Notes under the pieces: generated by a model
Seen by the model: only the letters and a program-made list of their open reading frames with translations
The model's database searches: none
Told to the model about the DNA's origin: nothing
Shown: piece after piece, positions 1 to 64,000 of the stretch
How the letters are laid out: the number at the start of each line of letters is the position of its first letter
How positions within the stretch are numbered: position 1 is the first letter of the stretch
Made by a program: the position numbers and the translations under genes
Source: Octopus sinensis
Lineage: Eukaryota
Assembly (NCBI RefSeq): GCF_006345805.1
Contig: NC_043009.1
Span: 11,656,001-11,720,000, forward strand
Direction: 5' to 3'
Length of the DNA stretch: 64,000 nt

Positions 1-141
1 GTTTATCAAATACACTCACAAGGCTTTGGTCGGCCGCTTCTGTAATAGAAGATACTTGCCTAAGGTGACATGCGGTGATGGAAATGAACTCAGAACCATG
101 TGGTTGGTAAGCAAGCTACTTACCACACAACCATGCCTGTG

Positions 142-143
<2 letters not shown>
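1..143 (-). mobile_element. tRNA-derived SINE family B, head fragment
   Basis: Matches the copies at 10120-10285 and 22867-23030 (cactcacaaggctttggtcggcc...ccatgtggttggtaagcaagctacttaccacaca). Confidence 0.85.
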
Positions 144-145
<2 letters not shown>

Positions 146-181
<36 letters not shown>

Positions 182-261
182 TATATACATATACATACAT
201 ACATACATATTTATATACATACATACATACATACATACACATACATACATGCATGCATACA

Positions 262-294
<33 letters not shown>

Positions 295-443
295 GCATGC
301 ATACATACATACATACGTACATACATACACACACATACTAACACAACACATATATACATACTAACACATACACACACAAATACATACATACATACATACA
401 TAATATTTATATACATACATACATACATACATACATACATACA

Positions 444-473
<30 letters not shown>
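146..473. repeat. (TA)n/(TACA)n compound microsatellite
   Basis: Direct reading; abuts a family-B SINE head at 1-143. Confidence 0.95.
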
Positions 474-474
<1 letters not shown>

Positions 475-894
475 GAGTTTTCTGAGCTTAGAGACTGTCT
501 CGATTAAATGAGAGTGACGCTCGGGTGCGGTAGTTTACGTGGAAATTTAAGGTATGAGACTTTATCCTTGATAGAAAAAATGAGATTACGCCAGTGATGT
601 ACCAGAAGAAGAGAGAACTGAACAAAACCGAACCCTACCGTATACCAGAACTGATGATAAGTCAAAGATAGATATCTGAGCACAGGCCGACAGAAAGCTG
701 TGACAGACTGACACCGTTCCAAGATACGTGACGCAGTGGGAGCCCATAAATGAAAAGTTTTAACAAGAAATGTGCGTGCCAGACACAGTCGAAAGCTTTA
801 GCGTCATGAGGATTCTAACAGTTTCCATCAAAATTCTCAAGAATGGGAGTCCACGAACACATGATTTACGGGGAGCGGTTTTCTGTACAAATAT

Positions 895-1110
895 AGGTTT
901 CAAATTTTGGTACAAGGCCAACAAGCTCAGGGAGGGGGTCTGTGTCGATTACATCGACCCCAGTGCTCAACTGGTACTTATGTTGTTGACGCCGAAAGGA
1001 TGAAAGGCAAAGTCGACCTCGGCGGGATTTGAACTCAGAACATAAAGGCAGACGAAATGCCGCTAAACTTACTGTCCGACGTGTTAACGATTCTGCCAGC
1101 TCGCCACCTT
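895..1110 (-). mobile_element. tRNA-derived SINE family A (A2-type tail)
   Basis: Body aggatgaaaggcaaagtcgacctcggcgg.atttgaactcag; B-box-like GAGTTCAAAT on the minus strand. Confidence 0.85.
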
Positions 1111-1307
1111 ACGCTTTACTAATATTGTGTGTGTGTCTACAGATGTGAAATCGTGTCCACGTGCAACCTTCGAGTTTTTCTATCCCAAAAGGGTTTTTTA
1201 GCTCAATATCTCATTTATAGGTTTATGTGCTTCGAGATGCGTTATGCCAAAAATGAATTATTTCCTGTTCTCTCGTTCGTCTTTATAAATTCTAATGACA
1301 TCAGCAA

Positions 1308-1458
1308 CATGTATGTATGTATGTATGTATGTATGTATGCATGCATGCATGCATGTATGTATGTATGTATGTATGTATGTATGTATGTATGTATGTATGT
1401 ATGTATGTATGTATGTATTTATGTATGTATGTATGTATGTATGTACGTATGTATGTAT
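1308..1458. repeat. (ATGT)n microsatellite
   Basis: Direct reading. Confidence 0.95.
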
Positions 1459-2307
1459 GGTGGTAGGGTGTGTGAGTGCTGGCTTGGCGGAGAAGGAAGT
1501 ATATGCAGACTCGAACCAGGTTAATGAAGTTTTGCTGCCCTTTATGAAAATCATCATCAGCAAAAGCAATGTGAGAATCGAAAATTTGAAATGACCATTT
1601 ATCGCAGTATGCATAAACATCGTCATAGCAGCCATTATATTGAGTCAATAAGGAGACGTAATTATATTTCTGATAAGAATCATTAAAACGTCATTAACAT
1701 ATCAACATATACCATTAGTATATACCATTAATTCCTCATATCTTATAATACACAAGAGTTTTGTTAGTTTTAGTACTCAGTTAAAACACTCCCATAAGTA
1801 ATAGCTTGCTTTAGGACAGTCCCTCGCCAATGACACTAAATATCTTCGTTTGTTTTGTTGGGGTTTTTTTAAGATAAAGAAAGGGGCTACCTATTACGTA
1901 TCGTACTACTATATTCTTCCTCCTTGCACCATCATTTCAAAGAATGATTTTTCAGATTTTCTTGGCAGAATACAAAAGTGGTTTTCTCTTGTCTTTTTAC
2001 GAGACATTAACTTGTCAGTTACATATGGAGATGTTCGCCAGCCTGGCGAGTAAGAAAATAAGGAGATGGAACAAACGCCACTAAACATTTTATTGGAAGC
2101 TCTAATAAATCCATTCATCTATGCCTCTGGATTGGTATTTTATTTTATCGACCTGACTCTAGAACGATCAACCGTAAAGTTAACCGCGGCGGATTTGAAC
2201 TCAAAATGTTAAAAAACCTGAACACACACTTTAAGCCATTTGGTCCGGTACTCTATCGATCGTAGCAATTTGGTTCAAGACACGCCGTATTTGAATAAAA
2301 TATGGCT

Positions 2308-2946
2308 TTTCTACTCTAGGCACAAGGCTCGAAATTTTGGGGGAGGAGGCCAGTCGATTAGATCGACCCAGTACGCAATTGCTATTTGATTTATCGACCT
2401 CGAAAGGATTAAAAGACAAAGTCGACCTCGGTGGAATTTGAACTCAGAACGTAGCGGCAGACGAAATACCTATTTCTTTACTACCCACAAGGGGCTCAAC
2501 ACAAAGAGGACAAACAAGGACAGACAAACGAATAAAGTCGATTTACCACCCACAAGGGGTTAAACACGGAGAGGACAAACAAGGACAGACAAACGGATCA
2601 AGTCGATTTCATCGACCCAGTAACTGGTATTTATTTAACCGATCCCGAAAGGATGAAAGGCAAAGTCGACCCCGGCGGAATTTGAACTCAGAACGTTACG
2701 GTAGACGAAATACCTATTTCTTTACTACCCACAAGGGGCTAAACACAGAGGGGACAAACAAGGACAGACAAACGGACTTAATCGATTATATCGACCCCAG
2801 TGCGTAACTGGTACTTATTTAATCGACCCCGAAAGGATGAAAGACAAAGTCGACCTCGGCGGAATTTGAACTCAGAACGTAACGGCAGACGAAATACCGC
2901 TAAGCATTTCACCCGGCGTGCTAACGATTCTGCCAGCTCACCACCT
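2308..2946 (-). mobile_element. Head-to-tail array of family-A SINE units with one head
   Basis: Repeated bodies joined at acgaaatacc|tatttcttt (2470, 2714); head at about 2900-2946. Confidence 0.9.
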
Positions 2947-3404
2947 TATTGCCAGCTCGCTATATTGGCTATTTATGGCTGGAGCTCCTTTCATCAGGAG
3001 TCTGTTTAATCAGGATTATGACCTAAACAACAAAATAACAAAAGTTAACATAGACTCAAAACCATAAATTTAGTTCAGGGAATCAGTTTATTCCATCTAC
3101 GTTGAGTATTTGAACATACTTTTACTAAATTGCTCCGGGATTTATGAAAGAGCAACTTTGAACTCGGACGTAGAGAGACAGCACTAAATATCTCATGGCA
3201 TTTCTGTCAGTCGTTTTAACGATTCTGTTATCCAACGCCAAGCAATGAGTGAACCTCTATGCAAACGCCCGACCTACTAGAAATGATAGCCAACCTCTCC
3301 CACAATATACTGCCTAAAAACACAACAAGGAGAACACACTGTGTAATGTAATCTTAGACACACTATTTCCGAAAAAGAAAAACTGAGCGGCCACAACTGA
3401 AACA

Positions 3405-3620
3405 GAGACAGACAAACGGATTAAGTCCATAATAATATCGACCCCAGTGCGTAACTGGTACTTATTTAATAGACACCGAAAGGATGAAAGGCAAAGTCGA
3501 CCTCGGCGGAATTTGAACTCAGAACGTAGCGGCAGACGAAATACCTGTTCCTTTACTACTCACAAGGAGCTAAACACAGAGAGGACAAACAAGGACAGAC
3601 AAGCGGATTAAGTCGATTAT
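3405..3620 (-). mobile_element. Family-A SINE, partial dimer
   Basis: Body plus second tail, junction at 3545. Confidence 0.85.
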
Positions 3621-3681
3621 AGTTTGTGATATAATTATTGAGATGGGGTTAAGCTACAATGACACGGTATTAATTAGAAAA

Positions 3682-3900
3682 GGCGAACTTGGCAGAAGCG
3701 TTAGCACACCGGGCGAAATGCGTAGCCGTATTTCGTCTGCCATTACGTTCTGAGTTCAAATTCCGCCGAGGTCGACTTTGAATTTCATCCTTTCCGGGTC
3801 GATAAATTAAGTACCAGTTATGCACTGGGGTCGATGTAATCGACTTCATCCGTTTGTTTGTCCCCTCTGTGTTTAGCTCCTTGTGGGTAGTAAAGAAATA
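3682..3900 (+). mobile_element. Full-length family-A SINE with 16-bp TSD
   Basis: A/B-box-like motifs; TSD ggtattaattagaaaa at 3666-3681 and 3901-3916. Confidence 0.93.
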
Positions 3901-3989
3901 GGTATTAATTAGAAAATTATAGGTAACACAACATATGAGTGTAGGTGTATGTGTTTGTGTGTGTGTATGTGTTTTTGTTCAATCAATAG

Positions 3990-4630
3990 TTTCAAATGTT
4001 GGCACAAGGCCAGCAATTTTAGGGTGGGATAATCGATTACACTGACCTCAGTTCTCAACTGGTATTTATTTTATCGATCTCGAAAAGACGAAAGGCAAAG
4101 TCGACCTCGGCGGAATTTGAACTCAGATCATAATGTGTCCGAAAATTACTATCAGGCATTTTTGTGCTAACGTTTCTGCCAGCGACAACTCGACAAGATG
4201 CTAATTAAACAGAAAATAGCCTAAAGACTCAAATATACTTTTCTACTCGAGGCACAAGGCCCGAAATTTGGAAGGAGCGGGCCAGTCGATTAGATCGACC
4301 CCAGTACACAGTTGGTACTTAATTTATTGACCCCGAAAGGATGAAAGGCAGAGTCAACCTCGGCGGAATTTGAACTCAGAATGTTACTGTAGACGAAATA
4401 CCTATTTCTTTACCACCCACAAGGGGTTAAACACAGAGAGGACAAACAAGGACAGACAAACTGATTAAGTCGATTTCATCGACCCCAGTAACTGGTATTT
4501 ATTTAACCGATCCCGAAAGGATGAAAGGCAAAGTGGACCTCGGCGGAATTTGAACTCAGAACATAACGGCAGACGAAATACGGCTACGCATTTCGCCCGG
4601 CGTGCTAACGTTTCTGCCAGCTCGCCGCTT
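3990..4630 (-). mobile_element. Family-A SINEs: degraded copy 3990-4183 and dimer 4240-4630
   Basis: Family-A body; junction at 4402. Confidence 0.85.
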
Positions 4631-7571
4631 TACAGACTCAAATATAATATCACAACTTATCAACTTATATATAAATAAAGGCGAAAAGTAAAATCCGGAA
4701 TTGGCGGGTTTAGAATATAAAATGCAAGGGACACAATGTATTTTGACTGGTGGTCCATGGTACTCCACTACCTTTTCCTGTCTTAGAGCAAATATTTTGT
4801 TGGTTTCAATGGGTTACTGAAAACACTGGAAGGAATTTGGAATTAGAGTTGTCTTTAGCAGAGTTAGGTCTCCAGTCTGAAGATAACTTTCGGGTCCCCA
4901 CCCCCAATCACCAGCTTCAGAGGCTAGAAGAATGTCATGAGTGCTTCTATAACTCAATAATGTTACAGAAAGTAAAATATGCGACGTTGGAAGCTGGACG
5001 GTAAAAGAGTTTGTCGGAAATTTCCTTCTGTTACTTACTTAAGCACATAAGTTAAACAAAAATGGCTTCAAACGAAAATCGAAAATTGCCATGTGCTTAA
5101 ATCTTCACCTAATAATAATCTGCAGAGGATTAACGGCTTTTCAATGTATTAGACATTTCTCGATAATAGGAAAACGAGGAAGAAATGTTATTGAATCGAT
5201 TGATTTCATTCTTGGGAATAAAGAACGAATTTTCTTTCCTTTTTTTACTTTTTTTAGTTAAGAGTTGCACAGACTGACATACAATTCACTGCTCTAAATA
5301 ATACGAACGAGTGGCATAGCTATTACGTCTGGTATAGGATTCAGCAATCCGATAAAATGGAAAAGTTTGTTCACTAGATTTCGAAGAAATTAAGATAGCA
5401 TGGCTGGGTGTAGCTAAAAGAAAAGGTTCCCCAGTTAGAAGTTATTTGTGTACCGGTCCTTATTAGTGGAAGAGCTTTCATTTATGTTACTAAAGACTTT
5501 GAAAATGACACAAACCTACATTCCTTCTCAGTTATTGAGTAGAATTATCTCAATGCCTCTTAAACCCTAGGTAAATTAATGAACTGGCGCTTAACTTCAA
5601 TTTTCTGGCACCAAGAGCATAAGAGATAAATTTTCCGCTTGGATACCAGGCCACCAGCTCATGTAGCATTTCCGGATGATCTGTTATCCATTACCAACAG
5701 TTTAAACGACCTGTGATGATACAATACTAAGTATACTGCCCTAACACATGATAAAACGCCTGCAGTCAAGGCACTCGAGCGTCAATATATTCAATTCAGC
5801 CATTTTACCCGAAGAAACGAGGCTGTTTTCATCAAACTATACTGTTAGCATCATCACGACTGTTACGTAATTTCAGATGTTCTTCGCTTGAATGCCTATA
5901 ATCAATGGTCTGTTCGACGATCAGAAACTAAGCAACAGCAAAATCTTAAATAAGCACATTTTAACTAAGCCTGGTTAGCGGAAATCTTATTTACTGAATG
6001 CTTCCATGTAAAGATCGTGTAACACGACGTGTTATACAATTTTAATGAGATCTTAAACTCATAACATAAGACCACCGCATCTTTAGTGAGCCGAGTCGAT
6101 TTAGATGCCCAGCCTGCCACGAATAAGCTGTACAGCAACGAATGTGATGAAATACAATCCCATGATATATACGCTGCGTGCTAAGATCACAGGACTTACG
6201 TTAAATATTATTATAACCTTGCAATGGGAGCAGATATAGCCAAAGGGTTATGAATTTCGCTTTGCAAGTATTATGTCGCAGGTTTGTGATCTCTCTAGGC
6301 AGAAAATCATATTAAGCAAATGTCTTTTGCTATTAACTCGGATTGATCCATAACTTGTGAGTAAAACTTAATCAAGGGAAACTGTGGGGAAACCCTTCGG
6401 ATAAACAGTTTTGTTATACAATGTCATGCTAATGTTGCATTAATGTCGACTCTATGCTATTCCGTCTACCGCCAAATTGGTGCCAAAAATACTGATCAGC
6501 ACTCATTTGGACCACGTCAGTAAGGCTGAGAAAGGGGTTCTGGCGATTAGAAAAACTCAGGATCTCCATACGTGCAATCCAGGCTTGATCTGTGGCTGTC
6601 ATTAGTGGAGTCCATTTTGTTGCAAACCTTTGGACCAGAGTTTGGAATTGAAGGTGGCCTCCTGTTTCCCACCAACCACAAGGGCCATGAGTAGCACGCT
6701 TTCTCCTGACTAAGCAATCAAAAAATAATTCTTTAATAAATAGCTGAACTTTGCTCTAAGTAATTATTGCATCGGCAAGAATGTATAGCTGAGTTGGAAA
6801 TTTTGGCTTGCTTTCGACAAGAATTTATACTAGAGTCGTATTATTTTGTTTGATGTGAGGAATATAAAATCTAATGTTGCATGCATACTAATTTATAATA
6901 TCACCTTTTCTATCTTTCTTTCTTATCTTCAGACATGGGGTAGGGTTTGAAACGACGGATACACCTCACCGACAAATGAACATATCGAAGTTACCGATTA
7001 ACTAAACATATTTTGCTACCCAGTTAAGCGTAATATGTGGAGAAACAAAAGCAATCGAAAGGTGTCTTAACACGTATAAGGATTCGTTTAAATGCTTCTG
7101 ATAATACAAAATAAAACAGTAAACATCGAGGCATATAGAGACGGTTTCCGTTGACAAATAGTAATGCAAAAAAAAGTTCACACAGTTACAGGATAAACAG
7201 ACAGGACTCCTAATCAATATTTTTTTTATTAATATGGCATATGAAATGATGAAAAGGAAAGAAAATAGAAAGCAGCAAGTATACTGAGAAATATATTACA
7301 GCGAATCATGCAAATATTTCGTAATCTCGGCAGACAAAATGGCGACTTGCGTTGCGTCGAAGAATAATGAGAGAAATATGCTGAAAGAATCGTTCCACAT
7401 CGCAGAACTCGTTCTTGTGGATAGCAAGAATGATCAGGATAGGGATAGGTGGTGGTGGTGGTGGTGGTGGTGGTGGTGGTGGTGATGAGTGGAGGACAGA
7501 TCGCCAGTTTGTTGTAGGTTCGAAAAAGAAAAAAAACTATCAGAAAGCACCCAGCAGATACTTTCAGCTCC

Positions 7572-7602
7572 CTCTGACGAAGGGTTCTAACTGAAACGTT
7601 AG
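7572..7602 (+). ncRNA. Minimal type-I hammerhead ribozyme motif (degenerate stems)
   Basis: ct-CTGACGA-agggttctaact-GAAAC-GTT-ag; AATAAA at 7623-7628. Confidence 0.55.
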
Positions 7603-7819
7603 TTTTATCTTCTTTCCCATTGAATAAAATTTATTTCCTGGTGTGATTAACTATACTTCATCTCATCGACTCAACTAAAAACAGTCTACAGTGTGATTAA
7701 AAATATATTCCATAACCTCAACTAAATTTGTTTTTTGAACTTATAGACACATGTTGGACATCAATTTCCCGAATAAATAACGTTTTACAAAGTAACTAAG
7801 CTTATTCTACGATGGGCCA

Positions 7820-8025
7820 ACGGGGGAGCCTCTACACGATAGATCGACATGCTAATAACAGCAGCCAAATATCCCTCGAATTACACCCTACAGGAACAGC
7901 TTAGAAATAAATACATCAGATAGGGTAGTCTTTCAGATTACTAAAATACTAGACGGTCACAACTGGAACGCACTTGATCATAGATCTACTGGATCGATCT
8001 TGACCTGGGGCTAAACAATAAGAAC
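7820..8025 (+). mobile_element. Old interspersed repeat family D (SINE- or LINE-3'-like)
   Basis: gagcctctac...gctagaaatagcagcc...gatcatagatct...gacctggggctaaacaa; diverged copies near 3250-3400, 9655-9770, 11225-11445, 39280-39500 (+) and 36225-36330, 41785-41965, 48010-48210, 57125-57260 (-). Confidence 0.65.
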
Positions 8026-8480
8026 GACTGAAAAACAGTTAATGTGTGTGTGTATGCATGTGTGTACACGTGTTTGTGATTGTATGTTCATGAAGGGTGG
8101 CTGTGTGTGTACGTGTGTGTGTGTGTACATGCGTATATGTGTGTATGTGTGTCTGTCCGCGCGCGAGTGGTCTGTATGTATGAGCCCATACGTGTTCACC
8201 TCTCAGATCCGTTTGCGTGGAATATGTCCGTGTAATGTGTGTATTTTCTCTATGGATTCTTTTTTTTTTTTTTGTCCGAATGGATTACGAGTGTGTGAGC
8301 TTGTGTGTGTATTTGCAGTCATGTGTGTATGTATGCATGTGGTGCGTGTATATATGTGAGTGTGTGCCTCTCTGTATGCGAGTGTGTGACCGAGTGTTTG
8401 TGTATGTGTGTGTTTTTTTGTTGTTGTTTTTGTTTGTTTTTAACCCAATAAGGTTGAGAAATACTCGTTTTCCACTTTAC

Positions 8481-8535
8481 CTTGGCTGCAAAACAAAAGA
8501 AGGAGAAAAACCTCCATTGACTCTCGGCTGTTCAT
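8481..8535 (-). CDS. Candidate first coding exon of a host gene encoding a signal peptide (MNSRESMEVFLLLLFCSQ-G), phase-1 intron
   Basis: ATG at 8535; hydrophobic core; CAAG|GTAAAG donor at 8481/8480; upstream (GCA)n/(CAC)n and GA-rich tract resembling a 5'UTR; no downstream exon identified. Confidence 0.4.
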
Positions 8536-8579
8536 CCCGATCACTCTCCGGTCACCGACTGGCAAACCAAGTAAAGCTT

Positions 8580-9490
8580 TGACTGCTGCTGCTGCGGCTG
8601 CCGCTGCTGCTGCCGCTGCCGGTGCTGTTGACAGTGGTGGTGGTGGTGTGGTGGTGGTGGTGGTGGTGGTGGTGTTGCTGCTGTCACTGCTGCCGCTGTC
8701 GCTCTCCGAGACACTTTTCACTCCCTTCTTATCTCACTTTTGTCCTTCCTTTTTCTTCATGTAACTCCCTCTCTCCCCTCCCTCCCTCGCTCTCTCTCCC
8801 TCTTGCTCTCTTTTTCTTTCCCTCTTAGTCTTCATCTCCCTTTCTCTTTCCTTCTCTCTGTCTCAGATTATCTTTCGCGAGCTGAGTGAAGACTACTCCC
8901 CCAAACCCCATTACAGCTCTTTCCCCCCTTCTCCTTTCGTTGTTTCCCCCTCATCTCCCTTACATTCCCCTCTCTCCTCTCCCCTCTCTTTCTTTCTCTT
9001 TCTCTCTCCCTCCCTTACTCTGCCCTACTCCCACTTCCTAACCCCCTTTTACTATATCACCCTTTTTCTTCTTTTTTTCTTTGTATGTCTTCTTATCTCT
9101 CCCTCCCGTTCTGTTTGCATTTGTCATCCTCCCACTACCCCTCTCTCTCTTCTTTTGTCTCTTTCTCCCTCCCTCTCTCTCTCTCTCAATCTCTTTCTGT
9201 CTCCCTCTCCCTCTCCCTCTCTCATTTTATCTTTGCAATCACCCCTTAGTCACATTCTCCCCTTCCCATCCAACAACGTGTATCTGTCGCTCACGCTCCT
9301 TACACCCTCCTCTTACCTTTTCTCTTCAGTCTTCTCACGCTCCCTTTCTCTCTCAGTTTCTCTTATTACTTTTTTATCTCCCCTTCTACCCTCACTCTCT
9401 TCTACCTTGCCTCCACAACACCCTCTCTCCTTTTCCCCCCTTCCTCTCTTTTCCGCATCACTCCCCCTCTCTATGTCTCTCTATCTCCCT
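8580..9490. repeat. (GCT)n/(GGT)n triplets followed by an approx. 750-bp polypyrimidine (CT-rich) tract
   Basis: Direct reading. Confidence 0.9.
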
Positions 9491-9789
9491 TCGCGATCCG
9501 TGTTAACATGTTGACATTCCGTCTTTTATTCTTATCAATAAACAAATAAAGAATCGTCACCATTACTCACCTCCGCCAACAACCGCCACTGAACTTCTAA
9601 CATTGTCTACAACGCCACCACCCTCACCACCCACTACCATTTACCATCCCCCTCGAGAGCCTTCTATGCGGTCGCTGGACCGGCTAGAAATAGCAGCCGT
9701 TTCTCCTTCAAACAATCCCACACAATTGACTTTAAAACAAGTGAAAGACCAGACAATGAAGACCTGGGCAGACAAAAGGTCTTCAGTCG

Positions 9790-10035
9790 TCAGACGGCGG
9801 CCATGCTGGGGCACTGCTTTGAAATTTTAGCCGAATGAATCGACTACGGGACTTTTACATTTTTTTTTTATTTTTGTTTTTGTTAAGCCTAATTTTTATT
9901 CTATAGGGGTTTTTTACCGAACAGCTAAGTTACTGGGACGTAACTTCCTGCCGAACCGCAAAGTGACGGCGACATAAACACACCAGCATCGGTTATCAAG
10001 CGATGTTGGGGGGACAAACACAGACACACAAACAT

Positions 10036-10112
<77 letters not shown>

Positions 10113-10291
10113 ACATATATACGACGGGCTTCTTTCAGTTTCCGTCTACCAAATCCACTCACAAGGCATTGGTCGGCCGAGGCTATATTAGAAGACACTT
10201 GCCCAAGGTGCCATGCAATGGGACTGAACCCGGAACCATGTGGTTGGTAAGCAAGCTACTTACCACACAGCCACTCCTACGCCTATATATA

Positions 10292-10350
<59 letters not shown>

Positions 10351-10515
10351 CGACGGGCTTCTTTCAGTTTCCGTCTACCAAATCCACTCACAAGGCATTG
10401 GTCGGCCCGAGGCTATATTAGAAGACACTTGCCCAAGGTGCCATGCAATGGGACTGAACCCGGAACCATGTGGTTGGTAAGCAAGCTACTTACCACACAG
10501 CCACTCCTACGCCTA
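9790..10515 (-). mobile_element. Family-B SINE with internal (TA)n and a tandemly duplicated head (10120-10285, 10350-10515)
   Basis: A-box-like GTGGCTGTGTGG and B-box-like GGTTCAGTCCC on the minus strand; near-identical heads. Confidence 0.9.
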
Positions 10516-10749
10516 TATATATATATATATATATATAAACATACATACGGGTAACCACCCTGATTTCAAATTTGTGTGTATCACGTAAGGCTAGAGATGG
10601 GAACGATGACCTCCCCTCGCAAATATTAATCGGACACTGAATGTGTGTCGTTAACCAGCTGGAAGAGATGTCTTCCTGGGGCCTATAAACGTCAGTAGCA
10701 CTGTCCTGTATAGGACACCACACTTGGTTAGCAATTGTGTGTTACGGTA

Positions 10750-10819
<70 letters not shown>

Positions 10820-12469
10820 ACGATGGGCTTCTCACACTTTCCAACTGCAAGGCATAGATTGGATCGAGGTGGAAGGATTACAGTAGAAGATGCTTGCCCA
10901 AGGTACCGATCGGTAAGACTGAACCCGAAATCACATGGTTGCAAAGAGAAATTCTTAACCACATACAACCATGTCTCGCTGGAACAGCCATGGCTGGAAT
11001 TCAATAATAGAACTGCTCGCTTATGATTGGCTTGAGACAAAACACCAGTCTATCCACCATAATCAATGCCATCTACCAACAGCACTACCTCCGCGTCCCC
11101 ACCACTAGTACTACCTCCATCACTGCAATCAACTCTAAATACTACACGCTCGTTACATCTACTGCTACCACCACAACAGACACTACAACCAATAAACAAA
11201 AGGCCCTTGACATAATCGCTTGAAATACCATAAAAAACAACGAAATCTCCCTCAAATCACTCACCAGCATACGTTGGCTAATGCGGTCCTTGGTTTCCTG
11301 AACGTAGAAAAGAGCAAGTCCCGTCGGAAAGGGCTGGGTGCAACCGGAATACCTTTGATCATAAGGACAGTCCCATAGAAAACGGATGCTTCAATGCTCT
11401 TGATCATTAAAGGTGACCTGGGCCTAAAAATCAACAGTAGCAACAACCATCATTAAGATCCAGTATCATCATAGTTCTAGGAACAAACATTTTCGGACTG
11501 TTTTTGTTCCGTTTAGTCAGGGATGGGGAGGAACAAAGCGGTGACCCTTTACTTCTTTTAGGGCCTTTGAGTTTAGTGAGAGAAGTGGAGGTCTGAACTG
11601 AAAGCCTGCGAATGAGGAAACTCGACTAAAGGACCCTAAGACCAATTGGTGCTGGTGGTGATAGTAATGTTCAACTGGTTGACAGATTGTCTGTCACCCA
11701 AGAACTCAGAACTCCAAGAGTCGGAATAATTACTGCAAATAAAGCCTCCGATTGAAATTTTCCGGGCGGGACAAAAATACTTTTTTTTTCCTTTTAGGAA
11801 AAAAAAATACATCAGATACTCCTGAGCCCTTCTTTAGCTTTTCGTCCCCAGGCCTTTGTACCGGCTGAATCCTCCGTCTATAAATTTTTACAGGACGTTA
11901 TCCCACCAGACACTCTAACAATTCCGTCAATCCACCACTTTTGAGGGGCCTCTAAATTTTATCGACTCTGAAAGAATGAAAGGTCACGTTGACTTGGGTG
12001 TGATTTGAACTCTGAATGCACAGAACCTGAACAAACACCACAAGATCTTCTGCTCTAATAACTCTTTTGTTACTATATCTGCCAATGATCAAGCAGGCAA
12101 TTCTCCAGCATCCTTGTCACAACATTACCTTTTATCAATGTTAATTGTGATTCGTGTGCGTCGATCCATTAAAAATTATTACTATTTTTTTTTTTGCGAA
12201 GTGGATGGAGATTTTAAAAAAATATTTTGAATCGTCTTCCTTGTCCTCAATTGGTTGATTAAAATCTTTGTTCAACAATGTGTAACTTCTCTCAATGCGT
12301 TTATTAAACTCGAGTAAATAAATTTATCGTACAAACTACATTAAGAGTGATGTGTTGGCACTTCTTATTTCACTGTAATAATTCATCAAAGCCAACGTGT
12401 GGTTTCCGTATATATTTTACAATAAGTTTTCTACCAATCTGCACCAGTACCATTACAGCCAATTCTATG

Positions 12470-12887
12470 ACACCCACCACCACCACTACCATCAACATCA
12501 TCATCATCATCACTACTATAAAATTCACACCACCACCACCACCACCACCACCACCACGGCAACACCTTCTATATTGCCGCCAACAAACAAGTTTATTATT
12601 ACTATCACTACCACCACCGCCATTACCACACTTTTACAACTACAACGTTCAACACTGCTGCTGCTACTACTACTACTACTACTACTACGACGACGACGAC
12701 GACGACGACTGCGATTACTACTACTCCTGCTACAACTACTACTACTATTACTACTACTACTACTACTACTACTACCACTATACCACTACTATCACTACAA
12801 CTACTACTACAACTACCACCACCACCACAACTACCACACCACCACCACAACTACTACCACCACCATTACTATACTACTACTACTACT

Positions 12888-12918
<31 letters not shown>

Positions 12919-13035
12919 TATACCACTACTATCACTACAACTACTACTACAACTACCACCACCACCACAACTACCACCACCACCACCACAACTACTACCA
13001 CCACCATTACTACTACTACTACTACTACTACTAGG
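12470..13035. repeat. Compound trinucleotide microsatellite (ACC/ACT/ATC/GAC)n with an internal duplicated block
   Basis: Direct reading; block taccactactatcactacaa repeated near 12781 and 12920. Confidence 0.9.
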
Positions 13036-13326
13036 ATCAACAGACATCACTACCATTAAAATATTACGTTAACCACCCGCTATTACAACTGCTTACGCCT
13101 CCGCCACCGCCGCTGCAAACCTCTACCACCACCCAAAGTGTAACGCCACCCTTGAGATTCGTGTATTAACTGTCCTACCCTGCAACTACTATATTCACGC
13201 TAATCACAAAAAAAAAAAAAAAAAAAAAAAAAACACACTCTATCAAACAGCAACAACAACAACAACAACGAAAATAATGAGAGTACTAGCTTTTGTTACA
13301 ACCATCTCTCTTTCTCTCACTCTCTT

Positions 13327-13366
<40 letters not shown>

Positions 13367-13428
13367 CATATATACATACATATATATATATCTTTTTCTA
13401 TGTATGTGTGTACCTTCGTGTGTGTGTT

Positions 13429-13461
<33 letters not shown>

Positions 13462-13851
13462 ATTGCAGGCCTACACATAATTGCTTGTTTTGGTGGGGTT
13501 TTTTGTAGTTTCCAAGAAAATTCTTGCCATGCGTTTTATCATGAAACAGAGAAATCTGCTGCATATTTTGATCACTAACTTATTTAAGGTTAAGTGTTTA
13601 ACTCATCTGCAATCGCTGACCTTTGAAGGGTTACTGTGATTGATCTCATCCCACTTGATAGTTTTTTTCTTTGCTTTTCTTTTTTGTCTTTTCTTTTTTT
13701 TTTCAAGGTGAAACGGCTTAGTGAAGAATAATGCAGTAATTAGATTGTCTAAATATCAATCTATGAGGTGAGGTTTCAATATTGACAAAAAAAATTTTGA
13801 TCGGCCTCGATCCGAAGACTCAGTATCGAATTTTGTTTTCAGACATGCAGG

Positions 13852-14625
13852 TACAGGCGTGGCTTTGTGGTAAAAGCTTGCTTTCCAACCACATGGGCAC
13901 CTTGGGGGAGTCTCTTCGCTTATAGCCTCGGACCAACCAAAGCCTTGTGAGTAGATTTGGTAGACGGAAACTGGAAGAAAACCACTGTGTGTGTGTGTGT
14001 GTGTTTGTCCTCCTCTGCCGCGAGACAATCGGTGCTTGTGTGTTCACGCCCCTTCATCTCAGTGGTTCGGCAAAAAAGTTCTTTAAAAGACTTTAAAAAA
14101 AATAAGTGCTGGGGTCGATTCATTCTATTAAAAAATTGTCCAAGGCAAGGCTCAAGCGTGACCGCAGTCCAATATCTGAAACGAGTCAAAGATAAAAGAT
14201 GAAAAAAAATAAAAGATAATGGTGCAGGCTTAATTATGTAGTGAAAAGGTTTGCTTTGCAACCGCGTGGTTTTGAGTTCAGTTCCACTGCGCGGCACCTT
14301 GGCCAAGTGCCTTTTACTATTGCGCTGGACAGACCAATGACTTGGGAGTGAACCAGGTAAACGGAAATTATATGGAAACCCAACGTGTGTATGGGTGTGT
14401 GAGCTTCAGTATTTGTATTTGTTTCCTTCCCACAATTTGACGACCAATGTTGGTTTGTTTACGTCCCTGTAACATAGCAGTTCGTGAAAAGGGGCCGATA
14501 GACTAAGAACCAGAGGTTAAAAAGAAAAAAGCCATAAGTACTTGGGCTGAGGTGTTCGACTCAACCCGTCAAGGTGAGATCTCACTCAGCATGGCCGCAG
14601 TCCAGTGAATGAAGTAAATAAAAGA
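13852..14625 (+). mobile_element. Two diverged family-B SINE copies in tandem
   Basis: Heads near 13855 and 14222; tails ending gcatggccgcagtc.a.tga. Confidence 0.8.
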
Positions 14626-14726
14626 TCATTTGCAAAATTCATGTCCTTCAAGAGAAATCATCAGGAAGACATTTACGGCATATCGCTTCTCATTAGAACC
14701 TTCTCATGGTGCATTTTATATATATA

Positions 14727-15281
14727 AAGGGTGGACCAAAATGATCTGACACATTCGGAGGCTTAATAAAAGCATAAAATAAGAAATAATGAAAAGAAAT
14801 ATTTTATTTTCTGAATGTACATATAATTCCATTTTATTTCATTAAGTTTTAAAAATGAAATCAGCTCAATGCTTCCCATCCTTGTCGACACACTGTTGGA
14901 GACGTTCATGAAAGTTATCGATAACTCTATGGATAATTTCTTCTGGAATGGTTGCTATTTCTACACAAATTGCACGTTTTAATTCATCAATAGATCGAGG
15001 GCGATGACTGAATACTTTTGATTTTAAATATCCCCACAAGAAGAAATCACTTTTCACCATTCCAGAAGAAATGATCCAAAGAGTTATCGATAACTTTCAT
15101 GAACGTCTCCAACAGTGTGTCGACAAGGATGGGAAGCATTTAGCTGATTTCATTTTTAAAACTTAATGAAATAAAATGGAATTATATGTACATTCAGAAA
15201 ATAACATTTTTCTTTCCATTATTTCTTATTTTGTGCTTTTATTAAGCCTCCGAATGTGTCAGATGATTTTGGTCCACCCTG
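14727..15281. mobile_element. Tc1/mariner-superfamily foldback element made of two inverted 3' ends
   Basis: Inverted arms 14727-14952 and 15056-15281; terminus (c/a)agggtggaccaaaat; TA flanks; minus-strand ORF DFFLWGYLKSKVF...FHERLQQCVDKDGKH is a transposase C-terminus. Confidence 0.9.
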
Positions 15282-16879
15282 TATATGGTTTATGTACGAA
15301 ATGGCTGAATAGATAAAGCATTAAGCAAGGTCATACATGTAATGTGAGCTCAAGTCGGCTGCAGGTGTTTCGTTATATTCTGAATGGGTTACTAAACCTG
15401 ACGTAATTTAATTCACTATAGTGTCGAGGATAAGAAGCAATTTTTTGAGAGAATTATTGCTATTTCTGCTTACTCGAAGAAGGAAAATATTATGGAAATC
15501 ATTTTAGTATGTCTCAAACCCTAGGGATTAAATGTCCTATATGCAAAATGTTCCGAACAAAGTATATGAGAAATGTGATATCAATGCATTTCTCAAGTAT
15601 ATTAGTGTCTCTTGGGCATTGGTATACCAAAAGTGTAAGCATCTCAAGGGTATTAGAGTATTAAAATGTCTCCAATTCGAGAATGCTTTCAAAGAGATTT
15701 GCCTTCGGTGAAATGCGTTCGACTGCAACTGAAATCGTCTTACAGTCTCCAAAAGCATCACTTTTACTCATTTGTGTTTAGTTATTAAACAACACAATTA
15801 TTTGCAGAGGTAGAATGTAAAATAAGATAAAGAAAATAGATTATAAATTATCAATTAATTATTCATTTATGTTCCAATCACCCGATATTTCAAATGAAAT
15901 GATATAAAATCAAAAACAGATACATAAATGAAACTTATAACAATAAAGAAAAATATCGTAAGATTTGTAATGATTAGAAAAAGACGAAATTCTTGAATAA
16001 ATAATTAAATAGTAAAATTATGTTGCAGACGTCTTTTGCAGCTTATATTTGCATACTCCAAATCCGTTCGATCAATAGTACAGTAAAGATTTTCAAAGCT
16101 TTACAAAGTTTTTCCATTTTGTTCTACTGGACGTATACACATAGCTAATATATGCATTTATTCATACACTCAGATATTATATGCAAGCACATATAACTAA
16201 ATCACCGGCGCTGTCTTCACTCAAACAAGAAATGTGTCGCTTTATTAGTAGCCAACTTTTATTCTGTTAAAAACATTTGTTATTCAAATGTATTACATAG
16301 CATCATGAAACAAAAAGATCAACAGGAAATATAGTTCCACCGAAACCTCATAAATTTAAATCGTCTCTACTTAACCTGTGAACCAATTTCATAATGAGTT
16401 TGCCAGTCAGATTTCAGCAACTGCAAATGTTACGTGACAGAGTTGGAAACAAAGATGTATACAACCAAATGCATTAAATGGTATAATACAGAACACCATG
16501 GGTGCTTTCTTAGTACCCCTTTCATACCCGGTTCCTCTGAGACCATACGGGTGTGCTGTGCAATAGGAAATAATTTATACCTACAAACAAACTATTGCTA
16601 CGTCTATACCAAAGAAACACATTGTTATTTAGCATCTGCTTTTCATTCAAAAGACGTCAATAATTTCTCCTTTTCTAAAAAGGAAGAAGATACAAGATAT
16701 ATTTCTCGGAGACAGGAATTCCCCTGATATTCTCCACTGGCTTCAAACCAAATTCTTTACCATTACAACACATATATTCAATGTTTAAACTCACTAACAC
16801 CACTGAAACCTATAAATAAAATAAATTTAACACAAGCTGTGGTCATATTAATCACAACAAGCATTTACTTTGATATTTT

Positions 16880-17176
16880 GTTCCTTCTCGAGCCATGCCT
16901 GGCTCATAAGGGCCGGTTTCCTGGTTTCCTTGGCGTATAGGTTCTCCACTTGAACAGGACGCCGGTCTGTCGCAGGTGAGCTGCAAGATGCAGGAAGAAA
17001 GAGTGAGAGAAAGTTGTGGCGAAAGAGCCAGCAGAAGTTCGCCATTACCTTCTGCCGGAGCCGCGTGGAGCTTAGGTGTTTCGCTCATAAACACACACAT
17101 CACCCGGTCTGAGATTCGAACCCGCGATCCCTCGACCGCGAGACCGCTACTCTAACCACTAGGCCATGTGCTTCCA
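16880..17176 (-). mobile_element. tRNA-derived SINE family C, tail variant C2
   Basis: TGGCCTAGTGGTTAG A-box and GGTTCGAATCTC B-box on the minus strand; same family as 46115-46385. Confidence 0.88.
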
Positions 17177-17638
17177 CATTCACTTTCATATGTTCAAGGA
17201 CTATCAAGAAGTGCCCAAAACAAAAGCTTCTACTTAAGATTTTTCCCTTGATTAATCCAGTTATTGGTAGAGCCATGAATGAAAACCCCTGGATGGTGAC
17301 ATAGAAGGCTGTAACTTCTACAAATGTTACTGTAAGGTCCATAAATATAATGGCGCAGCTTTGTATTTGCTTCGTGATCTGACGGCAAATCATGATCTTT
17401 TCGTCTTGAAACAGTGTACTTCTCTATCTCACTATATTGTCTAGTGGTAGACATTTTTTCATTTACTCCCCGACACAGATTTCACGCCATAATTCCATTG
17501 GGAATTACTTATGGCTCAAGCAGGAATCAATATCGTGTCGCAATGTCTCCTTGCCAAGAGCTTACTAACACTATAATGAGATCACGCACACACACAGGAG
17601 TGTATATACATTACATTACATGCATGCATATATACATA

Positions 17639-17875
17639 TTTCTTTACTACCCACAAGGGGCTAAACATAGAGGGAACAAACAAGAACAGACAAACGGATC
17701 AAGTCGATTATATTGACCCCAGTGCGTAACTGGTACTCATTTAATCGACCCCGAAAGGATGAAAGGTAAAGTCGAAAGTCGACCTCGGCGGAATTTGAAC
17801 TCAGAACGTAGCGGCAGATGAAATACTGCTAAGCATTTCGCCCGGCGTGCTAACGTTTCTGCCAGCTCACCGCCT
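17639..17875 (-). mobile_element. Full-length family-A SINE
   Basis: Head, body and A1 tail; inserted in (TGCA/TACA)n. Confidence 0.9.
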
Positions 17876-17962
17876 TATGCATGCATGCATACATACATAC
17901 ATACATACATACATACATACATACATACATACATAATACATACATACATAATACATACATAA

Positions 17963-17993
<31 letters not shown>

Positions 17994-18327
17994 TTACATA
18001 CATACAAACATGCATACATACATACATATTTACATACATACATACATACATATTTACATACATAATGGGGGAAACGAAATGTGAAGCTCACGAGATACTT
18101 TATGTATCCCAGCAATTATTTTAACCATCTTGCATCGGATACAGAGTATCCCATCTTGCGGACGAGATACTGTATTGCATCTTCCATTGCAGATTCACCT
18201 CACCTGATGTCACCCTCAGATTTGATATAAATGTCACTGAATCTACCTTAGGAATTCCGCAGTGATTGTTGAGTTTATGAAAAAATAAGGGAAACGAAAA
18301 ATGGAGTTCACGAGAATCTTTATTCAC

Positions 18328-18429
18328 CACAACGATCGTTTCGACCCATCTTGCATCGGTCCGTTGCGAGTGGGATACTGTACAACAGGTTGTGTCGCAT
18401 CCTCTGGTGCGGATACATCTCATCAGGTG
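18328..18429 (-). ncRNA. Type-I hammerhead ribozyme with long stem-II insertion
   Basis: Minus strand: cac-CTGATGA-ga...(about 75 nt)...tc-GAAAC-GATC-GTT-gtg, then AATAAA; palindromic helix III ACGATCGT. Confidence 0.75.
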
Positions 18430-19152
18430 TCTTGTGATAAAGAAGCTGCACCGCTAAATATAATCGGTTACACTTGGCATGTTGTTGTTGCCAGCAGGTT
18501 GTTGGCTATAATAACCAGGGGTGGATGCAATTTTCGGATTAAAACCGGTTAATGGGTTTGGTTATAGTTCATAGCGAATACATGACAGAGTAAAGTAATA
18601 AAGGATAAAAATAGAAAATGATAAAGGATAAGACTTAGAAGATATAATTAAGAAAGATAAGTTTACACGTGTTGACATAAACACATATATAGACGTACAT
18701 ACACACACTCACATACACACATATACCCCTATAGACTCGTGGACATACATGCCTACGCTCACGCCGTTGAGCAGATGTCGCTGAATACAGTCACAAACAA
18801 CTAAGATGGACGTATTAGAGAAAAATAAAAGATGATAGCGTGAGTATGTGTGGCCGCGAGACCACTGGTGTGTTTGTATGAGTAAGTCTATGTATGTGTT
18901 TATGTCAACACGTATATACTTATCTTTCTTTATATTATCTTTGAATTCTTTTCCTTTGTTATTCTTTATTTTTATCTTTTATGATTTGATTTTATGCTGT
19001 GTATTCACTATGAACCATAGCCAGATCCACTAACCGGTTCAAACCCGGATATCATATCCATCCCCTGTCATTATAACCAACAACCTACTGGCAACAACAA
19101 CATGCCAAGTGTAACTGAGCATATATAGCGAAGCAGCTTCTTTAACATAAGA

Positions 19153-19254
19153 CACCTGAAGAAACACATCTACACCGGAGGATGCAACACAACCAGTTGC
19201 ACATTGTCCCACCAGCAATGGACCAATGCAAGATAGGTCGAAACGGTCACTGTG
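19153..19254 (+). ncRNA. Degenerate copy of the same hammerhead (cleavage triplet mutated)
   Basis: cac-CTGAAGA...gtc-GAAAC-GGTC-ACT-gtg; AATAAA at 19258. Confidence 0.55.
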
Positions 19255-19691
19255 GTGAATAAAGATTCTCGTAAACTCCATTTACCGTTGGTTTTCGTCA
19301 CTGCATGTCGAACCTTAAAAAAAAAATAGATTCTAATGTATCATAGAGATGTAATTTTTGACGCTGAATCCGAATTTCTTATTCATTTATTCCAGAAAAA
19401 TTTTGCGAAAATGTTACAGGTGTTCAGAGTTTGATAATTTTCAGAATTTTCAGCCAATTAGAAAACAGTGCGTTCGTTGCATCTTCCATCATCTGTCACA
19501 GTAGTGAGAAATCGGGGACGCGGGGAGGCACCGGCATGTCAAAATATTAAACTACTTACAGCAAACAGTGAAAATCATTAAAAGATTCGCGAGCAAATTA
19601 AATATTTAAAAGGTACGAGCAAACCAACAGGAGTTGCTAGAAATAACAGTCAAAATATTGCTTAAAACAGACATTTATTAGTTTAAAAAAC

Positions 19692-19945
19692 TCAAGAACG
19701 GAAGTTTGCAATGCACTCTGGGATTTTATGAAATAAATTATCTTTCTCATATCTCCCCCTCATAAATCCACAGACAAGAGTCAAGAATGGAACGGTGTGT
19801 CCCATACGGCGTTTGCTTCTATGCTTTAAAGATTCCCACGTACTCTTAATTTGTTGAGTGTGAGTCCCATCTTTTGAGTTTATAAATTTAATGTTATGGT
19901 TTACAGTTTTAATGTTTGAAATCAAAGCCCACGATTTCTGGAACA
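19692..19945 (-). pseudogene. Merlin/IS1016-like (ISXO2-type DDE) transposase C-terminal remnant
   Basis: KTVNHNIKFINSKDGTHTQQIKSTWESLK resembles the Merlin motif TVNHS..FV.P.TG.HTQ.IES.W..K. Confidence 0.75.
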
Positions 19946-20850
19946 AGCTTGCCACGGGTCACTGAAGATAGTGGTTCCTGGAAGAACCGAGTGTCGTATG
20001 CAGGCCTTGTTTACTCCTTGTGCGCATGCGCAGCATCTTCGATTACTATGGAAACAGAGTTCTTCGCAATTAGCTATGGATCACCTCGTGCTTCTTTGCT
20101 TACTATGCTAACAGAACTTCACAGTGATGTGTAAAATACTCGCTTTTGATTGGATAAAATACCAAATTTTTGCAAATTTTAAAGGCTAATAACCTTTTAA
20201 TTATGAACTCATTGGGAAAATGACTTTCATTTTCATAATTAGCATACAAAGTTTAATCCATATACCAAATTTGAAAACAATTTGGGCAAAATTGTAGGCA
20301 GTGATGATAACACAAAGTGTTCGGCAAAAGAGACCGATAGAATAAGTACTGGCCGCAGTCAACTGACTGAAACAAGTAAAAGAGTAAAAGAGTATATGTA
20401 TCCACGCACACATACGCATGCGCGTAATACATGTTGGTGTATGCTTATACAACTTAATTGTCACAGATGAGAGAAAGAAAACGAAAAAATAGTTTATTGT
20501 AGGCAGTGATGATAACCCGTTTCCCATATTCATTATAAACTCAACGATCACTGCGGAATTCCTGAGGTAGATCCAGTGACACATATATCGAAACTGTAGA
20601 TGACTTCAGGTAGCCTGAACAGTGGAAGTGCTTTTATTGGCCTTCTACTAACCGTAAACTTCTACTAACCCAAACTCTAATTATATATATATAAGTTCAA
20701 ATAAAGGTTACAAACTTTACAATTAATATTCACCTGTAAGGTATAACTATATATGCCGTGGTTTATATATATTTATTTACTACAATAACATAAGAAAATA
20801 GAGAGATAATTAATGAATTATCATTTATTAATTAAAGAATTGACAAACAT

Positions 20851-20934
20851 CTCTTACACCTGTTTCAATTCAAGACCTTCAGAAAGTTAATTAATGAAAT
20901 AAAAATTATTTGAAAGTCGAATCTCGTCAGAGGT
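20851..20934 (-). ncRNA. Type-I hammerhead ribozyme with extended stem II
   Basis: Minus strand: ct-CTGACGA-gattc gactttca...tgaaggtc tt gaatt-GAAAC-AGGT-GTA-ag; AATAAA downstream (20824-20829). Confidence 0.7.
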
Positions 20935-21099
20935 AGTTTGATAATAAAGTACTGGTGATCCTAAAAGGAAGGTGCGCATGTGTGTGTGTGTGAAAGTGTG
21001 TAAGTGTGTACGTGTAATAGGGGCTTGTGACTTTAACGTGTGGATATGTGCTTGTGTGCAAACCGCAAATCTCGAGTTGACATCTGCTCTTCTCTCCAT

Positions 21100-21778
21100 T
21101 CTCGCGAACTCATTTCAACCTTTTTGGATAGACTAGTGACTGGTGACGATAAATAGATCTTCTATTGAAATGTAAACGTCGTAAACAGTAGCTTGGTAAA
21201 AGGGGAAAAGCTCAACCACAACCGAGAAGCCAACTTCACGGAAAAAGGTTCTCTCTATCTGGTGGGATTGCAAAGGAGTAATTCACTTTGAATTGTTACC
21301 ACTTAATGCAACAATCAATGCTCAAGTCTACTGTCAGCAATTAGATGGTTTGAACCAAGCTTTGAAGAAAAAATACCCGCTTTAGTGAATCGAAAAGGAG
21401 TTATGTTTCATTAGGGCAATGCGCGACCCCACACTGCAAAGATCACAGAAGACCGAAGAGCTTGATTGGGAAAAATTCCCCATCCACCTTATTATCCCGA
21501 CCTTGCTCCTTCAGACTACCATTTGTTTTGGAGTATACAGAATCATTTGGGGAACATAACTTTCGCAAACCAGGAGGTCGAAACTGACATTTCAGAGTTC
21601 TTCGTTTTGAAACCAAAAGAGTTTTACATTTATGGGATTAAAAAGCTTGTAAATAGATGGAAGGAAGTCATAGATAATCAGGGAAAGTACATTGATGATT
21701 AAATTCCAATTAAATATAACATTTGATCACTTGTTTTCTTTATTCAAAAGTCGGACAGAACTTATGGGATAACCTGAG

Positions 21779-21779
<1 letters not shown>
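21100..21779 (+). mobile_element. Mariner (DD34D) transposon 3' remnant with right TIR
   Basis: Frameshifted LVTGDDK, IWWDCKGVIHFELL, NARPHTAK and HPPYYPDLAPSDYHLF motifs; TIR-like cggacagaacttatgggataacctg followed by (TA)n. Confidence 0.92.
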
Positions 21780-21831
<52 letters not shown>

Positions 21832-21930
21832 CAGAGTAAGCACATAAATGCAAAACAAGGTGGAAAAAACAGTACTCGAATACCGGAGGTAGAGTAATGT
21901 GCTTTATTAAAAAGCAGCAAAGATATCAAA

Positions 21931-21977
21931 AAAACTGTTACTCAGAGTTTCACGTTCCCGTTCGTCGGACTGTTTTG
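21931..21977 (-). ncRNA. Type-I hammerhead ribozyme, U4C core variant
   Basis: Minus strand: aaaacagt-CCGACGA-acg ggaa cgt-GAAACTCtGAGTA-acagtttt; stem I 7/8 bp; AATAAA at 21903-21908; element runs to (TA)n near 21830. Confidence 0.7.
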
Positions 21978-22763
21978 TTTAGAATGGAACAAAATATGGT
22001 TATACGCATAAATATACAATTGCTTTGATAGATACTCTTTGGAAAATGGTTTTGTTTCATTGGTCCTTTCAACTAATGGTCTTTTCAATTACCAGTTGTA
22101 TGAAATTACAATTAAGGTTTAAAATCATATTATTATAAAAATCGAAGGAAACCTGAAATCAAAAATAGTTTATGTAGACGGAAAAAGACCTGAATGCCCA
22201 GGGTAAAGAATTAGTGGTAAAAAATAATAATAATTTTAAATAAATTAAAGGTTATACCCATTTAAAAAAAACTTTCACAAAGAACATTCTAAAGTACATA
22301 TACATTTTGCAATATATAAACATACCAAACAACCTATAGATACGTATATACGCTAAACATACAGGCGTTGGTACAGGGCTACGTACATATACAGAGAGAT
22401 GTAGGCAAAACATAAATATATACAAATGCATATATATGTATCCACGCACACATACGCATGCGCATAATACATCTTAGTGTATGCTTATACAACTTAGTTG
22501 TCACAGATGAGAGAAAGAAAACGAAAAATATAGAGAATAAGAAGTGGTGGGAGAAAGAAAAAAGAAAAAGAAGAAAAAAGAAATAAAAGAAGAAGAAACA
22601 GAAAATTAGAAAGTGAAAGAGAAAAATAGAGGTTCCTAAAAAGTATCTAACGAATATTAGAAACTTCGTTCAGCTTGCACAAACACACATATAAAAACGC
22701 ACACATACAAAGCGACATGCATAAATACCAGCATACTAGAAATACACACACTCACATGCACAA

Positions 22764-22794
<31 letters not shown>

Positions 22795-22866
22795 GATATA
22801 CATATATGTATGCATGTATATACAACGCAAAATTTCGTTGCGTGAGCGCAACTTTCTCATTGATTT

Positions 22867-23082
22867 AGGAGTGGCTGTGTGGTAAGTAGCTTGCTTACCA
22901 ACCACATGGTTCCGGGTTCAGTCCCACTGCGTGGCATCTTGAGCAAGTGTCTTCTACTAAAGCCTAGGGCCGGCCAAAGCCTTGTGAGTGGATTTGGTAG
23001 ATGGAAACTGAAAGAAGCCCGTCGTATATATGTATGTGTGTGTTTGTGTGTCTGTATTTGTCCCCCCAACATCGCTTGCAAT
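22867..23082 (+). mobile_element. Family-B SINE (3' truncated)
   Basis: aggagtggctgtgtggtaag...ggttcagtccc...gaagcccgtcg followed by (TA)(TG)n. Confidence 0.9.
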
Positions 23083-23734
23083 CTTGTATGCTCTGGTCTA
23101 TACTGGTAGGTAGCGTCTCGATTGTGTGAGCAATGCACAAGTAAAGGGGGACGAGTGGTGGGTTTGTACTATATGTTTATCATCAGAAGAGGACTGAAGT
23201 ATTTTGTATTTATAAAGAAATTTGACCCTATGATGTCAAGACTTAATCTCATGTGTGTATGTGTGTGTGTATGTGTGTGTGTATGTGTGTGTGTATGTGT
23301 GTGTAATCTATTGTCAAAACAATTTTTCTTTTTTTCTTTTTCTATTTAGAGAAAATAGTTTAATGTTTCTAAGGATGGTTATTTGGAGAATTAATGTGGA
23401 ATTATTTGCCATTTGTTTTGCAGTGGGTGTGTGTGTGTGGATATATTGTCAAAGTATTTTTCTTTTTATATTTTTTCTATTAAGGGGATGTGGTCAGGAG
23501 TTCTAACCAGCTGTGTGTATGTGTGTGTGTGCGTATGCGTTTATTATTATATGTGTGTGTTGGGGGGGGGGGGAGGTCCTTATTTGTTGATTGATAGTGG
23601 GTCTTGAAATATTTAGTAGTGGTTTTAAATTTGGAAAAGGGTTTGGTGTGTGTGTGCGTTTGAGCTTTTTTGTTTTATTGCAGTGTGTGTGTTGTTTTGT
23701 ATAAATATACATACATACACACACACACCAAACC

Positions 23735-23836
23735 ATATATATAATATATATTATATATATATAATAATATAGATATATAATATATATATATATAATATAT
23801 ATATATAATATATATAATATATATATATATATATAT

Positions 23837-23892
<56 letters not shown>

Positions 23893-23952
23893 TATATATA
23901 TATAATAATATATATATATAATAATATATATATATATATATATTAATATATA

Positions 23953-23983
<31 letters not shown>

Positions 23984-24001
23984 CTATATATATATATATA
24001 T
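23735..24001. repeat. Long imperfect (TA)n
   Basis: Direct reading. Confidence 0.95.
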
Positions 24002-25462
24002 TTAACTTAGATAACGTAGATAGGTTTCGGCCATTATCGGCCCACGCCATGACTAACTCAATAGCACCACCTGGAAAAGTCTTTTAGTTAATTATTTCGG
24101 GACACCATGGACCACTCGAACAGAGAGTTGTTGTTGGTTGAGACGTATCCAGGTGTAGGTGGTTTATCCGGTATTTCTTGGAGGAATTTGTCCAGGTACC
24201 GTTTGAAAGTTGTGGGGTCTTTTTGTACTTTAATTTTTTGGGGGGACATTGAAAAGTGCAGGACGATTTGTAGTAAAGAAATGGTGTCGCAATGTTCTTA
24301 TGTGATGTGATCTCGACCTTTGTAGGGGACGCATTGCACGGGGGACTAGTCTTGGGCGAATTGTAAACATAATGCCAATATCATTTGGATAATATAGGTG
24401 AAATATTTTCCACATGGTGAAAATAATATATCGCTCACGGCGGCATTGCAGAGAATAGAGCTTCAGTTGTTTAAGTCGAGCCCAGTAATCAAGTTCCATC
24501 ATGCTATTTATTTATTTATTGTGATTGATCTTTGTGGTGCTTCGATCTTTTTTATATTTTGTTTTGTTTTTTTTGTTCTTTGTTCTTGTAGGGGGACCAC
24601 AATGGGCAGCAGTATTCGAGGTGAGGCCTAGTGAATGTGGAGAAGAAAAGTATGATGGTTTCAAGTTATGAGGATCCATGAGCACATTCTGCGGGCAACA
24701 TCAACTTTTTTGTTGATGTGCACACTCCAACTAAGATTGATGTCGACAGTTACACCTAAGTCTCTGATATTATCCGACGGTTCAAGTTGGTCTCCCCACG
24801 GTAGTGTATATGGTTGTTTGAATGTGCCATTTCTTCCAATGTGGATGAGCAAAAATTTTTCTTCGTTCAAATGCATATTGTTTTATTGTGACCACTGAGT
24901 TACTGCTCATAGGTCCGATTGAAGCATTGTTCGATCGTATGCTCCCTTAACGACTTCCTGGAGCTTAGAGTCATCTGCAAATATTTTTATGGCGCTAAGT
25001 TCAATGGAACCTGCAATGTCATTGATATAGACAATAAAAAGAAGTGGGCCCAGCACAGTACCTTGCGGGACTCCGCTGATGACTTTTGCTGGTCTTGAGT
25101 GGATGCCATCAATCACAACTCGCTGGGTCCTGTTTGTTAGGAAATACCTAATCCTTTGAAGTAGCTTTGCACCGACTCCAGCGTCGGATAATTTCTTTAA
25201 CAGTATATTGTGGTCGACTCTACCAAAGGCCTTACAGAAATCAAGGTATATAACACCCGCGCTGGAGCCCTCACTTAGTGCATTTAAGATGTCATCAAAG
25301 TGGTGGAGGTGCTGTGTTAGACAGCCCCTTCCACTACGAAAACCATGCTGGTTGCAATTTAGGAGATGATTTTGTTCTAAGAAGGCTGTTATTCTTGATC
25401 TCAACACTCTCTCAAATTCTTTGATGATATGTGCGGTGAGTGAGATTGGACGGTAGTTTCCA
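24002..25462 (-). mobile_element. CR1/L2-group LINE, 5'-truncated, degenerate RT plus 3' UTR
   Basis: QHGFRSGRGCLT, IYLDFCKAF, SGVPQGTVLGPLLF.VYIND, IFADDSKL, IRDLGVTVD.NLSW..HI; tail ggccgaaacctatcta.gttatctaag; (TA)n on both sides. Confidence 0.92.
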
Positions 25463-25468
25463 GGTATT

Positions 25469-25502
<34 letters not shown>

Positions 25503-25776
25503 ATCACAACACACACACCAGCACTGACCACTTCCCAGACCCACATTTTCACACCTACACATACACACACTCACACGTCAAGATCACCAACCCTCTCCCA
25601 CACGCACATACAATCTATCTTATACACACGCGCACCTTAGTTTTGGGATCACCACTACTTTATTATCAGCCCTTCTCTCTAGCTCTCCTGTGTGACCCAT
25701 CTGCCCGACATTCGCCATGATAGATCACTAGCCACTACACATTCTTTATTTTCTCTCCTTGTTTCTTTCTGTGTCC

Positions 25777-25812
25777 CTTTCTGTGGAAGAGCGTAGGCTC
25801 GAAACGTTAAAG
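25777..25812 (+). ncRNA. Minimal hammerhead motif with A6U core variant
   Basis: cttt-CTGTGGA-a gagc gtag gctc-GAAAC-GTT-aaag; related to 45755-45789. Confidence 0.6.
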
Positions 25813-25908
25813 ATTTTTTCACTTCCCGAGCATTATACTAATACATCTGTTTGTTGTCTACGCCACCTGTCTTCGTCTTTTGTTTTTTTATGAATTCTCC
25901 TTATATAC

Positions 25909-26052
<144 letters not shown>

Positions 26053-26614
26053 CAGTGGCGACTCCGACACTCGGGTTGTTTGGGCTTAGCCCCAGTATAA
26101 ATTCAATAAAGTGAACGCGTATTTTCAAGCTGATTTAATTTCTGTCAACACTGACTTCTAGCATGTAATTACAACCAATAACTCGAGTTCCTTTTATATT
26201 GAGCCTGGTTGCAGTTCATTTATTTTCGTTCAGCGTTTGGTGGTCGTCTTAGAGATGTCCTTGTGTCAAAAATATCATTTGTGGTGGACGTTCTTTCGAC
26301 ATCGTTCACACTCACCTGGCTCGTACTCAGAAGTTACAGCCCGAGTTATCTATAATCGTTAAAAAGTAATTCAAATTTAATGTTTTTCTTGAAACAATAA
26401 ATTTCTATAGAGATTAGGATTTAAATTCCAATCTATGAAAAGTCTCAGTTCTACAATATTCTTAAAGAAAGGAAAAATTACCCAGCAACTCGGGCTAATA
26501 CGAACGAGCCTGGTAGGTGTAAAGGACTAACTGGCATCTCTTGTCAAGAGTATAGGTGACAGTCAGATCACTGATGTGTGTTGTGCACTCCACTGTCATT
26601 ATTTGATTGCTGTT

Positions 26615-27095
26615 AATCGTTGTTATTATTATTATTGTGATTGTGATTGTAAATCTTCATAGTATATTGTTCATTGATTCTAATATTTTTGCACCTTTAT
26701 TTAATTTGGGGGTTGAAAAGTTTTCGTGCGTCTGTGTGTAAAGATCAGTTGTGTTTTGCAGGGTTCTTTTATTTTTACCCTAAACTTAGAAACAGAGAAA
26801 GACATAGTACTCGATTTAAAAAATAAGCAATTTGGGGCTAGAAATATTGCGGAAAAAACATTATATATATATATATTAATACATTTAAAATCCAGATAGA
26901 TTGATTTAATCGTTGAACTTAGTAACTTAGTTTGCTTATCAATATTATTTAGATCTTATTATTTTGAGTTTGATCGTTGTTATTATTATTATTGTTATTG
27001 ACTGGTGATTGTGATTGTAAATCTTCATAGTGTATTGTTCATTGATTCTAATATTTTTGCACCTTTCATTAATTTTGGGGCTGAAAAGTTTTCTT
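26615..27095. repeat. Approx. 110-bp direct repeat (about 26615-26725 and 26972-27093)
   Basis: tgattgtgattgtaaatcttcatagt.tattgttcattgattctaatatttttgcaccttt occurs twice. Confidence 0.85.
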
Positions 27096-27674
27096 ACTTT
27101 CCATTAACAAATAATTCTCGCCATTATATCATTTTTATATATATTGATAGATATGTTACGATAGATATTAATTCTTATATCTATTTTTTCTTAAATATAT
27201 ATATATATAGAAAGGGATCTAACGTATTGCATTTAATTTAATTTGAGAATTAATTTCGTTATACAATATATTATTTAATTATTAGGTGGCATATTTATTA
27301 TGTAATATTAAATTTTAATTTAATTAGGTATTATATTAATTGATATTTAGTCAACTATGTTATAGATTGATATATTAAATCTATAGATACTACACATGTA
27401 TTTTGAATATATAGTTAGCTTATTTAATGAGTTTGTCTATATTTGAACCATTTCTTATTTTGATTAAAATTTAATGACTCGTACTAGCATTGTGTATTTT
27501 AATTAATTTTAAAGTATTTAATAATTTAAGTATTGTTTTAGTTTTCACTTAATGTATATATATATATATATATTCTAATTTTTTTTATATATATTATATT
27601 GTGTGAAATTTGATTTAGTATTTCTAAATTGAATTTTTTTTCCCTGTAAGTTTGGATTTATATTCCCTCAAATA

Positions 27675-27715
<41 letters not shown>

Positions 27716-27989
27716 ATATATATATATCTTTTAGCTTTTAGGTTTTAGCTTTTATTTGTTATAGTTACTCGGTTGCAGCCATGCTGGGTTATATACATAC
27801 ATATTCATACACAAACAGATTGAAAGACCTAGGGAGATAATCAGGAAGAGGGAGAAAAGGTGAGATGATGCAATGGATCGTACCGATTAAAAAAAAAGAA
27901 TTTTAATGACCAGATCCCAGAAAGTAGGGCTTCAAATAAGAGCCTAAATTATATCCATCCGATAAAATCAACATTATCTCTCATATTAC

Positions 27990-28327
27990 TCATGGCATCA
28001 ATTTTAAAATTCACCCAAGACTTGATCCCCGTGCTATCCACCCACAACAAAAATCGAACTGAAGACACATAACAACATTACAACATAACTACTTTACCTC
28101 AACTGGTCCAGTTCTCTTTAATATTATACCAAAATAGATCCCATAAAATTCAAAATTTGTTCGGACAAATTTCTTCAAAAGTCCCGGACCAACCTCCTAC
28201 ACTCGGATATGTCTCCAACAATATGTTTCTTTACTAAAGTGGGCCCCGGTACCCCATATATAACTAAAAGATTTCCCCGGGCATGGGGTTATAGTGGCCG
28301 AAACCTATCTAAGTTATCTAAATTATC
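27990..28327 (+). mobile_element. 3' fragment of a CR1/L2-group LINE related to 24002-25462
   Basis: Translates GINFKIHPRLDPRAIHP...FTSTGPVLFNIIPK, homologous to ORF 24230-24502; same tail ggccgaaacctatctaagttatcta. Confidence 0.8.
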
Positions 28328-28344
28328 AATATTTCAATAGTGTG

Positions 28345-28680
28345 AGCGGCGAGCTGGTGGAATGGTTAGCACTTCCGGGCAAAATGCTTAGTGGGATTTC
28401 ATGCGTGTTCATGCTCCGAGTTCAAATTCCACCAAGTTCAGTTTTGCTTTTCATCCTTTTAATGCGGCGAGCTGGCACAGTCGTTAGGATGCCGGGCAGG
28501 TTGCTTAGCGACATTTCATCCGTGTTTACGTTCTGAGTTCAAATTCCGCCGCAGTCACCTTTGCTTTTCATTCTTTCGGGGGTAGGTAAAATAAGTACCA
28601 GTTGAGCACTGGGGTTGATCTAACCGACTTACCCCTTCCTCCTAAATTGCAGGCTTTGCGCCAAAATTTAAAATTGGCAT
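28345..28680 (+). mobile_element. Two diverged family-A SINE heads with an A2-type tail
   Basis: gcggcgagctgg heads at about 28347 and 28464. Confidence 0.8.
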
Positions 28681-28988
28681 TTAAAAATTATGCCTCTGAC
28701 CTTTACGACTGAGAGAGAAGGAAGGTCTTGAAGTGTTGTTGCTTTGGATATGAGCCAAATCCGTCTCAAATGACTCACAGCACATTAGATAATGTAATCT
28801 TAGATACACTTTTATCAGGAAATATGCAGAGATTGAAAGGACTGTAAGCTCGTTGATTATGGTACCCCGCAATCAGGGCTGAGTAAAATCCAGACAACAG
28901 CAGCGAGGCATATTATTATAGTCTGTCTGTCTGTCTGTCCGCACACCCACCCACCCATCCATCCATCCATCCATCCATCCATCCATCC

Positions 28989-29029
<41 letters not shown>

Positions 29030-29311
29030 AGCGCGGAGCAGATTAAATAGGGTACAACTGATGAAGGGAATGTTCTTTATGTTGCATGTTTCGTTTCTCT
29101 GTTCGTTTTTTTTTTGTTGTTCGAAAAAGAAAGAACGTTTTCTATGGTTTTTGTTTTTTTTTTGTTCCCGTTTCTCATTGTGTCTACGTTTTTTGATATA
29201 TATATACATGCATATATATGCATGTATTTCTATATTATTTATATTATTATATGATCGAACGCCACGCATCCTTTTCAAGTAAGTTTTATCTATCTATCTG
29301 TGTGTATATAT

Positions 29312-29354
<43 letters not shown>

Positions 29355-29516
29355 GTGTGTGTGGTTGTGTATAGAAGAATATATTAATAAAAAGAATTCC
29401 AGCCTTGTCTGATTTTCACGTTTTATTTACAATCTTATAATGATATATTATAAGATAATATATTATAATTGAATAAAATAAAATGAAATAGTAGAATGTT
29501 AAATATTCATTCTGAT

Positions 29517-29561
29517 TGAACTAGTACTTTCATGCATTGAATTCTGCAATCTTCGGGTTCA
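29517..29561 (-). ncRNA. Type-I hammerhead ribozyme in the PLE 3' terminus, U4C core variant
   Basis: Minus strand: tgaac-CCGAAGA-t tgca gaattcaa tgca t-GAAA-GTAC-TA-gttca; 5-bp stem I; palindromic helix III AGTACT; CUA triplet. Confidence 0.75.
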
Positions 29562-30011
29562 TGTAGTAGTGTTGACAGTCATGCTTCACAATTTTTGACT
29601 GTAGCAAGATGATTGATTCTGTGCTATAAATACAGCTGGGTAGGCTCCAGAGTGCTAGGTTTTGCAAACTGTATTCTGACCAATCAGTGTGTAGTACCAC
29701 TCAATTACTTAAGCTGATTGGTTGGTTGAGCTGATTGGTTTAGGCATCACGCTTTGTTGGACATGTCAAGAGTCCTGTATCTTGACCCTGGCCGAAGCAG
29801 CAATTGTTGGGTTATTTTTTAAAATGTTGTAAATATCCTTTGTCAGAGATTTTTATATTTTTATATTTCAATTGTCATCATCATCATTGTCAGCACCTTA
29901 ATTATTGTTGCTAGTGGTGATGGTGGTGGCAATAGAACTTTTAACCCTAAATAAGATAATTTTCCTGCTATCTTCATCTTGATCACCTTTAGTATTGTTG
30001 TTGTATTATTA

Positions 30012-33000
30012 TTATTGCTTATTTAGCTTGGGTTCGAATTTATCAATAAAATTCTTTTCTCTGATTTTCCTCTCGATTTCACTTGGGCTGTGTAATTTGT
30101 AGAATGGAAATATTATATATATTTTCCGACCACATGTTGCTAGGTGGTTACTCAAAGGTATCTGACGGACCTCTGGGTCTCTAATCTGTTGCCGGTGTAC
30201 ACGTGAGCGTTCAAATAGTGCGTTTCCCGTCTGACCTACATATATTTCTTCACAATTTGGGCATTTGATGCAGTAAATTAAATTCTGCTTTTGCAGTTCA
30301 TATTCGCGTTTGTGAATATTTTCCCGGTTTTTGTGTTTATATATTGACCGGTATGTATGAATTGGCATGTGCCACATCGGCTATCATTGCATTTAGATAC
30401 CGTGAATGTTTGTCTTTGTTGCTGAGGTCAAATTTTGCCTTTGTTAGTAATGTTTTCAAGTTTTTAGGCTGTCTTTTACTAAGCACCATAGCTCGATCCG
30501 TGATTATGTCTTTTAATTCATTACTTTGGGCAATGATTGGTAGGTTTGCTTTGGCAATGTTGAAGATATTCTGGTGACATGGGTTGTGTGTCACTATGAA
30601 TGGTATGACTTGTTCTTGTTTTCCTCTTCCTTGGGTTGTCCTAAGTTGTTGTATGGGTATTTTTATAGCCCGCTGTATGCCATTTTCTATAAGTAGAGAT
30701 GGGTATTTTTGTTTGAGCAAAAATTCTCTTAGTTCTATTAGGCGTTTGTTCCTGATATTTGCATCTTCTACAATAGTACAAATTCTTCTGGCTAGGCAGT
30801 ATGGGATGTTACGTTTTGTATGTGGTGGATGGCACGACTTAAAATTTAGGTATTGATGTGTGTCTGTGTGTTTATAGTATATATCTGTGGTGATGGTGGT
30901 GTCTTTTTTAATTACCATTATATCCAGGAATGGTATTCGGTACTACTCATCTCCTTTGTAAATTGGAGAGATGGGTGTAGGTTGTTCAGGAGGATATTGA
31001 ACTCTTCCAGAGTATTTAGAGATTCTGTCCAGATTATGAAACAGTCGTCTAGGTATCTCTTCCATGCCTTTTCAATATATTTTCTAAATCCAGTGCCATA
31101 GTTTACCTCCACCTCTTGGTAGAGTTGTTGTTCCAAGTATCCCATTACAGAGTTGGCGTAAACGGGAGCAAACCTCGTTCCCATCGCCGTGCCTCTAATT
31201 TGGATGTAATTCTTTCCATTGAAGAAGAATGTGTTATTTTCTAGAATAAGTTTGACTGTGTCTAATATAAATGGCACTGTGAATCTGCTGGGAATCACTT
31301 CTCTATGTTTTTCTAACCAGTATTTAATCGCCTTTATTCCTAAATCGTGTGGAATATTGGTGTTGTAGAGGCTTACCACATCAAAACTTAGTAAAACTGA
31401 ATTTGTTTCTGTTGTTTTGGGAAGATGGGACAGGAAGTCGATGTAATCCCTGATGAAACTTGGTATGTAAGTACATAGTGGTTTCAAAACAATGTCAATA
31501 AAATTGCTTAGACGGTGTGTAGGGCATGCTGGACCAGCTATAATAGGTCTAAGTTTTAGGTCTTTTGGATGTAATAATTTTATGTACTCACTTTCTTGTT
31601 CTTTTACTGCCTGTTGAATGTTTTTGATTTGTGTATTTTTGGTAAGCCGTAGAAGTTGCTGGGTTTTGGTTCAAAATTGGTGATGTAGTTTTTTCATTAT
31701 CCGTAAGTGAGTTGTGGGTGTGTGAAATCAGGTTGTTGATCTTTTTCATGATGTGGTGGTCTATATTTGCGGGTATTTCACAATAGAAGGTTGTATCCTT
31801 CAGTTGGTCTTCAACCAAATCCTTATAGTATTCGGTATCCATAATAACAATTGCACCACCTTTATCTGCTGTTTAATTATTATTGTTTGATCGTTTTGTA
31901 TACGTTTACATGCAGACATCTCTGATTTGCTAATGTTTGGCCTAACATTGGTATTGCGTCTAAGGGGAAATTTAGACAGGATATCAATGTATTGGTCAAG
32001 GTAGTTATTTCTTCCTTTTGGTGGGGTGAAATTTCATTATTCCTTACTAGGGATTCATCAATCTCATTACTTTTGTTAGCGAAGAATTCTACAAGTCGTA
32101 ATTTTCGACAGAATTTTTGGATATCCTCCTTTAATTCTTGGTGGTTGGCTGTTGGTGTAGGTGTGAATTTCAGTCCTTTTGACAGAAGTTGGATTTCATC
32201 ATTGTCAAGATTTCTTTTTGATAAATTAATTATTTTAGGATCTATACGTTCAGTTGTTTTGGGTATGTTTCCTCTTGGATTTTTTCTTTCTCCGGTGTTT
32301 GTTGTCCTGACGTAAAAAAATGGATTTTTTTCTGTTTATGATTTATATTCCTGTTGATGTTTGCTTGATGAATTTTGCGTTTTGGTTGTGGTACTTTACT
32401 TGGTTTCGTTATGTTTTCAGTTTTGTTTTTGGTATTATGTATGCGACTTTTCAATTTCTTGTTAGCATTGTTTTTAACCACCTGGAGAAATGATCTGGGT
32501 TTACTTCTAGATCCATATCGGTTTTTTGTCCAGTTTCTTGTGGGTAATCTCTGTTGAGGTCTTGAAAATGATCTCTTGTTATTTCTACTGCTAATGGTCT
32601 GTTCAAAACAATATCTATTTTGTTTGTGCTTTTTGTTCATGTTGTGTGCATTAGGGTGTTTGCATACAAAAAGGGAAGAGTTCTTACCGTAGTTCGTCTT
32701 CGATTCGTGGTGAAACGGGTGTTCATGTTGCCACGTGTTCTGGTGTATGTTGCGTTGGTGAGGTTGTCCACTTTTAATGCTATTTCTCGGAGTTCTGGTG
32801 TCTTTACCGTAATTTGTAGCATATTTGTCGAGAAATAATTGTTTCCGCTGCCAAAACTTTCTTGATCTGCTTTCTTCTTTTGAGATATCTCTGATCCATA
32901 GTTCTCGCATTTTTTCTGCTATATTGCCGGTCGTTAGTTTGGATATTTCATCTCTGATTTGATCATCGATAGCTTCGTATTTGGCTTTGTAGCGAGATTG

Positions 33001-33042
33001 TTTAGACAGGGTAATGGAGATGTCGGTCCTGAATTTTATCAA
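30012..33042 (-). pseudogene. PLE polyprotein (N-terminal region, RT, GIY-YIG endonuclease) split by several frameshifts
   Basis: ORF pieces 32242-33042, 31588-31842, 30918-31487, 30337-30918, 30012-30377; NLIYCIKCPNCEEIYVGQTG...ER...H...H...E.....PKLN. Confidence 0.9.
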
Positions 33043-33081
33043 ACTAAGGTCCCATCGAAGTTTAGTTTCTATATATTACCG

Positions 33082-33361
33082 TAACCGACTAGGCTATCAA
33101 ATGTTGCTACACATCGCTGGTCACAATGCGCTTCGCATTATCTTAGCCTTCAAATGACGCCACCCCGCTGGCTAAGCGAGCAGGCCAACAAGAAAGAGCG
33201 AGAGAAAGTTGTGGCGAAAGAGTACAGCAGGGATCGCCACCATCCCCTGCCGGAGTCGCGTGGAGCTTTAGGTGTTTTCGCTCAATAAACACTCACAACG
33301 CCTGGTCTGGGAATCGAAACCGCGAGTCCGCTGCCCTAACCACTGGGCCATTGCGCCTCCT
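33082..33361 (-). mobile_element. tRNA-derived SINE family C (tail C1)
   Basis: TGGCCCAGTGGTTAG A-box, TTCGATTCCC B-box, TCG anticodon-like loop; lies at the 5' end of the PLE. Confidence 0.9.
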
Positions 33362-33423
<62 letters not shown>

Positions 33424-33453
33424 TATATATATACATGTGTGTGTGAAAGAGAG

Positions 33454-33492
<39 letters not shown>

Positions 33493-33802
33493 ACTCGATA
33501 ATTCTTACAATTTGTGATTTCGTCTATCGTTGTTTTTTGTTTTAATCACGTACCTTTCACCCACCGTAGCTGATAATAGCTAGTCCCGTACCCCCGTACC
33601 GTACCCCATTCAACTGGTCACTCAGCTGGCTATTCGAACTGTGTCCAACAAATATTGTCCAAGCTTTTAATCAAGCTTTGATTTACCTGACCATGATCAA
33701 AGCAGGGCCGAGTAATAGTACCAACTCGGGTAAGTCACTTATTGGGAGGCCCGTATTAGGGGGCACCGCTTCATATGTTTACCTATTTATGTTGCCGTGA
33801 AG

Positions 33803-34115
33803 CTGCATGGCTAAATAGTTAGGGTCCTCAGCTCCCGACAGTAAGGTCGCGAGTTTGATTCCTGGCAGCGCGTTGAGCCCTTGAGCAGGGCAATTTATTT
33901 CATGTTGTTCCAGTTCAATCAGCTGACAAAAATGAATTGTACCTGTAATTCAAACGGCCAGCGTTTGTCACATTTTGTATCACACTGAGAACTATGTTAT
34001 GGGTACGCTTGTCTGTGGAGTACTCAGTCACTTGCACGTTAATTTCACGTGCAGACTTTTCCGTTGATCGGATCAACTGGAACCCTTGTCGTCGAAACCG
34101 ACTGAGGGCCAGTTT
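33803..34115 (+). mobile_element. tRNA-derived SINE, distinct family
   Basis: tggctaaatagttag A-box, gagtttgattcct B-box, then cccttgagcagggca core-like segment. Confidence 0.7.
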
Positions 34116-34796
34116 CTATATGTTGCAGACAGAGAGAGAGCGAGAGAGAGAGAGAGAGAGAGGGGGGGAGAGAGAGAGAGAGAGAGAGAGATAGAGCGAG
34201 AGAGAGAGAGAGAGAGAGAAGCTTTAGTAATAACAAAAATTCATAAAGGAATATATATACGAACATGTGACCAAAAAAAAAAAACAGATTAAAGTTTTTT
34301 GTAAGTTTGTCATTAGAAAATAACATAAAAAGATAAATCTAGAAAATGCTCTCAAAACATTTGTAGATCTAAAATCTAGGAAAAATATGTTTGAGTTTCG
34401 ATAATGTATGTTTTTCAGTATCTCTCCTTTTGATCATATTCTTTGATTTATCAGAAGAGAATTCTTCGCGTCTAACATGAAATCAGCAATACCTTTCGAT
34501 CTTGCTTTCCCTTAACCATCCTCTATTCACAGACTGTAACAAAATTGTGCCGAGATCATTGACACTACCATAGACACATTCTCTCTCTCTCTCAATCTCT
34601 CTCTTTCCCTCATTTTCTTTCATTCTTTCTTTTTTTTCTTTCTTCTTTTTTCTTTCTTTCTTTCTTTCTTTGTGTCTTTCTCTTTTAGTTTTATTAATTA
34701 AAAGATCAGAAAATTTGGTTTTTATTTTGAACTGTCCTCTTAAGTTTGGCATAACCACTACTACTACATGAGAAGATTTTTTTCTTTTGAAAATCT

Positions 34797-35028
34797 TATT
34801 TCTTTATTGCCCACAGGGGGCTAAACACAGAGGGGGACAAACAAGGACAGACAAACGGATTAAGTCGATTACATCGACCCCAGTGCGTAACTGGTACTTA
34901 ATTTATCGATCCCGAAAGGATAAAAGGCAAAGTCGACCTCGGCGGAATTTGAACTCAGAACGTAGCAGCAGTCGAAATACCGCTAAGCATTTCGCCCAGC
35001 GTGCTAACGTTTCTGCTAGCTCCCCGCC
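34797..35028 (-). mobile_element. Full-length family-A SINE with 17-bp TSD
   Basis: TSD ttttcttttgaaaatct at 34780-34796 and 35029-35045. Confidence 0.92.
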
Positions 35029-35109
35029 TTTTCTTTTGAAAATCTAGTGAAATCTTTTCCATAGGCACAAATAAAATGTGTCATTATTTATTCTTTATTC
35101 AGACGGGAA

Positions 35110-35728
35110 ATTAACCCCAGTATTTTTAAATCTGGTAATTATTCTATCTATTGATTTTATCGAACCACTAAGTTATGTGGATGTCAACAAAGCAACTCCG
35201 GTTAACAAGCCGTGGTGGGAACAAACACAGATACAAAGCCATACACACGAATACATAAATGTCATTTATATGTTTGTATATGTATATATATGAAGAGTTT
35301 CTACGCAGTTTATGTCGACCATATTCCCCCAGGAGACATTGGTCGACCGGGGTGATAGTAGAGGACACTTTCGGAAGGTCCTATGCTGTGGGACTGAACC
35401 GAAACCCCCTGGCTGCAAACTGACCTTCTTAACAACACGGCCACGATAAAGAATCGCCGTTTTGTCTTGTCTCGGTTTAATAAACAAATAGAAACTGGTA
35501 AGATATTAGTTTCAAATTTTGGCACAAGGCCAGCAATTTCATGGGTGTGGGGAGGGCGTAAGTCGCTTACATCGACCCCAGTGCTCAACTGGCATTTATT
35601 TTATCGATCTCGAAAGGATAAATGGCAAAGTCGCCCCCGGTGGCATTTGCACTCAGAACGGGATGTCGGGGGGAAATGCTACAAAGCATTTTGTCTGACG
35701 CAGTAGCAATTCTTCCAGCTCGCAGTCT
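35110..35728 (-). mobile_element. Diverged family-B SINE (35110-35445) and family-A SINE (35508-35728)
   Basis: Similarity to the in-window copies. Confidence 0.75.
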
Positions 35729-36722
35729 TAGAAACTGGTAAGATATACTGGGGTAATTCTAATTAACGAAGAACGATGGTCCAGCATGGCCGCAGTCCAA
35801 TGAAACAAACAAGTAAAATAGCAAAAGAGTAACATGGTCCCTTATTACAATAATCAATAGCTTTTGAAAAAGAGACCGGAATCAGCAGAGCGACGGCAAA
35901 TTTCCTTGCAATATGGGTTCAAGTGTTGTCGATGGTAAATTTCGCATTTCTTTAATAAAGTACCAAAACCTGAGTCGATGTAATCATCTATACCCATCAA
36001 CAAAATTTCTGGCTTTGTACCAACTTTAGAAATCAATATTTTCGCTGTTTTGATTAACGTCGTTGAATTTTCTTAGAAATCTTAGTTTGTGATTTGGTAT
36101 CGATCTCAACACTTTGATATGTTTGTTACCAAATTTTTCCTTCCTTGTAACGGAGTTGCAGCCGTGCACATTCTTGAACTACAAGAACTTCAGAAAGTGT
36201 TGTTGTTGTTGTTGCTGCTGTTGTCAAAGGCCCCGGGTGAGCCCTGATTAAGTAGACCTGTGCCCAAAGACTTCCTGACATAACTATCCGTCTTTCTTGT
36301 CTATCATGGACTACATTGTCCGATTCATCCTCTTTTAACCTTCTGCTCGCCCTGTATATCACATGCGATACACAAGACAGGATCTTTTCTTTTTGGCTGC
36401 ACCTGTGGAAATTTTAAAGTGTAGTGAAAATTTTAAAACTTGATGTATTAATGTAATTTTCCACGCTGAATTCCAGGATACTTTTTTCAGAATTTTTTTA
36501 AGTTATAGAGATTTAAAGTTTGATACTTTTTATTCAGTCAGAAAACAGGATTTGGAAGCTGTTATCTTGTACTTGACATCACGTATTGTCAGTTGTAGAC
36601 ACATGAAATATTGGCGGAATTCTGCATTTCGCATTTTTTGGGGAATTTTCAGAAAATTTTTGCGAATTTGCTTTCTACACACGGGAATTCATACGATTAT
36701 GCAAAAACCAAAATAATACTAA

Positions 36723-36729
36723 CAGCAGC

Positions 36730-36795
<66 letters not shown>
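36723..36795. repeat. (AGT)n microsatellite
   Basis: Direct reading. Confidence 0.95.
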
Positions 36796-37281
36796 CATTC
36801 CCAATCTTTTTTCAACTACCAGAGTAACTTGGGACTTATGAAAGGAAACCTTTATTTTATGCAAAACGTGTGAAAGAAGAACAAACTGAAAGTCTGCATG
36901 AAAACAAGTCTTGGACGTTTGGGGCAAATATCAAAATGCTTTGGACAAGTAAAGGGCTTAGTTGCTATTTCTAACTGGTCGACCAACCATCTAGAAGCTT
37001 CTGCATTCGCCCTTCATTTCATTTTCGGTTTCTGTTGAGAAGTCTGCCTTCCATTTAAATTCGAACTGAAAAACAGACACTGATTCACGACGCATTTCCC
37101 CCTCGTTCCACCCACAACTTCCACAGGTCAGGTGATTATTTGTATTCCAATTGTTGACACACGAAACTCCACTCCTAGTATATAGAAATTACTATTTAAC
37201 GGGGGGGAGGGTGTTGTGTTATAATGATTTTTAAAAAATGACCTACATCAAAACTAAATAATATCCCTGTCTGAAGTTAAA

Positions 37282-37510
37282 CGGTGAGCTAGCAGAATTG
37301 GTAGCACGCCGGGCGAAATGCGTAGCCGTACTTCGTCTGCCGTTACGTTCTGAGTTCAAATTCCGCTGAGGTCGACTTTGCCTTTCATCCTTTCGGGGTC
37401 GATAAATTAAGCACCAGTTACGCACTGGGGTCGATGTAATCGACTTAATCCATTTGTCTGTCCTTGTTTGTCCCCTCTATGTTTAGCCCCTTGTGGGCAA
37501 TAAAGAAATA
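37282..37510 (+). mobile_element. Full-length family-A SINE
   Basis: Head, B-box, tail ...agccccttgtgggcaataaagaaat. Confidence 0.9.
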
Positions 37511-37534
37511 AGAATTGGTAGCCCGCTGGGTAAA

Positions 37535-37568
<34 letters not shown>

Positions 37569-37571
37569 TAT

Positions 37572-37621
<50 letters not shown>

Positions 37622-38137
37622 ATATGTGTGTGTGTCTAAATATATATGTATGCATGCAGACACCTATGTGAATATGAGGATGGAATTGCGGGCACATATA
37701 CATATACATATATACTTGTGTGTGTGTGTGTGTGTGGATATGTGTATATGTATAAGTACGTACATGTACATATATGTTTGTGTGTGTATGTGAATGTATA
37801 TATACATGTTTCGGGTGTGCGTGTGTACGTATGTAGACTTTATGAACGCAGGAGGTTTTATGTCTATGTACTGTGAGACTATGGTTGCGTGTGTTCTTTA
37901 TTTTTTTATGTTTTTATTTTTCTCTACCTATTAAGAGTAACTTCCCTTTTATTCAACGGTTTTTTTTTTCATAGCGTCTATTGCCATTAATAGTCGACGA
38001 GAATGCATCGTAGCTCTCCGCCCCGATATTCGAAACTCCGAGTACTATAATGACAACTTACTGTTTGTCCTAAAATATACATATACAAATAATCCTCTAT
38101 TCACCTAATATCGAGGTCTCATTCTTTTTGTTCTCAC

Positions 38138-38171
<34 letters not shown>

Positions 38172-38174
38172 GCC

Positions 38175-38335
38175 TCTACGTTCTGAGTTCAAATTCCGCC
38201 GAGGTCGACTTTGCCTTTCATCCTTTCGGGGTCGATAAATTAAGTACTAGTGAAATACTGGGGTCGATATAATCGACTAGTCCCCTCTCCCTATCCACCC
38301 AAATTTGAGGTCTTGTGCCTCCAGAAGAAAGGATT
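38175..38335 (+). mobile_element. 5'-truncated family-A SINE (A2 tail) within (TTA)n
   Basis: Tail ggtcttgtgcctccagaagaaagg-(att)n; (tta)n on both sides. Confidence 0.85.
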
Positions 38336-38356
38336 ATTATTATTATTATTATCATT

Positions 38357-38565
38357 ATTCAGTAGTTTTATTTTTATAGCGTGCTTTCACTTCACTACCG
38401 AGCACAGCTCTGTGTGCCTTGGGTATGTGCTGTGATTTGTTGTGATGCTGATGGTTATTGTATGGAAAGTGTTCTGCGTAGGATGTGTGCAGTGCCTAGT
38501 AGTGCATTTTCTGTATGTTATATGTGTTTGTAAGTCCTGGTGTTTTTGTTATGTATTTGTCTGAA

Positions 38566-38568
<3 letters not shown>
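38357..38568 (-). mobile_element. R4/Dong-type LINE 3' end within (TAA)n
   Basis: Minus strand encodes ...YNIQK/ALLGTAHILRRTLSIQ*; (tta)n on both sides. Confidence 0.8.
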
Positions 38569-38613
<45 letters not shown>

Positions 38614-38629
38614 TTTATTATTATTATTA

Positions 38630-38682
<53 letters not shown>

Positions 38683-39039
38683 GAACTTGTATACAATGTT
38701 CAGGTGAAACAACCGCAAGCAATAAATTGATAAATTGAACCCTCGCTGTATTCAGTTTATATTACTTTTTAAGCAAAAGTGACTGACTGTAGGACAGTGA
38801 GTCAGAGATAGTAATGACCGCTAGCTTTCCCGTATCTTGTTTATTTATAGAACTATAATACAAGAGGCTCTGCAAAAGTTCAGAGATCGTTATCTTATCA
38901 ACACGTTGGCTGGGAGCGGTTTTGGGAATGATATATTCATGACTCACCGAAAGAGGACGTTTATCTTACCATTCGCTCAAGTAGTCGATATCGTTGTTCA
39001 CAGCGACCGACGAAATACCGAATATACTAATTAAAGCGT

Positions 39040-39192
39040 ATCAGTACAATTACCCGCACCCCTCATAGGACAATTACCCGCCCTAGGACAATTATTCCCC
39101 TTGGTTAATTACCCACTCACCAATATATTAAGTTTTAAATCATCATCTGTTGTCTTCAGGGAGTTAATGTCCTTGGGGTTATTGTCTAGACT
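39040..39192 (+). mobile_element. Possible non-autonomous Helentron-associated (HINE/DINE-like) element
   Basis: Tandem (gga)caattaccc motifs and an inverted ggggttattgtc motif near the 3' end. Confidence 0.4.
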
Positions 39193-39669
39193 TGATTAAA
39201 GTAACCTAAAACTATCCATCCACTGAACGCCACACCTTATATGAACATCAATGGCCATTATACCACGTCATCGAGCCGACGTGGTGGCCCCTATGCAATC
39301 GCTCGACTTGCTAGAAACAGCAGCCGCATCTTTCTTAGATTACATATCTCGATCTTTTATATAAATAAAAAGAAGACATGTTGGATAGTTTGGTTTTGGG
39401 TCCCATTCGTACAGATAAAAAGGGTGGGGGTGATTACGGCTGGGGTCCCACTGGTCTTAGATCTGCTCGACCAGGGCTTACCTTGGGCTATACTACAATA
39501 GCTAGAATTTTCTTGAATTCTCGTTATGCTTAACAATGACTTAATCTAGGCATAAGTAATGTTTTTAGGTCGTGGGGTAGAAGCCCTTATGAGATACCAT
39601 CCGTCATACCATGGCTTCTGGCCACACTACTAACATAATTTATCAAACATCGAAATGTGACCGCCAATG

Positions 39670-40302
39670 TGCTAGCACGCCGACTTGACCAGCACCGTCT
39701 GGCATGATTCCGCTCAGCCTCCGAGCCTCACTGCAGAGCTTGGTTCAATGCAATGCCATCACGCGCAACTGGTACTCAACTTGATAGTGACTGCATGCGA
39801 ATTGGCGTTTCCCTGAAGCTTGGCCTCGAGATCTGCGAGCCTCGTGAATGCCGTTACGGATCCATTGTCTTCTTTCGGCCTTCCACGCCATGCCACCCAT
39901 AACAAGATCACAAAGCAGGGCCTATGTTCCGCAGTCTTCCTTTCCCAGCTCGAGCCAGCGGGGCTAGACCGAGGGAGTGGTAACATTTTCCCGTTCTGTG
40001 GTGGTAGACTCTTCCTCTAGGATGCCACATACTGTGACACCTTCTCCAGCGGCAACTTGATGTTGTCAGCTACCAATCTAGGCTTCGCTTCTCGTCAGGC
40101 ATCGGCCGCTCTTCAACAGGTTTATGATCGAGTGGTAGTGGAAACCTCTGGTGTTCTCGGCCCAAGGACTATATCCCTGCTCACTGCTATCAGAGCGGAG
40201 ATTTGCTGTTCGCAAGTGCGAGCCCCGTGAGTCAAAGTGGCTGTTCCAGCGCATCTCCCTCGCTATCCTCCGGGGTAACGCCTTTTTCATTTTGCCTGCA
40301 GG
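39670..40302 (+). mobile_element. CRE-clade non-LTR retrotransposon 3' remnant (Zn knuckle / REL endonuclease region)
   Basis: AWFNAMP...RIGVSLKLGL, RHATHN, LEPAGL, DAT..DT, VETSGVLGP, WLFQRISLAILRGNA; small related piece near 55795-55838. Confidence 0.8.
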
Positions 40303-40621
40303 TGCTATGAGAAATGTCATTCAATGACTAAAAGCAACATTTTATTGCAGTTTGATACAAAGTTTGACCTCTTCTGACCTGTCGTCACTTTTGGATCGAT
40401 TCGTACAGAGGATACTGAAGAAAATTCACATACTGAAACGACAAGTTATTAAATGAAATTCAGTTTTGCTTCCAGCTGTGTGGAGTAGGAGCTTATCTCT
40501 TATTCTAAGGTAGTCAAAGCATGTAAATATCTATTAAAACTGTGACTTTAGTATTTTTTGTTAGAAAAAACAAAAGGAGAAACAGAGAGACTTACACACC
40601 AGCTGATCCAACAATGATACC

Positions 40622-40853
40622 TATTTCTTTATTACCCACAAGGGGCTAAACACAGAGAGGACAAACAAGGACAGACAAATGGATTAAGTCGATTATATCG
40701 ACTCCATTGCGTAACTGGTACTTATTTAATCGATCCCGAAAGGATGAAAGGCAAAGTCGACCCCGGCGGAATTTGAACTCAGAACGTAGCGGCAGACGAA
40801 ATACCGCTAAGCATTTCGCCTGCGTCCTAACGATTCTGCCAGCTCGCCGCCTT
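40622..40853 (-). mobile_element. Full-length family-A SINE with 15-bp TSD
   Basis: TSD tccaacaatgatacc at 40607-40621 and 40854-40868. Confidence 0.93.
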
Positions 40854-41162
40854 TCCAACAATGATACCACTTTTAATCATACCTTTAGTCTCTAAAGATC
40901 GGATGCAAACATTCAGATTTTCGAATACTCCGTATTCATTTGGTTATGTTTTAATGAGTTAGTTTGGGAGAAAAATCTATATCTCCTGGCCTTTTCAAGC
41001 CTTTTATATCGTTTTAATGACTTTTTCAAGACAAACTATACAAGAAGGGGATAAACTGAATGAAGAAATAAAATGTTACTCATGTTTGTTCATGGAAGAC
41101 AGTGAATTGGTATTGACTAAAGACGATCAGACAACATTCTAGCAATAGAGGGAATATATACA

Positions 41163-41735
41163 GCGGTGAGCTAGCAGAGTCGGTAGCACGCCGAGCGAAA
41201 TGCTCGATGGTATTTCGTCTGCTTCTACGTTCTGAGTTCAAATTCTGCCGAGGTCGACTTTGCCTTTCATCCTTTCGGGGTCGATTAAATAAGTACCAGT
41301 TACGCACTGGGGTCGATATTATCATGGACTTAATCTGTTTGTCCTTGTTTGTCCTCTCTGTGTTTAGCTCCTTGTGGGTAGTAAAGAAATAGGTATTTCG
41401 TCTGCCGCTACGTTCTGAGTTCAAATTCCGCCGAGGTCGACTTTGCCTTTCATCCTTTCGGCGTCGATTAAATAAGTAGCAGTTACGCACTGGGGTCGAT
41501 GTAATCGACTTAATCCGTTTGCCTGTCCTTGTTTGTCCTCTCTGTGTTTAGCCCCTTGTGGGTAGTAAAGAAATAGGTATTTCCTCCGTCTATACCTTCT
41601 GAGTTCAAATTCCACTGCGGTCGACATTACCCTTCATCTTTTCGGGTTCGATAAAATATAAACACCAGTTGAGCACTGGGGTCGATCTAATCGACTTATC
41701 CTTTCCCCCAAGGTTGCTGGTCTTATGTCAAAACA
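41163..41735 (+). mobile_element. Family-A SINE trimer (one head, three bodies)
   Basis: Junctions aaagaaata|ggtatttc at 41391 and 41575; last unit has a diverged A2-type tail. Confidence 0.9.
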
Positions 41736-42094
41736 TTTTAATATACCGAATATGTATGATTTGATGGAAGATCAGTAGTTACTTATTGTTTAGCCAGTCT
41801 TAATCGAGCAAACCTCTTATGAAAGGCATTCACGTCTTCACACTCCATCTTTTCAAAGATGGGGTTAATAGAACTACATTTTTTAATGCATAAAGAAAGG
41901 GCTTTATTGAGGTATATTTGGCTGTCATGTCTAGCAAGTCAACCGACCATGTAGAGGCTCTTTCAACGGAAATATTTTTCTTTGGTGTAGGCAGCTCTTT
42001 TGATCCAGAATAAGCAAGCGTACGATTGATATTACATTGTACATAAGGACAGTAATATAATATAATATATTATATTATATATATATATAATATA

Positions 42095-43279
42095 ATGCCT
42101 GTATAGAGTTGATGGTTTTAATTAAATATCAGAATATTTTGTAGATCAAGAAACGAAATTTTGCTTTGTAGCTATGCAAAGAATGTGTAGTCCCAATGAA
42201 AGGTTATCATGAATTGTAAAATTTAACATTTCCATATGGGAACGATATAACTGTATAATTAACTTCAGCGACATATTTATTTTAGAAATACTCTTTTACT
42301 TGTTTCAGTCATGTGACTGGGGCCATGCTGGAGCACCGCCTTTTTAGTCGAGCAAATCGACCCCAGGACTTATTCTTTGTAAGCCTAGTATTTATTCTAT
42401 CCGTCTCTTTTGCCGAATCCCTAAGTTACTGGGACGTAAACACACCAGTATAGGTTGTCAAGCGATGCTGGGGGGAGAAACACAGACACACAAACACACA
42501 AACACATATATATATACATATATACGACGGGCTTCTTTCAGTTTCCGTCTACCAAATCCACTCACAAAGCTTTGGTCGGCCCGAGGCTATAGTAGAAGAC
42601 ACTTGCCCAAGGACTGAACCCGAAACCATGTGGTTCGTAAGCAAGCTACTTACTACACAGCCACTCTTGTGCCTTGCATATGTTTGAGAAATAGAATCTG
42701 GAGCGTTTAAGTCTCGAAACTGTAACATAAAATACCACATGTCATGCAAATTTATCCAAACACATGAACTTTCTATGTTATCTTTTTCCAATACAGACCA
42801 TCACTGATTTCTTTTGACTCACTTTTTAATGTGTAACATTACTCTTTCATCATTATATTGTCGATTTACAGTGTAGTTTCTATTTCTCTGATGACGTTTA
42901 ATGATATCGAAACGTGTTCCAGCTTATCTTCTGTGTTTGAATTAACTGATTGTTTGTGTGTGGTGGTGCTATTGTGGGTGTGAAGGCAGCGAGCTGGCAG
43001 AATCGTTAGCACGCCGGGCGAAATGCTTAGCAGTATTTCGTCTGCCGTTACGTTCTGAGTTCAAATTCCGCCGAGGTCGACTTTGCCTTTCATCCCTTCG
43101 GGATATACCAGTTATGCACTAGGGTCGATATAATCGACTTAATCCGTTTGTCTGTCCTTATTTGTCCTCTCTGTGTTTAGCCCCTTGTGGGTAGTAAAGA
43201 AATAGGTATTGTGGGTTGTGTATGTGCGCGTGTGATGTTGAGATGAGTGTGTGATGGTGTGGTGCGTGTATACTTACAC

Positions 43280-43315
<36 letters not shown>

Positions 43316-43809
43316 TCACATACGCGCACATGTGTTTGTATTGTGAGAATGAAGTCGTATGACATATTTTCCAGTACTTAGAAGTTCGCGTGTTCCTTCA
43401 TAATCCAAAACGGAAAGATGTGAAGAGAATTCTTGTTATTTAATCTGACATTCTTGATACTGCTCTTCATAGATACAAAGACCACAGAGCAAACAAGTTT
43501 AAACAAGACTGGGGTGTTACTTTTGAAACTATTTATATCACTGTTACACGTGTTTCAGTGAAGAAAGGACGAGTTACGTAATCCTGACCCGAGATACTAA
43601 TTAGATAACCCGGACATCAGAGTTGATTTCACACTAGATTATTGTAGCTGCCGATAGTTATATAGAAGATTGTGCTTTTTTTTTTGTTTTTGAAAGATTA
43701 AAATGGAGAAGGCAACATACTACTTCTGGGTATTCTTCTTAAGCTTAAAATAGCTGAAAACTTTATCATTTATCAGTCGAGTATATAATATCTCTTTAAC
43801 ACCATAAAA

Positions 43810-43853
<44 letters not shown>

Positions 43854-45559
43854 ATATATAATGCCTGTATAGAGTTGATGGTTTTAATTAAATATCAGAA
43901 TATTTTGTAGATCAAGAAACGAAATTTTGCTTTGTAGCTATGCAAAGAATGTGTAGTCCCAATGAAAGGTTATCATGAATTGTAAAATTTAACATTTCCA
44001 TATGGGAACGATATAACTGTATAATTAACTTCAGCGACATATTTATTTTAGAAATACTCTTTTACTTGTTTCAGTCATGTGACTGGGGCCATGCTGGAGC
44101 ACCGCCTTTTTAGTCGAGCAAATCGACCCCAGGACTTATTCTTTGTAAGCCTAGTATTTATTCTATCCGTCTCTTTTGCCGAATCCCTAAGTTACTGGGA
44201 CGTAAACACACCAGTATAGGTTGTCAAGCGATGCTGGGGGGAGAAACACAGACACACAAACACATATATATATACATATATACGACGGGCTTCTTTCAGT
44301 TTCCGTCTACCAAATCCACTCACAAAGCTTTGGTCGGCCCGAGGCTATAGTAGAAGACACTTGCCCAAGGACTGAACCCGAAACCATGTGGTTCGTAAGC
44401 AAGCTACTTACTACACAGCCACTCTTGTGCCTTGCATATGTTTGAGAAATAGAATCTGGAGCGTTTAAGTCTCGAAACTGTAACATAAAATACCACATGT
44501 CATGCAAATTTATCCAAACACATGAACTTTCTATGTTATCTTTTTCCAATACAGACCATCACTGATTTCTTTTGACTCACTTTTTAATGTGTAACATTAC
44601 TCTTTCATCATTATATTGTCGATTTACAGTGTAGTTTCTATTTCTCTGATGACGTTTAATGATATCGAAACGTGTTCCAGCTTATCTTCTGTGTTTGAAT
44701 TAACTGATTGTTTGTGTGTGGTGGTGCTATTGTGGGTATGAAGGCAGCGAGCTGGCAGAATCGTTAGCACGCCGGGCGAAATGCTTAGCAGTATTTCGTC
44801 TGCCGTTACGTTCTGAGTTCAAATTCCACCGAGGTCGACTTTGCCTTTCATCCCTTCGGGATATACCAGTTATGCACTAGGGTCGATATAATCGACTTAA
44901 TCCGTTTGTCTGTCCTTATTTGTCCTCTCTGTGTTTAGCCCCTTGTGGGTAGTAAAGAAATAGGTATTGTGGGTTGTGTATGTGCGCGTGTGATGTTGAG
45001 ATGAGTGTGTGATGGTGTGGTGCGTGTATACTACACACACGCACACACACACACACACACATACTCACATACGCGCACATGTGTTTGTATTGTGAGAATG
45101 AAGTCGTATGACATATTTTCCAGTACTTAGAAGTTCGCGTGTTCCTTCATAATCCAAAACGGAAAGATGTGAAGAGAATTCTTGTTATTTAATCTGACAT
45201 TCTTGATACTGCTCTTCATAGATACAAAGACCACAGAGCAAACAAGTTTAAACAAGACTGGGGTGTTACTTTTGAAACTATTTATATCACTGTTACACGT
45301 GTTTCAGTGAAGAAAGGACGAGTTACGTAATCCTGACCCGAGATACTAATTAGATAACCCGGACATCAGAGTTGATTTCACACTAGATTATTGTAGCTGC
45401 CGATAGTTATATAGAAGATTGTGCTTTTTTTTTTGTTTTTGAAAGATTAAAATGGAGAAGGCAACATACTACTTCTGGGTATTCTTCTTAAGCTTAAAAT
45501 AGCTGAAAACTTTATCATTTATCAGTCGAGTATATAAATATCTCTTTAACACCATAAAA

Positions 45560-45563
<4 letters not shown>
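42095..45563. repeat. Near-identical tandem duplication, period about 1.77 kb (42095-43814 / 43861-45563)
   Basis: Both units start atgcctgtatagagttgatgg and contain the same B SINE, A SINE and unique DNA; (TA)n at all three boundaries. Confidence 0.95.
42885..42923 (+). ncRNA. Degenerate hammerhead-like core (duplicated at about 44643-44681)
   Basis: CTGATGA-cgtttaatgatatc-GAAAC-GT-GTT; stems I and II poor. Confidence 0.35.
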
Positions 45564-45598
<35 letters not shown>

Positions 45599-45616
45599 TA
45601 TATATATTATATATAT

Positions 45617-45648
<32 letters not shown>

Positions 45649-45754
45649 AATGCGTGTAGGAGCTAATCCAAACATGAAAACACAAAGAGAAAACACAACA
45701 ACGCGAGGACGTGGAACAAGTATAGTATTATTAGACGCTCAGGAAAGAAGGAGG

Positions 45755-45789
45755 GTTTAACGTTTCGAGCGGAGCTCTTCGTCAGAAAC
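45755..45789 (-). ncRNA. Minimal type-I hammerhead ribozyme with canonical core, in an approx. 200-bp element (45660-45860)
   Basis: Minus strand: gttt-CTGACGA-a gagc tcc gctc-GAAAC-GTT-aaac. Confidence 0.8.
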
Positions 45790-46114
45790 ATAGGAAGAGG
45801 AAAGATCAAAAGAAGGAAAGACGGAGGAAAAAAAGAATCGCCAACGGTACACACGCGGTCGACTTTACATTCTGAATAATCCTCATGAAATAATCTTCAC
45901 TGACAGGTTTTACTGGATTTCAACAGCATAGATCTCTACATTATACTCCTACGTATTGGTTTACTGTGTGGTTTATATCCTGATCCACTAAAGCGGCTTT
46001 TTTGTGATTACTACTGCAGTGGCGAATGTAGGTGTGTTGCCTAAGAAGGATTAAATTTTGAAAATACGAGTTTGAACTTTAAAGATGCTTTTGTTGTTTT
46101 CATTAACTTGAATT

Positions 46115-46385
46115 GTTCGTTCCTTCTCGAGCCATGCCTGTTTACCGGTTTCCTTGACGCATAGGTTCCCTACATGGATGGGACGCCGGTCCGTCGCAGG
46201 TGAGCTGCAAGATGCAGGAGGAAAGAGTGAGAGAAAGTTGTGGCGAAAGAGTCAGCAGAAGTTCGCCATTACCTTCTGCCGGAGCTTAGGTGTTTTCGCT
46301 CATAAACACACACATCCCCCGGGTGAGATTCGAACCCGCGATCCCTCGATCGCGAATCCGCTGCTCTAACCACTAGGCCATGTGC
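46115..46385 (-). mobile_element. SINE family C, tail C2, with 14-bp TSD
   Basis: TSD cattaacttgaatt at 46101-46114 and 46386-46399. Confidence 0.9.
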
Positions 46386-47070
46386 CATTAACTTGAATTA
46401 TAAAGTAACCATGTTATTAAGTTATGATAAGTGTAGTTTGCCGCTACTTTCTATAGGTAAACCAATACTCATTGCAAATATAATAACGTTGTTATTTTAT
46501 TTCTAGCAGTTTCACAGCATTACTGTTTCATATCCATATGGTCTGCTACAACAAAGGTAGAATACATAATAATGTGTCCATTTGTTATGAATTGCGATTC
46601 CCACCCTTATATAGTGTTTTTTCGAAACTTTTGGACAACACTCCCCCCCTCCAAAAAAAAATCATGGTGCCCCTCACTGCACTGTATTATATAAATCTTT
46701 ATATTGTGGATTTTATATATATATAATATTAGGGAGTAATAACTCCAAACTTACAGGGAAAAATTCAATTTGCCTTTACTTCATAGAAATTGGTTCAATC
46801 GAAGTTGATTATTTTCAAACTTTCATGAAAAACTGTCCAGACAGGGGAACAAATATTGCCTTGTTTGGAAAGATTGGCTGGATGGGGGGGGGGGCAGGAA
46901 AAACGTTGCCCTGGAATGCGTCACTGAATATGCTTCAACTTTCTTTGCTCTAAGTATAAATCTCACCGAAGTCAGCTTTATCTTTTATCCCTCCGGGGTC
47001 GCATAAAGTCGAATAAGGAACCTATCAAATGTAATCGACTAACTCCTCCTCCAGATTTCATCCCTTGTAC

Positions 47071-47302
47071 CTATTTCTTTACTACCCACAAACGGCTAAA
47101 CGTAGAGGGGACAAACAAGGACAGACAAACGGATTAAGTCGATTACATCGACCGCAGTGCGTAACTGGTACTTATTTAATCGACCCCGAAAGGATGAAAG
47201 GCAAAGTCAACCTCGGCGGAATTTGAACTCAGAACGTAGCGACAGACGAAATACGACTACGCATTTCGCCCGGCTTGCTAACGATTCTGCCAGCTCGCCG
47301 CC
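47071..47302 (-). mobile_element. Full-length family-A SINE
   Basis: Head, body, A1 tail. Confidence 0.9.
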
Positions 47303-48825
47303 TCTAGCAAAAACACTTACTTCTTTCAAGAAGAGTGGTGTACGGGCGGAATTACCAGAGTATCGAAAAGAAGTGGCGAAAAGAAGCTTTGTGGCATTTG
47401 TTCCGATTCTTTACGCTCTGGTTTCAAATCCAGCCAAAGTCAACTTTGTCTCTCGTCGTTTTGGAATCAATAGAATAAAGCACTGGTCAGTTACTGGGTT
47501 AATGTAATCGACGGCCCCTTCCACTCTTTTTTTTGGGTGGGGGGCTTTTACCTATTTTAGAAACCCTTATTTCTTTCTAGAGTGCAATAATTGGGTGGAC
47601 ATCGAAAGAATGATCTGCTGTTTTACATTAGGTTTCTGAATGTTAAGTGTTCAAATCCAGCCAAAATTCACTCATCTTTATAGAATCGATAATACAGCGT
47701 TACATCCAAATATTGGGATCGACCTAATCTACTCCCCACTTCAAGCAAATTAAATCAATTTAATCAGTCAATTAATCAAATTAATTTAATTTAGTGGAAG
47801 GGAATTCATTAAAATAATCTTTGTAATTGAGCAAATGTTCTTTTTTCCTCACTGAATAAGTGTTTTCAATTAGATTTTTGATACTGACTGCATTAAATAT
47901 GTTAATACTAACTTAACCAATATTTTTTTCTAATTGTGTTAGTGTTAACGTAAGTAACAGACGTGCATTATTCATGACTAGAGAGAGACAAGATATTTAT
48001 CCTTGTTATATAAATCGCATCAGGTCCGATCCGGCAAGTCTATGATCAAAGATGTTTGAGCTGTGACAAACCCATCCTTTTTACAGGCACAGTGTATCTA
48101 GAAATATATTATCCAATGAATCTTACCTTTTAAGATAATTGCGTACGATTTAAGGGACTTTTGACTAATCCTTTTAGCTAATCGAACGACACTGCAGAAG
48201 GTTACTCATTAAGCTTGCCTTTTGCATGCTGGTGTTGATAATTAAAATGAGTTAAGATAAAACAAATAATTAGGTAGGTTGCCTGAGCATGCGCTATATA
48301 TGCAAGGAGAAGGTGGGAGGTCAACGCCCAGGATTCTTTATATTCCCACGACCTTCTGATGGTCGTAGTGGGGTTGAAAGGAAAATGCTATCTGCAAACA
48401 GGTGACTTGGGATAAATGCATGCAACAAAGTAAAGTCCGATAAAAACGCTTAAAAGCCAAGAGATAATCATAATAGGCAGCGAATTGACAGAGTCGTTTG
48501 AGCATTGGAGTGAATGCGTCGTGGTATTTGCTCAGACTGTCTGGGTTCAAAGTCTATTGTCATGGCCAACCGAGTAACCATGGCAATTATCTTAATCCGT
48601 CGCCCGGTATCTATGGTATCTTAAGGTGCTTTCAGAGGCCTCTGCTCTGTTGTAAGGATTCGAACTAGATTTCCTTCTTACTAGTCTCGGAGGCTCCGTA
48701 ATAGCTCATGGACGCTGTCTTGTACAGCTACAGAGTAACTACTACTACTACTACCACCATCACCACTACTACTACAGCTGATGTTGCTGCTACTAATACT
48801 GCTTTCACTAATAATAATAATAATC

Positions 48826-49230
48826 CGTTCTACTATAGGCACAAGGCCTAAAATTTTGGTGGGGAGGGGGCCAGTTGATTAGATCGACCCCAGTGCACAA
48901 CTGGTACTTAATTTACCGATCCAGAAAGGATAAAAGGTAAAGTCGACCTCGGCAGAATTTGAACTCAAAACATAGCAGCATACGAAATACCTTTTTTTTT
49001 TTTACTACCCACAAGGGGCTAAACACAGAGGGGACAAACAAGGACAGACAAACGGACTAAGTCGATTACAACGACTCCAGTACGTAACTGGTACTTATTT
49101 AATCGACCCCGAAAGGATGAAAGGATGTGCGGGTCGACCTCGGTGGAATTTGAACCCAGAACGTAACGGCAGACGAAATACGGCTACGCATTTCGCCCGT
49201 CGTGCTAACGTTTCTGCCAGCTCGCCACCT
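48826..49230 (-). mobile_element. Family-A SINE dimer adjacent to (AAT)n
   Basis: Junction at 48991; A2 tail abuts (aat)n at 48810-48824. Confidence 0.88.
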
Positions 49231-49239
49231 TACAATAAT

Positions 49240-50705
49240 AGAAGCTAGAATGCCCTATCAAGAAGGAGTAGACAAAGAGAATACGAAGCGCATGGTAATT
49301 GTATAAGTCTCAAATGATAACAAAGCCAATGTGAGAGGTACAGAGAAAATAGCAAAGTACCAGAACCTAGCTACTGAGTGACACAGGCTATGGCAAGTGC
49401 GGGTAAAATGTATCCCTGTAGTTATAGGTGCATCGGGAACCATCCCTAAAGACAGCTAAGATACTTAGGAAGGTCCTTGACATTTAAGGTTACTTGTTGT
49501 AACCCGATGCTAGGAATTTTGTTTTTAAACAAACCAATCTGTGGTGCGTCTTAGGAATGAACAAGTGTCTCTACTGTGCTGCATCTGCAACAGAGTGGCT
49601 GAAACCACTGCCCATATAACGAACGAATGCACTAGACTTGCCCCAAACCACTACAAGTTGTGGTGACACGACCAGGTAGCGAAAGTGCTACACTGGAATC
49701 TGTGCGAAAAGTGAGGGCTAGAGAGAAGAAGGACGTGGTTTGAGCACAAACCGCAGTGAGTGGAGGCGTCATAGACTAGCAAAATCCTCTGGGATTTTCC
49801 AATCCAAACAGATCAGGTACTAGAACATAACAGACCGGACGAAGTGGTGGTGGACAAGGTGCACCACACATGCTATATAGCTGATATTGCATGCTCCTTT
49901 GACCCACGAATAGTTAAGAAGGAAAGCGAAAAGAAAGACAGATACAACCCTCTTAAGTACGAAATAGCCCGGCTACGGAAAATGAAGGTGAAAATGCTGC
50001 AGCTCAGGAACAAACGTTAAAGATCAATTATATGAAGTGCTGAATAGAGAACACTATCAAGAGCGACAAATGCAGAATGTGTGGTGGGAGAGGTGAAACA
50101 GTATGGCACATCGTTAGCGAATGCCCGAAATTGGCACAACGCGAATACAATATCACCATGACAATGTAGCAAGAATGATCCATTAGGAGCTCTGTGGAAA
50201 TTACGGCCTAAAAAGTGCAAAGACGTGGTATGATCAAACCCCAGAAGTCACTGAAAATAAGAATTGCAAAATCCTGTGCCATCACCTGACCAGAGATCGG
50301 CAATCGGACATTGTTGTGGGGAATAAAAAAGAAAGAACATGTATGATAATCGACATGGCACACCCCGGTGACAACAGGATCAACGTGAAAGAAGAGGAAA
50401 AAATAAACAACTCTGACTATTTGAAGCGGGGAATACGGAAGTTGTGGTCAATGAAGAGTGTAGAGGTGAAAACAATAGTAATTGGTGCACTTGGAAGTAT
50501 CAGCAGTCAACTACCAGCATGGCTGAAAAAGATCGGTGGAAGTATGAAGGTAGAACACCTATAAAAATCGTTATTGCTTGGAACTGCAAGAATTCTTCGC
50601 AGGGTTCTTCAAGCATGACCAGTAAACGAGTGTCACCTTAGTCTGTTGGCTGTGGACAGCTGACACTTTCCATCTTACCCAGCAAAACAAGCTGTGAGTT
50701 TTCAT
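49240..50705 (+). mobile_element. Three stacked R4/Dong-type LINE fragments (CCHC knuckle plus REL endonuclease)
   Basis: 49260-49450: EKIAKYQNL...PVVIGASG; 49560-49990: HDQVAKVLHW...KILWDFPIQTD...NRPD; 49995-50620: AAQEQ, CRMCG..ETVWHIVSEC, IIDMAHPGD..EEEKI, VIGALG, LLGTARILRRVL. Confidence 0.88.
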
Positions 50706-50935
50706 ATAATAATATTTATAACAGCAACAACAACAACGACGACGACGATGATGATGATGATGATCTATACCACAGCTCAAGAAGACAAAAAAACTAACAC
50801 AATGCAATACCGAGAAGGGTTTGACCTCACCCAACAGCAGAAAAGAACACACAATGCTGGACACACCCCGGTAACCCAGAGAAGTAGCTGGTGATGCAGT
50901 AGAAATTTGCCTCAGACTATCAAATGTTGATCAAT

Positions 50936-50939
<4 letters not shown>

Positions 50940-50995
<56 letters not shown>
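50940..50995. repeat. (AAT)n microsatellite
   Basis: Direct reading. Confidence 0.95.
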
Positions 50996-52000
50996 TTAAT
51001 TGGAGTAATTGAGGAGCATCATAGTCATGTGTTGAGAGAAATTTGGTGGGGTTTGAATAATTCACCCCCGGAGACATTGGTGTTTCGTCCACCGTTCTTA
51101 AACAACTCTTATTCAAGGATCTTTTGAGCGGGTTGGGCTACTCGGCCTGAAGGAAATTCTAACTGGACCCCACCTGCAAGGTTAGGTCAAATGCTGTTTA
51201 TCTTGATATAAGGTCACCATGTCGTGCACATATGGTTGTGATACATGCAGTCATGATTGGTATACTGGGCTTCGTATATTCGTACCCCAGTGTCACATTG
51301 ATGGCATACTCACTGTACTTGTGGTGACATTCACCCTGGGCGGGTTGAGTCGGCTTCTTCTACCATGGAAGAAGTTTCATGGGAATATGTGGATTTCACA
51401 AGTGGTCCCCAACAATCCCGCATGTAGAGACATCCTGTTTGCGGCAGATTGTCCGCAGACGCAGGGACAGAACGACCTAGGAGCCGCCGGTTGCCGAAGC
51501 AGACACTCCGAGGATTTTTACCAGAGCCCCGTCTGCCGGGTTGTGGCCCTGATATCACTCGGTGTCAGACCAATCCGCCTTGGGTGGCCCTACCAGGAAC
51601 CGAAGGTGAGTAGGGGATGGACTTTGGGGACGCACATTGATGGCATGATGCCCTCTGAAATGATAATAATAATAACTGTATACCCTTGACACAATTAAAA
51701 AAAAAAATCAATGGTATTTGACCTTCCAATGTTAACCGTTTCGCTCGTTCCGTCGTCCTCTGTCTTACCGCAAACTTTGTTAGCCCGGATTTTCAGTTCT
51801 TTGAATGTTCTTAACACCTACTGATTGTTAACAGTGTACTACGCATGGCAACCGAGAGATAATGTTATGTGTCATTGGGGGTCGGCATTTTTATCTTGTT
51901 GAATATTTGGGCATAAACGATATGAAAATTCACGACAGAGGTATTTGCTGACGTGGGTGATTAGCTTATATAAATATACGTGTGTGTGCATGTGTGTGTA

Positions 52001-52043
<43 letters not shown>

Positions 52044-52679
52044 TGAAGAAAAGAAAGAGTAGAAAAACCAACAACAAAGCCAATAACAAAAGACGACACC
52101 TAAATTAATGATCATCATATTTAATAGAGTAATTAGTGTTAATTAGCTCATAGTTATTGACACAAAACTTCTGATGACTCAGTGTCAATAACCGGTTTTC
52201 TTTTTCAGATGTAGAACGGATTGCAGCGTAGACAGATCGCTAAATTAAATCGCTTAATTTTTCAGTTCAAATCACACAAGTCTAAATTTGCCTTTCCTTT
52301 TGTGTCAAAGTTGATCATCATTATCAGACACCTCAGACAATTACCAACTAAACAATATTAAATCCGTTTTTTTTTTTTTGTTAGAATGAAATGTGCAATT
52401 ATTAATTCTTCCAAATTTAAAACAAACGTCAAGATTTATTTTCGTCAAAAGAACACGAAATTCTTTGAGAAGCTACTTTTTCTACGAATATATTTCACAA
52501 AGTTATGTCTGAGGAAACTGGGATTTTTGCATTGACACAATCGGGTTTCTGCCCAGAAGAGAAACTTAAGGTGTTGTTTACTCCTAAGTAAACGGTATCT
52601 ATCGGGACTAAAAGCGTCCCCCAATGATATGGCTGGGAAGCAAGCTTCGTACCACACAACCACGCCTATATATATATAT

Positions 52680-52948
52680 CACGTGACCGACCAGACCATC
52701 AGATGTTGTTACACATCGCTGGTCACAATGCGTTCGCATAGTTTTAGCCTTCGAATGACGCCACCCCGCTGGCTAAGCGAGCATGCCAACAGAAGAAAGA
52801 GTCGTGAAAGAGTACAGCAGTGATCATCACTCCCGGCCGGAGCGTCGTAGAGCTTTTAGGTGTTTTCGCTCAATAAACACTCACGATATGAACACCCACA
52901 TACGACCGCGAGTCCGTTGCCGTAACCACTGGGCCATTGCGCCTCCAC
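52680..52948 (-). mobile_element. SINE family C (tail C1), diverged
   Basis: Similarity to 33082-33361. Confidence 0.85.
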
Positions 52949-52958
52949 CTAATACATA

Positions 52959-52989
<31 letters not shown>

Positions 52990-52993
<4 letters not shown>

Positions 52994-53292
52994 AGTATAT
53001 GAAAGAATGGAGTTGAACGACTAGTTAACAATATCCTTTATTCTCGACAATATGTTTCGAAGGCTGCTTATTCCTAATTCCGAAGGAATAAGGAGTACAT
53101 TATGCAGATTTCTCATCAGGAAATCAAGGAACTTATGTCGACATCAAAATACACAAAAACTTTTAGCTGATGAGAAATCTGCATAATGTACTCCTTATTC
53201 CTTCGGAATTAGGAATAGGCGCCTTCGAAACATATGTCGAGAAAAAGGATATTTGTTAACTAGTCGTTCAACTCCATTCTTCATATACTTAT
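52990..53292. mobile_element. Inverted pair of hammerhead-bearing PLE-type termini (palindrome)
   Basis: Arms 52990-53119 and 53167-53292, 47-bp spacer. Confidence 0.85.
53042..53123 (-). ncRNA. Type-I hammerhead ribozyme with long stem II (plus-strand copy at 53167-53242)
   Basis: Minus strand: tttc-CTGATGA-gaa...ttattcct/aggaataa hairpin...ttc-GAAAC-ATATT-GTC-gaga, overlapping AATAAA. Confidence 0.8.
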
Positions 53293-53474
53293 AATTTTAA
53301 AATAAACATCAAATTTCCGCACGAAGACACGTAGTCTATGGCCCTAGGGACGTAGCTTCAACCGTGTTCTTTCTGATGTGATTTGCTACCCAGGTATCGG
53401 TTATCTTTCGAATTATCCTTAATAAGATACTCATTCAATTACTCAAATATATATATATATATATATTTATATAT

Positions 53475-53537
<63 letters not shown>

Positions 53538-53589
53538 TATATATATATATATATATTGTGTGGTGTGTGTGTGTGTGTGTGTGTGTGTG

Positions 53590-53870
53590 TGGAGGCGCAA
53601 TGGTTAGGGCAGCGGACTTGCGGTCGTAGGATCGCGGTTTCGATTCCCAGACCAGGCGTTGTGAGTGTTTATTGAGCGAAAACACCTAAAGCTCCACGAG
53701 GCTCCGGCAGAGGGTGGTGGCGATCCCTGCTGTACTCTTTCGTCACAACTTTCTCTCACTCTTTCTTCTGTTGGCCTGCTCGCTTAGCCAGCGGGGTGGC
53801 TAAAACAATGCGAAGCGCATTGTGACCAGCGATGTGTAGCAACATCTGATAGCCTGGTCGGTCACAGTGA
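53590..53870 (+). mobile_element. SINE family C (tail C1)
   Basis: ggaggcgcaatgg...gtttcgattcccag...ggtcggtcac. Confidence 0.9.
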
Positions 53871-54058
53871 CATATATATAATATTTCTACCGCTTGACAA
53901 CCGGTGTTGGTGTGTTTACATCTCCGTAACTTAACGGTTCGGCAAAATGATCCAATAGAATAAGTACAAAGCCTTAAAAAAGTAAGTTCTGTGGTCGAAT
54001 TGTTTGACTAAAATCTTATAAGGCTGTGCTCCAGCATGGCTGCAGTCAAATGGCTGAG

Positions 54059-54158
54059 NNNNNNNNNNNNNNNNNNNNNNNNNNNNNNNNNNNNNNNNNN
54101 NNNNNNNNNNNNNNNNNNNNNNNNNNNNNNNNNNNNNNNNNNNNNNNNNNNNNNNNNN
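54059..54158. other. Assembly gap (100 N)
   Basis: Run of N. Confidence 1.
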
Positions 54159-54369
54159 ATATATGTACACACACATATATATATATAAGAATTTTTTGCG
54201 TAATAAGACGAAGGCTGTATAGATATTAGAACATTTATGGATAGGTCTTACAGCATATTCCATGATATTATTATAGCACTTATTCAGCATTACCTGACAC
54301 CTTTGGGTCCCAAAGACACCATTATCTCTTATAACCTCAACTTCTCGCTTATATATTATCTGTGTGTGT

Positions 54370-54509
54370 GTAGACAGACATACAGACAGATAGATAAATA
54401 GACAGACAGACAGATAGAAAGATAGGTAGGTAGATAGATAGATAAATAGAGAGAGAGAGAGAGAGAGAGAGAGAGGCAGACTGACAGACAGACCCACAGA
54501 TAGATAGAC

Positions 54510-54568
<59 letters not shown>

Positions 54569-54573
54569 CAGAC

Positions 54574-54650
<77 letters not shown>
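54370..54650. repeat. (GACA)/(GA)/(GATA)n compound microsatellite
   Basis: Direct reading. Confidence 0.95.
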
Positions 54651-54652
54651 TG

Positions 54653-55020
54653 TTTCTTTATTAGCCACACAGGGCTGCACACAGACGGGACAGATTTCTG
54701 TTTGGGAAGAAAAAAAAGAAACAAAATAAAAGTGGGGTAGGTTTTCGATCAAAAGGGATCGTAAAAGGGAAAGAAAAAACAGAAAAAAAGGGAAAGAAAA
54801 AACAGAAAAAAGGGAAAGACAAAAAAGAAAAAGAAAAAAACGATCAATAGGGATCGTGTATCACAGAAATGTCATGATGTAAAATGTAAAGGGGGAAGCA
54901 GATAAGGTTTATCTGTGGAAAGAAAAGCCTACGGAAAAGACCACGGTAACCTCGGTCAATAATGTTACATGTTACCACATTTGTTTGCAAGTAGGTAACC
55001 CTCTGTTTTTAATTTTTCCG
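54653..55020 (-). mobile_element. Probable non-coding 3' end of a LINE (possibly L1/Tx1 group) ending at (TATC)n
   Basis: Pyrimidine-rich UTR-like sequence on the minus strand ending ...agccctgtgtggctAATAAAgaaa; no ORF present, so clade is inferred. Confidence 0.45.
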
Positions 55021-55250
55021 GGTTCATAGGATTATGCTCAAGGTAGCTTCATTGAGGTATATGTATGTGTGTGCATGGGTGCAACCAAAACTCCAAGCAC
55101 AGAAACAATTGGCTAACTTGCACCACCTTGTCATCTCTTCCAGCCAACCCTCTCTCTCCCGAATCCTAACTCATATTTCACGCTGCGTCTGGTTAAGCGC
55201 GATCCCTTATCTCATTGCAAGTCTACATCTCAGTGATTCCCTCATTAACT

Positions 55251-55480
55251 ATTTCTTTACTGCCTACAAGGGGCTAAACACAGAGAGGACAAATAAGGAC
55301 AGACAAACGGATTAAGTTGATTATATCGACCCCAGTGTGTAACTGGTACTTCATTTATCGACCCCGAAAGGATGAAAGGCAAAGTCAACCTCGGCGGAAT
55401 TTGAATTCAGAATGTAATGGCAGACGAAATACTGCTAAGCATTTCGTCCGGTGTGCTAACGTTTCTGCCAGCTCGCCGCC
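55251..55480 (-). mobile_element. Full-length family-A SINE with TSD (cctcattaact)
   Basis: Direct repeat flanks at about 55240-55250 and 55486-55496. Confidence 0.9.
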
Positions 55481-57457
55481 TTTTTCCTCATTAACTTGTT
55501 GCTTTCTTCTTTCTTTTTCGCTACCACTGACCATTACAATTCCGTCTGGATTTTAGACTTCATCTCTCCTCACGACAAATTTACCATTTATTCAAGGGCA
55601 ACCGAACCTCTTCACTTTGTCTATTGTCTACTTCTTCAATGTTATTAATTGTTACAATGTTTCCAAGTTAAATCAGGACTGATCTGAAAGTAAACGCGAG
55701 TAACAAACAAACACACATACAAAGAAGCAGTTACCGAATACTCGTACAAAGCAAGCTCTTATACATGTTCAAAAACAAATGAATGCTCCTCTCCTTCGCT
55801 ATCCTCCGGAGCAACACCTTTTCTATTTTATCTGCTGAGACATCCACACACACACACGTACATACACATACGCACGTACACATACATACATACTGTTTCA
55901 AAATTCTATAGAAGCAGTGTGTGACTTATAGGAAATTGTACGTTCCACTCCTTAGATATTTACATCCACGCAATGATTTACTTTAATCGCTAGTTGCCCT
56001 GGCATAGGGTGGAGATTGCAATATATTTTTGTGTCATTTGTTAATTTGTTTCTATTCCTTACATTGAAAAAGAAAAAAACGGAAAGCATTCTTTTGGTTC
56101 CTTGTTCTACTAAATTGTCGCCATCGCAATCAGTCAACGGTGATTAAACACATACTAAAGTGCCTTACGATATATTTGCATCAGTCACAACTGTTAGTTT
56201 TGTGGCCCCATTCTTTTATTGTTAATAGTAGCGATTCCTCACCTGAATTCGCAGGCTGTTGGGGATCTGCTATGATAACACTGGGGACCGTGAGCTGCAT
56301 TCAAAATTTTAAAAGGCTGCAGAGTAAAATTCATTATTACCCAGTTGCATATTATCTTACTCAGTTAAATAATTGAAATTAAGAAAACGAGTTTACAGCT
56401 AGTTAATAAAACCCGTTATTTTGTGTAGACAATTCTTTCAAAAGCCTAGGGTTCTTTGGGAAAATTCATTTTGATAAAAGGGTTCTTGGTAGAGAAAAGG
56501 TTGTGGGGGAGGGGTGCTCTTCTTTACAACGTTTAATACACTGCTACTTGAAAGAGAATTACTTTATTCACCATAAGGTTGAGAAAAAGAGGGGACAATA
56601 CGGGGACAGACAAAACAAACGTTGGGGTCAGGGAATCGAATGAGACGAAACGTATGAATAAACAATTAAAATATATACAGTTAAATGAGAATGAGTGATT
56701 AACAAAAAATTTTTTAAATGAAGCGGAAGACGCGGTCGACCCCCAAAACCACATACTCACACTGAAGACTTTGCTTTCTCCTTTTTATATTCTCATTTAA
56801 ACAGGTTCTTTCACTCGCAACATACTTGCTATAGACATCCATCTTTTACGAAACACATTTTGCGACAAGCATTTCTTCTCCAGCCCTATTTTCCGTTTCA
56901 TGTGGGGAGGTTGCTGTTTTGACCAATTCTGTTTATAGTAGGGTGGCAGCGCTAAGCAATGATGTGTACGAATACAAGTTTGTTACCAATTCAAATATGC
57001 TTGGGGCAAATTCAAACCCGTAAGAAAACCGTTTCCCTGTTATGGAGAAAATTTCTCTCTATAGAGAAACAGTTTATGGTATTTAGTATACTGTTTGCAG
57101 GTTTTCCGGAAGCCTTTTCTTGGCGAGCAATTGTTTGATCAGGTAGCTCTCTATGATATAAAAAATACTCTGACCGTAACCATCCCAGCTTTATGTTGCG
57201 TTTTATTTTAATCTCAGTGTATCTAGGACCACATTTTTAAATAGCGTGTATCATTTTTTGTTTTTGTTTATTCTGATTGATTTAAGGAAAACCTAGCAAA
57301 TGTTTACTTTCACCTGTAACAAGATGAAGGTCTCAGGAACACTTAAGAGGTATCTGTCTAATCGTGTCACATAAAATTGTCGAAGGGAGAACCAAAATCC
57401 GACTGTCTTCAATAGCAGTAAATAATACTTCATTTTTCGGGTTTCGCAAGTAAAAAT

Positions 57458-57877
57458 GGATCTTTTCGGTTTGAACGGCAGTTTTTTCTAGCGGTGTCAT
57501 ATGAAATTGTCACCCATAATTATGACCCTAGTATCGATCTATTGCATTTCAATCTGTTTTAGGGTTAGGGTTAGGGATGGGGGGAAGGGTATCTTTTTTT
57601 CTTCACAAATGTAAATAAATCCAATCTGTTTCTTAAACGAGGGACATATTCATACGGCACAGAATGTTTATTTTACCTCAATAGACGTCAGTGATTGGTT
57701 GAAATTGCAGAAATTGAAGAAAAACAACAACAATTATCTTACAAACTATAGAATTTTCTCAATAAAGCCAAGAGAAAAAGATGTTTTATAAACACATTCT
57801 ACCAGTATACGAAGTTTAAAAGTGTTTAGTTAAGTGTAAATTATTTTTAAAAACTGCCGTTCAAACCGAAAAGATCC
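57458..57877. mobile_element. MITE with 29-bp TIR (GGATCTTTTCGGTTTGAACGGCAGTTTTT) and internal (TTAGGG)3
   Basis: Perfect terminal inverted repeats; flanked by an approx. 160-bp direct duplication. Confidence 0.9.
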
Positions 57878-58420
57878 AATCTAGCAAATGTTTACTTCCA
57901 CCTGTAACAAGATGAAGGCGTCAGGAACATTTGTGGGGTGTCTGTCTTGTCACATAAAATTGTCGAAGGGAGAACCAAAATCCGACTGTCTTCAATGGCA
58001 GTAAATAATACTTTATTTTTCAGGTTTCGCAAGTAAAATTATATACACATATATTTTCCTTAAGGGTGAACTGGTAGCCAAGTCCACAAGACTGTTCACT
58101 TGTGTGAGCCAAATTTACCGTCTCCGTTCCCTCTTAGAAGAGAGCTTCTCTATATGTAGGGTTTTCCCTGAGAGAAGGTTGGTCACGTCCACTCGGTAGG
58201 GTTGCTGGTTCAAAAAGACAGATTTAGCGGGAACGCTTTCAGTTTGCAGTTCTCTGCGCATGCGCATGAGGGAACTTCCAGCGACCTACCAGACAGTTCT
58301 ATAGAATATTGATCGGCTATTAATCACTGATCATGACTATATGCTAGAGGAAGTCAAAAATCATTCACACTTTCACCAAAGCTTTCTTAAAGTTGGCCGC
58401 ACTGCCTTCAAGCCCTCGCG

Positions 58421-59192
58421 GGATCTTTTCCTTTTGAACGGCACTTTGTAACATAATTTCTAGGTAACTAAACACTTTTAAACTTCGTATACTGGTAGAA
58501 TGTGTTTATAAAACATAATTTTCTCTTGGCTTTATTGAGAAAATTCTATATGTTGTAACATATTCCGTCTTTAATTTCGAGCATTTCGGCAATTTTAACC
58601 AATCGCTGACCTCCATTTAGGTAAATAACATTCTATGCATAATGAATATGTCCCTCCTTTAAGAAACAGATTGGGTTTATTTACATTTGTGAAGAAAAAA
58701 AGATACTCTTCCCCAACCCCTAACCTTAAATCTAAAATAGATTGAAATGCAATACATCGATACTAGGGCCATAATTATGGGTGACGTTTTCATTTGACAC
58801 CGCTAGAAAAAAATCCCATTTTCCGTAGCGGTGTCTTATGAAATTGTCACCCATAATTATAACCCTAGTATCGATCTATTGCATTTAGGGTTAGGGGTGG
58901 GGGAAGGGTATCTTTTTTCTTCACAAATGTAAATAAACCCAATCTGTTTCTCAAACGAGGGACATATTCATACGGCACAGAATGTTATTTACCTAAATAG
59001 AAATCAGCGATTGGTTGAAATTGCCGAAATGCTCGAAATCAAAGACAAAATATGTTACAACATATAGAATTTTCTCAATAAAGCCAAGAGAAAATGATGT
59101 TTTATAAACACATTCTACCAGTATACGAAGTTTAAAAGTGTTTAGTTACCTAGAAATTGTGTTGAAAAGTGCCGTTCAAAAGGAAAAGATCC
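58421..59192. mobile_element. Palindromic dimer of the same MITE family with 8-bp TSD (Merlin-like)
   Basis: Arms 58421-58805 and 58826-59192; flanks ccctcgcg / cgctcgcg (7/8 match). Confidence 0.88.
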
Positions 59193-59284
59193 CGCTCGCG
59201 TGCTAAAAGGTGGTACTCTTGTAGTTACGTAACCGAGGTTTGACTCTGATTACTCCAGTTTTCTTTCTTGTATTACAGAGTAAA

Positions 59285-60045
59285 CATGGCCACTCCGCTG
59301 GCAGTGTGCACCAAGGAAAAACAGAGAACAGTTCTCCGATTTCTCTGGTTTGCAGGTTGTGTCAGGAGATGAAATTAATCGCAAACTTCCAGTACAATAC
59401 AGGGACAGTACTCTGTGTTGAAGCTTGTGCGAATGGAGCAAGAAGTTTTAAAATGGCCGGAAGGCGTGAAGTACACACACACACACAAAAGAAGAAAAAA
59501 GAAGAGCAATCAGGACGCCCATCAACCAGACATGAAAATTCAAGACTTGAGAGATAGTTCAGACGAACTGACGAGTGGCCATCGATGGGGTGTCATGGTC
59601 TCAGCTAATTAGTCATGGTTCTGCAGACAAAATCGTTCACCACAAGCTTCGCTTCAGTAAAGCCTGTGTGAGATGGGTTCCAAGAGAGCTTATCGAAAAG
59701 CATGAGCGCAATCGTGTGGAGATCTGTAAACGCTTACTCGACCGCTACAATGATGAAGGCAAAGTATTTTTTTTAAAGAGAGAATAGCGACAGGAAATAA
59801 AACCCGAGTCCATCTCTTTAAGTCAGAATCCAAAAGGTAGAGTGTAGAATCACCAGCAATAAAAAAATTCAAGACTCAACCTATCGCAGAAAATTGATGC
59901 TAACCGGTTTTGCGAAGCAAAAAAAAATCCTATGCTGGAACAATACCTACAGTCCTCAGTGTATGCTACAATGAAATGCTGGCCAACAAAGTGAAACCAG
60001 CAATACGCACCGAATGGGTCTCGAATTGCTGGAACACCCAGGTCT
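59285..60045 (+). pseudogene. Degenerate mariner transposase
   Basis: SGRPST, HKLRFSKACVRWVPREL...RVEICKRLLDRY.DEG, IATG, KKFK; many frameshifts. Confidence 0.85.
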
Positions 60046-60179
60046 AAATATTTGCATTCTTTGTGTGACTAAACTTCAGAGAAAGGGACATTTGGTAGCA
60101 GTCATTCTATATTCGTCAAACAACATGCAGATATGAAGGAAGACTCTCTGACCCCATGTCACTGGAAACAATAACACCT

Positions 60180-60410
60180 ATTTCTTTACTACCCACAAGG
60201 GACTAAACACAGAGGGGACAAACAATGACAGACAAACGGATTAAGTCGATTACATCGACCCCAGTGCGTAACTGGTACTTAATTTATCGACCCCGAAAGG
60301 ATGAAAGGCAAAGTCGACCTGGGCGGAATCTGAACTCAGAACGTAACGGCAGACGAAATACCGCTCAGCATTTCGCCCGGCGTGCTAACGTTTCTGTCAG
60401 CTCGACGCTG
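60180..60410 (-). mobile_element. Full-length family-A SINE with TSD (aataacacct)
   Basis: Direct repeat at about 60170-60179 and 60415-60424. Confidence 0.88.
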
Positions 60411-61397
60411 GCAGAATAACACCTGGCGGGTCCAAAATTCTTTTGCATCGGTGAAACTTTCAGCAATAAATATATTTAGCTTCTTCAATAGGTGATCCCT
60501 TCTTTCGTTTGCATCTACCTCTAGAACTACTCCTGTTGAGCCCTATTTACAGACGGAGAACAAATAAGACAATAAGACAACCACGTCCTTATCCATTAAA
60601 GAATTTTCAGATATCATCAAGTAGTCTGCATATACTTTAGAAATCCTGCCTGTCCTACCATCACCATTATTTTAACACCCACTTGGGTCGGGTGACATTT
60701 GTTGAGACATATTTTCTACGGCCGGATGTTCTTTCTGTCGCCAACCATCACTTGTTTCCAAGTAAGGACATATTTCTCCGTAGCCAGACATACATTCACG
60801 GAAGATTGGAAACGAAGAATGTTTATACGACAGTGAAGCTCGTTTACAACTATCAAGCGAAGCTGAAACAAGAAGACACTAACACATGTATCTACACATA
60901 CTCACACACACACATCTATACAAATATATAGACATTCACACACGCATATATATAACGGGCTTGAAGCCTACTTCACGAAGCTTCGGAGTGGCCCGTGGGT
61001 ATTGTGGAAGGCACTTATCCAAGGTGTCACTCAATGGGACCGAATTCGTAACTATATAATTGTGAACCAAACTTCTCACCATACATAAACCTATTAATTA
61101 CAACCAAATTCTCAGACGCACTTTTATGTCTGCAAAACAATGTGATGTAGATTTAAGTTGGCAACTGTTAATGCAAAAAAAGTTTTAACTTCTGCTACTC
61201 CAATTGAGAAATCTTTCATTTTGTTTATATACCATGTTAATCGTTGTCTACTGATGAACAAGCAGTTGGCGACAGGAAAACAATCACTTCTATATTGCTT
61301 GAAGAGCATACACGTATGAGCAGGGAATGTTTAGACTACTGTTTAGTTTGACAACAGGTGAAGGATCAGATGGTCTTCTGAATCTCTCTTTTTCCCC

Positions 61398-61783
61398 TTT
61401 TACTTGTTTCAGTCATTTGAGTGCGGCCATGCTGGAGCACCGCCTTTAGTCGAGCAAATCGACCCCAGGACTTATTCTTTATAAGCCCAGCACTTATTCT
61501 ATCGGCCTGTTTTGCCGAACCGCTAAGTTACGGGGACGTAAACACACCACCATCGATTGCCAAGCGATGTTGGGGGGACAAACTCAGACACACACACATA
61601 TATATATATATATACATATATACGACGGGCTTCTTTCAGTTTGCGTCTACCAAACCCACTCAAGGCTTTGGTCGGCCCGAAGCTATAGTAGAAAACACTT
61701 GCCCAAGGTGTCACGCAGTGGGACTGAACTTGGAACCATGTGGTTGGTAAGCAAGCTACTTACCACACAGCCACTCCTGCGCC
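61398..61783 (-). mobile_element. Full-length family-B SINE
   Basis: Head, internal (CA)(TA)n, tail ending gactgaaacaagtaaaag. Confidence 0.92.
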
Positions 61784-61804
61784 TAAGTCTGTAAAACTTA
61801 GCGT

Positions 61805-62138
61805 AATTTATCGACCCCGAAAGAATGAAGAGCAAAGTCGACCTCGGCGGAATTTGAACTCCGAACGTAACGGCAGATGAAATACCTATTTGTTTACTAC
61901 CCACAAGGATCTAAACACAGAGGAGACAAACAAGGACAGACAAACGTATTAAGTCGATTACGTATTACGTATTAAGACAAACGTATTAAGTCGAGTGCGT
62001 AACTGGTACTTAATTTATTGACCCCGAAATGATGAGAGGCAAAGTCAACCTCGGAATTTGAACTCCGAACGTAATGGCAGACGAAATACCGCTAAGCATT
62101 TCGCCTGGCGTGCTAACGTTTCTGCCAGCTCGCCACCT
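61805..62138 (-). mobile_element. Family-A SINE dimer
   Basis: Junction at 61886. Confidence 0.85.
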
Positions 62139-62624
62139 TAAAGCTGCCATACAGTTTCCATTTTCCAAATTTTAATCATAAGGCATCAATCGAGCTGAGG
62201 CTACAGTAGAAGACACCCAAAATTCCACAAAGTGGAGCCAAATATCAGACCATGCGAATGCAAATCAAAACAGCTGAACTTCACAGTCACACTCCTCGCA
62301 CAACTATATTCTCAGAAAAACCATTATTTACAACTAATGTCATCAGCTAGATAGTAGAAAGCAACAGAAATACGAACAGTACCAAAGTAATAAAAGTGAA
62401 GGAAATCAACCAGGATAACCTGTATTGAAACCGAGACAGACTTTGCTCCTCGAGGCGAGCATGTCAACTGAAAACGAAAACAAATGACAAAAAAGATCCA
62501 AACTTTTCTTTATATGTTTATTAAAAATATATACATTTATTTCCTCATTGTCCTCTGTTTCTTCAATAAAGCATCTCTTAAAGCCACCTGGAAAAACAAA
62601 GAGTACAGAGTAAGAATATATAGT

Positions 62625-63017
62625 GAGTTACAGTTTGGTAATACGAACACATAGTTCCGGGTTCAGTCCCACTGCATGGTACCTTGGGCAAGTGTCTTCT
62701 ACTATAACCTCTCGATCCGACCAAAGCCTTGTGAGTGGATTTGGTAGAGAGAAACGGAAAAGAAGCCCATCGTATATATGTATATATATATATATATGTA
62801 TGTATGTGTTTGTGTATCTATGTTTGTCCCCCACAACATCGCTTGACAACCAATGCTGGTGTGTTTACATGCCCATAACTTAGCGGTTCGGCAAAAGAGA
62901 CCGATGGAGTAAGTACTTGGCTTATAAAGAATAAGTCCTACGGCCGATTTGCTCGACTAAAGGCAGTGCTCCAGCATGGCCACAGTCACATGACAGACAA
63001 GTAAAAGAGTAAAGAGT
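62625..63017 (+). mobile_element. Family-B SINE
   Basis: B-box ggttcagtccc, internal microsatellite, tail with aagagt repeats. Confidence 0.9.
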
Positions 63018-63111
63018 ATCACATGACAATACATAACACACAGTTCATAGCAACTCATTACTTTGGAAAACAGTGGTGGAAATCAAACAATATCGACACT
63101 GACGAGAAATG

Positions 63112-63495
63112 ATTTCAAATTTTAGCACAAGGCCAGCAATTTAGGGGGAGTTGATTATATCGACCCCTGCACTCAACTGGTACTTATTTCATTGGCCCCG
63201 AAAGGACGAAAGGCAAAGTTGATCTTGGTAGAATTTGAACTCAGAACATAAAGCTGGACGGAAATGCCACTAAGCATTTTGCCAAACATACTCTTTACTC
63301 TTTTACTCGTTTCAGTCATGTGACTGTGGCTATGCTGGAGCACCGCCTTTAGTCGAGCAAATCAACCCCAGGACATTGTTTTTAAGCCTAATACTTATTC
63401 TATCCGTCTCTTTTGCCAAACCGCTAAGTGATGGGGACGTAAACACACCAGCATTGGTTGTCAAGCGATGTTGGGGCACAAACACAGACACACAC

Positions 63496-63548
<53 letters not shown>

Positions 63549-63708
63549 CACACACACACACATATATACGACGGCTTCTTTCAGTTTCCGTCTACCAAAT
63601 CCACTCACAAGGCTTTGGTTGGCCAGAGGCTATAGTTGAAGACACTTGCCCAAGGTGCCACGCAGTGGGATTGAACCCAGAACCATGTGACTCATAAGCA
63701 AGCTACTT
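63112..63708 (-). mobile_element. Diverged family-A SINE (63112-63285) and family-B SINE (63290-63708)
   Basis: Similarity to the in-window copies. Confidence 0.85.
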
Positions 63709-64000
63709 CATTTCATCTAATTTGCCACAAGGGCATCACACAGATAGCAGCTTTGCGGGCTGGACATAGACATTAATAATATGAATGATGGTAATGCAAA
63801 AATGATGATGATGGGAGAAGACGAAAAGCGCCCGCCGACCTTCGCTTCTCTAAAACAATGTTCTTTTTCCTTTATTTTCAAAAAATCGATATGAGCTACT
63901 TACCACACATCCACTCCTACACCTATGCAAATGATTCTGCCAATGCACTGCCTTAAACACTGATGAGATATTACAAGTGTTTATTACCTAGAAGAGTTCT

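Follow-up and report, generated by a model that had tools for sequence, protein, structure and literature searches.

An abundant SINE of Octopus sinensis forms chains joined at one main and one rarer site in its own head

Copies and arrays in the window

The window, a stretch of 64,000 nt from Octopus sinensis (NCBI RefSeq assembly GCF_006345805.1, contig NC_043009.1, positions 11,656,001 to 11,720,000), contains solo copies and head-to-tail arrays of a short, non-coding SINE of high copy number (Table 1). The consensus, built from 68 copies, has a length of 233 bp, and 64,260 exact tails were counted genome-wide. A B-box-like motif is located at positions 75-87; ARAGORN predicted no tRNA, Rfam gave no tRNA match in 6.1 kb at E values up to 1, and the body may resemble the Meta domain. 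A1 denotes the young subfamily, A2-type and A3-type the alternative tails at array ends, and A2y an older subfamily. One de-duplicated set of SINE loci lacks some independent arrays, including the trimer of the window; counts based on that set are marked below as de-duplicated, and the main figures are based on a fuller set. The target site duplications (TSDs) are variable in length, mostly 13-19 bp, with a score of at least 9 in 51/81 cases (de-duplicated) compared with 16/399 shuffled ones.

All eight junctions listed by the sequence-only reading, at which a tail is fused to an internal site of another unit, are present, each at most one base away; they are located on the minus strand except for the two of the trimer. 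The array units of 184 bp and 217 bp are arranged in tandem and are shorter than the whole SINE. Four arrays do end in an alternative tail as claimed, while the assignment of all four to A2 had to be corrected (A2-type at 2308, 4238 and 48828; A3-type in 41157-41740). In the trimer, the terminal unit is 82% identical to the consensus compared with 87% and 96% for the other units. GGTATT-like TSD starts of solo copies were recovered in both TSD copies at 3901, 40621 and 60178; at 43205 the upstream copy is GCTATT. This solo (42983) and that at 44741 have common flanks and therefore represent a single insertion that was later duplicated. Among the 10 window solos with a young tail (de-duplicated), GGT is found directly 3′ in 6/10 and other sequence in 4/10. 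Four public sequencing runs were compared with positions 40300-43500 in a search for empty or solo alleles, and reads from paralogues dominated.

Table 1. SINE copies and arrays in the window, with positions counted from its first letter
Feature	Position	Strand	Composition and TSD
Array	2308..2947	-	Head and A1 unit 2947-2715; junction 2714; A1 unit from 2714 with 65-bp tail duplication (2543-2471); junction 2470; terminal A2-type unit from 2470; no clear TSD
Broken array	3400..3619	-	A1 tail fragment only, junction 3545, body truncated 3′
Solo A1	3666..3916	+	Copy about 3682-3900; TSD 16 bp, both copies begin GGTATT
Dimer	4225..4646	-	A1 head and unit 4631-4403, junction 4402, terminal A2-type unit; TSD 13 bp, begins TATAT, flanks entire dimer
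Solo A1	17637..17876	-	Inside CATA microsatellite; TSD start other than GG
Solo A1, C-tail	34797..35030	-	TSD 17 bp, begins AGATT; counter-example to GGTAT
A1, C-tail	37282..37535	+	Followed by short piece resembling head from position 17; remnant of second junction type
Solo A1	40622..40853	-	TSD 15 bp, begins GGTATC
Trimer	41157..41740	+	Head and A1 unit; junction 41392, A1 unit; junction 41576, terminal unit with old A3-type tail
Solo A1	42983..43204	+	GGTATT 3′; upstream TSD copy GCTATT; duplicated with flanks at 44741-44962
Solo A1	47072..47303	-	GGTAC directly 3′; no TSD found
Dimer	48828..49231	-	A1 head and unit, A-run, junction 48991 (3′ of A-run), old A2 unit with ATT repeats at its end
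Solo A1, C-tail	55250..55482	-	TSD begins GTTAA
Solo A1	60179..60408	-	TSD 10 bp, spans GGTGTT
Dimer	61804..62139	-	A1 head and unit, junction 61886; second unit ended at 61804 by another repeat

Junction sites, target sites and a candidate partner LINE

This SINE, which is very common in the genome, occurs in many thousands of chains whose junctions fall at a main spot, or at a rarer second one, in its own head. Exact junction 32-mers were found 17,781 times genome-wide (control: 0). In an unselected sample of 1.064 Mb, 49/57 junctions are located at consensus positions 50-52, 5/57 at 17-18 and 3/57 elsewhere, so that the earlier statement that units are always joined at one internal site does not hold: the second site, AGAAAC at head position 17, has 1,348 exact occurrences genome-wide. 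In the same sample, a position-50 junction is present in 31/162 SINE loci; for comparison, 18 T-tail ends starting with GG were found among 1,596 GGTAT sites (de-duplicated). The arrays comprise 2-4 units in 34/35 cases (unselected sample, de-duplicated). The site is linked to the tail allele (T-tail: 149 at 50 and 6 at 17; C-tail: 6 at 50 and 47 at 17; P=3e-33) in a set that includes loci chosen for each junction type, and likewise in the unselected sample (T-tail 44:0, C-tail 1:5 for 50:17; de-duplicated). The first junction base is G in 137/145 SINE junctions (94%); the same base in heads is distributed as G112 C56 A51 T6.

The simple preference of the endonuclease for GGTAT that had been proposed was ruled out as a property of the family. 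The TSDs of the older subfamilies start with AATAT, including those of A2y (58/83 with TSD, de-duplicated); GG is located directly 3′ of 0/68 C-tail copies compared with 46/90 T-tail copies; and the partner LINE described below is tighter than any 5-mer. True solo targets match the position-50 site over about 7 bases only (n=13, de-duplicated), and the SINE solos are much less site-specific than the LINE.

This young LINE, designated LINE-S and first met at locus L010, has a tail ending in ...GTGGGCAATAAAGAAATT and 98-100% identity among its top 40 copies. Among the 100 listed of 115 matches, 99 of its 3′ ends are joined to SINE position 50; in a second listing, with a filter favouring variants, 19/25 were at position 50 and 4/6 of the others at [CG/GA/GG]TATT. 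Eight SINE hosts of LINE-S were fetched and all 8 differ, with solos, arrays and one A3-tailed copy among them. The first junction base of the 100 listed LINE-S copies is C in 68, G in 31 and T in 1. The SINE shares its 3′ tail with LINEs: the last 33 bases of LINE-S and the C-tail are identical at 30, the tail has 37/44 bases in common with a LINE family ending on TATC, and a hairpin with a CTTGT loop and altered stems, followed by 12 nt and then by the target, is common to the A1, A2 and A3 tails and the LINEs. The near-identical tail and the same main site make it likely that the SINE uses the machinery of a LINE of the LINE-S type and inserts into older SINE copies. Since LINE-S shows about 1% divergence and the SINE burst 3-4%, the real partner would be a forerunner of LINE-S. 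LINE-S has a C-type tail and targets position 50, and an ORF1-only element at L173 has a T-type tail and is located at position 17; the tail allele itself thus does not set the site.

The LINE-S pieces cover its 3′ ends and the C-terminal part of its protein and show no 5′ end, EN domain or TSD; this C-terminal part is 50-60% identical to the sister family L371, and no Pfam match was obtained on the LINE-S pieces. The sister L371 encodes PF03372, PF00078 and PF13966 within 1,145 aa, that is, an ORF2 with APE endonuclease, reverse transcriptase (RT) and C-terminal zinc-binding motif, as in the Tx1/L1 clade, to which the partner may belong. A homologue search gave no Tx1-named protein among 61 matches. 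The partner LINEs are specific for their targets: LINE-S uses one site, and the 3′ ends of its sister families adjoin (ATT)n, (ATC)n or TAT(C/T) targets, the last with a TAT[CTA] start in 23/30. The TATC family was rejected as the position-50 element (0/30 ends; none in the first 100 of 195 listed tail-end matches). A 3′ transduction by LINE-S was also rejected: 5/19 flanks carried one variant, in a check whose search pattern selected against the consensus through its last letter, but this variant is a SINE subfamily (7/111) and the hosts differ.

Origin of the arrays

Direct traces of insertion into resident copies are found at double-head loci with TSD, of which 82 matches correspond to about 58 places, less than 0.5% of the junctions. 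Among the 16 displayed, at least 7 consist of host head, TSD, full new copy, tail and host remainder, and at L232, L243, L244 and L248 the host's own variant is present in both TSD copies. The terminal units of arrays are older as well: in A1-A2y dimers the terminal unit is more diverged than the first in 20/28 (8.4% vs 4.8%, P=1e-4). Both observations bear out the proposal that the internal site of older copies serves as the landing place of new ones. The age gradient that was to accompany it appears in the A1-A2y dimers and is not clear in A1-A1 dimers (12/21, P=0.16; de-duplicated). The expected seamless 5′ join by homology mostly holds as well; the single head of an array, attributed to the host, usually comes from the newcomer instead. 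Dimer heads are diverged by 6.3%, compared with 6.2% for A1 solos and 12.5% for A2y solos, and the A1-only allele 45G is found in 9/23 dimer heads vs 1/37. The seamless joins hence carry the newcomer's head, as in the 'anneal' junctions of R2. A retained inner TSD was searched for in seamless arrays and not found, and host-specific alleles at 51-66 occur in the first unit in 2/27 cases; the inner TSD predicted by in-place insertion is therefore normally absent, and overwriting is needed as an explanation. Altogether, the observation made from the letters was confirmed and its interpretation supported in part.

We infer that the arrays are probably built in place by target-primed reverse transcription (TPRT), the SINE with its LINE tail using the LINE enzyme at the same base in resident SINEs. 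A nick would be made at the internal position-50 site of the resident SINE, and the read-through end of the RNA, i.e. the 3′ flank of its own source, would pair with the primer and supply or select the first base. This first base, C in 68% of LINE and G in 94% of SINE junctions, suggests that the read-through end helps to choose the site. The landing site would then tend to be inherited within each lineage: G at 50 for T-tail SINEs, 17 for C-tail SINEs, and for the LINE position 50 with C or G. Annealing of the full-length cDNA to the homologous head of the host may then overwrite that head. An array would nearly always show a single head and lack a visible inner TSD, and a double head would remain where overwriting fails. 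Local duplication additionally extends arrays of at least 3 units. A plausible, if tentative, fuller reading is that the LINE specialised on one base in the SINE head, the SINE took the LINE tail, and the address came to be inherited through the read-through end; this would amount to a self-reinforcing homing loop steered by RNA, with arrays giving rise to further arrays and the host promoter being overwritten by newcomers.

The explanation closest to this one is a variant that keeps the in-place insertion and dispenses with any role of read-through: related LINEs with tight sites (50, 17, TATC, ATT) would have moved different SINE subfamilies at different times. The sister LINE families do end on such different targets, Tx1-Mar families differ in their site and the SINEU families track them (PMC4494074, as far as that account goes), and units 5′ of position-17 junctions are somewhat older (5.0% vs 3.5%), so that the read-through idea could give way to two endonucleases with separate periods of activity. 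We regard this variant as possible but on balance doubtful, because SINEs have G and LINE-S mostly C as the first base at the same site, the linkage of tail allele and site is opposite in SINEs and in LINE-S and L173, and T- and C-tail solos are similar in age (3.4% vs 3.9%, P=0.17). Template jumping would make a dimer in one event: the RT would begin at a new genomic site with the RNA of an older SINE, halt at 50 (or 17) and, by way of 6-7 bases of microhomology, switch to a young SINE or LINE RNA at its 3′ end. It accounts for the single head of newcomer type, the absent inner TSD (2/27) and an outer TSD of the terminal unit's type. TSD mismatches amount to 5.5% in A1 solos (51/76 with TSD), 8.6% in A2y-ended arrays (36/52) and 11.5% in A2y solos (26/37); this intermediate age, for which jumping also accounts, is not decisive for the origin of the arrays. 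Jumping is nevertheless improbable: the double heads with TSD mark position 50 as a DNA target, the RT would have to stop precisely at that target site, more than about 200 different sources would be required, and nothing in the terminal units points to their having been selected as templates for transcription (B-box mismatch 5.7% vs 6.0%).

Another idea is that a few nested insertions were re-copied as composites: transcription would start at the inner head and run on through the remainder of the host, and retroposition from the last tail would move the whole. It predicts a newcomer head, an old terminal unit and a TSD of terminal type, and the T4 terminator is absent at array junctions; some copies may have arisen in this way. 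As the general origin it is very improbable. The 59 terminal A2y units form no clusters; they are star-like and not distinguishable from A2y solos (mean identity 0.838 vs 0.838, max 0.952). Three of 1,711 pairs have 3 common private changes, all below 0.88 identity; simulated sets give about 15 such pairs with 55 sources and 4 with 200, and at least 1,000 sources are compatible. DNA-level tandem duplication by unequal crossover or slippage, or a circular RNA template, is hardly credible as the builder of the arrays. In arrays of at least 3 units, 17/79 adjacent A1 pairs are at least 95% alike compared with 3% of random pairs, and hybrid units occur at L210, L261 and L302. In dimers, however, this level is reached in 1/25 (mean 0.90 vs 0.89 for random pairs), adjacent units are frequently of different subfamilies, and the tail end and the internal site have only 6-7 bases in common, so that tandem duplication cannot create the first junction. 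It is refuted as the main origin and retained as a secondary route of growth: the suggested unequal recombination applies to a minority of units in long arrays, and the circular template is disfavoured, neighbouring dimer units being no more alike than random pairs.

Relation to known systems and implications

The closest known system appears to be that of the Tx1-Mar LINEs and SINEU of crocodilians (Kojima 2015, PMC4494074), where, in the parts of that account considered here, a target-preferring Tx1-type LINE is accompanied by SINEs at fixed positions in another repeat. The two are alike in having two sites for different families, SINE tandems by sequential insertion and a SINE specificity no greater than that of the LINE. 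The target there is a Mariner DNA transposon; here it lies in the head of the SINE, which as the passenger thus targets itself. Tandems of SINEU consist of whole copies with a TSD retained between them, whereas the present units are headless and the head of the host would be overwritten. For R2, the relevant passages of PMC11204384 describe annealing of the RNA 3′ tail to the target primer and of the cDNA 3′ end upstream, so that the 5′ junction is seamless except in a minority of direct joins. The endonuclease of R2 is restriction-like and its target 28S rDNA, while in the present case the LINE family would be of APE type, the target is a SINE scattered over the genome, and annealing is a proposed step. 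In squamate SINE-derived satellites (PMC10702118) the tandem units likewise have uniform boundaries and fall short of the full SINE length; that work explains them mainly by unequal recombination and homogenisation. Here the units are mostly independent insertions, and local duplication with homogenisation was not observed as the rule (at least 95% identity in 1/25 dimers and 17/79 pairs of longer arrays). The TSD1-(SINE)n-TSD1 arrays of the blood clam, likewise a mollusc, have one head, head-truncated repeats and one outer TSD (PMC11481361); both ends of their units are truncated, recombination is the explanation given, and the sections seen report no targeting LINE. MetaSINEs are recognised by a 66-bp Meta domain 3′ of the head. 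The portions consulted of the work on these and the octopus SINEs OK, OR1 and OR2 describe no arrays or self-targeting (PMC4824008, PMC4758252). No published description of the present SINE/LINE system was found among the papers searched, and Repbase or Dfam entries or supplements may already name the LINE and its target.

If the in-place reading is true, a retrotransposon finds its safe site in a SINE scattered over the genome, and its passenger is turned against its own copies, which would provide a direct path from SINE to satellite. Young subfamilies would overwrite the promoters of old ones, so that SINE dating and chronologies of nested insertions would be blurred. The system would also offer a natural LINE of APE type, site-specific and of an age that still permits tests, and the difference in first base between SINE and LINE makes the contributions of endonuclease and RNA pairing to target choice testable.

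Two fixed junctions in the SINE

The genome (2.72 Gb, AT-rich and rich in microsatellites) holds 64,260 exact copies of the 21-mer of the young tail, and the junction of this tail with GGTATTTCGTC was matched exactly 17,781 times genome-wide (control: 0). An unselected sample of 1.064 Mb was composed of the window and 100 stretches of 10 kb. All eight tail-to-internal junctions that the sequence-only reading had listed in the window are present, and the histogram of junction positions that it had called for was strongly clustered in the unselected sample, with consensus entry points at 50-52 in 49 of 57 junctions. Its statement that units are always joined at the same internal site is too strict: 5/57 junctions enter at 17-18 and 3/57 elsewhere. 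The position-17 junction (tail plus AGAAACGTTAGCAC, with a 217-bp unit) has 1,348 exact matches. The SINE junction is fixed, yet of two kinds, not one.

For the young subfamily A1, 68 copies gave a consensus of 233 bp, made up of a head that contains a B-box-like motif, a body of 117 bp that the older subfamilies A2 and A3 also have, and the tail. Every tail has a hairpin whose loop reads CTTGT and whose stems are changed, followed by 12 bases and then the target. TSDs were found in 51/81 SINEs versus 16/399 shuffled controls; they begin directly after the 12 bases, and the start motif is present in both TSD copies and is therefore part of the target DNA. The proposed GGTAT-like preference does not hold for the family as a whole, and the motif depends on the subfamily: in A1, GG comes next in 46/90 T-allele ends, against 0/68 C-allele ends (AG, TA or AA instead), and A2y copies with a TSD start with AATAT in 58/83. 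The tail allele is also linked to the junction, with T-allele tails joined to position 50 in 149 cases and to 17 in 6, and C-allele tails in 6 and 47, in a set that takes in loci picked for each junction type; in the unselected sample the ratios (50:17) were 44:0 for T and 1:5 for C.

Insertion into resident copies and growth of arrays

The pattern of a host head, a TSD and then a complete new head was matched 82 times, at about 58 places, which is less than 0.5% of junctions. At least 7 of the 16 displayed consist of an old head, an 11-16-bp duplication, a full young copy, its tail and the host remainder, and variants of the host recur in each of the two copies of the duplication. These double-head loci are nested insertions of the usual sort, made at position 50. 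Among seamless A1-A2y dimers, 20/28 have a terminal unit that diverges more than the first (8.4% vs 4.8%, P=1e-4), as the suggested divergence gradient would have it, and the terminal units are as diverged as A2y solos (8.5%). Both results bear out the claim that new copies enter older SINEs. Position-50 junctions occur in 31/162 SINE loci of the unselected sample, and 18/1,596 GGTAT sites carry GG-start ends, so position 50 is used at about 15 times the rate expected from a 5-mer preference. At L231, L250, L226, L238 and G000:C3430 the head plus TSD (65-67 bp) is repeated 2-11 times before a single body; L231, with five identical heads and one body, is bounded by an outer TSD of its own and lacks a host remainder. 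The solos L281, L297 and L307 join an A1-type head and start to an A2y body end and tail, and are possibly collapsed dimers or conversions.

The lone head of position-50 dimers is usually the newcomer's. Heads of 23 such dimers diverge by 6.3%, compared with 6.2% in A1 and 12.5% in A2y solos; the A1 allele 45G is present in 9/23 dimer heads versus 1/37, the A2y allele 65T in the first unit of 3/23 dimers versus 1/76 A1 solos, and rare host alleles at 51-66 reappear in the first unit in just 2/27 cases. In-place insertion would therefore require the cDNA to anneal to the host head and overwrite it. For R2, the part of PMC11204384 consulted describes 'anneal' junctions, at which cDNA anneals to upstream target sequence. 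Template jumping would make the dimer with a newcomer-type single head and scarce host alleles more simply; TSD mismatch (5.5% in A1 solos, 8.6% in A2y-ended arrays, 11.5% in A2y solos) does not decide between the readings.

Re-copying from a few composite sources is argued against by simulation and by the 59 terminal A2y units, which, like a set of 42 solos, are star-like (each set has a mean identity of 0.838); 1,000 or more sources are compatible with this star. A circular RNA template, which the sequence-only reading had offered as an alternative, is disfavoured because it predicts neighbours alike throughout, and only 1/25 dimers have neighbouring A1 units at least 95% alike (random: 3%). 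Unequal recombination, its other alternative, fares equally poorly for dimers and better for arrays of three or more, where 17/79 neighbouring pairs reach this identity. Hybrid units occur in L210, L261 and L302. Local duplication adds units and is secondary to insertion. Short GAAATA tail stutters precede the junction in L105, L227, L265 and one LINE-S copy. Whole copies of old subfamilies (L083, L148, L156, L098) are clustered in one another's ATT tails, which is a different tandem kind.

Features with coordinates in the window and at loci elsewhere in the genome
Location	Strand	Feature	Remark
Window 2477-2609		65-bp tail-only duplication	Inside array
Window 42983-43320 and 44741-45069		One solo with the same flanks twice, ~1.76 kb apart	Either local duplication or assembly repeat
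Window 63712-63856	-	Short element ending in a TGCC-CTTGT-GGCA hairpin and 12 bases	Matches L246:590-731 at 83% over 145 bp; does not belong to the array SINE
L246:590-731		Short element, as in the row before	
L173:1500-3026	-	ORF1-only element with zinc knuckle (weak Pfam match)	SINE-type tail; ends at head position 17

Candidate partner LINEs and choice of site

Related LINEs encode a protein of 1,145 aa with an APE endonuclease, RT and zf-RVT; they have the same hairpin plus about 12 bases at their end and are located on ATT, ATC or TATC repeats; one shares 37/44 tail bases with A1. Sister families (L371, L373, L380, L384, L390, L125), several with long open ORF2 frames, are arranged head-to-tail, each within its own tail of (ATT)n or (TATC)n. 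The candidate partner, LINE-S, whose end was first found in L010, is known from its 3' end and a C-terminal part 50-60% identical to sister ORF2. It is young (the best 40 of 522 candidates are 98-100% alike), and 30 of its last 33 bases match the SINE C-tail. Its exact 3' ends number 115, and 99/100 among the matches listed join SINE position 50; in a second listing, which favours variants, 19/25 did so and 4 of the remaining 6 were at a near-match. The eight host SINEs compared are all different.

The first base at the position-50 site is G in 137/145 SINE junctions, while 100 listed LINE-S ends have C 68 and G 31, and SINE heads at the same site have G112 C56 A51 T6. LINE-S combines a C-type tail with position 50 and L173 a T-type tail with position 17, a pairing opposite to the SINE linkage. 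Both differences would fit a read-through trailer copied from the source's own landing site, which would be passed on and steer insertion. Such steering by the RNA is a tentative proposal, with a probability at or somewhat below even. Two endonucleases active at different times are a possible substitute, since true solo targets match the site for just ~7 bases (13 cases) and position-17 junctions follow older units (5.0% vs 3.5%).

Probable self-insertion at a fixed head site

In the open literature consulted (including PMC13282606, PMC4824008, PMC4758252 and PMC8869645), neither such arrays nor a cephalopod LINE that targets a SINE were found described. From the parts consulted, sSats (PMC10702118) and blood-clam arrays (PMC11481361) are alike in form only, and R2 (PMC11204384) is alike in its junctions. 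The sequence-only reading is partly supported, its observation itself being confirmed; a 5' join by homology is probable for most copies, and the single head is usually the newcomer's. We consider it likely that the SINE inserts into itself in place at a fixed head site, driven by a partner LINE: the cDNA would anneal to the host's head and overwrite it, as in R2 junctions, and homology would resolve the 5' ends of inserted copies. Tx1-Mar/SINEU, as described in the part of PMC4494074 consulted, works alike, whereas here the target would be the SINE's own head.

What the first reader, a model, noticed from the sequence alone, without database searches (positions are those of the whole stretch)
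21931..21977. Second, independent U4C hammerhead (CCGACGA) with well-formed stems
Seen: stem I 7/8 bp, stem II acg/cgt with GGAA loop, helix III ACUC-u-GAGU, GUA triplet, then AATAAA and a terminus at (TA)n. There is no flanking similarity to the 29517 ribozyme. Inference: the same core substitution in two unrelated families suggests a tolerated or selected attenuated variant that strict CUGANGA searches would miss.
Basis: partly seen in the sequence, partly recalled or inferred. Interest (0 to 1): 0.7.

Follow-up and report, generated by a model that had tools for sequence, protein, structure and literature searches.

The report
Variant-core hammerhead in Penelope retrotransposon tail
This is the decayed tail end of a Penelope-like jumping gene whose small hammerhead-ribozyme motif has C instead of the usual U at one core position across its family and in a second, unrelated, recently active family, so the change does not stop these elements from spreading and likely leaves a slower, untested self-cutting RNA.

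Summary
The motif is real (minus strand, 21977 to 21931). It is a minimal type I hammerhead near the 3' end of a 1.0-kb, 5'-truncated copy of an old Penelope-like retrotransposon (PLE) with Hydra-clade features. C4 is the family state: 62 of 78 paralogues. U4 copies equal the opposite-strand decay class (15 TG, 15 CA), as CpG deamination predicts. The 29517 ribozyme belongs to an unrelated, very young Neptune-like PLE (96 of the first 100 of 307 copies CCGAAGA; open RT-endonuclease ORF in L061). So C4 is compatible with transposition. U4 families are just as abundant, and the finding's own lineage has a young U4 sister subfamily, likely a reversion. That fits 'tolerated'; nothing here shows 'selected'. 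This copy has a private stem I break and no partner nearby, so it likely does not cleave. U4C is in print for a viroid. Four paper searches found no report for PLEs, but Lunse 2017 could not be read. This scan already noted U4C PLE hammerheads on other DNA, including this genome. Verdict: new variant of a known kind; activity untested.

The parts
21931..21977 (-). Minimal type I hammerhead motif, family 1 (the finding)
21962..21968 (-). Core C3-C4-G5-A6-C7-G8-A9; the variant C4 is at 21967
   Evidence: C4 in 62 of 78 paralogues
21969..21976 (-). Stem I 5' arm, with a private T-to-A change at 21971 that breaks the third pair from the core
   Evidence: 73 of 78 paralogues have T there; folding
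21952..21961 (-). Stem II: A.N closing position, 2 bp CG/CG and a GNRA (GGAA) tetraloop
   Evidence: sister subfamilies have GCAA and A.G or A.A
21940..21948 (-). Self-complementary helix III (3 bp beyond A15.1-U16.1 with a 1-nt loop); predicted to pair between two copies
   Evidence: duplex -7.9 kcal/mol, intramolecular pairing probability about 0.1
21938..21939 (-). Predicted cleavage site, 3' of A17 (GUA triplet)
   Evidence: sequence plus hammerhead numbering; untested
21931..21938 (-). Stem I 3' arm
21903..21908 (-). AATAAA; many paralogues end just after it at (TA)n
21830..21901 (-). About 72-nt optional 3' extension (PLE 'tail'-like), present in 40 of 94 lineage copies examined
21830..22824 (-). 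5'-truncated copy of the family-1 PLE, 3' UTR only. In longer copies the RT-thumb and endonuclease remnant lies upstream on the same strand, ending about 1.4 kb before the ribozyme
   Evidence: L124, L125, L126
21779..21822 (.). (TA)n microsatellite at the insertion site
29333..33070 (-). Family-2 PLE copy (young, Neptune-like RT + GIY-YIG), the comparison element
29517..29561 (-). Family-2 hammerhead, core CCGAAGA (C3 at 29556), palindromic helix III
45755..45789 (-). Third hammerhead in the window (family 3), canonical U4 core

Best explanation
The motif is the hammerhead ribozyme motif at the 3' end of a Penelope-like retrotransposon with Hydra-clade features, C4 is the inherited state of its family, and the variant likely cuts slowly, as a dimer, at a cost small enough that such elements kept spreading. 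Shown: element identity, family-wide C4, symmetric CpG decay, recent amplification of C4 elements in an unrelated family, and coexisting U4 sister subfamilies. Inferred mechanism: in tandem (pLTR-ORF-pLTR) transcripts two copies would pair through the palindromic helix III and cut after GUA, possibly helped by the element's own protein, to trim the element RNA from a longer transcript. U4C would lower the rate, but cleavage is probably not limiting for transposition, so position 4 drifts U to C and back by CpG deamination in the source elements. The copy at 21931 is a solitary stub with a broken stem I and likely does not cleave.
For: C4 in 62 of 78 copies; the C4-G5 dinucleotide is CG 44, TG 15, CA 15, like neighbouring CpGs. 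In the first 100 of 651 pattern hits, U4 goes with other changes: 16 of 20 against 23 of 80 (hand count; Fisher p 5e-5). Family 2: 96 of first 100 of 307 CCGAAGA, 40 of 40 scored hits 100% identical, C4 in both terminal repeats of L061 and L062, open 636-aa RT/GIY-YIG ORF in L061. With the core left free, other core positions deviate only in scattered copies, at most 5 of 100 rows each, while position 4 splits 55 U, 42 C, 3 other (hand count). The U4 subfamily nests among C4 copies on a tree of downstream sequence. Helix III, cleavage site and stem I match Hydra-2_aMil in Craig et al. File S2. A viroid U4C variant has much lower in vitro activity yet stays infectious (PMC3088659). In a lizard PLE, ribozyme-dead mutants still insert in vitro and cleavage needs protein (PMC11167929).
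Against: No cleavage data exist here for any C4 PLE motif. Pairwise mutagenesis of a type III hammerhead found low activity for all CUGA-region mutants except the C3-G8 swap (PMC9901934), so C4 may be near-dead rather than slow. Core constancy inside the lineage is weak evidence by itself: downstream sequences differ by only about 14-16% between subfamilies, so ten unchanged sites could be chance. The tree is midpoint-rooted on about 108 columns, 40 of 94 copies, with one C4 copy (L252) inside the U4 clade.
Confidence: 0.6

Rival explanations
1. Catalytically dead or vestigial: C4 motifs no longer cut, and the fold is kept as a protein-binding or 3'-end signal, or simply hitchhikes.
For: CUGA-region mutants had low activity. 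PLE ribozyme mutants did not affect insertion in vitro, and no RNA ends were seen at the site (PMC11167929). Naiad PLEs thrive without canonical hammerheads. Unchecked note e1-10356353 reports other variant cores in thousands of copies.
Against: Catalytic G8 and G12 and the other core letters stay canonical in amplified subfamilies and in family 2 (G12 fixed by the pattern). The viroid precedent keeps activity. The lineage went on to yield a fully canonical U4 core.
Confidence: 0.2
2. Selected attenuation: slower cutting keeps more full-length template or tunes timing, so C4 is favoured and arises again and again.
For: C4 occurs in at least three families with unrelated stems and in several more motif types. 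It arises against the CpG mutation bias and persisted through successive subfamilies. All 26 published Hydra rows are U4, so C4 is derived.
Against: Large U4 families coexist (89 of 100 rows, 10,411 matches, 220 in control). A very abundant young subfamily of this lineage is U4. Other CpGs (C7, and one in the tail) also switched between subfamilies, so C4's persistence is not exceptional. Family 3 amplified both states (32 U4, 68 C4 of 100).
Confidence: 0.13
3. Compensated variant: in this compact architecture (2-bp stem II with GNRA loop, changed position 11.1 or 7) C4 is fully active.
For: Position 4 is linked with position 11.1 in the lineage: U4 with A, C4 with G or U.
Against: The link is explained by subfamily descent, one event. 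C4 also occurs with quite different stems and with N7 = A, C or U.
Confidence: 0.06
4. Private decay or chance match in this one copy.
For: This copy does not fold as a hammerhead on its own; Rfam has no hit.
Against: 651 family matches against 0 control; C4 majority.
Confidence: 0.01

Closest known systems
Hammerheads of Hydra-clade PLEs, especially Hydra-2_aMil, Hydra-1/2_aJap (Craig et al. 2021, PMC8557442, File S2)
   Same: Near the 3' end of a C-terminal-endonuclease PLE; (TA)n target; helix III actc-N-gagt with a 1-nt loop; cleavage after GUA; stem I ctgt/acag as in Hydra-2_aMil.
   Different: All 26 listed Hydra rows (25 families) have U4, found with a U4-requiring descriptor. Here C4, a 2-bp stem II with GNRA loop, and a longer 3' UTR (about 1.4 kb from ORF remnant to ribozyme).
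Minimal type I hammerheads of metazoan PLEs (Cervera and de la Pena 2014, PMC4209133)
   Same: In PLE terminal repeats, palindromic helix III, thousands of dispersed truncated copies, proposed dimer action with low activity.
   Different: The core variant named in the text I read is U3-A8, not U4C. The G10.1-C11.1 pair and long stem II are missing here.
Viroid hammerhead with U4C (Ambros and Flores 1998, seen only as cited in Perreault et al. 2011, PMC3088659)
   Same: Same core substitution; lower in vitro activity, still enough for infectivity.
   Different: A rare variant of a viroid ribozyme, against a fixed state of retrotransposon families with hundreds to thousands of copies.

Membership tests
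Hammerhead ribozyme (type I) | Three helices around the core, with stem I open-ended | tested here: met
   (intact paralogue L007 folds stem I 8 bp and stem II); no compensatory changes were assessed
Hammerhead ribozyme (type I) | Core C3 U4 G5 A6 N7 G8 A9, G12 A13 A14, A15.1-U16.1, H17 | tested here: not met
   All met except U4, which is C. U4C is a recorded active natural variant, so this is filed as a variant, not a canonical member.
Hammerhead ribozyme (type I) | Site-specific self-cleavage | not testable with these tools
   needs a cleavage assay
Hammerhead ribozyme (type I) | Match to an Rfam hammerhead model | tested here: not met
   no hammerhead among 98 matches at E up to 5, including for the U4 motif at 45785, so the test is insensitive to these minimal forms
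PLE minimal/dimeric hammerhead | Short palindromic helix III that can form only between two copies | tested here: met
   8-bp duplex with a central U.U, -7.9 kcal/mol; prediction only
PLE minimal/dimeric hammerhead | Located in the terminal repeat of an RT/GIY-YIG element | tested here: met
   family 1: ORF remnant and ribozyme on one strand in L124; family 2: in both direct repeats. A two-repeat full-length copy of family 1 was not found.
Hydra clade of PLEs | C-terminal GIY-YIG-type endonuclease without CCHH, with CxCX5C linker and flanking CxxC/CxH | tested here: met
   read by eye in stop-free stretches of natural copies against section 11 of PMC8557442; Pfam gave no significant hit for three fragments
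Hydra clade of PLEs | DKG motif changed to DKT | tested here: met
   found in 1 locus (L149) of the 40 searched, the others being truncated or decayed there
Hydra clade of PLEs | N-terminal RWK motif | tested here: inconclusive
   not found in 40 loci; none was shown to reach the N-terminus
Hydra clade of PLEs | Insertion into (TA)n | tested here: met
Hydra clade of PLEs | Placement in the Hydra clade on an RT tree | not tested
   only by-eye likeness to the Hydra rows of the published alignment
Naiad clade of PLEs | N-terminal endonuclease | tested here: not met
   the endonuclease follows the RT

The most novel reading that the evidence does not exclude
Position 4 of the PLE hammerhead is a tunable switch: unrelated PLE clades repeatedly gain C4 to slow self-cleavage and lose it again by CpG deamination, so a large hidden class of CCGANGA ribozymes (thousands of copies in this genome alone) sets how much uncut template reaches reverse transcription. 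The natural C4/U4 sister subfamilies give ready-made pairs to test what PLE hammerheads are for.
Probability: 0.15. Interest if true: 0.7.

Novelty: new variant of a known kind. Interest (0 to 1): 0.42.

Why it matters
What PLE hammerheads do is still open. A core change regarded as damaging is fixed in a family that has just amplified, and it flips between sister subfamilies. That argues that fast cleavage is not needed, and it supplies natural near-identical C4/U4 pairs for kinetic and transposition assays. In practice, CUGANGA-only searches undercount these ribozymes: about 40% of listed matches in the Hydra-type helix III class here are C4 (40 of 100). The locus itself is an inert stub.

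Tried and rejected
Rfam scan: no hammerhead. Naiad hypothesis (would have explained 'Naiads lack hammerheads'): rejected, the endonuclease is C-terminal. tblastn with the family-2 RT found no family-1 ORF, only stray fragments; the ORF was found by walking upstream. Pfam on three family-1 fragments: nothing significant. First distance estimate was inflated by flanks and dropped. Stem I and III pair indices were wrong and were redone. Expression: no RNA holder listed; contigs laid cannot show ends, strand or orthology, so they are not used as evidence. Lunse et al. 2017 and Ambros and Flores 1998 are not held and were not read; the first could already list U4C in PLEs. Only part 2 of 59 of the Craig supplement was read whole, plus search hits; the supplements of Cervera 2014 were not opened and may bear on novelty. 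C-to-U or A-to-I editing as a rescue was considered and set aside: no data, and A-to-I cannot turn C4 into U on the sense strand. Search of earlier findings by sequence returned nothing.

Full report
OBSERVATION. The minus strand of 21931-21977 holds a compact type I hammerhead shape with core CCGACGA, stem II ACG/CGT with a GGAA loop, GAAA, helix III CTC-T-GAG, a GUA site and a 7-of-8 stem I. A scanner over the whole window gave three hits: 21968 (score 13, C4), 29556 (score 11, C4) and 45785 (score 9, U4). Of 200 block shuffles, 1 reached 13, 2 reached 11 and 16 reached 8. Rfam gave no hammerhead hit. The flanks of the two C4 motifs are unrelated (best E 0.40).

THE ELEMENT. The stretch is a high-copy repeat (3,792 candidates, 40 scored). 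Paralogues share the 3' end at (TA)n and thin out 5'-ward. The window copy spans about 22824 to 21830. Walking upstream through longer copies reached a decayed ORF with an RT followed by a C-terminal endonuclease. In L124 the RT-thumb and endonuclease remnant (7047-7874) lies on the same strand as the ribozyme (9297). By eye the protein has the Hydra-clade marks of Craig et al. 2021 (PMC8557442; I read passages, sections 6 and 11, supplement search hits and supplement part 2 of 59): DKT (seen in 1 of 40 loci), a CxCX5C linker, no CCHH. RWK was not found and no RT tree was built. Inverted head-to-head pairs and an optional 3' extension (40 of 94 copies) are common, as described for PLEs.

IS C4 THE FAMILY STATE? 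Yes. Among 78 de-duplicated copies from DNA searches (window copy and the 32 pattern-selected copies left out), position 4 is C 62, T 15, A 1. The C4-G5 dinucleotide is CG 44, TG 15, CA 15, other 4. The neighbouring CpGs decay alike: 14/17, 21/10 and 9/15 TG/CA. These copies were picked by likeness to the window copy, which can favour C slightly. A pattern that allows either letter found 651 matches, control 0. In the first 100, 80 are C4 and 20 T4, and T4 goes with other changes (16 of 20 against 23 of 80; hand count; p 5e-5). The window's stem I mismatch at 21971 is private (73 of 78 have T). An intact paralogue folds stem I with probability 0.76-0.98, against 0.04 or less here.

THE SECOND FAMILY. 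The 29517 motif lies in a different PLE (window 33070-29333). It has direct terminal repeats about 4.27 kb apart, a 390-aa upstream ORF and a 636-aa RT (Pfam RVT_1 27.7 bits, just under the cut-off) plus GIY-YIG ORF in L061. It has DKG and a CX4CxxC linker by eye, hence 'Neptune-like' (clade label partly recalled, not tested on a tree). All 40 scored hits were 100% identical over 201 nt. With the core left free, 96 of the first 100 of 307 matches read CCGAAGA, 3 CTGAAGA and 1 TCGAAGA. C4 is in both repeats of L061 and L062. An element with C4 therefore transposed very recently.

GENOME CONTEXT. Both states are common. A third family has 9,920 matches, with 68 C4 and 32 U4 in the first 100 but only 4 changes at the neighbouring CpG, so both states were amplified (p 2e-7). 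Its link to a PLE ORF was not established. The Hydra-type helix III class (loop not T) has 7,687 matches, control 9, with 40 of 100 C4. The minimal class with C7 excluded has 10,411 matches, control 220, with 89 of 100 U4. In the finding's own lineage, with 11 core places freed, there are 6,712 matches. Position 4 is U 55, C 42, other 3; every other conserved core position deviates in at most 5 of 100 scattered rows (hand count). On a tree of about 108 columns downstream of the cleavage site (40 of 94 copies, those with the 3' extension), the window's group is the most diverged (median 13.8% within, mixing two subgroups). The 7 U4 copies of the young subfamily sit in one clade (support 0.84, with one C4 copy inside) among C4 copies. 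With published Hydra elements all U4 (26 of 26 rows; ascertained with a U4 descriptor), the simplest history is U4 to C4 in an ancestor and C4 back to U4 in a recent source element. That order is inferred from a midpoint root.

MECHANISM. A 1-nt loop cannot close helix III in one molecule, but two copies form an 8-bp duplex (-7.9 kcal/mol). This is the dimer mode proposed by Cervera and de la Pena 2014, who saw low in vitro activity (PMC4209133, parts 1-2 of 4 read). Perreault 2011 (passages) state that a viroid U4C variant has considerably lower activity in vitro yet supports infectivity. Roberts 2023 (passages) found low activity for CUGA-region mutants. Frangieh 2024 (passages) found a PLE hammerhead that cuts only with protein and is not needed for insertion in vitro. 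I commit to a slowed, dimer-dependent, near-dispensable ribozyme whose position 4 drifts (0.6). Rivals: vestigial (0.2), selected attenuation (0.13), fully compensated (0.06). None of the rates is measured.

NOVELTY. PLE hammerheads and Hydra elements are known, and U4C is known from a viroid. Searches for 'hammerhead'+'U4C' (1 paper), '+CCGANGA' (0), '+CCGAUGA' (1 paper on opsin gene silencing, listing only) and a PLE-variant search (1 review, listing only) gave no report of family-wide U4C in PLEs. Lunse 2017 was not readable. I also saw part 1 of 5 of bioRxiv 10.64898/2026.07.22.740005 and passages of PMC6765202 and PMC6962438; none mentioned U4C in what I saw. Six earlier unchecked notes of this scan describe variant-core PLE hammerheads, two in this genome; my reading was written before seeing them. 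Added here: the symmetric CpG test, a just-amplified C4 family with an open ORF, and C4/U4 sister subfamilies. That the host looks like an octopus is my impression from recalled repeats and is not established by any search.

VERDICT. Observation confirmed; interpretation partly supported (tolerated yes, selected not shown). New variant of a known kind, interest 0.42.

Noticed in passing
window 45755-45789 (-): A third hammerhead with canonical U4, from a family of about 9,900 pattern matches in which C4 and U4 versions were both amplified (68:32 in the first 100).
   Followed up: partly
window 21200-21779 (+): Decayed Tc1/mariner-type transposase remnant ending at the same (TA)n tract; recognised by a recalled motif in the frames, not by a database hit.
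   Followed up: partly
window 22860-23070 (+): Abundant SINE-like repeat right behind the 5' end of the element (covered by about 30 loci).
   Followed up: no
L084:2559, L029:2807, L114:767; G000:C1:12149321 and 38871209: Further hammerhead types with unrelated stems and C4 cores; families and clades not worked out.
   Followed up: no
G000:C2:68658287-68666851 and C4:61608956-61617978: Tandem arrays and inverted pairs of the very young family-2 PLE at about 4.27-kb spacing.
   Followed up: no
window 20393-20492: 101 nt, 95% identical to part of the family-1 element at about 22433-22533; a small local duplication or shared insert.
   Followed up: no
window 53069-53217: Near-perfect long inverted repeat (hit as MIR7696 below threshold); possibly a MITE or fold-back.
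   Followed up: no

What the first reader, a model, noticed from the sequence alone, without database searches (positions are those of the whole stretch)
29517..29561. PLE terminal hammerhead with non-canonical CCGAAGA core (U4C) and CUA triplet
Seen: about 450 bp downstream of the GIY-YIG stop lies a hammerhead fold with 5-bp stem I (tgaac/gttca), a tgca/tgca stem II with a U-U first pair, and palindromic helix III AGUACU, but core position 4 is C instead of the conserved U. TG-to-CG runs against the usual direction of CpG decay, and the element is otherwise well preserved. Inference: a family-level variant ribozyme rather than random decay.
Basis: partly seen in the sequence, partly recalled or inferred. 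Interest (0 to 1): 0.75.

Follow-up and report, generated by a model that had tools for sequence, protein, structure and literature searches.

The report
Penelope subfamily with U4C hammerhead
The youngest branch of a jumping-gene family in this animal genome carries a self-cutting RNA motif with one normally fixed core letter changed (U to C) in about 350 copies; the change did not stop the branch from spreading, and it likely leaves a slower but still working ribozyme, like the same change known from viroids.

Summary
Observation confirmed: a minimal type I hammerhead with core CCGAAGA lies at 29517-29561 (-) in the pseudo-LTR of a Neptune-like Penelope element. C4 is neither error nor decay, but it is not the whole family's consensus: 387 of 740 exact matches have U4. 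The C4 copies form a younger clade nested in older U4 copies (0.6% vs 2.3% divergence; 7 of 52 vs 0 of 48 full-length), so U4C is derived and survived several rounds of copying. The motif was under purifying selection earlier (0 of 37 changes vs 45 of 327 in flanks). One chimeric insertion joins a foreign hammerhead's cut end to C4-type RNA exactly at the predicted cut site. U4C is a published, cleaving natural variant in viroid-like RNAs; I did not find it reported for Penelope elements. It recurs in an unrelated family here (10,492 descriptor matches), but so does A6U (27,517 A6-variant matches), so relaxed selection is a real rival. The scan noted U4C Penelope hammerheads before, on a shark-like genome and on another family here. 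Best reading: slowed, tolerated ribozyme that hitch-hiked. Cleavage untested.

The parts
29517..29561 (-). Minimal type I hammerhead with U4C core, in the pLTR
   Evidence: Sequence and fold; identical in 32 of 34 hits in the window and the 30 nearest loci, all 34 with C4
29555..29555 (-). Core position 4, C instead of U
   Evidence: C also in contigs of organisms A and B
29523..29528 (-). Palindrome AGUACU; predicted intermolecular helix III of a dimer
   Evidence: Self-duplex -4.8 kcal/mol; cofold dimer -17.0 vs -5.3 for a monomer, with stems I and III formed between the two molecules
29521..29522 (-). Predicted cleavage site, after A17 (29522), before G1.1 (29521)
   Evidence: Hammerhead numbering; the chimera L149 starts this family's sequence exactly here
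29533..29548 (-). Stem II (4 bp) and loop 2; the older sister subfamily has a fifth pair
29575..29602 (-). Short hairpin at the inferred RNA 5' end, with an initiator-like CAGT (A at 29600); junction of many inverted pLTR pairs
   Evidence: 25 of 100 sampled copies begin at -42..-36; 11 of 37 short copies have an inverted partner upstream; the initiator label is recalled, not tested
29625..29632 (-). TATA-like box: TATTTATA in the C4 clade, TATTTAAG in most U4 copies
   Evidence: 68 of 69 main C4 copies vs 24 of 32 U4 copies; position; promoter role inferred
29717..29738 (-). Two CCAAT boxes upstream of the TATA-like box
   Evidence: promoter role inferred
29323..30011 (-). 3' pLTR and tail of the element, ending in a (TA)n tract; family 3' ends cluster at +183 and about +232 from the hammerhead start
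30012..33070 (-). 5'-truncated, frameshifted PLE ORF: RT (about 30921-31670), Cys linker, GIY-YIG endonuclease (about 30015-30380)
   Evidence: Pfam RVT_1 E=2.4e-5 (below the curated cut-off) and GIY-YIG E=9.8e-7; alignment to a full-length copy

Best explanation
This is the pLTR hammerhead of a Neptune-like Penelope retrotransposon whose youngest subfamily fixed a U4C core change, which likely leaves a slowed but still cleavage-competent ribozyme that the element tolerates. Inferred working: a promoter in the pLTR starts the RNA about 38 nt before the hammerhead. Two hammerheads pair through stems I and III, so that one RNA's core cuts the partner after A17. Reverse transcription starts about 140-190 nt past the cut site and must cross it, so copies are made from uncut or rejoined RNA and fast cutting is not needed. 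U4C arose in a source element, was inherited by successive source elements, and probably rose with linked changes (for example a better TATA-like box) or by chance rather than for its own sake.
For: Shown: C4 copies form a clade (100/99 and 100/98) nested in U4 copies when rooted on an older sister subfamily that has U4 in 21 of 25 copies. They are younger (mean 0.58% from their majority, 52 copies, vs 2.28%, 45 of 48 scored) and hold the full-length copies (7 of 52 vs 0 of 48). Indels in 14 near-full-length C4 copies are private (198 of 199 deletion positions in at most 2 copies), so the source ORF was intact. An early C4 stage exists (43 matches with C4 and the old loop-2 base). Earlier purifying selection: 0 of 37 core and stem positions differ between sister and U4 majorities vs 45 of 327 flank positions (binomial P=0.004). 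The chimera L149 joins another family's hammerhead at its C17 to this family's G1.1 without microhomology, and its 3' 143 nt are identical to four C4-clade copies. In an unrelated family, C4 is kept across two subfamilies that differ at 40 of 155 flank positions while 0 of 13 free hammerhead positions differ (P about 0.02). A/G at position 4 shows no excess over control (678 vs 939), C does (10,492 vs 112). Papers: U4C lowers activity in vitro yet allows viroid infectivity (PMC3088659, passages); CCGA hammerheads of ZV1 and bvdl786 cleave in vitro (10.64898/2026.09.16.752053, passages); hammerhead-dead mutants of an anole PLE still insert in vitro (PMC11167929, parts 1-2 of 4).
Against: No cleavage assay. 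One core change among 37 positions is what drift would give on that branch (17 of 338 flank changes), and too little time has passed since to test constraint. A6 variants, mostly A6U in the listed rows, reach 27,517 matches (control 323), so even a more damaging core change spreads here. The chimera is a single locus, and in the dimer a U4 RNA could have done the cutting, since stems I and III are identical in both subfamilies. A U4-bearing copy is only 1 mismatch from the chimera's 3' part. Comprehensive mutagenesis of another hammerhead found low activity for changes in the CUGA turn (PMC9901934 section 7). This motif also has a U-U pair and lost a stem II pair, so the defects may add up. 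14 matches have U4 with the young loop-2 base, some on a C4 background, against 1 CpA, which hints at reversion or conversion back to U4.
Confidence: 0.58

Rival explanations
1. U4C has effectively killed the ribozyme and the element no longer needs it: selection on the hammerhead relaxed and the change drifted to fixation in the source lineage.
For: The change is compatible with neutrality on its branch. Copies do not pile up at the cut site: of 13 copies lacking A17 before the downstream 30-mer (786 have it), 1 starts exactly there, 3 are fold-backs within 5 nt of it, 2 are rearranged and 7 are point mutants. Hammerhead mutants insert normally in vitro (PMC11167929). Naiads multiply without canonical hammerheads (PMC8557442, passages). 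A6 variants are very abundant here.
Against: The chimera at the exact cut site with a C4-type 3' part; constraint on the C4 motif in the unrelated family; published CCGA hammerheads cleave; no second core or stem change in the C4 majority (low power).
Confidence: 0.2
2. C4 elements are poor enzymes but good substrates: their RNA is cut in trans by U4 transcripts from the older copies, because stems I and III are identical. The C4 lineage would then be a partial cheater.
For: The predicted dimer has intermolecular stems I and III; stems are identical in U4 and C4 majorities; 387 U4 copies remain; both alleles occur in contigs of one run guessed to be RNA (X8).
Against: No full-length U4 copy among 48 sampled; neighbouring C4 units of one tandem transcript should pair more readily than separate RNAs (inference); co-expression was not shown.
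Confidence: 0.13
3. U4C was favoured: slower cutting preserves the capped mRNA and the uncut template that reverse transcription must cross, so C4 elements out-copied U4 elements.
For: C4 replaced U4 among the young copies sampled; C4 also dominates the exact matches of an unrelated family (68 of the first 100); RT start sites lie downstream of the cut site.
Against: 34 majority differences in 1184 positions are linked to C4, including the TATA-like box; U4 was conserved for a long time before; another abundant family stays U4 (4 C4 in the first 100).
Confidence: 0.08
4. C4 is a sequencing error or the decay of this one copy.
For: The assembly has many single-base indels in these copies, and a few U4-background copies carry sporadic C4 (L228, L235, L240).
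Against: About 350 copies, one main clade, and independent runs from two organisms.
Confidence: 0.01

Closest known systems
Minimal hammerheads of metazoan Penelope-like elements (Cervera and de la Pena 2014, PMC4209133; read parts 1-2 of 4 of the text and part 2 of 3 of supplementary file 2; file 1 not searchable)
   Same: Type I motif in the pLTR, short stem I, small palindromic helix III, dimer-dependent design, many dispersed copies and close inverted pairs
   Different: Core CCGA. The 44 alignment rows I saw all have CUGA or UUGA, though their descriptor required those boxes. Stem II opens with U-U rather than G10.1-C11.1
U4C (CCGA) natural hammerhead variants of viroids and viroid-like RNAs: PLMVd (via passages of PMC3088659 and PMC9608096; the original, PMC147498, not held), CtaHVd-LR1, ZV1, bvdl786 (10.64898/2026.09.16.752053, passages)
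   Same: Identical core substitution, reported to cleave
   Different: Those are RNA replicons, the ZV1 and bvdl786 motifs type III; here the change is fixed in a DNA-genome retrotransposon subfamily, in a minimal dimer-dependent motif that also has a U-U pair
PAc (Poseidon of Anolis carolinensis) hammerhead (Frangieh et al. 2024, PMC11167929; parts 1-2 of 4 read)
   Same: Tandem pLTR layout, two internal RT start sites downstream of the hammerhead giving an optional tail, AT-rich targets, uncut RNA as main template
   Different: PAc is Penelope/Poseidon and its hammerhead overlaps the ORF start; this element has the Neptune-type Cys linker, its hammerhead lies about 250 nt before the ATG, and its core is U4C
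Small PLE hammerhead variants of Lunse, Weinberg and Breaker 2017 (PMC5785218; not held, title seen only in a reference list)
   Same: PLE-associated hammerheads with diminished stem III that cleave as dimers
   Different: Could not check whether their roughly 150,000 representatives (number recalled) include C4 cores; this is the main gap in the novelty claim

Membership tests
Minimal type I hammerhead of PLEs | Stems I and II around the two core boxes | tested here: met
Minimal type I hammerhead of PLEs | Core CUGANGA (or U3/A8 form) | tested here: not met
   C at position 4; met in 387 older copies
Minimal type I hammerhead of PLEs | GAAA and NUH triplet | tested here: met
   GAAA; CUA
Minimal type I hammerhead of PLEs | Palindromic helix III allowing a dimer | tested here: met
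   AGUACU; cofold dimer -17.0 kcal/mol; prediction only
Minimal type I hammerhead of PLEs | G10.1-C11.1 pair | tested here: not met
   U-U in all three subfamily majorities; known natural variant
Minimal type I hammerhead of PLEs | Located in the pLTR | tested here: met
   Head-to-tail copies about 4.27 kb apart each carry it
Minimal type I hammerhead of PLEs | Self-cleavage | not testable with these tools
   Only indirect: chimera L149
EN+ Penelope-like element | Single ORF with RT and C-terminal GIY-YIG | tested here: met
   ORF span about 1170 codons; indels private
EN+ Penelope-like element | Partial tandems forming pLTRs, inverted 5'-truncated copies, optional tail | tested here: met
Neptune clade | CX2-5CxxC linker between RT and EN; CCHH in EN; microsatellite targets | tested here: met
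   C-X4-C-X2-C before the GIY-YIG and CCHH residues read; (TA)n flanks; definition from PMC8557442; the linker is shared with Nematis
Neptune clade | RT phylogeny with reference Neptune and Nematis elements | not tested
   No reference PLE proteins were fetched

The most novel reading that the evidence does not exclude
In this genome hammerheads with 'forbidden' cores (U4C, A6U) outnumber canonical ones (about 38,000 vs 18,934 matches to one descriptor). Penelope RNAs would cut one another in trans, letting catalytically weak lineages spread, and cut RNAs of different families would be rejoined at their ribozyme sites and copied into the genome, as the chimera L149 suggests: recombination of retroelement RNAs at ribozyme cut sites in the germ line.
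Probability: 0.15. Interest if true: 0.75.

Novelty: new variant of a known kind. Interest (0 to 1): 0.45.

Why it matters
What the hammerhead does for Penelope elements is an open question (PMC8557442, PMC11167929). This family offers a natural pair: an older U4 and a younger C4 subfamily with identical stems, so the cost of weakening the ribozyme can be measured on real alleles. Published descriptors require CUGA or UUGA and would miss these copies, and here at least 10,000 C4 and 27,000 A6-variant matches. The chimera, if confirmed, is a genomic trace of PLE hammerhead cleavage in vivo, which RNA-seq of the anole element failed to show.

Tried and rejected
Rfam scan of the window: no match. 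Monomer folding energy: uninformative. First copy survey: all C4, but biased to copies most like the window, so replaced by pattern counts. CpG decay as the source of U4 copies: rejected (1 CpA; U4 copies carry their own linked bases). Search for more chimeras: none found among 27 copies with a non-G after A17, 21 with an altered helix III before the cut site, 10 of 11 family-B copies displayed with a non-C after C17 and 1 with a non-C before it. L287 is a deletion at a 5-nt microhomology and L282 a 4-nt insertion in an error-rich copy; neither was counted. The L149 junction was not bridged by any listed contig in 4 Logan runs, which is no evidence either way. No holder on record as RNA was listed and no raw reads were offered, so expression and RNA ends were not tested. 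(alignment fold) had mis-registered rows and was not used. (bacterial promoter scan) was irrelevant. One search timed out. Papers not held: Lunse 2017, Ambros and Flores 1998, Arkhipova 2017. Paper searches for a PLE U4C report and for A6U listed none, judged from listings and abstract starts. No RT tree and no protein database search were run.

Full report
Observation. The minus strand of 29517-29561 reads as a minimal type I hammerhead: 5-bp stem I, core CCGAAGA, U-U pair, 4-bp stem II, GAAA, palindrome AGUACU and triplet CUA. It lies 450 nt past the stop of a GIY-YIG frame. Monomer stability is unremarkable (z = -0.52) and Rfam has no match. Two copies fold together at -17.0 kcal/mol, against -5.3 for one, with stems I and III formed between the molecules. 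This is the dimer design described for metazoan PLE hammerheads (PMC4209133).

The element. The window holds a 5'-truncated copy (33070-29323) of a repeat with a unit of about 4.27 kb. An intact stretch of another copy shows RT, a C-X4-C-X2-C linker and a GIY-YIG domain with CCHH residues, which fits the Neptune or Nematis definition in PMC8557442; no RT tree was made. Copies sit in (TA)n, end at +183 or about +232 from the hammerhead start, and occur as head-to-tail tandems and inverted pairs. The genome has 2.72 Gb; an earlier AI note calls it octopus-like, which I did not test.

Is C4 the consensus? The 30 best-matching loci all had C4, but that set is biased. A pattern with position 4 free gave 740 matches, 387 of them U4. 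The first 100 listed were 52 C4 and 48 U4. Only 1 of 5 position-5 variants was the CpA expected from decay of the same CpG. U4 and C4 copies differ at 34 of 1184 majority positions. These are two subfamilies.

Which is derived? C4 copies average 0.58% from their majority (27 of 52 identical), U4 copies 2.28% (45 of 48 scored); 7 of 52 C4 and 0 of 48 U4 copies are full-length. An older sister subfamily (25 of 40 matches fetched; median divergence 9%) has U4 in 21 of 25. In a tree of 58 rows (12 of 25 sister, 25 U4, 21 of 63 C4) the C4 clade has support 100/99 and lies inside the U4 copies; it contains one U4 copy, L115. Adding the early stage (43 matches with C4 and the old loop-2 base; 30 fetched) gives a clade of 27 rows at 100/98 with stepwise haplotypes, while 3 C4-bearing copies fall among U4 copies as sporadic or earlier changes. 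So U4C arose in a source element and passed through several later ones. Indels in 14 near-full-length C4 copies are private; the one shared by 13 reflects a deletion in the reference copy. The C4 lineage was therefore autonomous and recently active.

Selection. Between sister and U4 majorities, 0 of 37 core and stem positions differ against 45 of 327 flank positions (binomial P = 0.004, Fisher P = 0.008). The motif mattered, though constraint on this stretch could also reflect protein binding. Between U4 and C4 majorities the figures are 1 of 37 and 17 of 338, as drift would give. This family alone cannot separate 'tolerated' from 'no longer needed'.

How the RNA is used (inferred). CCAAT boxes, a TATA-like box at -70 and an initiator-like CAGT at -39 lie upstream (motif names recalled), and 25 of 100 copies begin at -42..-36, which points to a transcription start there. 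Copies end 140-190 nt downstream of the cut site, so reverse transcription crosses it. Copies starting at the cut site are rare: 13 lack A17 before the downstream 30-mer, 786 have it; copies preceded by a chance A were not examined. This matches the anole element, where uncut RNA is the main template and dead hammerheads still insert (PMC11167929). In all 7 head-to-tail C4 arrays examined the upstream copy reaches past the inferred start (-95 to -3604), as expected from circular or read-through templates. The TATA-like box changed to TATTTATA on the C4 branch, a candidate driver of the sweep.

A trace of cleavage. One of the 13 copies, L149, starts exactly at G1.1 and is preceded by 40 nt of another hammerhead family (201 matches; U3/A8 core) ending exactly at its C17. 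There is no microhomology, and the 174-nt chimera sits in (TA)n. Its 3' 143 nt equal four C4-clade copies. The simplest reading is that both RNAs were cut at their ribozyme sites and then ligated, or bridged by an RT jump; RtcB joins such ends in vitro (PMC7229834, passages). Limits: one locus, no second case found, not confirmed in other data, and a U4 partner could have supplied the core.

Recurrence. An earlier AI note prompted a genome-wide count with one descriptor (matches/reversed control): U4 18,934/151; C4 10,492/112; A or G at 4, 678/939; position-5 variants 1,445/927; position-6 variants 27,517/323. Of the 100 listed C4 rows most belong to an unrelated family (8,909 exact matches; first 100: 68 C4, 30 U4, 2 CpA). 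Two C4 subfamilies of it (20 and 8 loci) differ at 40 of 155 flank positions and 0 of 13 free hammerhead positions (P about 0.02), which suggests constraint in the C4 state. That family's link to a PLE was not established (RT hits in 4 of 30 loci). A third family stays U4. The A6U family cuts the other way: family-wide core changes are not limited to the mild one.

Known comparisons. U4C is a natural variant in PLMVd, a citrus-associated viroid-like RNA, zeta virus ZV1 and betaviroid-like RNAs; it is described as less active in vitro or unaffected, and the ZV1 and bvdl786 motifs cleaved at the expected sites. Deep mutagenesis of another hammerhead gave low activity for CUGA changes. I found no report of a C4 PLE subfamily, but Lunse 2017 was not available. 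I also saw find-passages of 10.64898/2026.07.22.740005, PMC6765202 and PMC3376415, which added nothing on U4C.

Verdict. Real, inherited, subfamily-level and derived; a new setting for a known core variant. Most likely a slowed, tolerated ribozyme (0.58), with dead-and-dispensable (0.2), trans-complemented (0.13) and favoured attenuation (0.08) as rivals. Interest 0.45: the substitution is known, while the matched U4/C4 pair, the abundance of non-canonical cores and the cut-site chimera make PLE hammerhead function testable.

Noticed in passing
L149:1395-1570 (G000:C6, about 62,318,240-62,318,420, minus strand): Chimeric insertion: another family's hammerhead up to its C17 joined without microhomology to this family's sequence from G1.1; possible trace of cleavage plus RNA ligation.
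   Followed up: partly
window 25777-25812 (+): Copy of a very abundant minimal-hammerhead-shaped family with core CUGUNGA (A6U), stems CTTT/AAAG and GAGC/GCTC; A6 variants give 27,517 matches vs 323 control, and position 7 takes all four bases in the listed rows. Possibly more notable than the finding itself.
   Followed up: partly
window about 45756-45789 (-); L334-L363: U4 copy of a family with 8,909 exact matches that is mostly C4 (68 of the first 100); the window's U4 copy nests among C4 copies.
   Followed up: partly
L250-L273: Hammerhead family with U3/A8 core and ACCGGU palindrome, often as close inverted or about 360-nt tandem pairs, like a retrozyme or solo pLTR.
   Followed up: partly
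window 29380-29570, run X8: Contigs with many T>C changes on + (A>G on the element's sense strand; 24 places listed), like ADAR hyper-editing; the run is only guessed to be RNA.
   Followed up: no
L150, L151, L153: Fold-back junctions within 5 nt of the predicted cut site, at a GUUCA/UGAAC hairpin; may be cDNA that ended at a cut RNA end, or plain template switching.
   Followed up: partly
L204-L217: 14 copies with U4 and the young loop-2 base, several on a C4 background, vs 1 CpA: possible reversion or conversion to U4.
   Followed up: partly
window 42684-42724 and 44442-44482 (+): Two identical hammerhead-like strings 1,758 nt apart picked up by a loose descriptor.
   Followed up: no
window 24907-25503 (-): Fragment of a LINE-type reverse transcriptase frame (label recalled).
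   Followed up: no
window 28348-28581, 34833-35026, 37282-37475: Dispersed SINE-like repeat copies in both orientations.
   Followed up: no
L290-L296 (G000:C30, 10.16-10.20 Mb): Seven U4 copies with the same G1.1-to-A change at a spacing of about 6.4 kb: a segmental tandem array.
   Followed up: no
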